A program made the position numbers and the translations under genes. From NCBI GenBank assembly GCA_050949565.1, contig JBMNFY010000010.1, forward strand, positions 32,001-96,000: a stretch of 64,000 nucleotides of DNA, written 5' to 3'. The notes beneath the pieces are model-generated. The model searched no databases. It had not been told where the DNA came from and saw only the letters and a list, made by a program, of their open reading frames with translations. This stretch comes from Kiritimatiellia bacterium (GTDB lineage: Bacteria; Verrucomicrobiota; Kiritimatiellia; RFP12; UBA1067). Shown here one piece after another: positions 1 through 64,000 of the stretch (position 1 is its first letter; each line of letters begins with the position of its first letter).

Positions 1-114
1 CGAGGATGTAGCGCAGATCCTTCTTGTCGCGGCCTTCTGCGGGCTTCGAGTTGTAGGCCATTTGCGCTTTGGCTTCCAGCGCCAGACGGGAAGTCAGGGC
101 CGCGCGCATGCCGA
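1..114 (-). repeat. Diverged direct copy of part of the 3' end of the DUF481 gene (matches 375-488)
   Basis: By-eye alignment of 1-114 with 375-488 shows 5 mismatches: 3 synonymous, 2 in one Ser/Ala codon. Confidence 0.9.
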
Positions 115-246
115 AGCGGTTTCTGGCTGGTTAACCGTTACTTCGGTTTGAGCGTGAAGGACACGCTCAAATCCTGGACCGTGATGGAGAGCATCATCGG
201 CATCACCGGTGTGGTGATCGCCTGGCTGTTGAGCTACGTGGTCTAA
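115..246 (+). pseudogene. Orphan 3' end of a GntP-family gluconate:H+ symporter
   Basis: Translates SGFWLVNRYFGLSVKDTLKSWTVMESIIGITGVVIAWLLSYVV*, the typical GntP C-terminus; the 5' part is replaced by the duplicated DUF481 fragment. Confidence 0.75.
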
Positions 247-247
247 A

Positions 248-320
248 AATTTAGGAGTTAAAATTTAGGATTCAGGAATTGTGTATAAAACTCCTAAATC
301 CTAAATCTCAACTCCCAAAT
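248..320. repeat. Inverted array of degenerate heptamers (TTTAGGA/TCCTAAA)
   Basis: atttaggagtt...aactcctaaat with further degenerate copies, between convergent genes. Confidence 0.75.
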
Positions 321-354
321 CCGGTTGCGATTCAACGTCGTTGAATCGCGCCGG
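321..354. terminator. Hairpin between convergent genes (possible terminator)
   Basis: gcgattcaac-gtc-gttgaatcgc flanked by ccgg/ccgg, immediately after the DUF481 stop; no clear U-tract. Confidence 0.5.
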
Positions 355-1359
355 TCAGAAGGTCCAGCCGACGCCGAGGATGTAGCGCAGATCCTTCTTG
401 TCGCGGCCTTCCGAGGGCTTTGAGTTATAGGCCATTTGTGCTTTGGCTTCCAGCGCCAGACGGGAAGTCAGGGCCGCGCGCATGCCGACGTCGGTGTTCA
501 CCAGATAATTGGCCACGTACTCGAAACTCGGGATGTATTCGAGGTTGTGGAACGCCTTCACGTAGTCATTGAAGGATTTGTCGACGTGGTAGGCCAACCG
601 GCCTGCCATGTAGGTGCGGGTTTCGCTCGGCTCTTGGTACTTCTCATGGACCCAGTTCACACCGGCTTCCGTCGAGAAGTTCAGGTCAGCCCGTTCGATC
701 CATTGGTAACCGAGACCGACGCCCGGCGTCAGGCGCATGTCCAAGTTGGCGATGCGATCCTTCTCATACCGGATGTTGCCGTGGCCGTACAACTTCTGCG
801 TGAAGAAGTAGTCATACTGGCCCTTCAGGAACCAGTTGTCGGCGGTCGTTTCGTTTTGGCGTGTGGAGTCATCGCGCTGTTTGGCGGTGTAATAACCCGC
901 GCCCAGCGTGATGCGGTCCACATCCGTGCGCCGTGCCGCCTCGACGCCGACGCTCGCGGTATCGCTCTTCGTGTTGCCGCGCACAAAAGTGGCGCCGGCC
1001 GAAACGATACCTTTCCAGGCGGGCTTATCAGGATTCAGCTTGGCAATGTTGCCGAACGGCAGGGTTCGCCCAGCCTCGATGGAAACCTGCCCGCCTTCGG
1101 ACGGAGACACTTTTTTGTTTACGATGGAACCGTCGGACAGGGCGATTTCGATCGGCGCATCCGTCGAGAATGTATCGATATCGTCCATTTTCAACACGAG
1201 GGGGCCGGCCACTTTGGAATCAAACAGCATCTTGCCGTCCGCCATCGACTTCACCGTGCCAGTTAACCGGTCGCCAGACTTGAACTGCACTTCATCGGCC
1301 AGCGTCACCGCCGCCACGCCGATGCATCCAGCAACGGCCATAATCCACATTTTGTTCAT
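355..1359 (-). CDS. DUF481-family outer-membrane beta-barrel protein
   Basis: Signal peptide MNKMWIMAVAGC..., N-terminal D-x-V-x-x-K-S-G-D-R-L-T-G domain, GNT motif, terminal GVGWTF; start reassigned to ATG 1359 with AAGGA upstream. Confidence 0.85.
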   Translation of the reverse strand: MNKMWIMAVAGCIGVAAVTLADEVQFKSGDRLTGTVKSMADGKMLFDSKVAGPLVLKMDDIDTFSTDAPIEIALSDGSIVNKKVSPSEGGQVSIEAGRTLPFGNIAKLNPDKPAWKGIVSAGATFVRGNTKSDTASVGVEAARRTDVDRITLGAGYYTAKQRDDSTRQNETTADNWFLKGQYDYFFTQKLYGHGNIRYEKDRIANLDMRLTPGVGLGYQWIERADLNFSTEAGVNWVHEKYQEPSETRTYMAGRLAYHVDKSFNDYVKAFHNLEYIPSFEYVANYLVNTDVGMRAALTSRLALEAKAQMAYNSKPSEGRDKKDLRYILGVGWTF

Positions 1360-1564
1360 ACTACAGGTTGTCCTTTTTTTAATCAAAAGATCCTGTGGAC
1401 GTAATGCGTCCACAAAACCACGCCACCATATCAGAATAATTACGGGGTGAGCAAGCCGTTTCAGAGTGCCTTTGAACTTGAGCCTTAAAGGCCAATTCGG
1501 TACTGTTAAAAGATCATATGGAAGAGTTTCGCAAATGATGTTGGTAGCTCGATAGGGGAACACC

Positions 1565-2611
1565 ATGGCAACTTTCGATCTGTCCAGTTCAGCGGAGGCG
1601 CGCTGGCAGCGCTTGTTTGCGCTCGCTGCGCGTCTGGATGAACTGTGCCCCTGGGAGTGGATGGGGGTGGCGGATTGTTTCGGCCTGCTCTTCCCGGAGC
1701 AGAAAGAACCTTGCTTCGTCGTGTTCGGCGGCAGTCCGAAGACCTTCCGTCATGTGCGCTTCCTGATGGGCTGGAAAGCTTTTTACGACATGATTACACG
1801 GCTGGCCGCCCCCTCCAAACAAACGCCGACTTGGCTGCTGGAAATCCCGATGATCGAGATGCTGTTTGTGGAGCCCGCATCGCTTTTCGATCATGAGCGT
1901 GAGTTTTATGAGGCGCTCGAACGGCCGCTCAAGTCAGGCCCCGACAACGTGGTCTTCCGATCGATCATTCCAGGCTACCACCCGTGGATACCGGATGATG
2001 AGGAACTCGCCCTGCTGGAAACGGCCCTCTATCAAGCCTACGGTATGGCGATGCGCGTAGAGTCCGACGGCTTGCTGTTGAAGAGTGAGTTCCCCCGCAA
2101 AATTCTGGTGCGCAAGCAGAACGAGCAAGGTGATTGGCATGATGACTGGATGACGATCAAACCGATCGCCGACGAAGAGGTGGAGGTGCGTCTGGCAAAC
2201 GACCTCTTGCAGGCGCTGCGGGACAAACCGCTCTGGCCGATGACCGTTCAGCTTGATCTGGTCTTTACGCCGTTGTCAATCGGTGACAAAGGCGTACGTC
2301 CGCAGACCGCCTACGTGCTGCTTGTGGTCGATGCGGTGTCGGGCATGATTATCGCCGAGGAGTTGTTTTTGGCGAGTGATGGCATTCCTCTCATGTGGGC
2401 CGCGATTCCTGAGCGGTTGCTGACGATCTTCAAGCGCTTGGGCGGATGCCCGGAAACGATTGAGGTTGGCAATGACCGCATGGCGAATCTGCTGCGCCCG
2501 CTGGGCGAACTCCTGCCGTTCAAAATGGTGCGACGCGAGCGGCTGAGCGTGCTTGAAAACGCGCGCGAGAAGATCGATGGATTCATAAAAGAGGCGGGGG
2601 CGGCACCTTGA
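1565..2611 (+). CDS. Conserved hypothetical protein (resembles DUF7309/DUF6930-type proteins)
   Basis: 348-aa ORF with a PWEWM...FG motif and FRS..PGYHPW; family call from memory. Confidence 0.7.
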   Translation: MATFDLSSSAEARWQRLFALAARLDELCPWEWMGVADCFGLLFPEQKEPCFVVFGGSPKTFRHVRFLMGWKAFYDMITRLAAPSKQTPTWLLEIPMIEMLFVEPASLFDHEREFYEALERPLKSGPDNVVFRSIIPGYHPWIPDDEELALLETALYQAYGMAMRVESDGLLLKSEFPRKILVRKQNEQGDWHDDWMTIKPIADEEVEVRLANDLLQALRDKPLWPMTVQLDLVFTPLSIGDKGVRPQTAYVLLVVDAVSGMIIAEELFLASDGIPLMWAAIPERLLTIFKRLGGCPETIEVGNDRMANLLRPLGELLPFKMVRRERLSVLENAREKIDGFIKEAGAAP

Positions 2612-3309
2612 CGCAACCGGGCGAACAGAGGATACGCTTTCCTTGGCGTACCGCGACAGTGGTCGGCGTCGTGGCGCTGGCCATCATTCTGCCGTTTGTC
2701 TTCGCGGGGGCGCAGGTCGATGCGTGGGTGAGGAAGGTCATTGCGCAAGCCGAGCAGAATCGCGTGCTGGCGGGGTGCCTGCTCGCCGGCCTGCTGGCAA
2801 CCGATATCCTGATGCCGGTGCCGTCGAGTCTGGTCAGCACCGCTTGCGGCATGGCACTGGGCTTTTGGGGCGGGACGCTCGCCTCGTTCGCGGGGATGTC
2901 GATCACGACGGCCGTCGGCTACCTGATGGGACGCTACGCCGCCGCGCCAGTAGGCCGCCTGATCGGCGCGGCTGAGTTTGCGATGCTGGAGAGGTTCCAC
3001 CGGCGTCACGGCATCTGGCTGTTGCTGGCGCTGCGTCCCGTGCCGGTTCTAGCCGAGACGTCGGTGGTTTTCAGCGGGGTGGCGCGCTTGCCAGTGACGC
3101 AGGTGGCGGCGGTCACGATGATCGGCAATGTGACGGTTTCGGCGGTTTATGCCGCGATCGGCGTATGGGGTGTTTGCTCGGATTCGTTCATTCCCGCTTT
3201 TTTGGTGGCGATGGTCCTGTCCGGCGTGATGATGGCTGTCATGCGAAAGCGCACGGCAAAAGCCTCGGCGGAACAGCCGCAACAAGGAGATCAGAATCAT
3301 GGGACATGA
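2608..3309 (+). CDS. DedA/VTT (SNARE-associated) family membrane protein
   Basis: Hydrophobic segments, D-ILMPVPSS, G..FWGG and RPVPVLAE motifs; start overlaps the upstream stop. Confidence 0.85.
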   Translation: MTQPGEQRIRFPWRTATVVGVVALAIILPFVFAGAQVDAWVRKVIAQAEQNRVLAGCLLAGLLATDILMPVPSSLVSTACGMALGFWGGTLASFAGMSITTAVGYLMGRYAAAPVGRLIGAAEFAMLERFHRRHGIWLLLALRPVPVLAETSVVFSGVARLPVTQVAAVTMIGNVTVSAVYAAIGVWGVCSDSFIPAFLVAMVLSGVMMAVMRKRTAKASAEQPQQGDQNHGT

Positions 3310-4315
3310 ACGTTCGTTGCAAGAGATCATTGATCTGGCCAGCGCCTACTACGGATCGGCCGTGCTTTTTGCCGCGCTGGAGACCGGTCTCTTTACGCAT
3401 ATCGCGCAGGCGCAGCGTCCGCTCACCGTAGCGGAGTTGGCGGCATGCGCAAAGCTTGATCCGCGCGGCGCGCGCCTCCTGCTTGATGCCTGCGTTGCTG
3501 CGGGTTTGTTGCGCAAAAGCGGTGAGACCTATGAGAATACAGCGGCCGGTAAACAAGCGCTGGTCACCGGTGGGGCGCACGATGTGACGAAGGCAATCCG
3601 CTACAATCAAGATGTCTATGCGGCATGGGGACGGCTCGCAACATTTGCGCGTAGCGGACAGCCGGTTGAACCGCCAGCCCATCATCTGGGCGACGATCCC
3701 GAACGGACGCGCCGCTTTGTGCTGGCGATGCACGGACGCGCGCTGGGTATCGGGCGCATGGTGGTCCCGATGATCGATCTCGCCGGCTGCACGCGCCTGC
3801 TGGACCTGGCCGGCGGACCGGGAACTTACGCTGTGCTGTTGGCGCAGGCTCATCCCGCGTTGCAGTGCGTCACCGTGGACCTCCCGGCGGTGTCGGCGGT
3901 TGCCGCCGAACTGGTGGCTGCGGCCGGCATGACGGAGCACGTGACCTGCCGTGCCGGGGATTATCATACCGATCTCTACGAAGAGGCTGCGTTCGATGCT
4001 GTCACAATCTTCGGGGCGCTGCATCAGGAGGCACCGGAGATGATCGTTTCGATTCTTACCCGCGCGTGCGCCGCGCTGCGTCCCGGCGGACGGCTTTTCG
4101 TGCTGGACATGATGACCGACGCGACCCGCACGCAGCCCGTTTTTTCCGCGCTGTTCGCCCTCAACATGGCGCTCACCACCGACCACGGATGGGTGTTCTC
4201 CGATGCAGAACTGCACACTTGGCTGCAACAGGCCGGCTTTGAGGCGTGTACCACACAGCATGTGCCGCCGCCCATGCCGCACTGGCTGGTCACGGCGCGC
4301 AAGCCGGTTCACTGA
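3299..4315 (+). CDS. SAM-dependent O-methyltransferase with N-terminal dimerisation domain
   Basis: LFAALETGLF dimerisation domain, LLDLAGGPG SAM motif, GDY, LRPGG. Confidence 0.9.
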   Translation: MGHERSLQEIIDLASAYYGSAVLFAALETGLFTHIAQAQRPLTVAELAACAKLDPRGARLLLDACVAAGLLRKSGETYENTAAGKQALVTGGAHDVTKAIRYNQDVYAAWGRLATFARSGQPVEPPAHHLGDDPERTRRFVLAMHGRALGIGRMVVPMIDLAGCTRLLDLAGGPGTYAVLLAQAHPALQCVTVDLPAVSAVAAELVAAAGMTEHVTCRAGDYHTDLYEEAAFDAVTIFGALHQEAPEMIVSILTRACAALRPGGRLFVLDMMTDATRTQPVFSALFALNMALTTDHGWVFSDAELHTWLQQAGFEACTTQHVPPPMPHWLVTARKPVH

Positions 4316-4692
4316 CGGCGGTAGATGCCCTCGAAGACCACTTGCCCTTTGTGGCGCAGGACACAGTAGGGGGCCTTTTCGATGAACTCATACTGCTTGT
4401 TGGCCGAGAGGTAACGGATGCCCGACGTGGCGAGCGTTTGGTAGAGCACGCGGCGGGAGCCGTCCGGCAACGTCAAGCGCACTTTGCCCTCGTAGGTGCA
4501 GACGAGTCCGCTGGGTAACGTTTCCGTACGCTTCTCGCGTCCATACTCAACCCACAACTGTTCGGCATCCACGTTGATGAAACGGCTCTCGCGAGTCGGC
4601 GTAAAAGTCCAAGAGGCGCATCCCGTCAGGATGAGCGCGATAGCCAATAGGCCGCATGGTGCCGGGAGCGCAAAAAAGTGGTGAAGCTTCAT
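4309..4692 (-). CDS. Hypothetical lipoprotein
   Basis: Lipobox LTGC after a hydrophobic stretch; TSGIRY resembles the MliC-type SGxxY motif. Confidence 0.65.
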   Translation of the reverse strand: MKLHHFFALPAPCGLLAIALILTGCASWTFTPTRESRFINVDAEQLWVEYGREKRTETLPSGLVCTYEGKVRLTLPDGSRRVLYQTLATSGIRYLSANKQYEFIEKAPYCVLRHKGQVVFEGIYRRQ

Positions 4693-4871
4693 GGTGCCTA
4701 GTGTACCGTTTTGGGGATGGGATGGGCAAGCGTGCGGAATCGGTTAGTGATGTGCCGGGATTATGCGGGTCGAGCGCGTGACATTTGGGCTCAGGTTTCA
4801 CGTTTCAGGTTTCGGTGTTGGACGTGTTGGACATTGTGGACGTGGTGGACATGCAAGTCTGACGAAAAATC

Positions 4872-5040
4872 AGTGCGGCGGCAAGCGGTATTCCGCGCGA
4901 CGCCGCTTTTTGAGCAGGAGTGCGGTGGCAGGGCGCACGCACGACCCGCGCACAGCGCGGTTCTTGTCACCGCACTCCAAATTTTCCGCCGCGCCACGCG
5001 CGGCACAACAATCATGTCAATCATGTCAATCATGTCTAAA
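4872..5040. repeat. REP-like element family A (GGAGTGCGG...CCGCACTCC) with 9-mer tail, copy 1
   Basis: Reverse complement matches 25063-25210 and 34505-34698; (ATCATGTCA)x3 tail. Confidence 0.85.
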
Positions 5041-5135
5041 AACCACCACTCACCCTTTTCGTTAGAAACGCATGATCTTCGCGCATCTCTGTCACTAGCC
5101 GCTCGATCGCGATCACGATTTTCCAAAGCCCGGTG

Positions 5136-5164
5136 TTGACGGCGGGCGCCGAAAAACGTACGAT
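5136..5164 (+). promoter_or_regulatory. Sigma70-type promoter of oadB
   Basis: TTGACG-17 bp-TACGAT, about 60 bp upstream of the start. Confidence 0.6.
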
Positions 5165-5225
5165 GCAAAGCCTTCAACCCGGCAACATTGAACTGCCGGA
5201 CGTGAGGGTAACCTGAGAGGGAAGT

Positions 5226-6368
5226 ATGGATTTTCTATTGGATGGGATCAGGGCGTTCACTTGGCAACAGGCGGTGATGTTTGCCGTCGGCTTTACGCTG
5301 ATCTGGCTGGCGATCAAGAAACAGTGCGAACCGATGCTGCTTTTGCCGATGGGCTTCGGCGCTATCCTGGTGAACATCCCCTTTAGCGGAGCGCTGAATC
5401 AGGTTCTGCCCGGGGTGGGCGAAACCCAGGGGGCGATCCAGTGGCTTTTCGAGGTCGGCATCGAATCGTCCGAAATCCTGCCGCTGCTGCTGTTTATCGG
5501 TATCGGCGCGATGATCGATTTCTCGCCGCTGTTCCAGCGCCCGATCTATTTCGTTTTCGCCGCCGCCGCCCATTTCGGCATTTTCGCGACCATCGTCCTA
5601 GCCTGTGTGCTGGGCTTTGATTTAAGGGACGCGGCGGCGATCGGCATCATCGGCGCTGCCGACGGCCCTACCACGATTCTGGTCGCCCAGGTCTTGCAGT
5701 CCAAGTACATGGGTGCGATCGCAGTTACCGCGTACTCCTATATGGCGCTGGTGCCGATCATCCAACCGGCGGTCATTTACCTTCTGACCTCGCGCGATGA
5801 GCGGCGCATCCGCATGGAGCCGACAAAGGATTCCGACATCCCGCGAACTGTGCGCATCCTTTTCCCCATCGCTGTGACCATCGTCGTCGGTCTGATCTCC
5901 CCCGCCGCCGTCTCTCTGATCGGTTTTCTTATGTTCGGTAACCTGATCCGCGAATGCGGCGTGCTGGAATCGTTGTCCAGAACCGCGCAAAACGAGCTGA
6001 CCAATCTGATCACGCTGTTGCTGGGCATCATCATCGCGTTCACCATGAAGGCGGACCAATTCGTCACGCGGGACACCATCATGATTCTCGGGCTGGGGCT
6101 TTTCGCCTTCATTTGCGACACCGCTGCGGGCCTGCTGTTCGCGAAGTTTCTGAACCTCTTTTTACGCAAGAAGATCAACCCCATGATCGGGGCGACGGGC
6201 ATCTCTGCCTTCCCCATGTCGGCGCGGGTTATTCATAAACTGGCGATGAAAGAGGACCCGGGCAACATCCTGATCATGCAGGCCGTCAGCGCCAACGTCG
6301 CGGGGCAGATCGCCTCGGTGGCCGCGAGCGGCCTGGTGTTGAGCCTAGTCCTGAAATACCTGCAATAG
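5226..6368 (+). CDS. oadB: Sodium-translocating decarboxylase subunit beta
   Basis: EPMLLLPMGFG, IGAMIDF, AAIGIIGAADGPT, AYSYMALVPIIQP and SAFPMSARV motifs. Confidence 0.95.
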   Translation: MDFLLDGIRAFTWQQAVMFAVGFTLIWLAIKKQCEPMLLLPMGFGAILVNIPFSGALNQVLPGVGETQGAIQWLFEVGIESSEILPLLLFIGIGAMIDFSPLFQRPIYFVFAAAAHFGIFATIVLACVLGFDLRDAAAIGIIGAADGPTTILVAQVLQSKYMGAIAVTAYSYMALVPIIQPAVIYLLTSRDERRIRMEPTKDSDIPRTVRILFPIAVTIVVGLISPAAVSLIGFLMFGNLIRECGVLESLSRTAQNELTNLITLLLGIIIAFTMKADQFVTRDTIMILGLGLFAFICDTAAGLLFAKFLNLFLRKKINPMIGATGISAFPMSARVIHKLAMKEDPGNILIMQAVSANVAGQIASVAASGLVLSLVLKYLQ

Positions 6369-6387
6369 CAAAAGCCGGAGGATCACC

Positions 6388-6531
6388 ATGGATCACGCTG
6401 AAACCGTACGCATTTCGCTTACCATCATGTGGCAAGGCATGCTGGGATTGTTCATCATCACCATCATCATGGCTTGGCTCACCGCCACCATCATTAAGTC
6501 TTGCAAACGTCCCGAAAAACCTTCGGAGTGA
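6388..6531 (+). CDS. Small single-TM OadG-like (gamma) subunit, 47 aa
   Basis: GGAGG RBS; MDHAETVRISLTIMWQGMLGLFIITIIMAWLTATIIKSCKRPEKPSE*; directly after oadB; too short for the ORF track. Confidence 0.8.
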   Translation: MDHAETVRISLTIMWQGMLGLFIITIIMAWLTATIIKSCKRPEKPSE

Positions 6532-6637
6532 GGCCGTTCACAAAGGCATGGCTTCGGGAATAGAGGTTTTTTTAACTCAGAACGCTGAACGTCGAACTCT
6601 GAACTCTGAAGTCGAAAACTCCTTGAGGGGAGGTCAA

Positions 6638-9046
6638 ATGAAACGAGCAGTTGCAGCGATGGGGCTAGTTGTTGTGGCGTCGGTTTGCGCGGCGGCACCG
6701 GTGAATGTGGCGCTGAACAAACCGTACACGTTGACACCGACGCCGCGTTATCGGTATTGCACGGATGCCGGCGATAAGACGCAGCTTACGGATGGTGTCT
6801 ATGTGAAGGGTTACTTCTGGACACAGCAGGGCACGGTGGGCTGGAGCAGCGTCGCGCCAGTCTTTTGCACGATTGATCTGGGCCGCGTGGAGCCGATCTG
6901 CGGCGCGTCGTGGAGTACGGCGGCCGGCGTGGCGGGTGTGAATTGGCCCGAGTGCCTGTATGTGCTGGCAAGCGAAGACCGCAAGACGTGGACATACTTG
7001 GGCGACCTCTGCGAATGGGGCAACCACGGTCAGCCTCCGCCGCAAGGGGCTTACGCGACCTTCCGCTACGCCACGGACCGCCTGAAAGGCCGCGGCCGTT
7101 ACGTGTGCGTGATCGCTGCGGCGCGTCCCTTCTGCTTTGTGGATGAGATCGAGGTGTGGCGCGGACCGGACGCTTGGCTGACGGAGCCGATGTCGGGCCG
7201 TCAGGCCAGCGATCCCCGTCAGTTCTACAACGAGAGTTGCGTGCAGTCCGGCGTGTCGGCGCGGTTGCGCCAAGACCTGAACGTGATCTTCAGTCAGGCG
7301 GCGACCAACGGATTGTCGGCGGCGCTGGCACCGCATAGTGACGAGGCGGAGCGATTGCGCGCGGCCATCGCCGACAGTGCGGCGAAGATGCCCAGTACCC
7401 TGCAGACGATACTGCCGTATGGCGCGTTGCATGAGAAAATTCTGGCGCTCAATGTGCCGGTTCTGCACGCGTCCGGCGTGACGCAACCGCGTCTGTGGCA
7501 GAATAACCGATGGGATCCGCTCGCGCTGACCGCCTTACCGCCGTCGGGCGCGGAAACGTCGGTGTTGTCGCTCGATCTGATGCGCGGCGAGGTGCGCGGC
7601 GAGGTACTCAACCTCACGAATCCGCATGACCGCACGTTGCCCTTTACATTGCGGCTGGAGGGCTTGCCGGCCGCCTTGAATCTGGAGTTGCGCGAGGTGG
7701 TGCCGACCGACACACAGAGCCGCACGCCGGTGATGGCCGCATTGCGTCCGCTTGTTCCCGATGCGCAAGGGCGTTGCACGCTCAATGTGCCTGCGGGGTG
7801 CACGCGACAGGTGTGGCTCTCCTGTCGCCGTCCCGCTGCCTCGCCTGGCGTTCACGAAGGACGTCTGCTGGTCGAAGCGTCGTCCGTGGCGTTCCGGCGC
7901 GGCGTAGCCGTGCGCGTGCGGCTGCGCAATCTCGATTTCCCGCGCCAGCCGCAGTTGCATCTGGGCGGCTGGGATTACGTGCAGGGTGCGGCCGATTACT
8001 ATCGCGCGCCCGGCAATCTCGCGCCCAATCTGGCGTTGATGCGGGACATGTATGTGGACAGTCCTTGGGCGACGCCCGCCGTCTTTCCCAAAGGGGCGCG
8101 TTTTGACGAGGCGGGTCAACTGCTCAATGCCGACGCGCTGGACTACACGCTCTGGGACGAGTGGATCGCGCGTTGGCAGGGGGCGCGCAACTACTGCGTG
8201 TTTTTTGCCGTTGGCCCGGCGTTTCACGGCGAAAAAATGGGCACGCCGCGCTTTGCGACCATGGTCGGTTCTTGGCTCACCGCTTGGGTTCGGCACATGG
8301 AGGGGCAGGGTCTGAAGGCCAGTCAGATGGTCATCTTGCTGTTTGATGAGCCGCACGAGCGCAGCCACGACGAGATTCTGATCGCATGGGCCCGGGCCGT
8401 GCGTGCCGCCAACCTCGGCGTTACGCTTTTCATCGATCCGACCTACAGGGATCCGACAAAGGGCGATCCCGAGATGTACGCCCTTCACGATATCCTCTGT
8501 CCCAACACACCGATGATGATTGAGCAGGGTGCACGGTTCCGCGATTTTTATCTGCGTCAACAAGCGGAGGGCAGGACCCTCTGGCTCTACTCATGCAGCG
8601 GCCCCGCCAAACTGCTGGACCCGATTACCTATCACCGTGCGCAGGCTTGGCTGGCGTTTCAGATCGGTGCCAAAGGCTCCTTCTACTGGGCCTTGGGTTG
8701 CGGTGGCGGCATCGGCGATTCGTGGCGTGCCTACGCGCAGTCGGGTATCGAATACTCGCCTTACTTTGTGGGGCCGGACAGCGTGCTGGAAGGCAAACAC
8801 AGCGAGGCCGTACGCGAGGGGGTGCAGGATTACGAAGCGCTCTGCATGTTGCGGGATCGCGTGGAACAGGCACGCGCCGCCGGACGCGATGTACCGTGGG
8901 TGCAGGAAGCGAAGCGCGTGTTGTCTGAGGGCGTGGCCGAAGCGGTGGCGGAAGTGAAGCCGCAGCACATCCACTGGCATGTCGACAAAGAGCGCGGCGC
9001 GATGGATAAGGTGCGCCTTCAGGTCCTTGACCTGCTGGAGAAATAA
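6638..9046 (+). CDS. Secreted putative glycoside hydrolase (discoidin-like N-domain, DUF4091/GH123-like C-terminus)
   Basis: GGAGG RBS before ATG 6638, signal peptide, NVALNKPY...LTDG...IDLG, FDEP, REGVQDYE. Confidence 0.7.
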   Translation: MKRAVAAMGLVVVASVCAAAPVNVALNKPYTLTPTPRYRYCTDAGDKTQLTDGVYVKGYFWTQQGTVGWSSVAPVFCTIDLGRVEPICGASWSTAAGVAGVNWPECLYVLASEDRKTWTYLGDLCEWGNHGQPPPQGAYATFRYATDRLKGRGRYVCVIAAARPFCFVDEIEVWRGPDAWLTEPMSGRQASDPRQFYNESCVQSGVSARLRQDLNVIFSQAATNGLSAALAPHSDEAERLRAAIADSAAKMPSTLQTILPYGALHEKILALNVPVLHASGVTQPRLWQNNRWDPLALTALPPSGAETSVLSLDLMRGEVRGEVLNLTNPHDRTLPFTLRLEGLPAALNLELREVVPTDTQSRTPVMAALRPLVPDAQGRCTLNVPAGCTRQVWLSCRRPAASPGVHEGRLLVEASSVAFRRGVAVRVRLRNLDFPRQPQLHLGGWDYVQGAADYYRAPGNLAPNLALMRDMYVDSPWATPAVFPKGARFDEAGQLLNADALDYTLWDEWIARWQGARNYCVFFAVGPAFHGEKMGTPRFATMVGSWLTAWVRHMEGQGLKASQMVILLFDEPHERSHDEILIAWARAVRAANLGVTLFIDPTYRDPTKGDPEMYALHDILCPNTPMMIEQGARFRDFYLRQQAEGRTLWLYSCSGPAKLLDPITYHRAQAWLAFQIGAKGSFYWALGCGGGIGDSWRAYAQSGIEYSPYFVGPDSVLEGKHSEAVREGVQDYEALCMLRDRVEQARAAGRDVPWVQEAKRVLSEGVAEAVAEVKPQHIHWHVDKERGAMDKVRLQVLDLLEK

Positions 9047-9550
9047 TAGGTAATAGGTAATAGGTGAGAGGTAAGAAGTAATAGGTAATAGTAGGCAGTG
9101 GGCAGTGGGCAGTAGGCTTGGTGGTCACAAAAAGTGGCTCGCAATCGTGAGAGTAAAAGCACAGCTCGGTTGTTTCACGCGAAGGCGCGAAGGCGCGAAG
9201 GTTGGAGGGCGAGTGTCCCCACGAGCCGCCGGGACGGGCAATGGAGGGCGAGTGTCCCCACGAGCCGCCTTCCGCTGTGCGGAAGGATGGTTTCAGGTTT
9301 CATTGCGGAGCGCCGCCCACTTGAGCGTTGAAAGTTGAGCGTTGGGCGTTGAGCGTCCGTGCTGTGCGCAGACGGCGGCTCGTGGGGACACTCGCCCTCC
9401 AGTGCTGTGGTCTGGGCTCGCGAAGCACTGGGAGGGTCAAGCGTCTGCTTGACCGCGGACGAGCAGACGCTCGTCCCTCCCCGGCGGCGGTCACGCCGCC
9501 ACCCCGTAAAAAACCTCTGCGTCTCCGCGCTTCTGCGTTACAAAACGCTT
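9044..9550. repeat. Composite intergenic repeat region: heptamer tracts plus REP-like families B and C
   Basis: (TAATAGG)n and (GGCAGTG)n; TGGAGGGCGAGTGTCCCCACGAGCCGCC at 9203 and 9242, inverted at 9374-9401; segments shared with 53933-54031. Confidence 0.85.
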
Positions 9551-9555
9551 AACGT

Positions 9556-10476
9556 TCAAGTATCGTACAGATGAACCGCGAGGTCATGCTCGAAGGCCAG
9601 CAGGGTCTGGCAGCGGTCGCAACGCGCGGAGTCAATCTGACGGGATTCTTGCGGCAAAGTTGCGCGTTCGCCGCAGGTGAAACAGCGGACCGCAGCACCA
9701 GCAGTGGCGACGGCGAGATGTCCGGTGGCGGCATTGCGCGCGAACCAGTTGTCCGAAGGCCGTCCATTGAGCGTGTCGTATGCGTTCTTGATCTGCGTGA
9801 ACTTTTCGGCAGTCAGCGCTTGAATGGCGGGATCAAGTCCGCTGTGCTTGTCTGGATGGTAGGTCAGGCTGAGTGTGCGGTATGCGCTCTTGATCTGCGC
9901 CTCATCGGCGTTGTAGGGAATGCCCAGGACGTTGCAGGCGTCACGCCGTTCCTGCGCGGAGGCTGAATGACGCACGTAGAGTAGCGCGGCCGTCCGAAGG
10001 TCGTCATCGTGAATTCCCGCCGAACGCGCGTAACCGGCGATGCAGTCGGCTTTGGCCGGTGTCGCGTCGCCATCGCTGACGGCCACGCGCCACAACCAGA
10101 CGGCCGAGGCGTGTGCGAGGCCGGGGGCGTCGCGCACCATCGCGGCGAGCCGGACCAGCGGGCGGTCAATCCGCGCGCAGTCGTCAATCAGATACGCGAG
10201 GTCTTGCGGTGCAAGCACGCCGCCGACCGCTTGGTTGAGTTCGGCGAGGATCGTGCGGATGGCGCGGTCTTCGCGCGTGGTGTAGCGTCCGTCGGTCTGC
10301 GCCAATTCATACAACGCGGCGGCGGTGACGGCGATCAGACGTTGCGCCTGCTTCTTCGGCGAGGACGCCTTGCGGTCAACGAGAAAGTGGCCTGCGGTGG
10401 CACCGGCTACTGCGCCCCAAGGGCCGAAGAACGAGCCGATACTGCCGCCAATCATTTTACCTTGCCAGGAAGACAT
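9556..10476 (-). CDS. DjlA-like membrane-anchored co-chaperone (TerB-like + J-domain + C-terminal CxxC pairs)
   Basis: Gly-rich N-terminal anchor, TDG..T..E TerB-like motif, YHPDK J-domain, CFTC and CDRC. Confidence 0.85.
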   Translation of the reverse strand: MSSWQGKMIGGSIGSFFGPWGAVAGATAGHFLVDRKASSPKKQAQRLIAVTAAALYELAQTDGRYTTREDRAIRTILAELNQAVGGVLAPQDLAYLIDDCARIDRPLVRLAAMVRDAPGLAHASAVWLWRVAVSDGDATPAKADCIAGYARSAGIHDDDLRTAALLYVRHSASAQERRDACNVLGIPYNADEAQIKSAYRTLSLTYHPDKHSGLDPAIQALTAEKFTQIKNAYDTLNGRPSDNWFARNAATGHLAVATAGAAVRCFTCGERATLPQESRQIDSARCDRCQTLLAFEHDLAVHLYDT

Positions 10477-10529
10477 GTCTGTATTTGAAAAAGTGAAATG
10501 TGATCAGTGAAAACAGGTGGGGTTGGGCA

Positions 10530-12419
10530 TCATGGAAGCGGAACGAGGTGGACGGCATGGCCACCGTTCATGGCCATGTCGGCGGTTAGGGTGTCGGCGG
10601 CGGTCACGCGGCGCGTGGCGCAGGTGACGCGCGTACGGTCGGAACCGCCCGGCGCACCGTCGCTGTAAAGAGCGGCGGTGTAGGTTTTGCCGGGCGTGAG
10701 GAACGAGAGGGGAATCTCCAGCGTGCGGCGCTCAAGGGCGTTGATGGTGCCGATGAACCAGTCGTTGCCGCTGCGTCGCGCGATCGATGCGTACGCGCCG
10801 ATCCGGCCGTGCAACACGCGCGTGTCATCCCAGACCGTCGGCATCTGTCGCCAGAAGTCCAGTTCCGGCTCGCCTTTATACATGCCGGGGTTGTCGTACC
10901 AGAAGAGAAACTGCCAAGGGCTGTAGGTGACGACGCCCAACGCGAGCTGGTGCGCCCGTGTGTTTTTGACGCGTCCGTTGTACCAGCAGGGCGTGTAGTC
11001 GCCGGGACCGCACAGATAACGGGTGAAGGGCAGTGCGCAATTGTGCGGCGCTTCCGGCATCTCTTCGTTGCCGCGGATGCCTTCGACCGTCATGACGTTG
11101 GGCCAGGTGCGCTGGTTGCCGGTGAGGCGGTATTCGTCATGGATGTCGATCATCATGCGCGCTTCGCCGGCTTTGCGGATGGCGTCTGAGAGCCAGACCG
11201 TCCACTTCTGGCTGCCGACGTTGACGAAACCGTACTTCATGCCGACGATACCCCACGAGGTGTAGAGCGGCAGCAATTCGTCGAGGCGGCGTTCCAGTTC
11301 GCGTCGGTTGACATAGAGGATGACGCCAATACCGTTCTCTTTGGCGTAGCGAATGACCTTGGGCAGGTCCAGCGGCCCTTTGGAGCGCTTGGGGTCAAGC
11401 GTGACGGTACGGGCGTCGGAAGCGTCATCGTACTCGTGGCCATACCAACCGGCATCGAATTCGATGTATTGCAGGTTCATGGTCTTGGCGAAGTCCACAC
11501 ACGCCAAGCCGCCCCTCGTGGTCAGAGAGGTTTCGCGGATGACCTTGCCGGGCTTGATCCACGAGGTGTCGGCGATCCGCGAGGGTTCGTTGAGGTTGAG
11601 GATGAAATCGTTGTTTTCCAGCAGGCGGCAGGCGTTGTCCGCCACCATGACGTAACGCCATGGGGATACGCCGGATTTTTTGAGCGAGACCGGGCCGTCG
11701 AGATCAGCCTTGAGCGTGTATGCCTTGCCGGGGGCCGGTGCGAATTTAATGCGGGCAAAATCGATGAGCGCCGCTTCGCCGATGGCGGCAACCGGGCCTT
11801 CGGTGGTCTCGACGGTGAGCGGACGCTCCGCACCCTTCTTCACGGTGGAAAGTGTTTCCGGCTTGTATTCGCCCTGAGCGAAGTAGACGGGCCAGGCACG
11901 ATGGTCACCGGTGAAGGTGAATTCGGTGAGTTCGTTTGTGATGGACGCTCGTAACCGAAGCGGTGCCGGCACAGCGTATCGGAAGGCGATTCCCGCGTTA
12001 TAGGCGCGGAACACGAACATGACAGCCGCGTCCGGGACGGCATGATGTTCCACGCCGAAACCCAACTCCCTGAAGTGGTCTGAGACAATGGCGCGTTCGC
12101 CGTACGGCGGTTTCCAGACAAGGTTGGTCTCATCTCGCAGCACATGCTCCGGGCGTATCGCAGCAAAACCTCGGCTCAGGTCGGTGCCGTCCGACAGCGC
12201 CACACCCAGGCGCGACGGCAGGATGACGGGCTTGCCTTTATAGTCGACACGGTAGGAGAGGCCGCCGTCCTCCCCCTGCATGAGCGTCACGCGCAGGTTG
12301 CCGTCGGGCGACGCGAGCGGAATCGCTTGCGTCGCCGCAGCGGCGGCGGCAAACAAAAGGAGGACGGCGCACGTTGCATGTCGAACGCCGAATATCGTAC
12401 GTCTCAGCGGGTTAAACAT
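10530..12419 (-). CDS. Glycoside hydrolase family 97
   Basis: SPDG N-domain, FRAYN-GIAFRY, SWIKPGK, FDAGWY, EGIRGNE, TRAHQLA; start reassigned to 12419. Confidence 0.92.
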   Translation of the reverse strand: MFNPLRRTIFGVRHATCAVLLLFAAAAAATQAIPLASPDGNLRVTLMQGEDGGLSYRVDYKGKPVILPSRLGVALSDGTDLSRGFAAIRPEHVLRDETNLVWKPPYGERAIVSDHFRELGFGVEHHAVPDAAVMFVFRAYNAGIAFRYAVPAPLRLRASITNELTEFTFTGDHRAWPVYFAQGEYKPETLSTVKKGAERPLTVETTEGPVAAIGEAALIDFARIKFAPAPGKAYTLKADLDGPVSLKKSGVSPWRYVMVADNACRLLENNDFILNLNEPSRIADTSWIKPGKVIRETSLTTRGGLACVDFAKTMNLQYIEFDAGWYGHEYDDASDARTVTLDPKRSKGPLDLPKVIRYAKENGIGVILYVNRRELERRLDELLPLYTSWGIVGMKYGFVNVGSQKWTVWLSDAIRKAGEARMMIDIHDEYRLTGNQRTWPNVMTVEGIRGNEEMPEAPHNCALPFTRYLCGPGDYTPCWYNGRVKNTRAHQLALGVVTYSPWQFLFWYDNPGMYKGEPELDFWRQMPTVWDDTRVLHGRIGAYASIARRSGNDWFIGTINALERRTLEIPLSFLTPGKTYTAALYSDGAPGGSDRTRVTCATRRVTAADTLTADMAMNGGHAVHLVPLP

Positions 12420-12423
12420 CGGG

Positions 12424-13842
12424 TTAAATTCCATAGCCGGGCAGGCGCTTGATGCGCAGCCGGGCGTTGGCGGCCGAACTGTTTTTAAAAGCTCGTTTAG
12501 TGAGGTCGAACTCCAGCCGTTTGCCGGGATCGAAAAGCGTGGCGAGCGCGACAAGTGACGCCTGTGTGATGTTCCCGGCGTAGGCGAAGTCCGAGCCGAC
12601 CGGTGCACCGCCCTTGATGGCGTCGAGCCACTCGTGGTAGGGGGAGCCCCCCTTCACGCGCGGGTAGCGCGGGGGCGGCAGGTCTTTGTTGGCACTTGAG
12701 GTGTCCACCAGTTTGCCGTCCTTGATAAGGCGGAGGTTTTTGGCACCGTGCGAACCGTAGACGATCACGCCGCTGTCACCGTAGATCACGCCGCCTTCAC
12801 CGCTCGGGCCGCTGTTGACGTACTTTTCCATGCGGGGGGCGAACTGGTCAGGCGGCAAGCCGTCGGGGCAGGGGACGGAGCGGTAGCATGGGCCGTCGTA
12901 CCACTTGACCGTGACGGGACCGCGCTTGTTCTTGGCAGGGAAGGAGAGCGTGAAGACGTCGCCTTTCGGGTAGGTGACACCGTGCTTGGCGGGATCCCAA
13001 TCGCCCAGCTCGTCCACGCGCACCGCCTCCGGCAGACCGAGGTCCAGCGCCCAGAAGATCGGGTCCATCAAGTGACAGGCCCAGTCGCCGAGCGTGCTGC
13101 AGCCGTAGTCGGTCCAGAAGCGCCAGCGTCCCGGCAGATAGAGCGGGCAGTAGGCGCGATGCGGCGCGACCGGTCCTTGCCAGAGTTCCCAGTCCAACTC
13201 TTTGGGGATCTCATGCGTCTTTTCCAGTTCGTCAAGCTTGTCCATGCAACTGTAGCTGGCGGGTGCCCAGAAGTGCGCCTCCTTGACGGTGCCGATGAGC
13301 CCGGCCTCGATCCACTCGCGGAAGGTGCGGATGGAGTCGTAAGCGTGCCCTTGGTTCATCGCCTGATTGACGAGCTTGCCGCCGTGCGCGGCAGCGATCA
13401 TCTGGTCGACCTCGCCGAAAGTCTGCGCCAGCGGTTTTTCGCACTGGACATGCTTGTTGCGGCGCAGACACTCGATCGACATCGCCGCATGCCAATGGTC
13501 AGGTGTGCCGATGGTCACGGCGTCGATCTGCTTATCGAGTTCGTCCAGCATCTTGCGGTAGTCTTTGAAAAAGGGCGCCTGCTTGAACTTCTCTTGCATC
13601 TTTCCAGTGCGGCGCGTATCGACATCACAGAGACCGACGATTTCAGCACCACAGCCGGCCAGCCCCGTGATATTGGAGACGGGGCGTCCGGCGCAGCCGA
13701 TCGCGGCAACACGGATCCGCTCGCTGGGCGGCGTCTGGCCGCTGCCCGCGATCACATAGCGCGGTACTACACTGAACACAGAACCGGCAGCCGCCGCGCC
13801 CCGCAGAAAGCTCCTGCGTGAAGATTTCATCTGACTCATCAT
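12424..13842 (-). CDS. Tat-exported Gfo/Idh/MocA-family oxidoreductase
   Basis: SRRSFL twin-arginine signal, TPDHWH, CEKPL, GDWACH. Confidence 0.92.
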   Translation of the reverse strand: MMSQMKSSRRSFLRGAAAAGSVFSVVPRYVIAGSGQTPPSERIRVAAIGCAGRPVSNITGLAGCGAEIVGLCDVDTRRTGKMQEKFKQAPFFKDYRKMLDELDKQIDAVTIGTPDHWHAAMSIECLRRNKHVQCEKPLAQTFGEVDQMIAAAHGGKLVNQAMNQGHAYDSIRTFREWIEAGLIGTVKEAHFWAPASYSCMDKLDELEKTHEIPKELDWELWQGPVAPHRAYCPLYLPGRWRFWTDYGCSTLGDWACHLMDPIFWALDLGLPEAVRVDELGDWDPAKHGVTYPKGDVFTLSFPAKNKRGPVTVKWYDGPCYRSVPCPDGLPPDQFAPRMEKYVNSGPSGEGGVIYGDSGVIVYGSHGAKNLRLIKDGKLVDTSSANKDLPPPRYPRVKGGSPYHEWLDAIKGGAPVGSDFAYAGNITQASLVALATLFDPGKRLEFDLTKRAFKNSSAANARLRIKRLPGYGI

Positions 13843-14085
13843 AACACTTCCCCCTTCGATGTTTCGTGACCTATGTCTAACGACGGGTTCTATTATGAAT
13901 CATGCGCGCAAACAGTCAACCCCGCAATTTTAGCTTCGGTTTTTTGTCGCTCATTACCCGCCCATTACTTATTGCCTCTCTCCGTCCCACTATTCGCTAT
14001 TTCCCATTTTAGAACCCGAACCCAGACTCCTGAACTCTTGATGTGGGGTAAATAAATTGCGTCATCGAAAAATCGAAAAACACTG

Positions 14086-14115
14086 TTGACAATGCCTGCC
14101 GGTGAGGCGTATGCT
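14086..14115 (+). promoter_or_regulatory. Putative sigma70 promoter
   Basis: TTGACA-18 bp-TATGCT with an AT-rich upstream tract. Confidence 0.5.
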
Positions 14116-14278
14116 GACAGCGCGATTTCATAGAGAGTAGTGTGTGTTGAGGATACGGCACGTTGTTGTTCTCGCGATGACAGCGAGATATGACCAGAGG
14201 TGAGTGGCCGCGCGCGTTGCGGTCAGGCGTTTTACAGACAGTCTTGCACATTTTGATTTTGCGCTTACGCGCATTAAC

Positions 14279-14397
14279 GCTTCATCTGAAACCACCAAGT
14301 TTAAGTTAGGAAGCGAGATGCACGGGGACGCGCCCGCTCGGGCGCGGCCTCTGTCTCGTGTTTCCTAACAGGTGCTTGGTGGTACCTCAGATGAGGC
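14279..14397. other. 119-nt imperfect rod-like hairpin (candidate structured RNA or DNA element)
   Basis: Nested complementary blocks gcttcatctga/tcagatgaggc, accaccaag/cttggtggt, gttaggaa/ttcctaac, cgaga/tctcg, cgcgccc/gggcgcg. Confidence 0.7.
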
Positions 14398-14471
14398 ACA
14401 GATTGGGGTTCGCGCCTTTTTGTGGGGGCGCACGGAGCCCGGTGCGGCACGGGCGGCGGGGAGATAGCACG

Positions 14472-17210
14472 ATGGATGGAAATCTTTTTTGCGGCGGAAC
14501 GGATGTCGGCGGAACGGCGTTTATAGGACTGCCGGGCATTTTGGTTGTGGCGGCGTACGCGCTGTGCCTCGCGGTGTACATGTGGGAGCGGGGCGTGTTC
14601 CGCGGGTTCTGGGCAGACCGGCGGGAGACATGGGCGTCTTGGTCGCCCGTGTTGCGCATCCTCATGGTGGGTCTGCTGCTGACCTGTGTGAGGGACGGGC
14701 GCTGCACGAAGCCCGGCGGCGGGACGAACACCCCCGCCGCCATCGTCTGGCAGCCGGCCATGCAGGAAGGACAGGCGGCGGGAGCCCCGGCTGCCGCGCC
14801 GTCAGCCCCGTCGAACCAAACGTCTGGCGGCGCTACCGCCATGCCTGCGGGGGCAGGTGCGCCCGCTCCCGCGCTCCCGACGCTGGCGGACGGCACCAAC
14901 TGCTGGTGGATCGCCGAGGGACGCAGCCCGGCGGATACGGACATGGACGGCATGCCCGACGCTTGGGAGCGCATCTTCGGGCTTGACCCGCTCGATCCTT
15001 CCGATGCCGCCAGCGACCATGACCGCGACGGGCTGACCGCGCTGGAAGAGTTTCTGAACAGGACACACCCGCGGCGGCGGGACACAGACGGCGACGGCAT
15101 GCCCGACGCCTGGGAGGCGGCGCACCGGCCCTTCCTCTGCCCCTGGCTGCCGGACGACGCCCTGGACGCGGATGAAGACGGGCTGGACAACTTCCACGAG
15201 TACGCGCTGGGCTGCGATCCGGGCGACCCAGACTCCAATGATGACGGGCGGCCTGACGGCGAGGAGGCGGACGCGGGCGTGAACCCCCTCCTTGCGCATG
15301 CGGACTGGGCGGCCTACGGCACGGCCCTGTTCTCCGTGCGGGTTGACGGGCTGCGCGCCGCGCGCCGCGCGGGCGTGTCCGTCGGGCATATCACGCACTC
15401 GGGGGTGCAGGAACGCTCTTACGCCATAGCGGCGGGCTATCGCTACCCGCTGACGGTCGTCGATCTCGACCCCAGCAACACCGTCCCCTGCACGGGCACG
15501 GTGCGCATCACCCATGACAACGCCACGTTCATACACGGCTTCACCAATGAGTTCCCGGTGACGTTCCCGCTCTCCACCAACGCCCCGGCCTGTCCGCCCG
15601 GCACGGAGATGACCGTGGCCGGCATCGATCTCGACATCCCCGACATCATCTGCCTCGGCCCGGACAACAGCGCGTCCTTTTCCGTGTCGGCCAGCTTCGT
15701 GCCCGACGGCGAGGAGATCGCGGGGCAACCGCAGTGGTCCGTCAGCAGCGGGACCGCCACGCCGGAGAGCGGCAACATGGAGACATGGGTGAACGCGGTC
15801 TTCCCCGCGCCCGCGCAGCAGGCCCAGGGGGCACCCGCACCGATGGGCGCGGGCGTGGAAACAAACGGTTCGCCGTCGATCACGGCAGAGATCGGCGACA
15901 GAACCGTCACGCGCACGTTCGAGCCGTCCACGCCGGACGCCCCCGACGAACCAGACCCCTGGGACGGCCGGCGCTTCATCGCCAGCCCCTTCAGCGTCAC
16001 GGAACCGGTGTCGCCGACCTACGCGCTCGCGCACAGCAGCAATGCCGTGACGTTCGCGTGGCACGGGCACCGGGAGGACACGGTGCTGGAGTGGAGCATC
16101 AGCGGGGACGGGCCGCGCTTTATCAAGGACGGGCAGGAGGTGTCCAAGGTGACACGAGACCTCTCGGTCTCAGTCCTGCCGCGCGGGACGGTTTCAAACT
16201 TCAAGATCAGGGCGAAGGCCCGGACATTCACGGGCGCGATCATCACGCGGCAGACCGAACTGCGCGTGATCACCATCGTCGCCGAGCCGGTTCTGTCGTT
16301 CACGCCCGGCGCGCCGGTAAATCCCAGCGGTCTTTTCGTCGGCGGCTCCGCAACCTTCCAGATCACATTTTCATCGAACGTCAGGGCAGAGGATGTGCAG
16401 TGGTCCGCCGCCAACGGCAAGGCCGCGCTCGCCTTCGGCCCGCAAAGCACCGCGCCCCAGATCGTGGTCGGCCTCGCGCCGGGCACGGAAACGCTGGCCG
16501 CCAATATCACGCACTACGTCGGCCCGCCGCCGCAATTCAATTTCGAGGTGTACGCCCATGCCGACCCCATCCCCATTCATTTCATGTTCATCTGCGACAC
16601 GAACGGCTTCCACGCCGGATGGGCCTCAGCCATTCCCGGCCTCATCACGAATGTCAACCACATCTACCGCCAGGCGGGAATGAGCTTTACTCAAGCCTCC
16701 GTCGCGTACACGAACAACCAAGAGTGGTATCAGCATTCGGACAGCAATCATATCCAAAGAGCTATCGTTGATTCCCGCACGTTTAAGAAGGGGCTGGAGG
16801 TCTACATTGTCTCAAGGCTCGCGCCGGAGGTCGCCGGAAAAAATTGGACGGATCGAGGCATCTTGATGGTGGGTACCGGCTCTGCCCGCACCCTCGCGCA
16901 TGAGATCGGGCACCAGTGCGGGTTGTCTGACATCTACACCTCCGTGCTCGGCATGCCTCCGCTGACGATGCCGCTTTCACCGGATCATTTGACGCCGACC
17001 GACTGGAACAACGGGCCGGGGCCGCAGGAATACTATCCGCGCGGGTTGCCGCTGTCGACTGTGATTGAGCGGTGCCTGATGTTCGGGTACACGTCGGGCG
17101 GTTATGACCTGCCCATGGGCCGGGTTAAAGGGTACAATGTAAGCGGGATATTTCGTCCCGTCTCGGTCGGGGTACGGGGGATGAACCGCACCCCGGCTCA
17201 CGATCTATAA
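14472..17210 (+). CDS. Large secreted/anchored protein with Ca-binding DxDxDG repeats and a C-terminal metzincin-like zinc peptidase
   Basis: Two hydrophobic N-terminal segments ending TKPGG, DTDMDGMPDAWE repeats, HEIGHQCGLSD at about 16899, CLMFG Met-turn. Confidence 0.85.
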   Translation: MDGNLFCGGTDVGGTAFIGLPGILVVAAYALCLAVYMWERGVFRGFWADRRETWASWSPVLRILMVGLLLTCVRDGRCTKPGGGTNTPAAIVWQPAMQEGQAAGAPAAAPSAPSNQTSGGATAMPAGAGAPAPALPTLADGTNCWWIAEGRSPADTDMDGMPDAWERIFGLDPLDPSDAASDHDRDGLTALEEFLNRTHPRRRDTDGDGMPDAWEAAHRPFLCPWLPDDALDADEDGLDNFHEYALGCDPGDPDSNDDGRPDGEEADAGVNPLLAHADWAAYGTALFSVRVDGLRAARRAGVSVGHITHSGVQERSYAIAAGYRYPLTVVDLDPSNTVPCTGTVRITHDNATFIHGFTNEFPVTFPLSTNAPACPPGTEMTVAGIDLDIPDIICLGPDNSASFSVSASFVPDGEEIAGQPQWSVSSGTATPESGNMETWVNAVFPAPAQQAQGAPAPMGAGVETNGSPSITAEIGDRTVTRTFEPSTPDAPDEPDPWDGRRFIASPFSVTEPVSPTYALAHSSNAVTFAWHGHREDTVLEWSISGDGPRFIKDGQEVSKVTRDLSVSVLPRGTVSNFKIRAKARTFTGAIITRQTELRVITIVAEPVLSFTPGAPVNPSGLFVGGSATFQITFSSNVRAEDVQWSAANGKAALAFGPQSTAPQIVVGLAPGTETLAANITHYVGPPPQFNFEVYAHADPIPIHFMFICDTNGFHAGWASAIPGLITNVNHIYRQAGMSFTQASVAYTNNQEWYQHSDSNHIQRAIVDSRTFKKGLEVYIVSRLAPEVAGKNWTDRGILMVGTGSARTLAHEIGHQCGLSDIYTSVLGMPPLTMPLSPDHLTPTDWNNGPGPQEYYPRGLPLSTVIERCLMFGYTSGGYDLPMGRVKGYNVSGIFRPVSVGVRGMNRTPAHDL

Positions 17211-19858
17211 TCCTGTGTGATGAAAACAAAGGAGGAAGCAATGAGGATCAGGTGTGTCTTTCTGACTGTGACGGTGCTCGGCATGAGGGTGACTTCTTTT
17301 GGGCAATACATAAGCCCGACAGATTCCGGCGTGCGTATCCATAAGGTGACTCCGACGACGAGGCCGTGGTATGAACCGGACGACTCGCTGATGTCACTGA
17401 ACACAGGACTGAGCGCAGGACTCGGCTTTGAGAACGCGGACTGGATGATTCGTAACATGAAGGACGGGCTGATCGGAGAACAGTGTCCGCTTGCGTCGAC
17501 CTCCTCAGGCACGAGGGAATATATCACAGAAATTTCCGACGCGCTTCACCGGAGCGGGGATTCGCCGGAGATCACGAACACCCTGCATCAGTCATTGCTC
17601 ACCCCAAACAACCTCTACCGTGACATCATCCTGCACGCCTACATTATGGCCTCGCCTGTGCCGATGGCTTTTCTTGCGGAGACCGTGGTCAAGGAATTCC
17701 CCGCAGGACAGCGGAAGGCGTGGTACGCCGCAGCTACAGAGAAGGCCCTGTACGGGGACTCTTGGGAGGACTGCCTCATCGACCGCCCGTCGCGGGAGGT
17801 GCTGCGGTATTCGCACTTCCTGAACCGCGTCAAGGCCCTTGAAACAGACCCCGAGTGTCTGCGGGTCATCGGGAAACCCTTCGATCCCGGGCGGGAGGCC
17901 TTCCCGACGCTAGCGCCGGGCGGCGGAAAAAGGGCAGAGGACAGGCGCGTCGCGCCCAACGGAGCCGCGCGGTTCATCGCCCGGATCGCCCCGACAGTGC
18001 GGCCGTGGTACGAGGCGGACGACTCGCTACAGTCCGTCAACGCGAGGCTGGCGCACGGCAAGGACGGAGGGATGGTCGGCTTGATCGGGGCAGAACTCCT
18101 GTCGCGGGATACGCCGCTCGCTCGGACCTCCGGGGGGACGCCGGAGTATGTCGCGGAGCTTCTCGGCACCCTCTGGCGGAGCGGGGATTCGCCGGAGATC
18201 ACCAACATCCTGCACCAGGCCCTGCTCGCGCCGACCAACCATTACCGCGAGGCTACGTTCCGCGCCTACGTGATGGCCTCGCCCGTGCCGATGACGGTTC
18301 TCGCGGAGACCGTGGTCAAGGCGATCCCCCCAAAAGAAAGGGACGAGTGGTATGCCGGATCTGGATCGAAAAAACTGAAAACACAGAGCTGGATAGACCG
18401 CTCCATTGACCACCCGTCGCGGGAGTCGTTGCGGTATTCGCACTTCCTCAACCTGATCAAAGCCATCGAGACCGATCCCGAGTGTCTGCGGGGCCTCGGC
18501 GACATCGTTGATCCAAAGTGGGAGTGAATGCGCTTGCCGAAATCCTGTGTGATGAAAACAAAGGAGGAAGCAATGAGAATCAGGTGTGTCTTTCTGACTG
18601 TGTTGGTGCTCGGCATGAGGGTGACTTCTTTTGGGCAATACATAGGCCCGACACTTTCCGCTTCGCTCATCCCTAGGGTGGCTCCGACGACGAGGCCGTG
18701 GTATGAACCGGACGACTCGCTGATGTCGCTGAACGCAGGACTGAGCGCAGAACTCGGCTTTGAGAACGCGGACTGGATGATTCGTAACATGAAGGACGGG
18801 TTACTCGGAAAAGAGGCGCCGTTTGCGTCAACCCTTTCGGGCACCAGGGAATATATCACAGAAATTTCCGACGCGCTTCACCGGAGCGGGGATTCACCGG
18901 AGATCACGAACACCCTGCATCAGTCATTGCTCACCCCAAACAACCTCTACCGTGACATCATCCTGCACGCCTACATTATGGCCTCGCCTGTGCCGATGGC
19001 TTTTCTTGCGGAGACCGTGGTCAAGGAATTCCCCGCAGGACAGCGGAAGGCGTGGTACGCCGCAGCTACAGAGAAGGCCCTGTACGGGGACTCTTGGGAG
19101 GACTGCCTCATCGACCGCCCGTCGCGGGAGGTGCTGCGGTACTCGCACTTCCTGAACCGCGTCAAGGCCCTTGAAACAGACCCCGAGTGTCTGCGGGTCA
19201 TCGGGAGTCCCTTCGACCCCGGGCGGGAGGTTTTCCCGACGCTAGCGCCGGGCGGCGGAGAGGGGGCCGGAGACGGGCGTGTCGCGCCTAACGCAGCCGC
19301 GCGGTTCATCGCCCGGATCGCCCCGACATCTAGGCCGTGGTACGAGGCGGATGACTCGCTGCAATCCGTCAACGCGAAGCTGGCGCACGGCAAGGACGGG
19401 GGGATGGTCGGCCTGATCGGGGCAGAACTCCTGTCGCAGGGAACGCCGTTCGCGCGGACCTCCGAAGGAACGCCGGAATATGTCGCGGAGCTTCTCGGCA
19501 CCCTCTGGCGGAGCGGGGATTCGCCGGAGATCACCAACATCCTGCATCAGGCCCTGCTCGCGCCGACCAACCATTACCGCGAGGCCACGTTCCGCGCCTA
19601 CGTCATGGCCTCCCCCGTGCCGATGACGGTTCTCGCAGAAACCGTGGTCAAGAGTTTCCCCCTTGAAGAGAGGAAGGCGTGGTATGCCAGATCCGGGTCG
19701 AAAATGTTGAACCCATACGACCCGATAATCCGCTCCATCGACCGCCCGTCCCGCGAGTCGTTGCGGTATTCGCACTTCCTCAACCGCGTCAAGGTTCTCG
19801 ATACCGACCCCGATTGTCTGCGGATCATCGGTGACCCCGTCGATCCGAAGTGGGAGTG
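17209..19858 (+). repeat. 1332-bp tandem duplication
   Basis: aatcctgtgtgatgaaaacaaaggaggaagcaatgag occurs at 17209 and 18541; long near-identical blocks follow. Confidence 0.95.
17241..18527 (+). CDS. Secreted hypothetical protein with two tandem ~190-aa domains (copy 1)
   Basis: GGAGG RBS, signal-peptide-like N-terminus, RPWYE.DDSL...SGDSPEITN...LRYSHFLN repeated twice. Confidence 0.85.
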   Translation: MRIRCVFLTVTVLGMRVTSFGQYISPTDSGVRIHKVTPTTRPWYEPDDSLMSLNTGLSAGLGFENADWMIRNMKDGLIGEQCPLASTSSGTREYITEISDALHRSGDSPEITNTLHQSLLTPNNLYRDIILHAYIMASPVPMAFLAETVVKEFPAGQRKAWYAAATEKALYGDSWEDCLIDRPSREVLRYSHFLNRVKALETDPECLRVIGKPFDPGREAFPTLAPGGGKRAEDRRVAPNGAARFIARIAPTVRPWYEADDSLQSVNARLAHGKDGGMVGLIGAELLSRDTPLARTSGGTPEYVAELLGTLWRSGDSPEITNILHQALLAPTNHYREATFRAYVMASPVPMTVLAETVVKAIPPKERDEWYAGSGSKKLKTQSWIDRSIDHPSRESLRYSHFLNLIKAIETDPECLRGLGDIVDPKWE

Positions 19859-19886
19859 TCAACAAGAGAGAAAGGATAAAAAATGA
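18573..19886 (+). CDS. Secreted hypothetical protein with two tandem ~190-aa domains (copy 2)
   Basis: Paralog of 17241-18527, offset by exactly 1332 bp including the RBS. Confidence 0.85.
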   Translation: MRIRCVFLTVLVLGMRVTSFGQYIGPTLSASLIPRVAPTTRPWYEPDDSLMSLNAGLSAELGFENADWMIRNMKDGLLGKEAPFASTLSGTREYITEISDALHRSGDSPEITNTLHQSLLTPNNLYRDIILHAYIMASPVPMAFLAETVVKEFPAGQRKAWYAAATEKALYGDSWEDCLIDRPSREVLRYSHFLNRVKALETDPECLRVIGSPFDPGREVFPTLAPGGGEGAGDGRVAPNAAARFIARIAPTSRPWYEADDSLQSVNAKLAHGKDGGMVGLIGAELLSQGTPFARTSEGTPEYVAELLGTLWRSGDSPEITNILHQALLAPTNHYREATFRAYVMASPVPMTVLAETVVKSFPLEERKAWYARSGSKMLNPYDPIIRSIDRPSRESLRYSHFLNRVKVLDTDPDCLRIIGDPVDPKWECQQERKDKK

Positions 19887-20635
19887 TGACGATGCTGATG
19901 GGTGTTTTGCTGTGCTTTTTAGGCGCTTTTCATGCGTCTGCCGCTGTGGTGTCGCAATGCGAGACTGTCGCGGACAGAGTGCTCGTGAATGCGGATGGTC
20001 GTGTGCTGTCATGGATATCTTTGCGCGAAGGGGCGGCATGGAGCCCGGCCATCGCGGGGGCGACGTCTTGGGGATTGCCCGCGTTGGAAACGGAAGGGAT
20101 CACGTTCGATACGCTGGAAGCCCCGGCCTCGCCGTTCTGCTCCAGTGCCATTCCGGTTTCGACGCTCTTCATCGTAGCGTGTCCGGCAGAATCATCCAAT
20201 CACTTTGCCGCACTTGTCGAGGCCCCCGGGGCGGCTGTGACAGTGGCTGCCCGTGCTTTGCCGCTGACCTACGACCCCGAGGATGCCGAAGGGCTTTCCG
20301 TATGCGTCAACGGTCAACCGGTGTGGACGTTTCCCGACGGGCGGCATATCGTGGAGGTTGATTTCGCGCAGGCCGTGCCCGGCTGCGACCTTCGGATAGG
20401 CGGGGTCTCGGCATGCGCTTCATGGCGGCAATCGTGGCGCGGCCACATATCGGAGGTTGTCGCGTTTGACACGCCGCCCGATGAGACTGTCCGCCGGACT
20501 GTCCGAAGCTATCTCGCCCGCCGCCACGGTGTCGCGGGATACTTCCCGCCGCCCGGACCCGAGGCCGTTCTGCAGGCCATGTCGCTCGGCCTGTATACGC
20601 ACGCCCTTTTCTCAACGCAGTTGTTCATGCGATAA
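19883..20635 (+). CDS. Secreted LamG/concanavalin-like single-domain protein
   Basis: Signal peptide, WRGHISEVVAFD...VRSYLARRHG motif also seen in 25421-29884; ends STQLFMR. Confidence 0.75.
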   Translation: MMTMLMGVLLCFLGAFHASAAVVSQCETVADRVLVNADGRVLSWISLREGAAWSPAIAGATSWGLPALETEGITFDTLEAPASPFCSSAIPVSTLFIVACPAESSNHFAALVEAPGAAVTVAARALPLTYDPEDAEGLSVCVNGQPVWTFPDGRHIVEVDFAQAVPGCDLRIGGVSACASWRQSWRGHISEVVAFDTPPDETVRRTVRSYLARRHGVAGYFPPPGPEAVLQAMSLGLYTHALFSTQLFMR

Positions 20636-20774
20636 GTCACGTCTGCCACGTACTGTTTTTATTGGACTTTGTGATGCGTATAGGCGGTGCTCAACCCCGC
20701 AATTTTTCAACTTTCAACGCTCAACGTTCAAACGATGTGGTATAGTACCGGAACTGATGAAAGGGAAGACCGCT

Positions 20775-21251
20775 ATGGCTGCTCAAAAAAAACGTGTTGA
20801 TCCCCGTCCGGATTGGGATACCTATTTCATGGCGATTGCTGAAGTGGCGGCGACGCGCGCCAACTGTTCGCGGCGCAAGGTCGCGGCGATCGTCGTGTCC
20901 GAGAACCGTATCATTTCGACGGGATACAACGGCACGCCGCGTGGGGTTAAGAACTGCTTCGAAGGCGGTTGCCCGCGTTGTGCGGGTAGTGCGCCGTCGG
21001 GCAGCAGCCTCGAAGAGTGCATCTGCGTCCATGCGGAACAGAATGCCATCTGTCAGGCGGCGTATCACGGCATTGCCTTGGCGGGCGCGACGATCTATGT
21101 GACGATCAGCCCTTGTCTGACGTGTGCCAAGATGATCATCAACGCGGGCATCCGCGAGGTGGTCTACGGCGGCGACTATGCCTTTACGGAGCAGACCGAG
21201 CGGTTGCTGAAAGAGGCGAAGGTAACGTGCCGCCGCTTTGTGAAGCCGTAG
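20775..21251 (+). CDS. dCMP deaminase (ComEB-like)
   Basis: RPDWDTYFM, STGYNGTP, HAEQNA and PCLTC zinc motifs; start reassigned to 20775. Confidence 0.95.
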   Translation: MAAQKKRVDPRPDWDTYFMAIAEVAATRANCSRRKVAAIVVSENRIISTGYNGTPRGVKNCFEGGCPRCAGSAPSGSSLEECICVHAEQNAICQAAYHGIALAGATIYVTISPCLTCAKMIINAGIREVVYGGDYAFTEQTERLLKEAKVTCRRFVKP

Positions 21252-24200
21252 CGGGCCAGACCGTCAGCCTGAAGAATCGGCGCGGGTAGGTGGCCTGCTC
21301 TTCGTGCGGGATCTCCAGCGTCCATAAATAACCGTCGCCGGTGTCTTCACAGCGCAGGTAGCGGCCGTCGGTGTTGTACCACTCAAGCAGATCCTCGGAC
21401 TCTTGGAGCGACGCCCAAGCATCGGGGCGATCGTATGCCTGATAGTAGGAGACGCTCACGCCTGAACCGTCTATCGCAAACCCTTGTATGGCGGAGCGTC
21501 CTTCGTCGGTGGGGTCCAGCGGGTCGGCACCGGTGTAGTACTCAACCAGATTCGGCACGCCGTCGCCGTCGGCGTCGCCTTCGAGCGAGGTGAGGCCGCG
21601 CAATCCGAGCCATTCTGAGTATCCGCCGCGCCCCGGCGTCGGCACGCCCGCCTGCCAGCGGCTGGGCGCGAACGGCACAAAGTCCGCGCGGTTGAGCGAG
21701 TCGCCGCCGCCATCTGCGGAACGGGGCCAATCGCCGCGCGTGCCGTACGTGATCGTATCCAGCGTGCGCCCTCGCGCATCAAGCAACGTGACCGTTTCGC
21801 CGCTGTCGGAGAGTCCGCCGTAGATCCAGTAGGCGGCAGGCGTGACCGCGTTGCCGTAACGGTGCCGGAAAGCCTCTTCGTGACGGGCGACGACCGCATG
21901 TTCGCCGGGCTTGAGGATGGGGCCGTCCAAGACAAGCTCGTGCGCGGGCTGGCCTTGCGGGAAGCGGCACCCCGCGAGGCTGATGTCGCAGTCGGCGAGG
22001 TTGACCAGCTCAACGAACTCGTAACACCGGGCGATCCATTCCGATTGCGGGGCGGTTGCGTTGACGTGCGGATGATAGTGGATCTCGTTGATCAGGATAT
22101 CGCCGGGACGGGCACGGCGGCCGCCCAGCAGATATTCCGCCCGTGCGGCGAGGCTCCAGGTTTGGCGCGTGCTGCTGTAGGCGCGGGCGAAAAGTTCGGC
22201 GGAGGCGGTGAGTTGCACCGACATGCCGGGGCGGCAGACGTGCGCCTGCGGGGCCGGAAGATTGTTCCAGAGCGCGGGGTCACTGCCGTCCAGCGTGTAG
22301 TAGATGAGGTCGCCTTCGGGCGCGGTCAGCGTCACGGTCAGCGGTTCACCGGGCGGCAGGATGCAACTCGCCGGATTGAGCAGCGGCGGCGCGTGCAACA
22401 GGGAGCACTTCTGCGTGAAGTTTTGGTCGATCCACGTCGCGTGGTTGGTGGCGAACCAAGTCATCCACGCGACCTCGCCGGAGTGGGTACGGCCGAAAAC
22501 GTCATTGGTGGGCCACTGGTTCCACTTCACGTAATCACGAGTGGCCGCCGCTTCAGGAAGCTGCGCGTGCAGCCGGGCGACGGTGGCCGCCAGATTGGTG
22601 TTGGAGAAGGGGCCTTGGCGCAGTGCGAACCAGCGGTCCCAGTAGAGACGCTGGAAGGCGGGCTGGGCATGCAGGCGGCCCCAGAAATCGCTGCGGGTGA
22701 AGGGCTCCGGGGCGAAGGTCCATACGTCCCAGCGCTTGGAGTTGGGCCTGTCGGTGTACCCGTATGGCCCCAACGAACGGTCGAAGTCCCAGACCGGCCC
22801 GGCCATGATCTTACCGCTGCGGTCTTTGTGAAAATAGGAGCTGAGCGTGAAGATGTCTACATCCATCGAGTAGGCTTTCATGATGTGGAAATCGGTCCAC
22901 GATAGCAGGTCAATGTAACGGCCGACACCAGTCTCAGGGTGCATGGGGTCGGAGCCGTACACGGTGTTTTCAAAATCGTTGAAGGCATTGACGAGATAGA
23001 GGCTCTGCTCGGGTTGGACCACATCGAGCTTGGGCCGATCGAGGACCATGTAGCGTCCGGTGCTGTTGGGGAAGTTGCGTGCGGTGCGCCAGTAAAATTC
23101 GTCGGTGTCGGCGCGGTCCGCCTTGAAGAGATAGCTGCCGGAGAGCGCGGGCTGCGCCGTGTCGCCTGGCGTCACGATGTCATCGATCGGCAGACGGCCG
23201 TTACCGATGCGGATGCGCTCTTCCAAAACGTAGAGCCCGTGGTAGCGGGCAGCCGAGAGGTCGGTGGTTTCGTTGTTGATGAGGAAAAGCTCCACCCAAC
23301 GCGTGCGCGGGGCGTAACGGCCGAGTTGGCGCGAGAGATCGAACATGAAGGCATCGTGCATGTAGGTGCGGTCATAGTTCCAGCAACTGATCAAGGCGAA
23401 GTCCGAGCCGTCGGGAAAACCGTTGATGCTGGCCTTCTCGTCGTCGTCCTCCTCGCCCCAGAAGGTGAGCGCGTAAGGTTTTTTGGGGAAACCAGCGGAT
23501 GAGGACCCGCGCACATGGATGCCGACGCGGCGGGTCAGCGTGGCGGGACCGGTCAGCGCGGCACTGCCGTCGACGGGCTCGATCAGGTGAGCGGAACAGG
23601 CGGTGTAGATTGACGATTCGCTCGTGGGGATACCGTCACGGAGCGGATCGTTCTCGCGCAGCACGAGGATCGGCAGGCCGCTGGTGAAGGCCAGCGTGGC
23701 GGAGTCGGACGCATGGAAGGTGTACATGGCGGTCGATGGGTTGCCGCTGCGCCCGAGCGCGTCGAACACGCAGGCGCGGATGTGCAGGGAAGAGGAGACC
23801 GAGAGCGGCGCGCTGTAGAGGAGGCTGTTGTCCAGCGTGGGGACCGCGCCGTTGGTCGTGTAGCGGATGCTTTGGCCCGGTGCGCTGCCGCTCAGCGTCA
23901 GGGTGAAGGGCGTGGCGGTGATGCCGGGAGGGTGCGAGAAGGCGACTGTCTGCGGCAAGCGCAGGATCGTGGCATCGCCGTTCATGACGCCGGGCGTGGC
24001 TTGAATGAGGTAGGAGGGTTCGTTGGTGACGAAGAGCGTGCGGATGACGGCCTCCAACGAGGGCTTGAGAAAGAGGTCGCTGCTGGTCGCGTTACAGTTC
24101 ATGAGGTGGACGGCCAGCATGTTGACGCCGCCGGTCAGCAGATTGGTGCAGGCGGTGAGATTGAGCGCCGTGGCGGTGGCGGGGTTGTTCAGAATCGACG

Positions 24201-25035
24201 CGGCGTAACTGGCATATGTCAAGGTCGCGGGGGACGGTGAATTCACGGCGGTGGCGAATCCACTGTTCATGTAAAATGCGGCGCCGTCGTCATAGGTCAC
24301 GGTGAGCGCGAGCGAAAGAACGGACGCGGCGTCGGCCAGTTCGAACGGAATGCGCAGGTAGACGCCGGGCTGGCCCTGCGCGATTTCCAGCAGGCTCAGG
24401 TTGACCTCAGAGACCCACGCGGGATTCTTCGTGCCATAGCCGGTCGGCAGGAGCCCCGCCAGCCATTCCGTGTCGTCGAAGGCCTGAGTGCGCCAGGTGG
24501 TGCCGAGCGCATCATCGGCCGGACAGTACGCGCGGACCGGCGAGGTGTTGGAGACGAGTAGGCATGTGTCATCCGCCAGTGAGATGGCCACACCGTACGC
24601 GATGTTTTCGTACTGCGGCGGGAAGCTGGGGCTGTAGGTGTGAACCGCTATACGGTCGGCGTTGAAGAGGCCCAGGAATTCGCCGTTTTTGCTGAGCGAA
24701 AAGTTGGTGTGCAACTCACCTGCGGGATCGGTCTGGTTCGCGCTGGAGGCCCAGATCAGGAGCGTACCCCAAGGGGGCAGCGTGACGGCGGGAATCACCC
24801 ATTTGGCCGGATTGCCCGCATTGTCCGAGAGCGACCAGCCAGCGAGGTTGATCGGGTGTCCGGTGGTGTTCTGCAGTTCCAGCCAGTCGGAGGCGTTGCC
24901 GAAGCTGTCATAACAAAAGCCGTTGTTATCAGCCATGAATTCGGAGATCACAACAGGGGGTGTCGCCGTGGCGATCTTCACCACAAGCGCCGCAGAAAGC
25001 CAGATACGTTGTAAGCCTTTGCCAGACACGCGCAC
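21184..25035 (-). CDS. CotH-kinase / lamin-tail-domain surface protein
   Basis: VVISEFMA..SDWLEL and INEIHYHP lamin-tail domains, YTTNG/YTLDGSDP domains, IHVRGSSS...KKPY, GPVWDFDRS; start uncertain (GTG 25035). Confidence 0.88.
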   Translation of the reverse strand: MRVSGKGLQRIWLSAALVVKIATATPPVVISEFMADNNGFCYDSFGNASDWLELQNTTGHPINLAGWSLSDNAGNPAKWVIPAVTLPPWGTLLIWASSANQTDPAGELHTNFSLSKNGEFLGLFNADRIAVHTYSPSFPPQYENIAYGVAISLADDTCLLVSNTSPVRAYCPADDALGTTWRTQAFDDTEWLAGLLPTGYGTKNPAWVSEVNLSLLEIAQGQPGVYLRIPFELADAASVLSLALTVTYDDGAAFYMNSGFATAVNSPSPATLTYASYAASILNNPATATALNLTACTNLLTGGVNMLAVHLMNCNATSSDLFLKPSLEAVIRTLFVTNEPSYLIQATPGVMNGDATILRLPQTVAFSHPPGITATPFTLTLSGSAPGQSIRYTTNGAVPTLDNSLLYSAPLSVSSSLHIRACVFDALGRSGNPSTAMYTFHASDSATLAFTSGLPILVLRENDPLRDGIPTSESSIYTACSAHLIEPVDGSAALTGPATLTRRVGIHVRGSSSAGFPKKPYALTFWGEEDDDEKASINGFPDGSDFALISCWNYDRTYMHDAFMFDLSRQLGRYAPRTRWVELFLINNETTDLSAARYHGLYVLEERIRIGNGRLPIDDIVTPGDTAQPALSGSYLFKADRADTDEFYWRTARNFPNSTGRYMVLDRPKLDVVQPEQSLYLVNAFNDFENTVYGSDPMHPETGVGRYIDLLSWTDFHIMKAYSMDVDIFTLSSYFHKDRSGKIMAGPVWDFDRSLGPYGYTDRPNSKRWDVWTFAPEPFTRSDFWGRLHAQPAFQRLYWDRWFALRQGPFSNTNLAATVARLHAQLPEAAATRDYVKWNQWPTNDVFGRTHSGEVAWMTWFATNHATWIDQNFTQKCSLLHAPPLLNPASCILPPGEPLTVTLTAPEGDLIYYTLDGSDPALWNNLPAPQAHVCRPGMSVQLTASAELFARAYSSTRQTWSLAARAEYLLGGRRARPGDILINEIHYHPHVNATAPQSEWIARCYEFVELVNLADCDISLAGCRFPQGQPAHELVLDGPILKPGEHAVVARHEEAFRHRYGNAVTPAAYWIYGGLSDSGETVTLLDARGRTLDTITYGTRGDWPRSADGGGDSLNRADFVPFAPSRWQAGVPTPGRGGYSEWLGLRGLTSLEGDADGDGVPNLVEYYTGADPLDPTDEGRSAIQGFAIDGSGVSVSYYQAYDRPDAWASLQESEDLLEWYNTDGRYLRCEDTGDGYLWTLEIPHEEQATYPRRFFRLTVWPATASQSGGTLPSPLSATARSAP

Positions 25036-25062
25036 AGTATAGGCGATGTTCTGGCCGTTCGC

Positions 25063-25210
25063 CAAGTGTCGGCTTACGAAATCTGGAGTGCGGTGACAAG
25101 AGCCGCGCTGTGCGCGGGTCGCGGCACCGCTTTTGCGCACAGCCCTGCCGCCGTACTCCTGCTCAAAAAGCGGCGTCGCGCGGAATACCGCTTGCCGCCG
25201 CACTCCAAAT
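25063..25210. repeat. REP-like element family A, copy 2
   Basis: tggagtgcggtgacaagagccgcgc...ccgcttgccgccgcactccaaa. Confidence 0.85.
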
Positions 25211-25420
25211 CTTTTCGCCTGACTTGCGGGTGCCGAAATGGGCACAAACCACGCACTAAACTCGCATGACCCCTGTCACTAACCGCGATTCGCGTACCGC
25301 GTTCGGGGATAGACAGTTGCCCCCGATTGTGCGACACTGTTCTTACCTTGGGCGAGGGACGTTGGGGCGTCAGCCCCGTCGCTGTTGCATGAATGCGAAA
25401 TGGAAACGAGGTCTGTCAGG

Positions 25421-28400
25421 ATGCGTAAGCTGGTACTAGTTTCAAGTCTGTTGCTGATCCAATCGGCGGGTGCCTTTGCGCCCACCAATCTCCCGAACTG
25501 CGTGATCTGGCTGCAAGCCGGAAGTGACGATGTCCAGTTCAATCCCAACACCGGACGCGTCACGACGTGGCTCGACCGTTCCGGCAACAACAACCACGCT
25601 TATCAGACCGACACCAACCGCCAGCCGGTGTTTGTCTCAAGCGGCCTGAACGGTCTGCCGGCGTTACACTTTGACCAGCGCCTTTTCAATGACGCTTACG
25701 CGGCCGGTCTAGTGACCTCGAATGCGTTGAATGCCGCCTTTTCCGTGTTTACCGTGATGTGTGTCAGGGATGACAGCGGACGCGGGATCGCCTGGCGCAG
25801 GTTCGTGGGGTCGCTCGATAAAAACTGGCTTCTCGGAACCTACAGTGACGGCTCTTTTTACGCGCATGCCGACACCAGCGAATTGAGCGGCATTGCGGCG
25901 CGGCTACGCGCGCCTTACCAATTCGGGCGCACGTACACGCTGTCGGCGGTCAACACGACGAGCGAACAACGCTTCTACGTGAACGGGTATGACCTTACGG
26001 GTAATTCAAGTCTTACCACGTCGCCGGGTCGGCTGACGATCGGAGGCTGCGCGCGCAATGCGGCAGATCCGAGCGATGTCGTGATTGCCGAAGTGATCGT
26101 TTACGAGCGCGCCCTTTCCGCTGCCGAGCGCGATCAGGTTGAAGCCTACCTAAAGGAGCGCTACGCGGTGTCGGACGCGGGTTTCGACGGGTCCGTGTGG
26201 AGCGGCTTTGGCAGCAGTAACCTCTGGAGCGACAACGCCAACTGGCACCAGTCCCTTCCTGCCCGGCCGATGCTGGCCTTTGAAACCAACATCCAGTCAA
26301 CGTCTGTGAACGACCTGCCCGGACTCACGGTGGACAGCATCATGGTGTGGAACCGTAACATCTCGGCATCGGGCAACCCCATCACTCTGGAGAACAATTT
26401 CTTCTGCTTCCCGCAGTCTACCGTTAACTGGGCGCTGGACACCATCTTGCCCGACGGTCAGCACACCTTCTCGGTGCGCGGCAACCGCCGCCTCAACTTC
26501 TCCGGTCGTCTCTCCGGCACAGGCGGGATCTGTCTGGGGACGGGAGCCCTGTACGATGGCACGCTCGCCCTGCTCTGCCCGACAAACAGCTTCACCGGTC
26601 CGGTCCACATCCAAACCGGCATCGCCGAAATCTCCCGGTTGGCACCGGCCGGCACGTCCAGTTCGCTGGGAGCGGCGACTGGTGCGGACGCCACCATGCA
26701 TCTCGGCAACGTCCGCTACAACATCGTGGGCGGCGTGCGCTACACCGGTACGGCATCGGCGACCACCGACCGCGATTTCCGCTTCATGCGCAACGTGGCC
26801 ATCCTCAACGGCAGCCCCACGGACGCAGCCCTTGCTTTCAGTGGCACAATGTGCCCTGTTGACGAGCCGCGCGCGGGCCTGGCGACGCTGGAACTAGGCG
26901 GAACCTCGCGTGGTACCAATCTCATCGCATCGACCCTCAGCGACTCCCCGTTGGGCCAAAACCATCTCGCGGTTACCGTCAAGGGCGGCGTCTGGCGCTT
27001 TAACCAGTCCAACACCTTTACCGGGGGGTTCACGCTGGAAGGCGGCACGGTGTTCCTGACAGGCACCGGCGGGCTCGGGCAAGGCCCCGTTCGCGTCAGG
27101 ACCGGCGCCACGCTCGGCGGCAACGGGGTCGCCACCTCAGCCAGCGCGATCCTCCAGTATGAAGGCGCCATCATCTCGCCCGGCGATCCCGACGAAAACG
27201 GCGGTATCGGTTGCCTCACCTACGATATTGGAGCGGGACTCTCCGGCGTACGGCTCGTCATACAGACCACCCTGCAGACCAATGACAGCATCCGTGTCAA
27301 TGCCACCCTCCCGTTGCCTGCCTTCCTGACGGTGGAAGTCCAGGCGGCTTCCGCCGCCGACTGCCCCGAATCCCTGCGCATCATCGATGCGACCGCGCTG
27401 ATCGGCGCGCAGGATCTTTCCGCATGGGAGATCATCGCCCCCTGCGCCTATCGTGCCGTGCGCGAGGGCTCGTCGGTGCTGCTTGTCAAGGAGCCCGCCT
27501 TTTCTGCCGATGCCTGGCAATACAACATGAAGATCCGCTTTCCGGGGTACACCGGCACCTCCGTCCTAACCAATTTCCCCGTCCTGATCAAACTGACAGA
27601 GGGCACGGGCAACCGGTTCCACTACGGTGAGTGCGATCCGAACGGCGCCGACCTGCTCTTCACCGACGCAGACGGCACGCGCTTGCAGCACGAGATCGAG
27701 CGCTGGGAGATCAACGGCGAGTCTTGCGTGTGGGTCAAACTGCCGCGCCTGACGCGGGGCACAGAGATCACCGCGCACTGGGGCAACCCCGCCTTTGCAC
27801 CGCTCAAGGCCACCTTCCAACCGATCGACTTGCCCGGCTGTGCGCTCTGGCTCGACGCGGCCGCGAGCTTTACGGCGGATGGTGCTTCCATCGCCACCTG
27901 GCCGGATCTTTCCGGAAACGACCGCCACGCTACGCAAAGCAATGCCGCCGCGCAGCCGCGCTGGGTAGCTAACGCCGTCAACGGCCTGCCCGCCGCGCGC
28001 TTTGAAGTGACGGGTACCATGGACGGCATGGTCACTGGATGGAACACCCAGGAGGATTCTGCCTACACCGTGATCGTCGCCGGCACGCACCGCAGGGAAG
28101 TCGACCCCGGCGATTCTTGGCGGCGCATTGTCAAGGGGTCTGCCGCCTATAACGCTTGCATCGCCGTGCGGATCGACAACACTTTTGAGGCAGGCACACG
28201 CGATGGCGATTATAAGTCCCTCGCAACATCGAGCACGCGCGCTACGCTCGGTGCTCCGTTTGTCGGCACGATCGTGGCCGACGGCACCCACTCCTACTTT
28301 GCGCTTAATGGCTTCGCCTTCCCGACGGTTGCCGTCGCGGGTGCGTTCGGCGACCTCGGGCTCGGGGCGAGCGGATTCGGCAACGACGGATGGGACGGTG

Positions 28401-29884
28401 ACATCCTGGAGGTCATCGCTTACGACCGTGCGCTCTCTCTCGCTGAGCGCCAGCAGGTGGAGCGCTATTTGGCAGAGAAATACGACGGGCTTTCTGCCCA
28501 CTTCGTGCCCGAGTTCGGGTTGCAACAATGGCTACGGGCCGACATGGTGAATGCCGATGTGCTGGACAACGGCGTGCCGCGCGTGTCCAGAGCGGACAAC
28601 CAAACTTCCGTATTTGGCATGCACGCCACGCAGGGTACGACCAATCGCATGCCTGAAAAAGTTGCGTCGGCCATCAACGGCAAGCCCGCGCTGCGCTTTG
28701 ACGCGGTGCCCGACCAGTATGACGCCCTCCGGAGTCCCGTCGCGCCGATCGGCGAGGCTTACACGGCCTTCGCTGTCTTCGCGCCGAACACCACCGGCCT
28801 GACGGAGCGTGTGATCATGCAGGGATACGGCGGCGTCAGCCGCCTCGGCATCACGAACGGCATTCTCATGCGCAGCGCCGGCGGTACCGTTTCGCAACTC
28901 CTGCCTTGCCCGCCCCATCAACCGCTGATCGCCACATTGCGCTGCAACGGACTCTCCTCCAGTTTCTACGTCAACGGCGTGAATCTCACGCAGAACGCTA
29001 CGCCGTCAGGCAACTGGGCCGGGAGTGGAGGTGTCGAAAACCGGGTGATCATTTTTGGCGCGGGTTACGGGGACGGCGCGCTCTTGCGGCCGATGGACGG
29101 TGACCTCGCCGAGGTCATGGTCTACAACCGTATCCTTTCCGATCACGAACGCCAGCGCGTGGAGGCCTACCTCGCGGACCGCTATGCAATTCCCATCAAC
29201 CGCAACAACGCACAGGTGTGGTCGGAGGGCTACACCGGCGTCTGGCACCTGACCGATACCTCGCGCCTGTTGCTCGCCGACGCTTCGCCCGCGCAGAACG
29301 GCGCGGTGCTGCTGGGCATCGACGAAGCGTACGCCGTTCCGGCATGGACCGCAGAAGGTCTGGCTTGGGATGCGGCGTCGCAGTTCGGCAGAAGCCGTAC
29401 CGCGCCAGTCACGCCGTCGACGCTCTCGTTCTGGGCGCTGCAAACCGAGTCGTCGGCGAACCTTGCCACGGTGATCGCCGGAACCTCCGGCGCGCCGTAC
29501 GTCGCGCTCAACAACGCCGCAGGTAAGCTCCGTGTCGCCGCTACGGACGCCGCGCCGCTGATCGGCGGCAGCGACGCCTGGACGCACTACACGGTTGTCG
29601 TGAATCCCGCCAGCCAGGCCGTGCAGGTTTACGGCAACGGTCTGCCGCTCGACACGGCACCGGGCGTGCAGGGGAGCGGGATGCCGACCGGGCAGGCGCT
29701 GACATTCGGGCACGATGCGAATACGTCCGACGTTTCGAAAACCTTTTCGGGCGCGTTGGATGAACTCCGTCTTTCGACGACCGCGCGGAACGCGGACTGG
29801 ATACGCGCTGCCTATCTGACGCAGGCAGAAAACGCTTCGTTCACCAGCTACCACCACTTCGGCACGTTCTTCATGTTGCGATAG
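25421..29884 (+). CDS. Giant secreted protein: LamG-like domains, autotransporter-associated strand repeats, DUF2341
   Basis: Signal peptide; three WL.A...W.D.SGN..HA.Q-type domains; NSFTG/NTFTGG repeats; LTNFPVLIKL...HEIERW; ends GTFFMLR. Confidence 0.85.
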   Translation: MRKLVLVSSLLLIQSAGAFAPTNLPNCVIWLQAGSDDVQFNPNTGRVTTWLDRSGNNNHAYQTDTNRQPVFVSSGLNGLPALHFDQRLFNDAYAAGLVTSNALNAAFSVFTVMCVRDDSGRGIAWRRFVGSLDKNWLLGTYSDGSFYAHADTSELSGIAARLRAPYQFGRTYTLSAVNTTSEQRFYVNGYDLTGNSSLTTSPGRLTIGGCARNAADPSDVVIAEVIVYERALSAAERDQVEAYLKERYAVSDAGFDGSVWSGFGSSNLWSDNANWHQSLPARPMLAFETNIQSTSVNDLPGLTVDSIMVWNRNISASGNPITLENNFFCFPQSTVNWALDTILPDGQHTFSVRGNRRLNFSGRLSGTGGICLGTGALYDGTLALLCPTNSFTGPVHIQTGIAEISRLAPAGTSSSLGAATGADATMHLGNVRYNIVGGVRYTGTASATTDRDFRFMRNVAILNGSPTDAALAFSGTMCPVDEPRAGLATLELGGTSRGTNLIASTLSDSPLGQNHLAVTVKGGVWRFNQSNTFTGGFTLEGGTVFLTGTGGLGQGPVRVRTGATLGGNGVATSASAILQYEGAIISPGDPDENGGIGCLTYDIGAGLSGVRLVIQTTLQTNDSIRVNATLPLPAFLTVEVQAASAADCPESLRIIDATALIGAQDLSAWEIIAPCAYRAVREGSSVLLVKEPAFSADAWQYNMKIRFPGYTGTSVLTNFPVLIKLTEGTGNRFHYGECDPNGADLLFTDADGTRLQHEIERWEINGESCVWVKLPRLTRGTEITAHWGNPAFAPLKATFQPIDLPGCALWLDAAASFTADGASIATWPDLSGNDRHATQSNAAAQPRWVANAVNGLPAARFEVTGTMDGMVTGWNTQEDSAYTVIVAGTHRREVDPGDSWRRIVKGSAAYNACIAVRIDNTFEAGTRDGDYKSLATSSTRATLGAPFVGTIVADGTHSYFALNGFAFPTVAVAGAFGDLGLGASGFGNDGWDGDILEVIAYDRALSLAERQQVERYLAEKYDGLSAHFVPEFGLQQWLRADMVNADVLDNGVPRVSRADNQTSVFGMHATQGTTNRMPEKVASAINGKPALRFDAVPDQYDALRSPVAPIGEAYTAFAVFAPNTTGLTERVIMQGYGGVSRLGITNGILMRSAGGTVSQLLPCPPHQPLIATLRCNGLSSSFYVNGVNLTQNATPSGNWAGSGGVENRVIIFGAGYGDGALLRPMDGDLAEVMVYNRILSDHERQRVEAYLADRYAIPINRNNAQVWSEGYTGVWHLTDTSRLLLADASPAQNGAVLLGIDEAYAVPAWTAEGLAWDAASQFGRSRTAPVTPSTLSFWALQTESSANLATVIAGTSGAPYVALNNAAGKLRVAATDAAPLIGGSDAWTHYTVVVNPASQAVQVYGNGLPLDTAPGVQGSGMPTGQALTFGHDANTSDVSKTFSGALDELRLSTTARNADWIRAAYLTQAENASFTSYHHFGTFFMLR

Positions 29885-29904
29885 CATCCGCGTGTAGCAC
29901 GGAG

Positions 29905-30102
29905 TTGGTTGTTAGTGCCTTACGGCTCAACAAGCACGACGAATTCGAGGGGCATCAAGAGGGATACGGCGTGAAGGAAATCAAGGCACAGTTTCAGGGA
30001 GACCTGACGCTTTCGGGTGGGGTGGATCTTGCCGGTGACATCACCGTTGGCGAGAACGGCTGGATTGTTCCTTCTCCAGGGCTTTCCATTATCATCAGGT
30101 GA
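29905..30102 (+). pseudogene. Probable orphan C-terminal fragment ending PGLSIIIR
   Basis: No RBS or signal peptide; ends in the same terminal motif as neighbouring secreted proteins. Confidence 0.45.
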
Positions 30103-30142
30103 GGGTATGAAATTCGATTCGGGAATGGAACGCCAGTGGCTC

Positions 30143-32626
30143 ATGAAGATGATATTGGTTACCGTCGCTGTGTGTGCGGCGTCTGTTGCGTTTGCTGTTT
30201 CGGATCATACGCTTACAGAGTTTCCGCGCCTTGCGGGCGAGACAGATGATGCGCCGCGCTTCCAGCGGGCGGTGGATGCCTGCTACGGTGGCGGCGTCCT
30301 CACCGTGCCGGGAGGTGACTACACCTTGGCGCAAACCGTTTTCGTGACGAACCTCTGCTCCATCGAGATGAGCGCGGGGGCTTATGTGAAGGCCGTCGCC
30401 AAGATGGATTGGATGATCAAGATCGATGCGATATGGCAGTTTAATCCACGAATCGCGCCGCAGGATGTGAATGCCGAGCGCTACAATTTGCGCTACATCG
30501 GCGGCACGCTCGATGCGGATGGCAAGGCCTCCTGTCTTGCGATTGACAACTACCGCCACTTCACACTGGAGAACGCGACATTCCTGAACGGTAAGCGGTA
30601 TGGCGTCGGCATCGAGACGACGGGACGCGGTTACGAGATGATCGCCCGCAACCTCTACTTTAAGACGCTGATCAGCGGTCTTGCGGGTAACGTCGGTCTT
30701 TACACCTACGGCGGCGACAGCCACTACACGGATATCGTCGTTGTCGACTACACGACGGGCGTCCATTTCGCGGGACGCGGCGCGAACGTCCTGACGCGCA
30801 TCCATGTGTGGGGCGGACCGATCAAGCCCGCGCGGGCAGGCGAACTTCCGGAGATGCTCAAGGAGTCCGTCTGCTTCCGCATCGACTCGTCGGGCGAAAC
30901 CCTGCGCGACTGCTATGCCGACACGGGCGAGATCGGATTTTGGGTGAATGGCTGGGAGGAGCGTCTCTTCGGGTGTCGTTACTTCAATAACACCGGCTTC
31001 AAACTGAAGAGGGTGACGATTCTCCGGCAGGATAGGGGGACGATCTGGTGCGACGGTTGCGTTTTTCAAAAAGACACGCCGGAGACGAAGCTCTATTCAG
31101 GCGCCCCCGACGCAAAGATCCGGTGGGGTGACAGCAATATCTATCGCCACTTCGGCGGTGATCCCTCCGCACCGCGCGGGAGTGAACCGACCGTGCAGCC
31201 GCTGGATGTGGATCTGGGGCGACAACTGTTCCTCGACGACCGGCTGCTCGTGACGAATTCGATGACGCGCACATGGTACCGTCCGCAGAAGTCACCCCTG
31301 AATCCCGTCCTCAAGCCCGAGACCGAGCTTGAGCGCGGCGGCAAGAAGCAGACGAACGCACTGGCATGTCCTTTTGTGGGCGGTGTTTGGTACGACGGGA
31401 CGGACAGGCTCTTCAAGTGCTATTACAATGCCGGCTGGGCACCGGGCATCGCTTACGCAATATCCAAAGACGGTCTATCGTGGGAGCGGCCGAAGCTCAA
31501 TCCGGATGGCGGAAACCTCGTCCTGCGCTGCGACGGCACACGTGACCAGTCAAGCGTGGTGATGGATCCGGTCGCAAACGACGGTTACCGTTTCAAAGCC
31601 TATCTCACAGTCTGCCGGAAAGACATCGGGGGCGAGGTGCGCCTTTCAAAGGACGGGGTGACATGGACTCCGCCTGTGCCGACTGCCGGCACGGGTGACG
31701 CGACCTCGATCTTCTACAATCCCTTCAAGCGCCAGTGGTGTTTCTCTTCACGCGGTTGGAACGAAGAAGAGGGACGCCTGCGTGACCTCGCATTTGACGC
31801 CGATTTCATCGCTGGGGCACGCGCACTACCGCGGAAGAGCCGTTGGCTTAAGGATGCCGTCGGCGGCGGCTGGAAAAAGAGCGGCTATGAACTCTACAAC
31901 ATGGACTGCATTGCATACGAGTCGGTGATGATCGGCCTCATGCAGGTGATGAAACAGCCGCAGAATGAACACTGGTCGAAACAGGGGTTGCCGAAGTCCA
32001 CATTCCTGCGCTTTGGCTACGCGCATCCGAACAACATCTGGACGTGGCAATTTCCGAAAACGGGTGAGGGGGCCGACAATGCCTTCATCGATCAGACACG
32101 CCGCTACGGCGACTGGGACATGGGATACCTCCGCTCCAATTCGGGCGTTTGCCTGATTGTCGGGGACGAGATCCGCTTTTACTACACGGGCTTTGCGGGC
32201 GACAAAGCGAAGGCGGATGACGGCCAACAGAACGTCCTCACCAGCGGTATGTATGCGAACGGAGCGATGGGCTTTGCGACGCTGCGCCGCGATGGCTTCT
32301 GTTCGCTTCAGGACGGCACCGTTGTTACGCGTCCTCTCTTTTTTACAAAAGGCGACCGGCTCTTTATCAATGCCGATGTAAAAGCCGGCGAACTTGTCAT
32401 CCGTGTCGCGCAGGACGGCAAGACCTTCGGGGAGAAGCGCTTGGCCAACGTCGATTCGACGCGGCTGGAGGTCGGCGCGCTGGAACCGCGCAAGCCGTTC
32501 ACGCTTACCTTCACGGCATCGGGTGGCGCGAAGCTCTATTCATTCTGGACCTCCGATGAGTCAGGCAAGTCGGGCGGTTATCTCGCAGGTGGCAGTCCCG
32601 ATTGCGCGATGCTGCGGGATCTGTAA
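30143..32626 (+). CDS. Secreted fusion of a pectate-lyase-like beta-helix and a five-bladed beta-propeller glycosidase-like domain
   Basis: GETDDAPRFQRAVD...VPGGDY beta-helix start; RQLFLDD, YAISKDGLSWERP and LRRDGF propeller motifs. Confidence 0.75.
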   Translation: MKMILVTVAVCAASVAFAVSDHTLTEFPRLAGETDDAPRFQRAVDACYGGGVLTVPGGDYTLAQTVFVTNLCSIEMSAGAYVKAVAKMDWMIKIDAIWQFNPRIAPQDVNAERYNLRYIGGTLDADGKASCLAIDNYRHFTLENATFLNGKRYGVGIETTGRGYEMIARNLYFKTLISGLAGNVGLYTYGGDSHYTDIVVVDYTTGVHFAGRGANVLTRIHVWGGPIKPARAGELPEMLKESVCFRIDSSGETLRDCYADTGEIGFWVNGWEERLFGCRYFNNTGFKLKRVTILRQDRGTIWCDGCVFQKDTPETKLYSGAPDAKIRWGDSNIYRHFGGDPSAPRGSEPTVQPLDVDLGRQLFLDDRLLVTNSMTRTWYRPQKSPLNPVLKPETELERGGKKQTNALACPFVGGVWYDGTDRLFKCYYNAGWAPGIAYAISKDGLSWERPKLNPDGGNLVLRCDGTRDQSSVVMDPVANDGYRFKAYLTVCRKDIGGEVRLSKDGVTWTPPVPTAGTGDATSIFYNPFKRQWCFSSRGWNEEEGRLRDLAFDADFIAGARALPRKSRWLKDAVGGGWKKSGYELYNMDCIAYESVMIGLMQVMKQPQNEHWSKQGLPKSTFLRFGYAHPNNIWTWQFPKTGEGADNAFIDQTRRYGDWDMGYLRSNSGVCLIVGDEIRFYYTGFAGDKAKADDGQQNVLTSGMYANGAMGFATLRRDGFCSLQDGTVVTRPLFFTKGDRLFINADVKAGELVIRVAQDGKTFGEKRLANVDSTRLEVGALEPRKPFTLTFTASGGAKLYSFWTSDESGKSGGYLAGGSPDCAMLRDL

Positions 32627-32637
32627 GAGGCATCGCC

Positions 32638-34452
32638 ATGAATTCCCGCGTACAGTTTTGTGAAGCATTGTTGACGCGCTTGATGGGTTTGCGCGATGCG
32701 GATACCGGCGTGTGGAGCGGCGAGTTGGCATCGAGCGCGCTCTCGACCGCGCTTGCCGCTATCGCGTTGGCAGGTGAGGACGAGGCCCACAACCGTCTGG
32801 CGGCCGACGGAGCAGCGTGGCTGGTTGCCCACGCCAATCCGGACGGCGGCTGGGGGGACACGTCGGCGAGCCCCTCCAACCTCAGCACGAGCCTGATCAG
32901 CCGTGCCGCCCTGCGTGCGTTGGCGCGGCGCGGTTTGATCAGCGGAAAGGTGTGCGAGGCCGTTATGGCACAGGCCGACGCTTGGCTTGCCGCGCGTCTG
33001 AAAGGAGTCGCGACGCCGGAGCGGATCGCGCAGGCTTTGGGTGAGGTGTACGGCGACGACCGGACCTTCGCCGTGCCGATCTTGGCGTTTCTCGCCATGT
33101 GCGACGACAAGGAGGAGGCGTGGCTGCATGTTCCGCCGCTTCCCTTTGTGCTGGCTTTGTTGCCGCAAGGGCTCTACCGCTTCTTCCGCTTGCAGGTGGT
33201 CAGCTATGCGTTGCCGGCGTTGATCGCGGTGGGCCTGTGCCGTCACATTTGTGTGGCGCGTGTGCGCGGTCGGCGGCCTGGCTGGCGTTGGCTGGCGGGC
33301 GCGTTGCTGCGACGGCTTGAAACGTTGCAGCCGTCGCACGGCGGCTTCCTCGATGCAATCCCGCTGACCGCATTCGTCTGTCTTGCATTGCAGCACGCCG
33401 GTTTTGGCGACTGTGCGGTCGCGCAAAAAGGGTATGCGTTTTTGCGTCAGTCGGTACGGACGGATGGCAGTTGGGCGATCGACTCCAACCTCCGCACATG
33501 GGTGACGTCGCTGGCGACGCGTGGCGTTGTCGCGGCGCGTTCATGGTTGCCGAACGGCGACACGCTGGTGCCACGCGCGGAACTGGAACGGATTGCCGAC
33601 TGGCTGATATCGGTTCAACTCAAGCGCCGTCATCCTTTTACTGGCGCGGCACCGGGGGGGTGGGCATGGACCGATCTGCCGGGCGGCGTTCCCGATGCCG
33701 ATGACACCTCCGGAGCGTTGGTGGCGTTGAAACGCCTGCAACAGGCGGGATGTGTGGCCGAGGTGATTCCCGCCGTTCGCGCCGGTGTGGGCTGGTTGCT
33801 CGGGTTGCAGAACCGTGACGGCGGTCTGCCGACCTTCTGTCGCGGTTGGGGGCATCTGCCGTTCGACCGGAGTTGTCCTGACATCAGCGCGCACGCATTG
33901 GCGGCATGGGCGGCGTGGCGGGATGACGACATCTGGACGCTGGACGAAAAGCGTCGTCTCGATATGGCGATACAGCATGTTGCGGAGTACCTCAAACGCG
34001 AACAGCATGCAACGGGCTGCTGGATAGCGCTCTGGTTCGGCAACCAAGAGGCGGCGCAAGGCAGAAATCCGGTGGTGGGGACGGCGCGGGTGGTGGATGC
34101 GCTGCGTGCCGTGCGGCGATTGCTGACCGAGGCCGGGATGGCGACCGAGGTGGAAGCGATGCTGTCGGCGGGAGAACGCTGGTTGATAGAGGCGCAGCAG
34201 CCAGACGGCGGCTGGAGCGCGGGCACGACCGCCACGGCCGAGGAAACGGCGCTGGCCGTGATTGCGCTGGCTGGCGGCTCGGACGCTTGTGTTGACGCGG
34301 CGCGTCGTGGCCAAGCCTGGCTAGTGGCCGCCGGGCGTGACGAAGGCTACCGGCCGTCACCCATCGGACTTTATTTTTCGTTGCTCTGGTATCACGAAAA
34401 GCTCTATCCGCTGGTGTGGCCGCTGGATGCGTTGTCGTCAGTAATCAGTTGA
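32638..34452 (+). CDS. Squalene-hopene cyclase-like terpene cyclase
   Basis: WSGELASSALST, QW-type repeats (NPDGGWG, QNRDGG, QQPDGGW), PDADDT catalytic motif. Confidence 0.85.
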   Translation: MNSRVQFCEALLTRLMGLRDADTGVWSGELASSALSTALAAIALAGEDEAHNRLAADGAAWLVAHANPDGGWGDTSASPSNLSTSLISRAALRALARRGLISGKVCEAVMAQADAWLAARLKGVATPERIAQALGEVYGDDRTFAVPILAFLAMCDDKEEAWLHVPPLPFVLALLPQGLYRFFRLQVVSYALPALIAVGLCRHICVARVRGRRPGWRWLAGALLRRLETLQPSHGGFLDAIPLTAFVCLALQHAGFGDCAVAQKGYAFLRQSVRTDGSWAIDSNLRTWVTSLATRGVVAARSWLPNGDTLVPRAELERIADWLISVQLKRRHPFTGAAPGGWAWTDLPGGVPDADDTSGALVALKRLQQAGCVAEVIPAVRAGVGWLLGLQNRDGGLPTFCRGWGHLPFDRSCPDISAHALAAWAAWRDDDIWTLDEKRRLDMAIQHVAEYLKREQHATGCWIALWFGNQEAAQGRNPVVGTARVVDALRAVRRLLTEAGMATEVEAMLSAGERWLIEAQQPDGGWSAGTTATAEETALAVIALAGGSDACVDAARRGQAWLVAAGRDEGYRPSPIGLYFSLLWYHEKLYPLVWPLDALSSVIS

Positions 34453-34504
34453 TGACAGGGATGTGCGGGGATCATGCGCTTCTGGTGAAAAGGGGGATGC
34501 GGTG

Positions 34505-34698
34505 TTTGGACATGATTATTGTGCACGCGCGGCGCGATGGCGCTAGGCAAGTGCCGGCTTACGAAATCTGCGGTGACAAGAGCCGCGCTGTGCGCGGGTC
34601 GCGGCACCGCTTTTTCTCTGCGTTACGCACGGAAACACTCCCCACTCCTACTCAAAAGCGGCGTCGCGCGGAATACCGCTCGCCGCCGCACTCCAGAT
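34505..34698. repeat. REP-like element family A, copy 3
   Basis: Matches 25063-25210 and the reverse complement of 4872-5040. Confidence 0.85.
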
Positions 34699-34861
34699 CA
34701 TTTCGCCTCGAATCTATCCGGGGAGAGATATGACTTTTTCCACACCTTTTAAGCCGCAATGCCGCACAAAGACTACTTCAGCAGTTTGCATATACCTAGC
34801 GGGCAAGCCCAAAGATTAAGGGTTCGCGGCGGGCAATATAATGTGCGCTTGACCGCAGCCG

Positions 34862-34937
34862 TCAGAACGAATATTGTTTGAGAGGCGATGGGAACTGCCC
34901 GCTCCTTCGCGAGGTAGGCTCAATAACACTGTTCGGC
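34862..34937 (+). mobile_element. Degenerate attC-like site ending in core GTTCGGC
   Basis: cagaac...gctcaataacact-GTTCGGC; L-box pairing is imperfect. Confidence 0.4.
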
Positions 34938-34959
34938 AGAAGAAGGAAAGAGAAGCAAT

Positions 34960-35187
34960 ATGAATAGACTCAAGCGTTACACAGTCAAAGCATCGTTCGG
35001 CGAGTCATACCTGATCGTCGGAGAAGCGGACGCTACCGCATGGCTTGCCGCAGTCATGGCACTCAACAATCGAGGCAAAGCCGTGGCTGAGCTGATTCGC
35101 GGCGATTCCGAGACAGATATCATGGCGAAGTGCCGTGATTGGGTGGCAAAGAATATCGAGAAGGCAGCAGTCATCACGCAACAATAA
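34960..35187 (+). CDS. Small hypothetical protein (putative cassette gene 1)
   Basis: 75-aa ORF with a purine-rich leader, starting 22 bp after the GTTCGGC core. Confidence 0.65.
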   Translation: MNRLKRYTVKASFGESYLIVGEADATAWLAAVMALNNRGKAVAELIRGDSETDIMAKCRDWVAKNIEKAAVITQQ

Positions 35188-35210
35188 GACTAACTAGAAG
35201 GAGAACGACC

Positions 35211-35734
35211 ATGGGACTCGGAGGCGCAACATAGGTGGTGTAATCGGCGGATTCATCGGCAGCATATTTGGACCAGTCGGCACTGGTGTAGGCGCGACAC
35301 TCGGCGCAATGCTGGGTGGCGCGTCAGGCGGAGAAGATAAGACTATAGACCCGATACCGGAAGGGGCAATTCATATCGAACGTGAGTCGCCCATTCTGGG
35401 CGGTGACAAGAAGTTGAGGGAAAAACTGTTTCTTGAGTATGTCGGTGGTGACATCCGCCTGATGATTGACAAAGGCACGGAAACCCCTGTACAGGTCAGT
35501 CACATCTGTTCGACAACGCAAGATAACCAGACGACTTTTTCCTTGCGCGTTCGGCGCGGAAAATCCGCGAGCGAAAACCTCTGCCTTGGCACAATCCAGG
35601 TTCAGGACATCGCTCCGGCACCATCAGGCGGGCCACAGATCAAAGTCACCCTTGCGGTAACACAGGACGCAAACATTCATCTGTACGCCATCGATACAAA
35701 TCCGGCACACGCAATCAAACTCCAAAGATCATAG
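35211..35734 (+). CDS. Glycine-zipper + Hsp70/DnaK substrate-binding-domain-like protein (one frameshift near 35230)
   Basis: AAGGAG RBS, ATG 35211; MGLGGA then shifted-frame IGGVIGGFIGSIFGPVG; STTQDNQT...LG...IAPAPSGGPQIKVT matches DnaK SBD-beta. Confidence 0.75.
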
Positions 35735-35738
35735 CAGA

Positions 35739-35781
35739 GCCGAACCAGAGCGTGAACCGAGGGTCACGCTCGACGTTCCCT
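35739..35781 (+). mobile_element. Minimal attC-like site (43 bp)
   Basis: R'' GCCGAAC, 5 bp, L'' CGTGAACC, GAG, L' GGTCACG, 6 bp, R' GTTCCCT; begins 4 bp after a stop codon. Confidence 0.6.
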
Positions 35782-36230
35782 CGCCCCTCACCTCCTGCCA
35801 TTGTCCCGGTATACCTGCCCCATGCCTGTGTCGCGCCCGTCTTCCGGCCCGACAAACGCCCATTTGAACGTGCCGGGCTTTCTGACCCACAGGCCGTGGT
35901 TGAACCGGAACGACTCGAACTTCTCCGCCATGCGCTCTGAAATCGGGTACGGCACATCCCCCGGCTTCAACAGAACAATGTGCATGCCAGGCATGTTCTT
36001 GACCGGCCAGAATCTGGCCGTTTCGGGATACCCGCCCCTGGGCATGTTGGGGTCTTGCTTCATCATCGCGGGTGGCGGCGTGACATCAGACGCGTTCCCG
36101 CCGCCTTTTTCAGCGGGCGTGGACGCCCGCGCCTGACTGCGCGCACACAAAACACGCACCCGACTCGCATGCCCCCTGCCACTAACCGACGCCACTAACC
36201 GCGGATTACAAAAATCCAAAAATCACGCGG

Positions 36231-36259
36231 TTGACAGGACCCTCAAGATTCACTACACT
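36231..36259 (+). promoter_or_regulatory. tRNA promoter
   Basis: TTGACA-17 bp-TACACT, 14 bp before the tRNA. Confidence 0.75.
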
Positions 36260-36273
36260 TCAAACACTTTTTC

Positions 36274-36349
36274 GGCGGGTTAGCTCAGTTGGTAGAGCAT
36301 CGGAATCATAATCCGCAGGTCGGGGGATCGTGACCCTCACCCGCCACCA
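36274..36349 (+). tRNA. tRNA-Met(CAT), probably elongator
   Basis: 76-nt cloverleaf, GGCGGGT/ACCCGCC acceptor stem, CAT anticodon, encoded CCA; paired G1-C72 argues against initiator and G4-C69 against Ile2. Confidence 0.92.
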
Positions 36350-36354
36350 TTTTC

Positions 36355-36389
36355 AGGGCTTGTTTACGACGGTAGACAAGCCCTTTTTT
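36355..36389 (+). terminator. Rho-independent terminator
   Basis: agggcttgt...acaagccct followed by a T-tract. Confidence 0.85.
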
Positions 36390-36444
36390 ATTTCAATCAC
36401 ACGGCATTAAGGTACAATGATAAAGCCAAAACGAGGAGAATGAA

Positions 36445-37621
36445 ATGATGCCGTTGTATGTTCATTTTGGTGCGGGGAATATCGGGCGCGCGCTGGCCGG
36501 GCCGATTTTTAGCCGGGCCGGTTATCAGGTGCTTTTTGTGGATGCGGTGCCGGAGATTGTGCGTGCGTTGCACGAGCGGCGCGAGTACCGCGTGGTCATC
36601 AAGGATACGTTGCCGCCCGGGACGCCGGACTCCTTTATGGTGACGGGGGTAGACGGTATCGATGTGCGCGATCAGGAGAGCGGTCAAGGCGGCGGTGGCC
36701 CGCGCCGATTTGATCGGTACGGCGGTGGGTGCGGCGCATCTGCCCAGTGTGCTGAACGCAATCGCGGCGGGGCTTCCGGAACGCGAAGGACGGCCGGTTT
36801 CATTGCTCTTCTGCGAGAACCTGCACGGCCTCGCCCGCATGGCGCGCGAGACGCTGAGCCGCGCATTGCCTGAGGATTTCCCGCTCGACCAGCAGGTCGG
36901 TCTGGTCGAGACCAGCATCGGCAAGATGGTGCCGTTGATGCCGCAAGAAGTGCGGCGCAATGATCCGCTGGAGGTGTGGGGGGAGGCTTACAACGCGATC
37001 ATCGCGGATCGCAACGGGTTTGTCGGGCCGGTGCCTGACGATATCGAGGGGCTATTGCTCAAGCAGTGTTTCCAGGCTTACGTCGATCGCAAGCTCTACA
37101 TCCACAATCTCGGGCACGCCACCTGCGCTTATCACGGTTACTTGCGCGGCCACGCGCTGATAGACGATGCGATGTGCGATCCCGCCGTGTTGGCCGAGAC
37201 GGAGGCGGTGATGCAGGAGTCGGCGCGTGCGTTGGCGCGGCGCTATCCGCAGGAGTTGGACGCCGCTGGATTGGCGGAGCATGTGGCGGACCTGTTGCGG
37301 CGCTTCGGTAATCAAGCGTTGGGCGACACCGTCTTCCGCGTCGGACGCGACCTGCGGCGCAAGCTGGCGCCGGGGGATCGGATGATCGGCGGACTGCGTT
37401 TGGTGCAATCCGAGCAGGGGGACATCGCGCCGGTCTGTCGCGCGATCGCCGCAGCGTTGCAGTTTGCGGCGACTGACGAAACGGGCCAGCCCTTCGCGCC
37501 TGATGTCGCCTTCCGTGTGCGTCTCGCAGAGGAGGGGGCGGAGGCGGTGCTGTGCGCGCACAGCGGTCTGGATCCCATGCGCGATGCCGCAGCGTTGCGA
37601 TTGATTGCTGCGGGAGGTTGA
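36445..37621 (+). CDS. mtlD: Mannitol-1-phosphate 5-dehydrogenase family protein (frameshift near 36680)
   Basis: HFGAGNIGR in one frame; TAVG, CEN, RKLYIHNLGHA and RVGRDLRRKL in the next frame; one extra base reconciles them. Confidence 0.85.
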
Positions 37622-37689
37622 CAAGCGGCGGGGGATTTGGGACGCTAATGCTACAGTCTGGTTTTTGAGACATACACAAGGAGACAATT

Positions 37690-38730
37690 ATGGCAAAGAA
37701 GGGTGAGATTCGCGTTGGAATCGTTGGATTCGGATTCATGGGGCGCATGCACTACGGTAACTGGAAAAAGATGAAGGGGGCGCGGGTGGTTGCGCTGTGC
37801 GACCAAAATCTGGCTCAATTCACTGCGCCTACCGCCGGCGGCAACATCGCCGGTGCGGATACGACGACCGATTACGGTGATGCGGTGATCTATGACGACT
37901 TCGACAAGATGTTGGCCGAAGCCGATCTGGACGCCATCTCGCTGACCCTGCCGACGCCGCTGCATGTGCCGCTGACCATCAAGGCGCTGCAGGCCGGTGT
38001 CAGTGTGCTATGCGAGAAGCCGATGGCCCTGAATGCCGCAGAGTGCGACAAGATGCTCAAGGCCGCGAATCGTGCACCTGAGGGCACAAAGCTGATGGTG
38101 GCACATTGCCTGCGTTTCTGGCCGTCATACGTCTATCTCAAGAAGTTGGTCGATAGCAAGAAGTACGGCAAGGTGATTGCGGCGTCGTTCCGTCGTTTCA
38201 GTGCGCCCCCCGGATGGCAGAAGGGCACGAACTGGTTCGCGGACGAGAGCAAGAGCGGCGGCATGGCGCTCGACCTGCACATTCATGACACCGATATGGT
38301 GAATTTCCTCTTTGGCATGCCCAAGGCGGTCACCAGTAGCGCGGCTTACGATAAGAATGGCGCGATGCAGTACATCTCCACGCTGTATGACGTGGGCGGT
38401 CCTGCGGTAACGGCGGAGGGGAGCTGGTGCATGACGCCCACGATGGGGTTCGAGGCCAGCTATGTCGTGACCTTCGAGAAGGCGGTGGTGATCCTTGATG
38501 GCAAGCGCGAGAAGCCGCTCTGCGTTTATCCCGCCAAAGGCGAGGCGTTTGTGCCGGCGCTGCAGGAAGGCGAGGGTTACGAGTATGAGATCAAGTGGTT
38601 CCTCGACTCGCTGAAGGGCAAGAAGGTGCCGCCCGTTATCACGGCGGAAGAGTCGCGCGATTCGGTGCGGATCGTGGATGCTGAGAAACGGTCGGCCAAG
38701 AGCGGCAAGACCGTGCGGCTGGCACCGTAA
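37690..38730 (+). CDS. Gfo/Idh/MocA-family oxidoreductase
   Basis: GIVGFGFMG, LPTPLH, CEKPMA, DLHIHD; AAGGAG RBS. Confidence 0.93.
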   Translation: MAKKGEIRVGIVGFGFMGRMHYGNWKKMKGARVVALCDQNLAQFTAPTAGGNIAGADTTTDYGDAVIYDDFDKMLAEADLDAISLTLPTPLHVPLTIKALQAGVSVLCEKPMALNAAECDKMLKAANRAPEGTKLMVAHCLRFWPSYVYLKKLVDSKKYGKVIAASFRRFSAPPGWQKGTNWFADESKSGGMALDLHIHDTDMVNFLFGMPKAVTSSAAYDKNGAMQYISTLYDVGGPAVTAEGSWCMTPTMGFEASYVVTFEKAVVILDGKREKPLCVYPAKGEAFVPALQEGEGYEYEIKWFLDSLKGKKVPPVITAEESRDSVRIVDAEKRSAKSGKTVRLAP

Positions 38731-38892
38731 CGTTAGTGCCTTACCGGCCGATAGGGCCAATAAAAACGAGTTGTTTCTCACACGAAGGGGAATGGGTTGT
38801 CATGGAAAAACCTTTGTGTCCTTTGTGCCTTTGTGTGAGATTAGATTAGGTTGCGGGCTTCGCCCGCGCTAGAAGAACGAAAGGGAAATGCA

Positions 38893-39711
38893 ATGAAGCT
38901 GTGCGGAAACAAGTGGCCGATCGGCGTGTGTAGCTGGTCGTTTCAAAAGGGTATCGACGAGATCGGGACCGCGATGACGGCGATGGGGATCAATCACATC
39001 AATCTGGCCATCGCTCCGGCACTGGGGCCCGATGGCGACGCCTATCTGGAAGCGGTGAAGCGTCAGGGCTGGGTGATTACGGCCGGCATGATGAACTACG
39101 ACTACGAGGACTACTCCACGCTGGATACGATCAAGGTCACCGGCGGTATCGCGCCCGACGAGCATTGGCCGGCGAGCGGCGAAGCCTTCGCCAAGGCCGC
39201 CAAGATCACCGCCCAACTCGGTTCATCCGCCATTCAGATGCACGTGGGCTTCTTGGATCACTCTGAGGAGGCTTACGCCAAGAAGTTTTATGACCGCGTG
39301 CGTTACCTCGGCGATGCCGCAGGCGAAGCCGGTGTGATGCTTCTTATGGAGACCGGCCAAGAGTCGGCTGAGGAACTCCAGCGGTTCGTCGAGACGCTCA
39401 ACCATCCGAACGTCATGCTGAACTTCGATCCGGCCAATCTCATCCTCTATAACAAGGATGAGCCGCTGTCGGCCTTCCGCCGTCTGGCACCGTGGGTGCG
39501 CCACGTCCACATCAAGGACGCGATCCGCACGACGAAGCCTGGGACTTGGGGCAGCGAAGTGGTGTGGGGCTCGGGTCAGGTCAACAGCTTTGCCTTCCTC
39601 GACACACTGGCTGAGTGCGGGTTCGAGGGCGCAGTCGCGATCGAGCGTGAGGCCGGCAACCAGCGCGTCAAGGACATCGCGACGGCGGTGCGCCGCCTGA
39701 TGGCGTACTAG
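38893..39711 (+). CDS. Sugar phosphate isomerase/epimerase (TIM barrel)
   Basis: METGQE, NFDPAN, HVHIKD and IERE motifs. Confidence 0.9.
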   Translation: MKLCGNKWPIGVCSWSFQKGIDEIGTAMTAMGINHINLAIAPALGPDGDAYLEAVKRQGWVITAGMMNYDYEDYSTLDTIKVTGGIAPDEHWPASGEAFAKAAKITAQLGSSAIQMHVGFLDHSEEAYAKKFYDRVRYLGDAAGEAGVMLLMETGQESAEELQRFVETLNHPNVMLNFDPANLILYNKDEPLSAFRRLAPWVRHVHIKDAIRTTKPGTWGSEVVWGSGQVNSFAFLDTLAECGFEGAVAIEREAGNQRVKDIATAVRRLMAY

Positions 39712-39723
39712 CGCCCTTCGGTT

Positions 39724-39911
39724 TTTTTAACGCAGAGGCGCAGAGACGCAGAGGTGTGGCACGGGCATCTTGCCCGTGTTTCATGGGCGGGACGCCCATG
39801 CCACGAGGGTTTTTGCAAGAGCCTCTGTCTTGCGGAGCGCCGGGAGGGACGAGCGCCTGCTCGTCCGGGCGGCGTTCCACGCCGCCACACGGGCAAGATG
39901 CCCGTGCCACA
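39724..39911. repeat. Composite REP-like cluster (families C and D)
   Basis: GTGGCACGGGCATCTTGCCCGTG, CATGGGCGGGACGCCCATGCCAC, GGAGGGACGAGCGCCTGCTCGTCC and an inverted D copy. Confidence 0.85.
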
Positions 39912-39986
39912 CAGCTCGGCGCCAGCCTTGCGCCCGGCTCGCTTCCGGCGGTTCGGGACGTCCCGCCGTACTGTGTTGCGCGCCGG

Positions 39987-41027
39987 TCATTCACCTGTCT
40001 CGCGGAACGCGAGCGCCATGGCACCGGTGGGACAGGCGGCGGCGCAGGCCGCGAGGATGTCCGGCGGTATTTCGTCCCAAGTGCGCCCGAGCGGCGGCGC
40101 GATACGCATGGTAAAACCGCGTCCCTGAAAGGTGGGCGCGATTGATGCTTGCCGTTGCTGTGCCGTGCGTACGCAGATGCCGCACAGCACACAGCGCGCG
40201 GCATCGAAGCGAAACGTGCCCGAGCGGTCGCGCGCCATTGTGCTGTGCTCTCCGGCAAAGGCGGATTGGCGTGCGCCGGTTTCCGTGCACAGATCGCGCA
40301 GACGGCACGCATCCGGCTTGCGGCAGCCGCATTGCAGGCAGCGCGCCGCTTCGTAGGCCGCGTCATCATGTGTGAGGTCGGTCGTGGCCGCGTCCGAAAT
40401 GCGTCGGGGACCGGATTCGGCGCACAGTGTCTGCATCGTCGCCTCGTCGGGACGCGGCATGCGCGAACGGAAACGCGCGGGGGTGGTGGCCGACGGGCGC
40501 GGCCGGTCCGTTGTGGCGGCCGGCGGCGCATCGCCGGCCAGCCAGCGGTGCAGGGCGCAGATTGCCACCGCGCCGCCCAACGGTCGACGGCGGCACGCCT
40601 TTTCGCAAGGCGCGGCGTCGCCGCACGTCACGGGATGCTGATGGGCCAGACGCGATGCTTCCTGCCAGCGCCCTTCGGTGATCGCTTCAAGCATCTGCGG
40701 CACGGGCAGGCCGGACGGACACGCCAACTGGCAGGGTGCCTCGCAATCGGCAGGATGGTTACTGAGCAAGAGTTCCAGTGCGTCGCGACGTGCCTGCAAT
40801 GCAGCCGGTGAAGCGGTGAGGATCGCCATTGTCTCACAGGGCGGCGTTGAGCAGGCCGGCAGAAGGCACCCGGAGGTTGTGTCCTCAACCGTGCACACGC
40901 CACAGCCGCCAACGGGATGCAACCCTTCGCGATGACAGAGAACCGGTATCTGGATGCCCGCGCGAGCGGCTACGTCGTACACGGTAGGCGCGTCAAGGAG
41001 GGGGACGGCTATACCGTCGATAGTCAT
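39987..41027 (-). CDS. Multi-cluster iron-sulfur protein (NuoG/FdhA-like 2Fe-2S, GltD-like Cys cluster, C-terminal 4Fe-4S)
   Basis: IPVLC...CGVCTVE...PAC, DCEAPCQLACP, EAARCLQCGC, CVLCGICVR...CPTGAM; ATGA overlap with rnk. Confidence 0.85.
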   Translation of the reverse strand: MTIDGIAVPLLDAPTVYDVAARAGIQIPVLCHREGLHPVGGCGVCTVEDTTSGCLLPACSTPPCETMAILTASPAALQARRDALELLLSNHPADCEAPCQLACPSGLPVPQMLEAITEGRWQEASRLAHQHPVTCGDAAPCEKACRRRPLGGAVAICALHRWLAGDAPPAATTDRPRPSATTPARFRSRMPRPDEATMQTLCAESGPRRISDAATTDLTHDDAAYEAARCLQCGCRKPDACRLRDLCTETGARQSAFAGEHSTMARDRSGTFRFDAARCVLCGICVRTAQQRQASIAPTFQGRGFTMRIAPPLGRTWDEIPPDILAACAAACPTGAMALAFRETGE

Positions 41028-41446
41028 CGCTGCGGGTGACGGTTTCCGTCGGCTTCGGGTTGAAAAAGGATCTTTTCGATCCGTAATCGCCGCTTGCCGG
41101 CCGGCACGCTCCACTCGATCGTGTCGCCTTCGGCATAGCCTAGCACGGCGGTGCCGACGGGCGAGATCACGGAGACCTTGCCGGTGTCAACATCGGCATA
41201 CTGCGGGAAGACCACCGTCATCTCAAAGGACTTACGGGCATCCAGATCCATCAGCCGCAGGCGCGTGTTCATGGTCACCACCTTTGCCGGAATCGCATCA
41301 GGCCCCACGATCGTGGCCTGCTTCACCTCCTCTGCCAGCACGGAAAGATCTTTACGGTCGCGGTCGTGCACGGCACCACCGCCCTCCAACAGCTCTTGGA
41401 GTTGCGTGAGATCGCGTTGCGTGATGTAAAGTTCGCGCTTTTTCAT
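41024..41446 (-). CDS. rnk: Nucleoside diphosphate kinase regulator (GreA/GreB C-domain family)
   Basis: VVTMNT, VSVISPVGTAVLG, ILFQPEA; GGAGG RBS. Confidence 0.92.
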   Translation of the reverse strand: MKKRELYITQRDLTQLQELLEGGGAVHDRDRKDLSVLAEEVKQATIVGPDAIPAKVVTMNTRLRLMDLDARKSFEMTVVFPQYADVDTGKVSVISPVGTAVLGYAEGDTIEWSVPAGKRRLRIEKILFQPEADGNRHPQR

Positions 41447-41752
41447 AAAACCCTCCTTACGCCAATCGTGTAAGACGGTGAGAGTATATCATGCCGGAGC
41501 AAACGTTTCAAGCCGCGCACAACACAAGATGTCTCCGTTTTTCGAAGTTTCATGCGGTTACGCATACAATCGATTTGATCGGGAACAAGGTAGGCCCCTT
41601 CAGATAGTCATTGCGATCCGTGAGTGCTGTCTTGATTTCAACATCTGCGCGTCTGCGCAGTTTGCATAAAACGGGGGTGTGATATTCGGCGGAAAATGGT
41701 AAAGTGGTGACATTGTGCTGGTGGACGCTTATTGCCAAAGGAGAAAAGAGAC

Positions 41753-44700
41753 GTGAAAAGACATGCTAAACGGATGGTGTGGTGTGGTTGTGCGTTCATC
41801 GCCGTATGCGCGTTTTCGGCGCGGGCGGTGACCGGCGTCTGGACGAATGTCTCGGGGGGCTACTGGGCCGACGACGCGAACTGGCAGGGCGGCGTGGTGC
41901 CGTCTTCGTCGGGCGCGGAACCCGGCGCGGGGGATGTCGCGGACTTCACCGCGTTGCCCGTCGGTGAGACGGTGACGTTGACCAACTACACCGCCATCGG
42001 CAGCCTCTGGTTCTCGGGCTCGGCCGATGATCTCTGGACGGTGACCGGCGGCGGCCTGGGTCTCGCCAACGCGTCGGACTTTCTGGTGGAACGTTACGGT
42101 GAAATTCGGGTGAACGGGGGCACGCTGAATTTGGAGTCGCCGATCACCTCGTCCGGTGGTTACGGCGTGGCCAAGACCGGGGATGGCACGCTTCGGCTTT
42201 CGTCGAGGCACACCTACGGTGGGGCTATGCGCTTGAAAGCGGGGTGTCTGATGTTGACCAATGGCGCGGATCTGGCAGGCGCGGTGTTTGTGGAGGCTCC
42301 TGACGCCACGCTGCGACTTGAGGGCGACGCGCAGATCGGCGGTATCGAATCGCGGTGTATACCGCAGACGACGGTGGATCTGGGCGGGCATACGTTGTCG
42401 GTCGGGGGCGAGGCGAGCGTGAGAGTGTTTGACGGGTGTTTCACTAACGGTACGTTGCGTTTCACGCGCGGCAACGCGCTGGTCGTGACGGACGCGCAGC
42501 GTGTGTCATCAGTCAGGCTGGAGAATGGCAGTCTAGTGTGCGGGAACAGGGTGGATATCACCGGCTGGTGGCGCTTCGACGATGCGGCGCAGGTCGGCAG
42601 GGACTCCGGCCCGCGCGCCAACCATCTGACCACGCACGGCACGCAGGCGCAGTGGCTCGCCGACGATCCGGAGCGCGGCAGTGTGCTCGCGCTGGACGGT
42701 GCGGGAGCATGGCTCGTCGGTCCGAACGGCGGACAGATCGACGGCCTGCCGGTCTCTAACATGTCCTTTACGGTGGCCCTCTGGGTGAAGCCGGACGCGA
42801 GCGCAGCATCCTCAGCCGGGATATATGAGTGGGGGGTGGCAGGTTCTGCCCGGTAGTACAACATGCTCCGGCTCAACACGCCCTCCTCGGACAAGCCGCT
42901 GATGCACACCAACTGGGGCAACAACCATGAGATCCGTTACGCGCCGGGTCTGATGGATGGCGCGTGGCACCATGTGGCTGTCGTCTATCGCGACGGCTTC
43001 TTCCTCTACTATATCGACGGGGAGCCGATAGACAGCCGCTATGACGCTGCGCCGTTGCAAGTCGTGAACGGTAACTTCAAGGTGGGCAAAGGGTATTCTA
43101 ACGACAGTTTCAAAGGGTTGATCGATGATGTGTTTGTTGCGCGGGGCGCACTGTCTCACGGGCAGATCAGTGCATTGCGGCTGAGCGGGACATCGCCCGT
43201 CGAGAAAACGCTCGCCAATCTGCTGCTGGAGACGGCGGACGTCGAGATCGCATACAACGGAACCCTGAGCTTGACGGGCGACCAGGCGCTGAACACGTTG
43301 AGCGGCGCCGGCGCGGTGGGCGGTGTCGCGCTGCAAGACGGTGCGACACTGACCGTGACCGGAAGCGGCAGGCTGGACGGCGTGGTGACCGGTGACGGCC
43401 GGCTGGTCAAACGCGGCACAGAGTCGACACTCACGCTGGGCGGGCGGGTGGATGCCACCGGCACCGTCGAGATCGCCGAAGGTACGCTGGCGCTGGCTAA
43501 TCGTTATCCCGACGGTCTTCAGGCTCACTACCGTTTCGATGACGAGTCGAACCTCGGCAAGGACAGTAGCGGCAATGGTTATGACCTGACTGCGAGTAGC
43601 GCACCGGCCTTTGCGCCGGGGCTCTTCGGCGGCGCGGCCTCATTCACGGCGGCAGACAAGACCTATTTTTACGCGCAGACCTTCCCGGCCACGTTGCCGA
43701 CGGGGAACTCCTCCTACACGGTCGCGGCTTGGTGCAACCTCAAGGCGGGCGGCAACATACGCGGTATGCCGGTATATTGGGGTCGCGGTAACAATACCGA
43801 CAACGGCTCCGTGCTCTTCCGGTTCAACTCGACCACCGAGATCATGACCGCGAACATGGGGAACAACTGGACGGTGAAGGCAGGGTACGATTTGGCAAGC
43901 GATACGCCGGATGGTGGCTGGCATCATATCGTCTGTACCTACGATGCTGCGACGCACGAGCAGCGCGTTTACTTCAATGGAACTCGGGCTGCTCAACGGA
44001 CGATATGGGCAGACCTGACTGTAGGCGATAATACGTTCTGGCTGGGTGGCGCGCCGTACGGCACGACCAATTATTATGACGGTCTGCTTGATGAGGTGAT
44101 GATCTTCAACCGTGCGCTGGACGATGCCGAAGTCGCTGATGTGGCGACCGGCCTTTTCGCTGCGCCACGGGGATCGCGCCTGGCTGATCGCGTGGTGGCG
44201 CGTTATGATTTTGAAGACGCCGCGCAACTTGGAAAGGATTCCGGCCCCTACGGGTATCACCTCGAGCCGCAAGGCAGTGTCGCTGCCGCGGCCGGCAAGG
44301 TCGGGCAGGCGCTCTCGTTCAATACCAAGAATCAAGGGTACTTGACGTGGACCAACAGCGTCTTCCCGGAGGCGTTGCCGACCGGCAACGCGCCGGTCAC
44401 GATCACGGCGTGGATAAACCCGGTCGACAATCCTAACCCAAACGGCAGCGTTGTGTTTTGGGGAACGACGATTGACAACCGCAAGGGATGCCACATGCTG
44501 CGTCTGGCAGGGAACGCGGAAGGGCGGACCGTTTTCCGGTATGTAGATGGCGTGGCTTGGATCAGCGACGAGTCGTTGGTCTCCTTTGAGCGTGGCGACC
44601 GTGATGAGGGGTGGCATCACTTGGCGGCGGTGGTCGGGCCGGGCGGGCTGCGCTCGCTTTACGTCGACGGGGCGCTTGCTGCAAGGGGCCGCGTGAGCGG

Positions 44701-45487
44701 ACAGACCGTGGATCCCGGTAGCTTCTCGATCGGCTACAAACCTAATACATCATGGGCCTGGTTCCAAGGGATGATCGACGATGTGACGATCTATGATTGC
44801 GCCCTGTCGCGCGCCGAGATTCTGGAGACATTGCGTGGACGGCGCGACATTCTGCCGCCGGAGCGTACGGTCGAGGTGGCGGCCGGGGCGGCCCTTGATG
44901 TCGGCACGGCCGCGCAGCAGGTGAGCGGGCTCGGCGGCGCGGGCGAGGTGCGCATCGCGACGGACGGTGAACTGACGGTTGTCGGCGGCAGTACGACGTT
45001 CAGCGGTGTACTGGTCGGCACGGGTACGTTCGCGGTGCGCGATGGCGCGGAACAGACGCTGGCGGGCGATGGCACGTTTAGCGGCGCAATCACCGTTTCA
45101 AACGCCGCACTGCTGGTGGAGAGTGCGGCCACTGCGGCGGGTTGTGCGACGGTGGTGCAGGCTGGCGGGCGCATCGGCGGACGCGGCACGCTGGGCGGAA
45201 ATCTCTCAATTGAAAACGGCGGCGGGATCATGGCCGGGACGGCACCGGGTACGCTGACCGTGAACGGTGCGGTCACACTCGGCGCGGCAGGCATGGTGAC
45301 GCTGCCACCGGATTTCGAGGGCGGGCGGTTGACGCTGCTGGATGCTACGTCCGTCATCGCGCCGGACGGCGTGGCGGGATGGCAGGTCGAGCCGGCACAG
45401 CCGTCGACAGCCGTCGTGTTCCGCGCCAGCGAAACAACTTTCAGCGTGAGCGTGTTCCAGCAGGGCACGGTCTTCACAATACAATAA
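41753..45487 (+). CDS. Secreted multi-LamG protein with autotransporter-like strand repeats, interrupted by an in-frame TAG at 42854
   Basis: ORFs 41732-42856 and 42863-45487 share a frame and split one LamG domain; KTGDGTL repeats; ends GTVFTIQ. Confidence 0.8.
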
Positions 45488-45508
45488 CAAGGACGTAAGG
45501 AAAACAGG

Positions 45509-46894
45509 ATGATCAAAAAAATCGGAATGATGGTACTGGCGGCGGGGACGCTGCTTGCGAATGAGACGGATGTGATGAGCGCGGCTTACCGTGCGCAGTG
45601 GAACGCGCCCGAGGTGAAGACGCGCATCGAGCGCGGTATCCGCGAAAACCGTATGGCCGAGGCCGCGGTGCGTCTGCCGTCGGTCAAGCCGGGCACGGAG
45701 GTGAAGGTCGAACAACTCGACCACGCCTTTCTGTTCGGTGCCCACATCTTTAACTTCGACCAGTTGGGTGCTGACGACCTGAACCGCAAGTATAAGGAGA
45801 TGTTCGGCACCCTCTTCAATTCGGCGACGATCGCGTTCTACTGGAAGGCGTTTGAGCCGGAACCGGGCAAGCCGCGCTACCTGGCATCGGAACAGGACAC
45901 GGCGGCATACTGGAACGCGCTCAAGGAACCTTGGAAGGAGTTCCACTGGCGGCGGCCGTCGCCGGAAAAAATCATCGAGTTCTGCGAGTCCAAGGGTCTC
46001 GCGATGCACGGGCATCCGTTGATCTGGGGCAACACCGGCTGGAACCATCCCTCGTGGGTTTCGAAAGATCCGGACAAGCGGGAGGAGATGGAGCGCCTGT
46101 TTGAAAAGCGCGTCCGTGAAATCTGCGGCTACTACAAGGGGCGCATCCCGAGTTGGGACATCGTCAACGAGAGCGTCGATCCTGTGCCCGGTAAGCCGCG
46201 TTACGGTGTGATGCCGGAAGACTACACCTTCAAGGTGTTCAAATGGGCCGAGGAAGGCTTTCCCGCATCGGTCCGCTTCAATATCAACGACTCGTGGCGC
46301 GGGGTCTATCCGCCCTTTATCCGCGACCTGATCGCGCGCGGTGCGAAGATCGACGTCGTGGGGCTTCAGATGCACCTGTTCGGTTCACAGCCGGTGCTGG
46401 ACCTCGCGGCGGGCAAAAAGATCAACCACAACAACACCTCCTGGGCACCGGCGGATGTGATCCGCTATCTGGAGGAGTTGGACACGCTCGGACGGCCGAT
46501 CCATCTGAGCGAAATCACAATCCCCGCGCCCGGCGAGGACGCGCGCGCCAACGCGATGCAGGCCGAACTGACGCGCGACATGTACCGGCTATGGTTCTCG
46601 TGGCCCAGCATCTACAGGATTACTTGGTGGAATACGGTGGATGATTGTGGCGCCAGAGGCGAGCCGCTGAAATCCGGGATCTTCACGCGGCAGATGGAGC
46701 CCAAACCGGTGTTCCATACTTTGAACGGACTGATCAACGGCGAGTGGAAGACGCGCCTGACCGCGAAGCCCGATGCGGAGGGCCGCGTGACGTTCCGCGG
46801 CTTCAAGGGGCGTTACCGTCTGTCGTACACCGACGACGCGGGAACTGCGAAGAGCGTGACATTCAACTTGCTGAAAGATGGCGATGGTTTATGA
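45509..46894 (+). CDS. GH10-family glycoside hydrolase (endo-xylanase-like)
   Basis: HGHPLIW, WDIVNE, GLQMH, IHLSE; signal peptide. Confidence 0.9.
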   Translation: MIKKIGMMVLAAGTLLANETDVMSAAYRAQWNAPEVKTRIERGIRENRMAEAAVRLPSVKPGTEVKVEQLDHAFLFGAHIFNFDQLGADDLNRKYKEMFGTLFNSATIAFYWKAFEPEPGKPRYLASEQDTAAYWNALKEPWKEFHWRRPSPEKIIEFCESKGLAMHGHPLIWGNTGWNHPSWVSKDPDKREEMERLFEKRVREICGYYKGRIPSWDIVNESVDPVPGKPRYGVMPEDYTFKVFKWAEEGFPASVRFNINDSWRGVYPPFIRDLIARGAKIDVVGLQMHLFGSQPVLDLAAGKKINHNNTSWAPADVIRYLEELDTLGRPIHLSEITIPAPGEDARANAMQAELTRDMYRLWFSWPSIYRITWWNTVDDCGARGEPLKSGIFTRQMEPKPVFHTLNGLINGEWKTRLTAKPDAEGRVTFRGFKGRYRLSYTDDAGTAKSVTFNLLKDGDGL

Positions 46895-46901
46895 GAGAAA
46901 C

Positions 46902-46997
46902 ACTTGCAAAACCCTTTGCCTACAGGCGTGGCACGGGCATCTTGCCCGTGTTTCATGGGCGGGACGCCCATGCCACGAAGGGTTTTGCAAGAACCTC
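46902..46997. repeat. REP-like family D pair with flanking inverted arms
   Basis: Core identical to 39756-39804; cttgcaaaaccct / agggttttgcaag arms. Confidence 0.85.
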
Positions 46998-47007
46998 GAA
47001 AGGAAGG

Positions 47008-49611
47008 ATGAGAGTGATGAAAAAAAGTAGCGTGATGAGTGGGGTAGTGGGGCTGGCGGCTTTGGCGGTCTGTGCGGCAGAAGCGCCGCCGCTGTTTCCG
47101 TTTCTGATTTCGTATGACGCGCCGGACAACGCGGTCAACATGTCGCATCTGCTTGACGCGCCGGCCGGCCGACACGGCTTCGTGCGGGTGCAGGACGGAC
47201 GTTTCGTCACGGACAAGGGGCCGATCCGCTTTCATGCGACCAACCTGACCGGACCGGCGAACTTTCCGACACACGCGCAGGCCGATGAATTAGCCGACCG
47301 GCTCGCGCGGTTCGGCATCAACTGCGTGCGGATGCACTACTTCGACGCCGAATACGGCAACTTCATGACCCCCGCAGAGACCGGCATCTTCGGCAAGGGC
47401 GGTGGACTGCCCGGCGCGTTCAGCGCGGATCCGACCAAGCCCTTCCAGTTGAATCCCGACGCCATCGATCGGCAGGATTACCTGATCGCGGCATTGAAGA
47501 AACGCGGCATCTACGTCAACATGAACCTGCACGTCGCGCGTTTTCCCAAAGGACTGAGCTTTGTCGATCCGCTGATGATCGCTTCCGAGAAGGCGTATGC
47601 CAAGGCGCTGTTGACTCGCGTCAATCCTTACACCAAGCTAGCGTATACCGATGATCCGTGTATTGCGATGATCGAGATCAATAACGAGAACGCGCTCTTC
47701 AACAACTACAACGGCGGTGTGATCGACCGCGCGTCGGCGCGCGTCACCGAGGCGTTGCGGGGCCAATGGAACGCTTGGCTCAAGAAGAAATACGGTTCGA
47801 CCGAGGCGATGACCGCCGCGTGGAAATGGGTGTCGATGCCGCTGAGTGATGAGCAGGTGACCGAGGGTGCCTTTGATGCGCCGGTGACGTTTGACGGCCG
47901 GCGTTGGATCCTTGCCAAAGGATCTGCGGCAGTAACGGCAGCAGTCGAGGGCGGTGCGCTGCAAGTGACCGTCACGCGTGGCGGTGAGGAGTACTTTCCC
48001 AAAATTTTCCGTCGGGTCACCGTACAAAAAGACAAGCCCTACACCGTCTCTTTCAAGGTCCGCCGTACCCAAGGTGAGGGGAATGCCACGCTGGGCTTTG
48101 CGGTCGCGGACACCGAGGGTGGTTGGCGCTCGCTGGGCGTGCTCGATAAACTCACGGTCGGTAAGGCGTGGAAGCGTCACAGCTTTGTCTTCATTGCGGC
48201 GGACTCCAGTGACAAAGCTGAGATTCAGCTCACCCGCTTCCCGGTGGGCGTCTACGAGATTGACGACCTTTCGTTGCAGAGCGGCGCGGTCACGTCATTC
48301 GATGAGAAGTCTCGCATCGAGACCGCCAGTGTGCCGCTCCTGAAGAGCCGGGAGTTCGCGCCCCCGCAGGCGCGCGCCGACTTCACGCGTTTCCTCTGGG
48401 AGACGGAACGCGCCTATTGGACCGGCATTGCCTCCTACGTGAAAGACGAGCTTAAGGCGAAGGCACCGATTTCTGGTACGCAACTCGGCTACAGTCCGCC
48501 GCAACTTCAGGCGGAACTGGATTATGTGGATAACCATGCGTACTGGTGCCATCCGAGCGTAAACACGAAATGGGAGATCCGCAACACGTCCATGGTAAAT
48601 TCACTCGGCTGCATCCTCGGTTTGGCAGCGCAGCGCGTGCAGGGCAAGCCCTACACCATCAGCGAGTACAACCATCCGTTCCCGAATCAATACGGTGCCG
48701 AGGGCCAGCCGATGCTGCGCGCGTACGGTGCGCTTCAGGGATGGGACGGTGTCTTTGAGTACACCTACAACCACAGCCCGGACTTCAATCCGAAGCGCAA
48801 CACCTATTTCTTCAGCATCATCGCCCGCACGGATGTGCTCGCGCATTTCCCGGCCTGCGCGGCGATGTATCTGCGCGGCGACGTACGCGAGGCGCAGGGG
48901 AGTGTGGTTGGTCGGATGGATGATGTGACGTACTTCGAGCGGTTGGTCAAGCAGCGCGCCATTTCCGCCGGTATTGGAGCAAGCGGTATCGACAGTCGTT
49001 ATGCACTGGTCCACAAGGTGGCGATGGCGTTCCCAGAAGCGCTGGCGACGGATGGCCCGCAGCCCGCCACGCCTACGTGGGGTTCGGTCATCGTGAGCGA
49101 CACCGGCGAGTTGACCTGGAACCGCGAGCGCCCCGGCAAAGCCTACTGGACCGTCGATACGCCCAACACCAAATTGTTCAGCGGGTTCCCGGAGGGACGC
49201 GAAGTCACGTTGAACGGTGTCAAGCTGGCGATCGGTCCGACACGCCTGGGCTGGGCGACGGTGTCGTTGACTTCGCGGCATGCGACTGGTTTCGGCGCGG
49301 ATGGCGCGTCGGCCACAATCCTGCTGACCGCCACCGGCGTGGCGGAGAACGAGGGCACGCAGTTTGAAGTGCTCTCTGAGACCACGGCGGCGCTGCGCGA
49401 CCGCATGCACTGGGGTGAGGGAACGGTGCTGGTCGAGGGCATACCTGCTGTCGTGACGCTGCCCTCCGCCGCAGTGAAAACACGCTGCTATGCGCTCGAC
49501 GAGCGCGGTGCGCGCAAAGGTGATGTCCCGGTCGAAAGCGTGGCGGGCGGTTGCCGCATCACCATCGGACCGCAGTACAAAACCGTGTGGTACGAACTGG
49601 ATATCCGTTGA
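47008..49611 (+). CDS. Secreted GH5/clan-A-like hydrolase with inserted CBM4/9-like domain
   Basis: LLDAPAGRHG, GINCVRMH, IEINNEN, ISEYNH; start reassigned past the REP. Confidence 0.8.
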   Translation: MRVMKKSSVMSGVVGLAALAVCAAEAPPLFPFLISYDAPDNAVNMSHLLDAPAGRHGFVRVQDGRFVTDKGPIRFHATNLTGPANFPTHAQADELADRLARFGINCVRMHYFDAEYGNFMTPAETGIFGKGGGLPGAFSADPTKPFQLNPDAIDRQDYLIAALKKRGIYVNMNLHVARFPKGLSFVDPLMIASEKAYAKALLTRVNPYTKLAYTDDPCIAMIEINNENALFNNYNGGVIDRASARVTEALRGQWNAWLKKKYGSTEAMTAAWKWVSMPLSDEQVTEGAFDAPVTFDGRRWILAKGSAAVTAAVEGGALQVTVTRGGEEYFPKIFRRVTVQKDKPYTVSFKVRRTQGEGNATLGFAVADTEGGWRSLGVLDKLTVGKAWKRHSFVFIAADSSDKAEIQLTRFPVGVYEIDDLSLQSGAVTSFDEKSRIETASVPLLKSREFAPPQARADFTRFLWETERAYWTGIASYVKDELKAKAPISGTQLGYSPPQLQAELDYVDNHAYWCHPSVNTKWEIRNTSMVNSLGCILGLAAQRVQGKPYTISEYNHPFPNQYGAEGQPMLRAYGALQGWDGVFEYTYNHSPDFNPKRNTYFFSIIARTDVLAHFPACAAMYLRGDVREAQGSVVGRMDDVTYFERLVKQRAISAGIGASGIDSRYALVHKVAMAFPEALATDGPQPATPTWGSVIVSDTGELTWNRERPGKAYWTVDTPNTKLFSGFPEGREVTLNGVKLAIGPTRLGWATVSLTSRHATGFGADGASATILLTATGVAENEGTQFEVLSETTAALRDRMHWGEGTVLVEGIPAVVTLPSAAVKTRCYALDERGARKGDVPVESVAGGCRITIGPQYKTVWYELDIR

Positions 49612-49683
49612 GTATGTTGCGGCGCATGTCGCGTGTCGAAAAATTTTTCCGCAGTGACGCGGAGCAAACATGGAGGGAAAACG

Positions 49684-51063
49684 ATGAAGAGAGAACTTGG
49701 ATGGTTGGCAGGGGTACTAGTCGTGACCGCTGCAACACTTGCGGTCGCGCAGACACCGCTTAACCAGCAGCAGGCGCGTCCGTCGCCGGCGTGGCTGACA
49801 GGCGGTGTGATCTATCAGATCCAGCCGCGCGCCTTCACGCCGGAAGGCACGCTCAAGGCCGCGCAGGCGCGTCTGCCGCGCTTGGCGGAGTTGGGGGTGA
49901 CGATTGCTTATCTGTGTCCGATCTTTGTTTCTGACGACGATATGGACCAAGCTTTTTGGAGCCCGCGTCAGAAGAAGTCGGGGATGAACAATCCGCGCAA
50001 TCCTTACCGCATGAAGGATTTTTACCATGTCGATCCCGAGTACGGCACGGACCAGGACCTCAAGGATTTCGTGGCGGCCGCGCATGCGCTCAAGCTGCGC
50101 GTGATGCTCGATATGGTCTACCTGCACTGCGGGCCCAAGGCGGTCTTCATCGAATCGAATCCCGACTTCGTGAAGCGGAGTGACGACGGTAAGATCAAAA
50201 ATGCGGGCTGGAGTTTTCCCGGCCTGAACTTCGCGAGCCCCGCGCTGCGCGAATACCTCTGGAAAAACATGGAGATGTGGGTGCGTGATTTCGACGTGGA
50301 TGGTTTCCGCTGTGATGTGGCGGATCAGATTCCGCTCGATTTCTGGGTGGAGGGGCGCGCGCGTCTCGAACGCATCAAGCCGGATGTCGGCATGTTGGCG
50401 GAGGGCATGCGCAAGGAGGATCAGCTCAAGGCGTTTGATCTGGATTATGGGTGGGGCCGCGCGTTTAGCCAGTTAGAGGACGGTGCGGCGATCCGCAAGC
50501 TGTGGACCACGAGGCGCGACGAGCGTCCGCGCGGCGGCGCGAAGTTCGCGCGCTTTATCGACAACCACGACATCGCCAACGATGACTACAACAATCGGTT
50601 GGAGAAACGCTGGGGCACGGCGCGCGTCGATGCCGCACTGGTCTGGTTGTTCACGATGGACGGCGTGCCCTTCCTCTACAACGGGCAGGAGGTGGCAGAC
50701 ACCGCCCGGCACAGCATCTTCGGGCGTGCGCCGATCGATTGGGCCAGCGGCGAGACCGAGACCGGCAAGGCGCGCTTCGCCTTCGTGCAGTCGCTTTGCG
50801 CACTACGCAAGTCAGAGCCCGCGCTCACGCAGGGCGACCTCGTCTGGCTGGATCACGACCAGCCGAAGGCCGTGAGCGCCTTTGTGCGCACGGTGGATGG
50901 CGCGCGTGTTGTATCGATCATCAACCTGACAGGCGAGCCGGTGAAGGTGAACGTGAAAGGGGCCGAGGGCGCTTGGAAGCCGTTGTTGTCGAAGGGTGCG
51001 GTCACTGATGGAGCTTGCAATTTTGAACTGGCCGGGCGCGGCTACTTTGTAGGGAAACAGTAG
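49684..51063 (+). CDS. GH13 alpha-amylase-family hydrolase
   Basis: VIYQI, DPEYGT, DGFRCDVAD, LAEG, NHD. Confidence 0.92.
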   Translation: MKRELGWLAGVLVVTAATLAVAQTPLNQQQARPSPAWLTGGVIYQIQPRAFTPEGTLKAAQARLPRLAELGVTIAYLCPIFVSDDDMDQAFWSPRQKKSGMNNPRNPYRMKDFYHVDPEYGTDQDLKDFVAAAHALKLRVMLDMVYLHCGPKAVFIESNPDFVKRSDDGKIKNAGWSFPGLNFASPALREYLWKNMEMWVRDFDVDGFRCDVADQIPLDFWVEGRARLERIKPDVGMLAEGMRKEDQLKAFDLDYGWGRAFSQLEDGAAIRKLWTTRRDERPRGGAKFARFIDNHDIANDDYNNRLEKRWGTARVDAALVWLFTMDGVPFLYNGQEVADTARHSIFGRAPIDWASGETETGKARFAFVQSLCALRKSEPALTQGDLVWLDHDQPKAVSAFVRTVDGARVVSIINLTGEPVKVNVKGAEGAWKPLLSKGAVTDGACNFELAGRGYFVGKQ

Positions 51064-51064
51064 C

Positions 51065-52354
51065 ATGAAACGAATCGGATTGATGGGTTTTGCACTACTG
51101 GTGCAGATGGCGCAGGGCGCGGAGGTGATGAGCGAGGCCTACCTGAAATTCTGGGGGCCCGAGGTTCAGAAGCGCATCGACAACGATATCGAGCGCCACC
51201 GCAAGGCGGACGGCGCGTTCAAGTTGGAAGGGGCGAAGGCGGGCTGCGAGGTCAAGGTCGAGCAGATTTCGCATACGTTCATCTTTGGCGGCAACATCTT
51301 TCTGTTTGGCGACCTCAAAACGCCCGAAAAGAACAAGCGTTATGAGGACACCTTCGGTACGCTCTTTAACGCCGCGACCGTGCCGTTTTACTGGAAGACA
51401 CTGGAGCCGGAGCGGGGCAAGCCGCGCTACACGGCGGACAGCCCGTACGAATACCGCCGCCCGCCACCTGATCCGGTGGTAGCCTTCTGCGAGTCCAAAG
51501 GCATCAATATGAATGGACACGCGATCATCTACGGTATACGTGTCTGGGGACATCCGGAGTGGATGCCGAACGACCGTAAGGCGATGGAGCCGATCTTTGA
51601 AGCGCATATCAAGGAGCTGGCGCAGCGTTATGGCGCGCGCATTCAGCGCTGGGATGTGGTGAACGAGTCGATCGACCAAGCCAACCGCGGGCTTATGCCG
51701 GATGACTACACCTTCAAGACCTTCGCTTGGGCCGATAAGTACTTTCCGTCTTCAGCGCTTTTCAGCATCAACGATTGCGACATGCACTGGGGGCCGTCGC
51801 GACGTTACGTTGAAATTGCGCGCGACCTGATCGATCGCGGTGCACGCGTGGACATAGTCGGTGTGCAGATGCACATCTTCAACCCTAAAGAATCGCGGCA
51901 AATCGCCAACGGCGCGGACATCCTCACGCCGAAAAAGCTCTACGCCGTGCTGGACTGCCTTCAGGGTGCGGAACGTCCGATCCATATCAGTGAGGTGACG
52001 GTCAGCGCGCCGGATGACACGCCGGAAGGTCGTGCCGTGCAGGCTGCGATCGTCCGCAACCTCTACCGCCTTTGGTTCAGCTATCCCACCGCCATGGGTA
52101 TCACCTGGTGGAACGTTGTCGACGGTGGGGCGGCGCCTGGCGAACCCTCGTTCTCCGGTATCTACGACAAAGAGATGAATCCAAAGCCGGTGTATCAAAC
52201 GCTCGACGGTTTGATCAACGGCGAATGGAAGACTCGGTTGACGCTCAATGCCGGCGCCGACGGCAGTGTGAAGTTCCGCGGCTTCAAGGGACGCTACCGC
52301 ATCACTTACACTGATACCGACGGTAACGTGAAAACGACTGAAATCCTGTTGTAA
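51065..52354 (+). CDS. GH10-family glycoside hydrolase (paralog of 45509-46894)
   Basis: NGHAII, WDVVNE, GVQMH, IHISE, FRGFKGRY. Confidence 0.9.
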   Translation: MKRIGLMGFALLVQMAQGAEVMSEAYLKFWGPEVQKRIDNDIERHRKADGAFKLEGAKAGCEVKVEQISHTFIFGGNIFLFGDLKTPEKNKRYEDTFGTLFNAATVPFYWKTLEPERGKPRYTADSPYEYRRPPPDPVVAFCESKGINMNGHAIIYGIRVWGHPEWMPNDRKAMEPIFEAHIKELAQRYGARIQRWDVVNESIDQANRGLMPDDYTFKTFAWADKYFPSSALFSINDCDMHWGPSRRYVEIARDLIDRGARVDIVGVQMHIFNPKESRQIANGADILTPKKLYAVLDCLQGAERPIHISEVTVSAPDDTPEGRAVQAAIVRNLYRLWFSYPTAMGITWWNVVDGGAAPGEPSFSGIYDKEMNPKPVYQTLDGLINGEWKTRLTLNAGADGSVKFRGFKGRYRITYTDTDGNVKTTEILL

Positions 52355-52428
52355 CGCTCAACGTTCAACCTCACGCCAAGGCTTTGTAGGCGCGAAATTT
52401 TATTTTTGACATGAGGCTCTTGCCCCCC

Positions 52429-52540
52429 GTGGCATGGGCGTCTCGTCCATGGGATAAACACGGGCAAGATGCCCGTGCCACACCCCGCGTGGCATGGGCG
52501 TCCCGCCCATGAAAAAGCAGCAAGGTTTTGCAAGAGCCTC
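52429..52540. repeat. REP-like family D cluster
   Basis: gtggcatgggcgtc..., cacgggcaagatgcccgtgccac, ggttttgcaagagcctc. Confidence 0.85.
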
Positions 52541-52648
52541 GGCATGATTAGCATGATACTGATTTCAGGCTCGAAATGCGGGGGGTGATCGTGTAATGTA
52601 ACACTTGTTTTCGTTATGTGAAGGCCCTGTGCTTAAGGAGATTTTCCG

Positions 52649-53686
52649 ATGCGTCAGATGTGCAATGCGTTTGTTTTTTTAGGTGTCATGGGTGTGGTCG
52701 TGCTTTGCGGTTGCGGGCGTGATGAGGCGTCTCGCGATGTGCTGAAAACGCCGGCTCCGCCGGCCGAGATGTCGCCGGACTATGTGGTCGCCATGGTGAA
52801 CGGTACGCCGCTCTCGTGGGCCGACATGGAGAAGCGCGCGATGGGGTACCTTAAGGACGATGTGGAGGTGAACCATCTGATCATCCCGACCAACCGGATG
52901 GAGGAGGCCAAGGAGCATTTCCGGCGGCGCTCGATCAATGCGTTCGTCTTTAAGACAGTGATGATGGAGGAGGCCGCCAAGGAGAAGATCCAGTTGTCCG
53001 AGGCGGATCGGCAGGAGGGCCTACGCTCGCTTGCGGTATCACTCAAGTCGCGGAATTGGACAACCAACGACTTTTTCTTGAAAGGCCCGATGGGCGAGGC
53101 GATGATGCGTCGCGAGTTTGAGGATGGCTTGGTCATTGATAAACTGCTGAAGCAGAAAGTGCGAGACAAACTGCGGGTCACCGACAAAGAGATCTCGGAA
53201 ACCGTCGCCCTGCTGGAAGCCACCAATCAGGCGACACGCGTCAAGCTGGAGGGAATCCGCAAGCAGCTTCTGGATGGCGCGGATTTTGAGGATACCGCAC
53301 GCACGGTTTCCCAGTGCCCCAGCAGCGCAAAGAAGGGCGGCGATCTCGGCGAATTCAAGCGCGGTACCTTGCACAGAGGGTTGGAACAGGCGGCGTTCAC
53401 GCAGGAAGTCGGCGCGATCGGTCCGGTGATTGAGACGCGCCTCGGGTATCACATCCTGAAGGTTACGGCGCGAACGCCCGCAACGAAGGCGACCGAAACC
53501 TCGCCGGCTGTCCCGGAGACGGTGCGCGTATCGCACATCTTGCTCAAGAGCGTGCCGATCGATCACAAACGCATGACCGACAGCATCGTGCGGACGAAGT
53601 ACAAAAATGGTGTTGATGCTTATTTCCGCGACCTCAAGGCCAAGTCAAAAATCGAGTGCTTTATCTATCCCGAAATGACGTTCTGA
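52649..53686 (+). CDS. Parvulin-type peptidyl-prolyl isomerase lipoprotein (PrsA/SurA-like)
   Basis: Lipobox-like LCGC, VAMVNG, SQCPSSAKKGGDLG, ETRLGYHILKV, SHILLK. Confidence 0.9.
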   Translation: MRQMCNAFVFLGVMGVVVLCGCGRDEASRDVLKTPAPPAEMSPDYVVAMVNGTPLSWADMEKRAMGYLKDDVEVNHLIIPTNRMEEAKEHFRRRSINAFVFKTVMMEEAAKEKIQLSEADRQEGLRSLAVSLKSRNWTTNDFFLKGPMGEAMMRREFEDGLVIDKLLKQKVRDKLRVTDKEISETVALLEATNQATRVKLEGIRKQLLDGADFEDTARTVSQCPSSAKKGGDLGEFKRGTLHRGLEQAAFTQEVGAIGPVIETRLGYHILKVTARTPATKATETSPAVPETVRVSHILLKSVPIDHKRMTDSIVRTKYKNGVDAYFRDLKAKSKIECFIYPEMTF

Positions 53687-53765
53687 GCGCGGTGTCGAGT
53701 TGGGCGCTGCTCGGGTTTTTTATCCACAGATGGGCACAGATTTTTGGGGGCATTGCTCGGGTTTA

Positions 53766-54031
53766 TTTAACGCAGAGGCGCAGAGACGCAGAGGTTCTTT
53801 GGGGGCATTATTGCGACCACACAGTGGTCGCAATGATGAGTGTAAAAAAAACGGGCGGGAGGACGGGCACCGGGCGCGCACAGGCCATGCAATGGGGGGG
53901 GCGCGGGAAGACAGCCCAGAAAAGCGCTAAATCCTTCCGCTGTGCGGAAGGATGGTTTCAGGTTTCATTGCGGAGCGCCGGGAGGGGCAAGCGTCTGCTT
54001 GCCCGCAGACGAGCAGACGCTCGTCCCTCCC
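53766..54031. repeat. Composite intergenic repeat region (family C plus segments shared with 9268-9481 and 39724)
   Basis: ccttccgctgtgcggaaggatggtttcaggtttcattgcggagcgcc is identical to 9268; taacgcagaggcgcagagacgcagag. Confidence 0.85.
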
Positions 54032-54097
54032 CAGCGGCGCATGCGCCGTTCACGCCCGCAGTACCGGCAGTGCCCGCAGTAACCGATTACGTTCCCC

Positions 54098-57000
54098 TCA
54101 ACGCGCGTTCGTGCTGAAGCGATAGCAGCCGGAGCCGACACGGAAGGCCATGCGGTCGCGGTCTGACTGGATAGGGGGCACGTCAGCGGTCACGTTCTTC
54201 GCGTCGGGTTTGACCGGCAGATAGATGGTCGCTTCGGTATTGGCCGGGACCTCGACCTCCAGCGTGAACACGCCGTTTTCCCGCCGCCATTCACTGCGGA
54301 TGAGACCGTAGGGTGAGTCGTGCTCGGCCTTGACCCAGTCCAGGCCCGCCACCGGTTCCGGCGCGATGATGAAACGCTTGAAGGCTACCGCCTGCGGATC
54401 ATCGGTCACGGCGATGGTGGAGACGCTGTCGGCCAGACGGATGCCGCCGAGATATTGGTAAGACCAGGCGGAGAGGTCGCCGAACATGATGTGGTTGCGC
54501 GAGGAGCCTTCGTTCCAGTCTTCCCAGAAGGTGGTGGCGCCGCGCTTGATCCAGTTGCCGAAAGAGGGGTGCTCTTCTTGTGTGGCCATGGTGAAGGCGA
54601 GGTCGGTGCGGCCAGCTTTGCTCAGTGCACGAAACACATACTTCGAGCCAAGAATACCGAAATCCGGGAAGACGCGGGTCTTTTGCACGGCCTCGACCAG
54701 CCGCGCTTCGACGGCGGCGCGTTCAGCGTCCGGGACCAATCCTTGGTGCAGCGCGCAACTCTGCGCAGTCTGGCTGCCGATCGAGTAAACACCGTTGCCC
54801 TTGTAGAGGTGGCGCGTGTAAGCCTCGCGGATCGAACGCGCAAGTGCGGCGTATTTCTGGGCGTCGTCATGTTTGCCGAGCCGTTCGGCGACACGCGCCA
54901 CGATCTGCGCGTCGAGATAGTAGTAGCCTGTGGAGGTCACCTCGGTCGGCGTTTTGGTCTTGACCGGGATCCAGTCGCCGAGGCCGTGCGAGACGATTCC
55001 ATCCTTGGCACGGGAGGTCATGTAATCGACATACTTCGCCATGGCCGGATAGGCGGTTTCCAGTATACGGGTGTCGCCTTGGTAGACGTACAGCATCCAC
55101 GGAATAATAACGAGTGCGCTGTCCCAAGCCGGGCCGTTGCCCCAGTGGTAGCCCCAGCCACTGGTCGGCACGATGCCCGGCAGGTTGCCATCGGGGCGTT
55201 GCTCATCGATCAAGTCCTGAATCCATTTTTCATAGGCCGCCGTGTTCTGGAAGTTATACATCGCGAGTTCCGATGCCAGCGATGCATCGCCGGTCCAGCC
55301 ATTTTTTTCGCGGTGCGGGCAGTCGGTGGGGTACCCATTGACGAAGTTGCCGCGATAGGCCCAGAGAATGGCGTGCTGGAGCTTGTTCAACAACTCGTTC
55401 GAGCTGATGAAACGTCCGGCGTCTTTGAAATCGGTGTGAACTACACAGGCCTCGATATTCGAGGCATCTGGCGGCTGTGCCACTCCGGTGATCTGCACAT
55501 ATTGGAAACCATTATAGGTGAAGCGCGGCTCATACACCTGAGTACGGCTGCCGTCACACACGAAGCGGTCTGTCTGGAACCAGCCGTCCGGCAGCGTGCT
55601 GAACGACGCAGGATAACGGAAGTGTGCGTCGGTGCCTTTCAAACTGAGGCTGCCGTCTTCTTTGAGTTTTTCGCCGTACTTGATCGTGACCACGTCACCA
55701 GCGCGCTGTCCGGCGAGTTTGAGTTTGACCCAGCCTGCGGTATTCTGACCGAAGTCGACCAGCCACGTGCCGGGCGTGATCGCGCGTACAGCGACCGGCT
55801 TCAGGCGTTGCGTCACTACGCTCGGCGGCAGCGCGGAGGCGGTGAGACGTCCGGCGGGTGCGGGCACCACGTCAGCCCTTACGACCTGCTTTTCAAGGTT
55901 GGGCGCGCCTTTCGGTGCCTTGCCGATCACCTCGCCTTCGCGGATGCAGTCAAAGCCGATCGGGCTGGCGACCTGACGCCAGGTGTCATCGCTCACGACC
56001 ATCGTGCGCGTACCGTCGTCGTACGTAATTTCGAGTTGGGCCAGCATGCGCGGAAAATCGCGCCAGGGGGCATTGTCGAAGTTCCAGACGGCGACGCTGC
56101 GCACGTCGTACCAGCCGTGTCCCAGTAGCACATGCAGTCGGTTTTCGCCGCGCGCGAGCATCTCGGTCATGTCATAAGTGGAGTAGAGCACGCGCCGGTC
56201 GTAGCGGGTGGGGGCGGGGTCCAGCACCTTGCGGCCGATACGCTGCCCATTGAGACTCGCCTCGTAAAAGCCGAGGCCGGTGATGTGCAGCGTAGCCTCG
56301 CGCACCGGGCGAGTCACCGTGAAGCGTTTTTCAAAGGCGGGCGAGACAAGCTCTCTGCGCCGTTCGATCTTGCCCCAAGGCGCACCGTCCACCGGGCCGG
56401 CTATCACAGCGGCTTTCCATGCGTCATGCGCGAAACCATCGATCTTTTCTTTCCAGCCGTCCACTGCTTGCGCTGATGTGCTCCAGGTGGTGTCGGTCGG
56501 CACGGCCTTGCCGTCGGCGAATTTCAGTACGGCGAGCAGGGCGGTAGGCCCCGGCTCCTTGTTTTTGACGGTGACGGCGATCAGGTTGCGACCGGGCTTG
56601 ATCAAGTCTGCGACATCATGAAAGCGCATCCAGCGCCAATCGTTGAAGTGGCCCCAGGTTTTCGCGGCGATCTTGCCGTTGATGAACACCTCGTACTCGT
56701 CATCCGCCGTGAGCACCAGCTCTACCGGTGCGTCCTGCGCGCCGCGCGGTGCGTCGAACACCTTGCGGAAATGGCGGACGCCCTGTGCCGCTTGTCCCAG
56801 CGAAGGGGCGTCTCCGGTCCAGATCCATTGCGCACCGACCAGATCGCAATCCGGACGCGTGGCGGCGTTCGCACCGATCCAGCGTGCCTGCCAATCTGCA
56901 GGACGCATCACGCCCATGATCCAGCGTGCCTGCGCACTCCAGGCGGAGGGTGTATCACTCTGGTTATCCCACGCGCGCACTTTCCAGTAGCAGCGTTGCG

Positions 57001-57337
57001 AGGTCGTGAGCGGCTTGCCGGCATACACCACGTTCAGCGATTGGTCAGAAGCCACGCGTCCGCTGTCCCAGAGATCGCCTTGATTGTCGCGTAGCCGCTC
57101 CGGCGAGGAGGCCACCAGAATCTGGTAGGCGGTTTGGCGCAGGCCGCGCGCCGAGCGGCGTGCGGCGGTCAATTTCCAACTCAGGCGCGGGGCCGGGTGG
57201 TCGAGCCCCACGGGGTCCTGCAGGTAGTCGACCGTCAACGCCTGCGGAGCGGCGAGTGCGCCGCGCTGACCCCACGGTCTCTGTGCACAACCTGCGACGA
57301 GCACCAAACCCGCCAACATCCATGAAATCTGTTTCAT
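54098..57337 (-). CDS. GH78 alpha-L-rhamnosidase (probable lipoprotein)
   Basis: PRLSW...AYQI, LWDSG, DFGQN, PTDCPHREKNGWTGD, ATTFWE, SRNHIMFG; lipobox VAGC; start reassigned to 57337. Confidence 0.93.
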   Translation of the reverse strand: MKQISWMLAGLVLVAGCAQRPWGQRGALAAPQALTVDYLQDPVGLDHPAPRLSWKLTAARRSARGLRQTAYQILVASSPERLRDNQGDLWDSGRVASDQSLNVVYAGKPLTTSQRCYWKVRAWDNQSDTPSAWSAQARWIMGVMRPADWQARWIGANAATRPDCDLVGAQWIWTGDAPSLGQAAQGVRHFRKVFDAPRGAQDAPVELVLTADDEYEVFINGKIAAKTWGHFNDWRWMRFHDVADLIKPGRNLIAVTVKNKEPGPTALLAVLKFADGKAVPTDTTWSTSAQAVDGWKEKIDGFAHDAWKAAVIAGPVDGAPWGKIERRRELVSPAFEKRFTVTRPVREATLHITGLGFYEASLNGQRIGRKVLDPAPTRYDRRVLYSTYDMTEMLARGENRLHVLLGHGWYDVRSVAVWNFDNAPWRDFPRMLAQLEITYDDGTRTMVVSDDTWRQVASPIGFDCIREGEVIGKAPKGAPNLEKQVVRADVVPAPAGRLTASALPPSVVTQRLKPVAVRAITPGTWLVDFGQNTAGWVKLKLAGQRAGDVVTIKYGEKLKEDGSLSLKGTDAHFRYPASFSTLPDGWFQTDRFVCDGSRTQVYEPRFTYNGFQYVQITGVAQPPDASNIEACVVHTDFKDAGRFISSNELLNKLQHAILWAYRGNFVNGYPTDCPHREKNGWTGDASLASELAMYNFQNTAAYEKWIQDLIDEQRPDGNLPGIVPTSGWGYHWGNGPAWDSALVIIPWMLYVYQGDTRILETAYPAMAKYVDYMTSRAKDGIVSHGLGDWIPVKTKTPTEVTSTGYYYLDAQIVARVAERLGKHDDAQKYAALARSIREAYTRHLYKGNGVYSIGSQTAQSCALHQGLVPDAERAAVEARLVEAVQKTRVFPDFGILGSKYVFRALSKAGRTDLAFTMATQEEHPSFGNWIKRGATTFWEDWNEGSSRNHIMFGDLSAWSYQYLGGIRLADSVSTIAVTDDPQAVAFKRFIIAPEPVAGLDWVKAEHDSPYGLIRSEWRRENGVFTLEVEVPANTEATIYLPVKPDAKNVTADVPPIQSDRDRMAFRVGSGCYRFSTNAR

Positions 57338-57348
57338 CTTTTCTCCCC

Positions 57349-60300
57349 TCATTTCAACAGCAGGACGGTGCCGCCTTGCGAGGTGAGCCAAAGTTGGGTG
57401 CCGTTGTTGGCGACAATCAACTTGTATTTGGAGGGGAAGCCCGACAGCGTAGGTTTGGTGTTGATCGCGCCGGTCGCGATAATATACATCGGGGCGGTTG
57501 GCTCTGCGGAGGCGGCGTCCGCCGGCATGACGGTGAGGTTCGTGAGGTCCACCCCGTTGAAGGTGACGCAGGAGGAGGTCTCGCCGTCGATCTTCACGCG
57601 ATAGACACTGTCGGCCGCGAACGAGCCGTTCGCGACGGTGCCGTCGCCGGTGAGGGTGCCGATGGCGCACTCGCCGCCGCCGAGATCGAGCGTCGCGCCG
57701 GACGCCAAGTCGAAGGAATCGTCGGAATAATCGGCGGGCATGGATGTTGTCAGCAGCGAGCCGTCGCCGGGATCTGCCAGCATCGCGTAATCCTGCCAGG
57801 TCGTGGAGGCCGCGCCCACCTTGATGCCGATGGCCCAGGGGATCACGCCGCTCCACGGGCCGTCGCCGCCGCCGTTCTCGGTGAAGCGCAGCTCGATGGC
57901 GTGGGGACCGGGCGGGAGCGTCACCGTGCCGGTCATAGTTTTACACGAATCAGGCGGCAAAGATGACCACGTTGGTCCGGTCGATGACCAGCCGTCCGGC
58001 GTCATCATAATCCATCATGAACGACCAGGTCACATCTTGGCCGGTGCGGTTCCAGATGGCGCCGGTGTAGACGAGGGTGAAGGTGCTCGCCGTGCCCGGG
58101 GCTGCCGTACACGTTGGCCACGGAGGTGGCGAGGTCCACGGTGGTCGTGGCGGGCATGTCGACCCAGTTCTGTGTAGCCGCTCCACCTCGCCGAACAGGA
58201 GACCGGGCGTGAGAGTCGGAGCGGAGGGCGAGGGTCCCCGCCTCGACCTCCACGGCGGAGGAGGGCGTCTCGACGTAGCCGTTGAGCGTCGTGGTGAAGA
58301 AGGGCTCGGCCTCGGTGTAGATCTCCGGCATGCCGTTGCCGTAGGCGTAGGGGATGGCGAAGTTGGCGACCTCCGTGGAGTGGCGGCCCTGCAGGTCGAT
58401 GCCGAAGCCGCTGCCGGGAATGACGCTTCCGCCTGCGGCACCGGTATGCTGGCCGAAGCGCAGCTCAAAGGCGTGCGGGCCGGGCGTGACGGGTACGGTG
58501 ACGATGCGGGTGGCCGTGTCGTTGAGGCGGCCCGAGAGGACCGTCTGCCCGTCGATGACGATCAGACAGGAGTCGTCGAGGTTCTGGATGAAGGTCCAGT
58601 TCTTGGGTTTCGCCCGAACGGTTCCAGACGTAGCCGGAGTAGACGGCGGAGGAGTAGTTCCACCAGACATAGCCGTTCGGAAGAGTGGCGGACTGGTCGT
58701 TGCCGTCCGGGACGTTAATAAAGCCGTTGGCGGCGCGGGGGGTGAGTTGGACACCGCCGTCGCAGGGGTTGGGTTCTACGGAGTTGCCGCAACCGCCGAC
58801 CGTGCCCTCGAAGAGGCCGGGTTGGCCGGGCTGGGCGTTGCGGGCGGCTTCGGCGGCGTCCCAGTTGACGGATGAGGTGGTGAGGATCGAGCCGTCGCCG
58901 GGATCGGAAACAACGCGCCAGCCCATGCCGTCGCCGGGATCCCAGTTGAGGCCGCTGTTCAGCATGCCGCTGACATTGCAGCCGACGTTGCCCCAGCCGT
59001 CACCGAAGCGCGCATCGAAGTAGTGCGGGCCGGGGGTGGCAGTGAAGGAGCCGGGGGTGGCGGTGTTGCCGTTACGGTAAAGAACCAACGAACGGTCGAT
59101 GACCAGATAAACGTAATCATCGAACGCGCCGCGGAAGTTCCAGACCTGATTGGTGGCGGTGCGGTTCCAGATGCAACCGGCGTAGGCGTAGGTGTGATTG
59201 TTGCCGGCCCACATGCCGCCCGAGTTACTCGTGTTGACGGAGTTGCCATTGTTGGCGGCATAGGTGGTGAGGCGGACATTCTGCTTGGGCACATAGCGGA
59301 ACGGATCGTTGGCCGTGCGCGAAGTGAGCCCCTCCCAGAGGCCCGGCGTGAGCGCGTCAAGGGCCGGGGCGGACGGTTCGGGACGACGGGCGTGGCCGCG
59401 AGCGTGGCCGTGGAGGCACCTGTCTTGATGATCGATGCGGCACTGAGCGTGCCGTTGATGACCGCGCCGCCATCGCCGATTGTCAGGGAGGCGACCTGAA
59501 TGTCGCGACCGCAGAGGTCGAGGCATGCGGGTGCGCCGGTGCCCCCGACCGTGACGGCGGTTGCGGTAGAGAGGGCGTCGTCGTGCCCCAGGGCCAACGT
59601 GCCTTCGCGCACGACGGTCGGCCCGGTATAGGTGTTGGCGGCGTTAAAGGTGACACTCCCGCCGCCGGTTTTGGTAAAGCCGCCGGAGACGGCCGGCTTG
59701 ACGGACAGGGTCACATCGACATCGGCGCGGCCGGCCTGGCGCAGGGTCGCGACCGGTTGCGGGCTCATGCCGCTGCCGGGCGCATGGAACTTGAGACCGG
59801 TGACGGCACCAGAAGGACGGTCAAAGAGTGCCTCCGCAACGTAGCCGTTGTGGCCGTCCGGGCCGTTGTATTTATTGATGACGATCGGCGGAGCGATGTA
59901 GTCGGTGTAGGGCGTGGCGAACGTCATGTCGGCGGCGATCAGCCCGGTCGGAGCGCGCAGGGGGACATCGACAGTCTTACTGATGGAAGCCGGGATTTCC
60001 AACGTGAAGCCGCCTTCGTGGATGACGACGTTGTGGCCGGCAAGCGTCCCGTCGAAGACTTGGAATTCGGAGTTCGTGCAGACGAGGGTGCCGCCGTTGA
60101 AGCTGACGCCTTTCCTGCCGGGATTGTCGGCGGCATGGATGCGGTTCGCCGTGAGACGCCCGTTGCCGGCGAGCACGAGGTCGGAAAGGCGGTTTCGGGC
60201 ATTGGCATCACTGTAGCGCCGCCCGAGGTCAATGGGCCCGTTGACCGTGGCGTCCGCCTCGCCGGCGACGACGAGCGCGCCGGAGCCGGTGTTGGAGCCG

Positions 60301-63300
60301 CTGTTGCCGTCACCGCCGACGCCCAGGGTGGTACCGTGGTAAAACGTGCCGCCGAGCAGGAAGGCGAAGCCGTAAGCCGCCGCGGGTGAGGGTGACGGTG
60401 CCAGCCGTAATAGTCGCCGACGGCGCCACTAGCGGGCGCGCCGCCGCCGGGCATGGTGAAGGACCCGCCGGTCTGGCGTAAAATGCCCTGCGAGTATTGG
60501 GCTTGGGCGACCTGCCAATAGCCTTTGGTGTGATTGAAGCCCGATTCAAGGCCGTAATAGCCGTAAGCGCCTGAGGCGGTGCCGAGGCCGCCGTCGTTGG
60601 CCGCGCCGGTGGTGTTGGTGACGACGCTGTTGCCGGACTGGTAGATGGCGCCGGCGGCGGTGCTGCTGCGCCCGGCATACAGGGTGGCCGAGAGCAGGGC
60701 GTCATCGGTGATGTCCAGGGTGGCGCGTCCGTTCTGGCCGACGATGAAGTATTGTTGACGGACGTTGTATCCGATGTCCGGCATCGAGACGGAAGCCGTG
60801 CCGCCGATGCGGTTGGAGAGAGAGGTGTCGCCTGAGCGGTCACCGAGATACAGATTGCCTTCTGTGGTGAACGGAAGGGTGGGTTTCGCAACCGTGACGA
60901 CGGCGTTGTTGGTGATGAGGAGGGTGCCGGCATAGGTGCGCGTGTAGTTGAGGGTGTGCGGACCGGGATGACGGATATCGGCGAGGCCGCCGTCGATGTT
61001 GAAGAACCATGCGTCGATCGGTGCGTCGATAAAGAGCGAGCCCGGACCCTGTTTGCGTAGGCCGTACGCAATGGGCTCTGTCATCGTGATGTCAGGGGCG
61101 TCCAGAAGCGTTGTGTCAAACGCGATGCCGGCGTCTGAGGGAATCTGGGTGTCGATCAGCGAGAAGAGGTTGGCGAGCGGACCAGCCTTCGTCTGGCGAG
61201 TCGCCCATGCCGATGCCGAAGATGCCGCCCGCGTGAACATGAAGTTTGCCGCTGTCCCAGCCGGGGATTGTGGAAGGATAAGCGGCGAAAAGGGTGTGGC
61301 GGTTGCTGGTGACGGTCGTTTCCCCCTGGTAAGTGTTATTCGAGGCGAGCAAAAAGACTGTGGACTCTGCGCCGCCGTAGCTTGTGATGCCGGCGGGGCC
61401 GGAAATCGGGCCGGTCAATGTCAGGGAAAGTGAATTGGCGGTGTCGGTCAGGATGAGGTCGCCGCTGCCGGAGGTTTCGACCGGTCCGGAGAGGACGTTA
61501 CGCGTGTCGCGGTTGAAGCCGGAGCGGGTTCGCAGGGCGCTGCCGGCCTCGGCTTGAATGCGCCAGGGGACCGGAGCCGCGAGATTGTAGACGTCGAACA
61601 CGCCGCCTGCCGACACGCTGACGAGCGTGTTGGTGTCGCCGGCCAGCGTGCTGCTGGATTCGATCGTGAACACGGCGCCGGGTGCGATCGCGAACGTGCC
61701 GTGCTGACCGGGAGCGGCGGGATCAGCCACGAGGATGTCGGCACTGGTGATGGCGAAGATGGAGTTGGTGGACGATGTGGCGGCGCGCAGATCGGGCGCG
61801 AGCTTCGCGTCACCCTTTACGGTCAGGGTGTAACCGTTGAGTTCGAAACGGGGCTGGATGGTGCCCGCGACATCCGGGTTGCGGCGGACGTCAAGGCGCG
61901 AAACGCCGCCGATCGAGGCGTCTGCGTCGAGGGCGATCAGGGGTTGCGTGTAGTATTGTGTGAAAGGTCCGTTGTTGACCAGCGCGCCGTTACCGTCCGG
62001 GCCGTCGCCCGCCAGACGGAGTTGGTACACATAGGTGCAATTGTTCACGGAGGGAAGGAGGCCCATGTCGAGCGCCCCGCCGTCTGTGACCGTGACCACG
62101 CGCGTCCTGTCGTCATAGCCGAGCGCCGATGCGGCCGCCGGTAGCAGGGTGCCCTGCGCGACGGTGATGTCGCCTAAGAAATTGTTGTTGGCATTGGTCA
62201 GTGCGAGCCAGCCGGGGCCGGTTTTGATCAATGTGCCGCTGCCGGAAAGGACGGGGAGGCTGTTGGTCGTGTCTGCGGCGACCGCAAGCGCGAGTGCGCC
62301 ATCGGTTATGACGGCGGTTGAGAGCCCGTCCGCAGGGACCGTCGCAGTGCCCGCGCCGGATTTGGTGATACCGGTGCCGGGTGCGATGGCGGTGTCGAGC
62401 GTGACCGGTCCGGTGACATTCAAGGTGCCGGCGGGCGTAGCGACGATGCCGTTTGTAAGGGTCAGCGTAGCGGTGGCGGAGAGCTGGCCGACCGTGAGCG
62501 TGTGTCCGCCGAGTTCGATGACGGCGGGCGTGGCGGAGGGGTTGCGGATCAGGGCGACGGCGGTATCGGCCGTGAGGGTGAGGGCCGGGCCGGTGCCGCC
62601 ATCGGTCAGTGTGATGACCGCGCCGGGATACGCCGCGAGGTCGCCGGGGCCGAGCGCGGGCAGCTCGAACTCCTGAACGGCCGGGTCCGCCGTGATGCCG
62701 TCAGTCGCGCTGTAGACGGCGGGCAGACCATTGACGGTGATTCCGGCGAGCGGGCCCGCCGCGACGCCGGTTGCGAAGACCTTGCCTTCCGCCGGGACGA
62801 TATCGAGTGTGCCGCCCGCGAGCAGGGTGAGGGCGGGCAACTGGACGTCCGAGCTTCCGGTGGCCAGCGAGAGCGTGGCTGGACCGTTGATGGAGAACGG
62901 GGAGGCCGTGAAGGTGCCGTCTGGGTTGAGCGCTTCGGTCGTCACGCGCAGCGTGCCACCGGCAAGCGCCACGCCTGAAGCGGCCTTCAAGGACGCGGGA
63001 TTGGCCGTGATAAGAGTGCCTTGCAGGAGGGTAATTGCGGTCAGGTCGTTGGCGCCGGAGAGTTGCCATTCACTCTGTCCCTGTTTGATGAGCGAGAGAG
63101 GGCCTTGCGACGTCTTAGTGATCGCGCCGGCATAAGTCTTTATACCCGTGCCGTTCCCGCCGAGGCGCAGAACCTTTGCGCCGGTCTCGGTCGATGAGGA
63201 GGCGGTGCCTGTGAAGGTCATGTCGCCGTTGCCTACGATATCGAGCAGGAGTTCGGACGGTGTGGTGCTTTGGAAACTAAAGGGACGGTCTGTTGTGAAC

Positions 63301-63948
63301 GGGGAGTCGCCGGTGATGCGCAGTGTACCGCCGCGAGACGAGCAGACGGATTGCATTGTAGTCGCCTGTACCGAGACAAGAGGCGCTTCCGATGAGACCG
63401 AGCGAGGGAACCGAGACGACCGAGCCCCAGAGGATACGAACAGCGTTCGGGAAGTCGTTGTCCGGATTGTTGAAAACGTAGGAGCCGGTCATGAAATTCC
63501 CGGTGGTCCATGTTTCAATGCCGGAGCTAGCGCCGGTGAGTTTGGCGTTTACCGTCCAAGTGGCGTCGCTTCGGACAAAGAGGTCGAGGAGGTCGGTTGT
63601 GGAGGTGCCGTTGCGGGAAAAGTCCAAGGTGGACGGCCCGTTGATCACCAGATCAGCGCGGATGTCGGTGCCTTGCAGCCCTACATTGGCGATGTGCAGC
63701 GGGCTGTTGAGGTTGAGCGTGGCGGGCGCGTAGACGCGGATCATTTTGATGGTTGTATCGGCATCCACCGAAACGACGGCGCCGGGCGTGTTGAAAGTGA
63801 CCGCCTCAGTCGCGGCGGGCACGGTGCCGCCGGACCAATTGGCGCTGTTGTTCCATGATCCTGATACGCCTCCGATCCAGGTCTGATCGGCGGTTGCCGA
63901 GAATGCGGCAGCCAGCACTAAGGCGAGTAGCCGGTGTACGAGCCGCAT
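57349..63948 (-). pseudogene. Giant (~2200-aa) secreted protein with autotransporter-associated strand repeats and three PA14-like domains, broken by multiple frameshifts
   Basis: Signal peptide at 63948; consecutive ORFs in different frames continue one architecture (K.G.G.L, NTYTGPT, DD...L.ID, GPH.FELRF); ends GGTVLLLK. Confidence 0.75.
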
Positions 63949-64000
63949 CTTCGTGTGTTGGGTTGCTATCGGTTGTGAAACCCAGAAACGAGAGTCGGGG

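Follow-up and report, generated by a model that had tools for sequence, protein, structure and literature searches.

Five open reading frames within the window, the 64,000-nucleotide stretch of Kiritimatiellia DNA analysed here, end in very similar residues, which raises the question of whether these ends form a sorting signal and, if so, what reads it. The initial annotation had described the five ends as almost identical, and all five C-termini were confirmed at their positions. Four of them fit the consensus of the whole genome given below, but the fifth, FSTQLFMR, lacks its glycine. The genes and their tails, with leave-one-out scores, are as follows.

19883..20635, + strand: 250-aa secreted LamG/ConA-like protein with the variant tail FSTQLFMR
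20612..20635, + strand: variant tail STQLFMR and stop, Ser in place of Gly (score -1.1)
25421..29884, + strand: 1487-aa secreted LamG/PATR/DUF2341 protein, intact, ending in FGTFFMLR
29861..29884, + strand: tail GTFFMLR and stop (score 13.9)
29905..30102, + strand: short ORF of 43-65 aa without a signal peptide, ending in PGLSIIIR
30079..30102, + strand: tail GLSIIIR and stop (score 10.8)
41753..45487, + strand: 1244-aa secreted PATR/LamG protein ending in QGTVFTIQ, with one in-frame TAG at 42854-42856
45464..45487, + strand: tail GTVFTIQ and stop (score 17.1)
57349..63948, - strand: secreted PATR protein of about 2200 aa ending in GGTVLLLK, split in this assembly
57349..57372, - strand: tail GTVLLLK and stop (score 17.3)

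The frame ending at 45487 continues the gene that starts at 41753 across the single TAG, at which the homolog P0001 carries Gln; this TAG is not among the 40 assembly differences listed of a total of 170. The frame ending at 57349 is the last piece of a gene starting at 63948, and its frameshifts are extra bases relative to the Illumina contigs (at 57953, 58602/3, 59380, 60373/60405 and 61178). Once rejoined, the gene is collinear with the 2197-aa homolog P0016. Reads of the RNA run X15 cover the region, a coverage that is no proof of transcription. The tail recurs in homologs, with scores of at least 5 in 28/30 homologs of the 1487-aa protein and in 41/47 of the 57349 protein. Judged by its family, FSTQLFMR is a conserved Ser variant of the tail: 14 of the 16 members end in F-[SA]-T-x-Φ-Φ-[LM]-[KR], and two paralogs end in GSVLLLK. 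The short ORF ending at 30102 has no paralog in the source genome. At other loci of this type the downstream beta-helix gene is preceded by a long (at least 200 aa) tail-bearing ORF in 6 of 24 cases, and the short ORF is probably what remains of the 3' end of a longer gene with a tail. The PATR repeats previously noted in three window genes were confirmed. The four signal peptides reported alongside them hold only once the 45487 and 57349 genes are rejoined with their upstream parts, and the 30102 ORF has none. All other called genes in the window score -9 or lower on the tail matrix; the cytoplasmic enzymes do lack the motif, as had been stated, but so do the GH10, amylase and rhamnosidase genes, which carry signal-peptide-like leaders.

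Across this Kiritimatiellia genome, the tail is a seven-residue extreme C-terminus with the consensus G-[T/S/L/M]-Φ-Φ-x-Φ-[R/K/Q]-stop. Scored leave-one-out at a threshold of at least 7, with a 9-column matrix trained on the genome itself, it is found at the end of 84 of the 3233 called genes. At offsets of 1-50 residues only 0-4 of 3006 genes pass the same threshold; internal windows pass it 275 times in 1,241,310, and internal copies of the motif are scattered without a scaffold pattern. Searched as DNA, the motif with its stop is matched 77 times in the genome, the reversed pattern 6 times. A chance origin of the enrichment is excluded. Glycine stands at position -7 in 85/86 carriers, which makes the earlier description of a small residue at this place more exact, and the diverse codons at each tail position indicate that the constraint acts on the protein.

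The tail-bearing proteins number about 80 and are large and secreted-looking, several of them longer than 2000 residues. As to enrichment on secreted over cytoplasmic proteins, 132 P-loop proteins lack the tail, but a signal-peptide heuristic showed no enrichment for the tail ORFs as called (30/1034 vs 52/1879) and has a false-positive rate of 20% on P-loop proteins. The assembly splits many genes. With this crude heuristic on a fragmented assembly, 59/86 carriers are signal-peptide positive only when upstream pieces are allowed, and by eye the full-length homologs of tail proteins mostly show leaders.

The upstream sequences of the 86 carriers form 36 single-linkage clusters, some with Pro-rich linkers, and the domains in the 20/86 carriers scanned include LamG, a PATR cap, Ig-like, S8 and beta-propeller domains. 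For one terminal region, 14 homologs were compared: 6 finish with the tail, 5 with PEP-CTERM, 2 with an autotransporter barrel and 1 with a dockerin-like domain. As a second homolog search yielded tail-type relatives alone, module exchange is documented just for this one region. The domain that precedes the tail has a weak similarity to autotransporter autochaperone regions (E 0.13-0.97), and Foldseek found no match to the terminal domain at E<=0.001. In two AlphaFold models the tail lies outside the sheet, and for GTVLLLK it is a coil outside the folded domain; this agrees with the proposal that the strand is not part of the adjacent domain, with low model confidence making it weak evidence for a free tail. 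The tail is genuine and strictly terminal, occurs on different folds and can take the place of other export or anchoring modules.

The tail is restricted to part of the class, with 15 of 151 class genomes tail-positive. Apparent tails outside the class were rejected, as 20 of 20 inspected matches fell in very short or shadow frames without similarity to genome proteins. In low-count genomes of the families f11, f12 and f15, the matches listed were mostly chance and outside real gene ends, and a looser DNA pattern for Pro-variant tails in 54 genomes was too noisy. None of 21 tails matched NCBIfam, no curated Pfam/NCBIfam family covers the tail, the Atlas holds no named family for it (score 0.77), and a literature search found no paper describing it. 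On these comparisons, the tail matches no catalogued sorting signal. The initial annotation had likewise known of no named family, and its picture of a lineage-restricted, terminal and modular signal is supported; the tail was absent from the P-loop proteins examined, matched no known sorting domain and was not the last strand of the adjacent domain in the two models.

Several known systems resemble the tail in part. GlyGly-CTERM/rhombosortase and MYXO-CTERM/myxosortase are likewise C-terminal signals and use a type II secretion system (T2SS) route to the surface; one report describes two tripartite C-terminal signals that reach the surface via T2SS (10.1101/2023.06.07.544157). GlyGly-CTERM and MYXO-CTERM span the membrane and are cleaved, whereas the tail has only seven residues and therefore cannot span a membrane. 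Compared with the GlyGly-, MYXO-, JDVT-, Synerg- and CGP-CTERM and LPXTG signals, four of which have an invariant Cys, the tail shows no membrane segment and no model match, and Cys occurs within the last 12 residues in just 5/86 carriers. In the type IX system (T9SS), very large surface proteins carry a Sec signal together with a C-terminal address that is portable. Its signal is a folded domain of 70-80 residues, in contrast to seven residues behind unrelated upstream sequences, and the 14 window proteins gave no TIGR04183 match. The earlier statement that three of the window proteins lack a barrel, a PEP-CTERM tail and a T9SS-like domain stands; across the genome, 0/86 tails reach a mean hydropathy of 1.6 over 19 residues, and the longest hydrophobic run is 5.

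The tail is very probably a recognition or sorting tag, and we wondered what reads it. The dedicated translocon or anchoring enzyme of the initial annotation is so far not supported. The source genome, 92% complete, has a single Omp85 match, and neither TamB nor an autotransporter barrel was found in it, nor PorV with a working control query. SprA gave no match, but its control query was silent as well, and the same holds for TpsB (ShlB) and Slam. Tail-positive genomes have no extra T2SS gene (10 vs 10 loci). The class-wide T2SS consists of gspEFGHIJKLMD and is a complete operon in tail-bearing genomes, with no GspC detected in it; its secretin occurs in 149/151 class genomes, including all 15 tail-positive ones. 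The same gene set is equally present in tail-negative genomes, so having the T2SS does not tell the two groups apart. Some alignment columns of GspJ, GspK and GspD do separate tail-positive from tail-negative genomes; since the GspD tree shows just two changes of label, they are confounded by ancestry, and we set these co-varying residues aside as evidence of tail reading.

Because no barrel, TamB or PorV was found, and no exosortase in five tail-rich genomes, elimination leaves the T2SS without detectable GspC as the likeliest exit, a view that we hold with slightly less than even confidence. What reads the tail may be a secretin machine of general use and not a dedicated one. The tail would then be a free strand that marks Sec-exported proteins to leave the periplasm for the cell surface. 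The signal peptide would carry the protein across the inner membrane, where it folds, and the Gly turn would keep the tail clear of the last domain. The Φ-Φ-x-Φ segment could pair as a beta-strand with an edge strand of a receptor, in a register set by the terminal Arg/Lys/Gln together with the carboxylate. The receptor would lie in the class-wide T2SS, for instance at the edge strand of the secretin N0 domain (the GspC/GspB site in proteobacteria) or at the pseudopilus tip. N0 is described as binding partners through beta-strand addition (PMC9239104). As in T2SS recognition through GspC HR/PDZ and GspD N0, the substrates would be folded in the periplasm and the operon is complete; the differences are the lack of a detectable GspC here and the linear signal itself, as T2SS substrates are generally held to lack one, with no universal one known (PMC12369372).

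Alternatively, the tail could be an anchor or docking tag that export ignores, completing a beta-sheet of a surface scaffold or S-layer or being coupled by an enzyme to lipid or glycan, much as a minimal dockerin would be, or a PEP-CTERM lacking the membrane helix. This is possible, if rather unlikely. The tail sits where homologs have PEP-CTERM or a dockerin-like domain, its P-x-G-T-Φ-Φ form recalls the PEP-CTERM start, and the carriers resemble lectins and adhesins that need retention. PEP-CTERM/exosortase (TIGR02595, PF07589, PF09721) is also C-terminal, occurs many times in a genome on varied proteins with signal peptides, and is placed at the same position in homologous passengers with a basic end. 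PEP-CTERM matches are few in the 15 tail-positive genomes (median 2, maximum 8) compared with the other 136 (median 7.5, up to 139), but the anticorrelation is modest and reflects very few evolutionary events (Spearman -0.38, 44 families). The tail differs in having no Pro-Glu-Pro motif, no transmembrane helix and a single basic residue where PEP-CTERM has a cluster. Exosortase, present in 55/60 genomes, was not found in any of the five tail-rich f7 genomes (91-93% complete), a distribution by which it was rejected as the tail reader. Also against an anchor, the tails share no conserved Cys or Lys handle, and no conserved gene lies beside the tail genes in the source genome.

It is unlikely that another channel reads the tail as an export signal, be it the PilQ-like secretin system at C17:1466-1473 kb, BamA or an unrecognised outer-membrane protein. 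Nearly all 60 genomes tested carry a second secretin of about 1000-1100 aa, and the envelope proteome is annotated only in small part. BamA reads C-terminal strands, and the tail, as a terminal beta-strand behind PATR passengers and a last domain of autochaperone-like type, has features in common with the BamA beta-signal and type Va autotransporters. Against this, the tail proteins lack a barrel, 0/86 tails end in an aromatic residue, and one Omp85 but no TamB was found. The C18 secretin is patchy among tail-rich genomes, a distribution that led us to reject it as the reader, and barrel screens by simple rules with crude filters found no new translocon, only familiar-looking small barrels and TonB-type receptors. 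Still more doubtful is a periplasmic quality-control or processing signal unrelated to localisation, such as a ligand of a PDZ or TPR domain, a chaperone or a C-terminal protease. It would account for the strict need for a free C-terminus, but classical PDZ ligands end in hydrophobic residues rather than Arg/Lys/Gln, the tail exchanges with export modules, and the leader-bearing window glycosidases do without it. The view that the tail is just the final structural strand of its neighbouring domain, carried around by domain shuffling, has 39/86 carriers in two upstream clusters and a 199-aa family with variable Gly, where the strand could belong to the fold, in its favour. It is largely refuted by the sharing of the tail among 36 clusters and unrelated folds, the Pro-rich linkers before it in several proteins and its place outside the sheet in both models.

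Returning to a tag read by the T2SS, substrate choice by this system is a long-standing question that a portable seven-residue tag would make testable by grafting and deletion. If read in this way, the tail would, to our knowledge, be the shortest export tag for the bacterial outer membrane and the first general linear T2SS signal. It would extend the known C-terminal sorting signals by a membrane-free type and might find use as a very small tag for secretion or display. Whatever the reader, it predicts the surface proteome (about 80 proteins here) of a group of abundant, mostly uncultured polysaccharide degraders of digesters and gut.

The T2SS reading may extend to untagged proteins, as suggested by the genes upstream of the variant tail.

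14472..17210, + strand: 912-aa TSP3-repeat protein with a C-terminal HEIGH motif and no tail, of a polymorphic-toxin-like paralog family
17217..19886, + strand: two tandem near-duplicate secreted genes, between the 912-aa gene and the variant-tail gene

The 250-aa protein (19883-20635) is a candidate partner of the large tail-less protein upstream. Its family shows the same adjacency in 3/5 loci; several large TSP3 proteins have no tail-bearing neighbour. In the 199-aa family, for which the Atlas also has no named family and whose ends are Φ-x-Φ-[RKQ] in 20/24 complete ORFs, the small tail-bearing gene adjoins a large tail-less gene in 16/29 loci. That small tagged genes in several genomes adjoin large, polymorphic-toxin-like ones without a tail is a hint of tagging in trans, whereby large proteins with a variable enzyme domain at the C-terminus would borrow the tag of a small neighbour. 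We tentatively propose that in part of the Kiritimatiellia a graftable linear signal docks on the secretin or pseudopilus tip of a GspC-less T2SS, with small tagged adaptors exporting untagged polymorphic effectors in trans. By position, the gene pair at 17217..19886 appears immunity-like.

We called 3233 genes in the source genome with a hexamer-based caller, and a nine-column matrix trained on the gene ends settled at 86 members, whose consensus is [P/S/A]-x-G-[T/S/L/M]-Φ-Φ-x-Φ-[R/K/Q]-stop. Glycine occupies position -7 in 85 of the 86 tails and the last residue is Arg, Lys or Gln in 80; overlapping contigs contribute a few duplicates and two or three members are probably false, so a fair count is about 80. 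In a leave-one-out analysis, 84 of the 3233 genes score at least 7, versus 0–4 of 3006 in a shifted-position control (offsets of 1–50 residues from the stop) and 275 of 1,241,310 internal windows. Searched as a DNA pattern, the motif plus stop gives 77 matches versus 6 for a reversed control. Codon usage is diverse at each position and all three stop codons occur, indicating that the tail is constrained at the protein level and is not a DNA repeat.

The five ORFs whose near-identical C-termini were pointed out in the initial annotation are all present, and four of them fit the matrix.

ORFs of the window named by end coordinate, with tail matrix scores
20635, plus strand, ending FSTQLFMR: -1.1
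29884, plus strand: 13.9, fits
30102, plus strand: 10.8, fits
45487, plus strand: 17.1, fits
57349, minus strand: 17.3, fits

The exception, FSTQLFMR, is a Ser variant of the tail, since 14 of 16 members of its family end in F-[SA]-T-x-Φ-Φ-[LM]-[KR] and two paralogs end in GSVLLLK. The signal peptides assigned to four of the five hold once split genes are rejoined: the 30102 ORF is the one without a leader, and the 45487 and 57349 ORFs are terminal parts of longer genes. The former completes a 1244-aa gene that begins at 41753 and is interrupted by a TAG aligning with Gln in its homolog P0001. The latter ends a gene of approximately 2200 aa that starts at 63948 and is collinear with its homolog P0016; compared with contigs of independent Illumina runs, it is frameshifted by extra bases. 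Such one- or two-base insertions are frequent in the assembly and split many other long genes, and they are absent from the Illumina contigs in the stretch tested. The leaderless 30102 ORF is probably a remnant, as it has no paralog in the source genome and the gene downstream of it is preceded by a long tail-bearing ORF in 6 of 24 other loci. Elsewhere in the window, short intergenic repeats (around 46950, 52460–52500 and 53710–54040) show a contig depth 30–150 times that of their flanks and thus belong to a high-copy family, and the sole Rfam match is a tRNA gene (36274–36346, plus strand).

The tail is terminal, portable and lineage-restricted, and occupies the place of export or anchoring modules in relatives. 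Among 14 terminal-region homologs of the 45487 gene, six end in the tail, five in PEP-CTERM, two in an autotransporter barrel and one in a dockerin-like domain (assigned by eye); at two further terminal regions, 41 of 47 and 28 of 30 homologs have the tail. The 120 residues before the tail form 36 single-linkage clusters among the 86 carriers, the largest with 25 and 14, and several carriers have Pro-rich linkers there. Pfam domains on the 20 carriers scanned include LamG, PATR, beta-helix, PQQ-type propeller, subtilase and NPCBM, and 26 of 44 ORFs with PATR-like motifs end in the tail, most of the others ending in frameshift-like nonsense. By a crude signal-peptide rule, 31 carriers have a signal peptide within the tail-bearing ORF itself; another 28 qualify when an upstream piece is joined to it, some of these joins being erroneous, and 27 are negative or at a contig end. 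By the same rule, the tail is not enriched on signal-peptide-positive single ORFs in the source genome (30/1034 versus 52/1879), which we attribute to the fragmented assembly. The initial annotation saw no motif on the cytoplasmic enzymes of the window, and the tail occurs on 0 of 132 P-loop proteins. The leader-bearing glycosidases of the window have no tail either, so the tail marks a subset of exported proteins. These glycosidases (two GH10, GH5/CBM, alpha-amylase, rhamnosidase) lie with a SurA-like PPIase at 45509–57319, a cluster resembling a polysaccharide-use locus between two giant tail-bearing genes. Genome-wide, a second C-terminal class comprises 46 ORFs with [FY][FYH][RK][LVIA] at most 10 residues from the stop, most of them preceded by a similar short domain; the end of 21184–25245 in the window is related in sequence. 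In its last strand the class shares the Φ-Φ-x-Φ pattern of the tail, and it may use the same route. Immediately upstream of some tail-less secreted genes lies the gene for a 91-aa protein (G000 C17:821905-822168) that amounts to hardly more than 60 residues between a signal peptide and the tail.

The DNA pattern is in clear excess in many relatives of the source genome. Fifteen of 151 class genomes, in families f1, f2, f7, f20, f24, f25 and f82, are significantly tail-positive by a strict Gly pattern that misses variants, a looser one being uninformative. Outside the class, no comparable excess was seen by eye; in five genomes with some excess, all 20 matches inspected on re-searching were not gene ends. 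PEP-CTERM matches have a median of 2 and a maximum of 8 in tail-positive genomes versus a median of 7.5 and up to 139 in others, a contrast reflecting very few independent events, since a GspD tree covering 21 genomes shows just two changes of the tail-positive label. Exosortase was found in 55 of 60 genomes and in none of five tail-rich f7 genomes (G221, G320, G323, G432 and G446), which have at most one PEP-CTERM pattern match; the other 55 differ.

The tail behaves like a C-terminal sorting signal, but it fails the defining tests of PEP-CTERM (criteria from the accessible part of PMC1569441), other tripartite C-terminal signals, the T9SS domain and the BamA signal. That no named family covers it was borne out: 21 tails had no NCBIfam match, and Pfam gave just three weak single rows. 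In the literature searched (subscription journals largely outside its scope, supplements not covered), no description was found, and the tail is a real, apparently undescribed signal. A tailed protein would be exported by Sec and fold, its free tail strand and C-terminus would be recognized, and it would then cross the outer membrane. We tentatively place the T2SS as the channel, at somewhat less than an even chance; it is the most economical one because barrel-based routes appear to be missing. In the source genome (92% complete), Omp85 has one match and no autotransporter barrel, TamB, PorV or GspC was found; in searches for SprA, ShlB and Slam, the controls were silent as well. A DUF481 outer-membrane barrel (355–1359, minus strand) is among the few barrels seen. 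One of five secretin loci lies in a full operon, gspEFGHIJKLMD (G000 C4:32264-45073). GlyGly-CTERM and MYXO-CTERM proteins require T2SS to reach the surface (excerpts of 10.1101/2023.06.07.544157), and secretin N0 binds HR domains via beta-strand addition (excerpts of PMC9239104). The T2SS reading is weakened because the sections of PMC12369372 available describe T2SS as having no universal linear signal and because its distribution does not discriminate: the operon's secretin occurs in 149 of 151 class genomes, and 10 tail-positive and 10 tail-negative loci have the same gene set, with GspC undetected in any of 21 loci (the source operon and L041-L060). Residues of GspJ, GspK and GspD that separate tail-positive from tail-negative genomes are indistinguishable from ancestry. 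If the T2SS reading is true, the tail is a categorically new signal. An anchoring or docking signal has perhaps one chance in a few; the modules that it replaces in relatives are of either kind. Recognition by another channel is rather unlikely. The C18 secretin is patchy, whereas a secretin of ~1000–1100 aa is almost everywhere in the genomes tested. That a tail marking a subset of exported proteins serves quality control is improbable. Least probable is a structural strand of the adjacent domain, as the tail lies outside the sheets in two models: in AlphaFold2, the C-terminal 120 residues of the 57349 gene form a confident domain, weakly resembling autotransporter autochaperone regions (best E 0.13), with its last strand at 106–110 and the tail as coil (pLDDT 62), and in the LamG/ConA-like 250-aa protein (19883–20635) the tail forms a short helix of low confidence.

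In repeated polymorphic-toxin-like cassettes of the source genome, a large TSP3-repeat protein is accompanied by tandem immunity-like genes and by orphan C-terminal pieces; the large protein has a hydrophobic leader of two segments, and its C-terminal domain is variable, often with HEXXH.

Toxin-like cassettes
14472–19886 of the window: cassette, adjoining the tail-variant gene that runs to 20635
G000 C13:5642, C17:98296, C1:10651, C10:254779, C17:1106586 and C17:1937018: other cassettes

None of 18 large TSP3 proteins bears the tail, and five adjoin a small gene bearing the tail or a variant; a sixth listed neighbor looks like chance. Three small families are placed in this way. For that of the 250-aa protein, the arrangement is kept in three of five other loci, the remaining two being cut by contig ends. 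A 199-aa family occurs in 11 of 66 genomes, every one of them from f1, f2 or f5. Among the 29 loci read, the ORF is complete in 24 and ends in Φ-x-Φ-[RKQ] in 20 of these; in 16 of the 29, the next gene downstream is a homolog of the large protein, four of these loci being near-identical copies within a single genome. From this gene order, we infer that the small tail-bearing proteins may be adaptors for their large tail-less neighbors. Immunity-like proteins at G000 C17:1104436, C14:45182 and C15:120556 end in a hydrophobic segment and a basic cluster with no PEP motif, and these ends are possibly plain membrane anchors.
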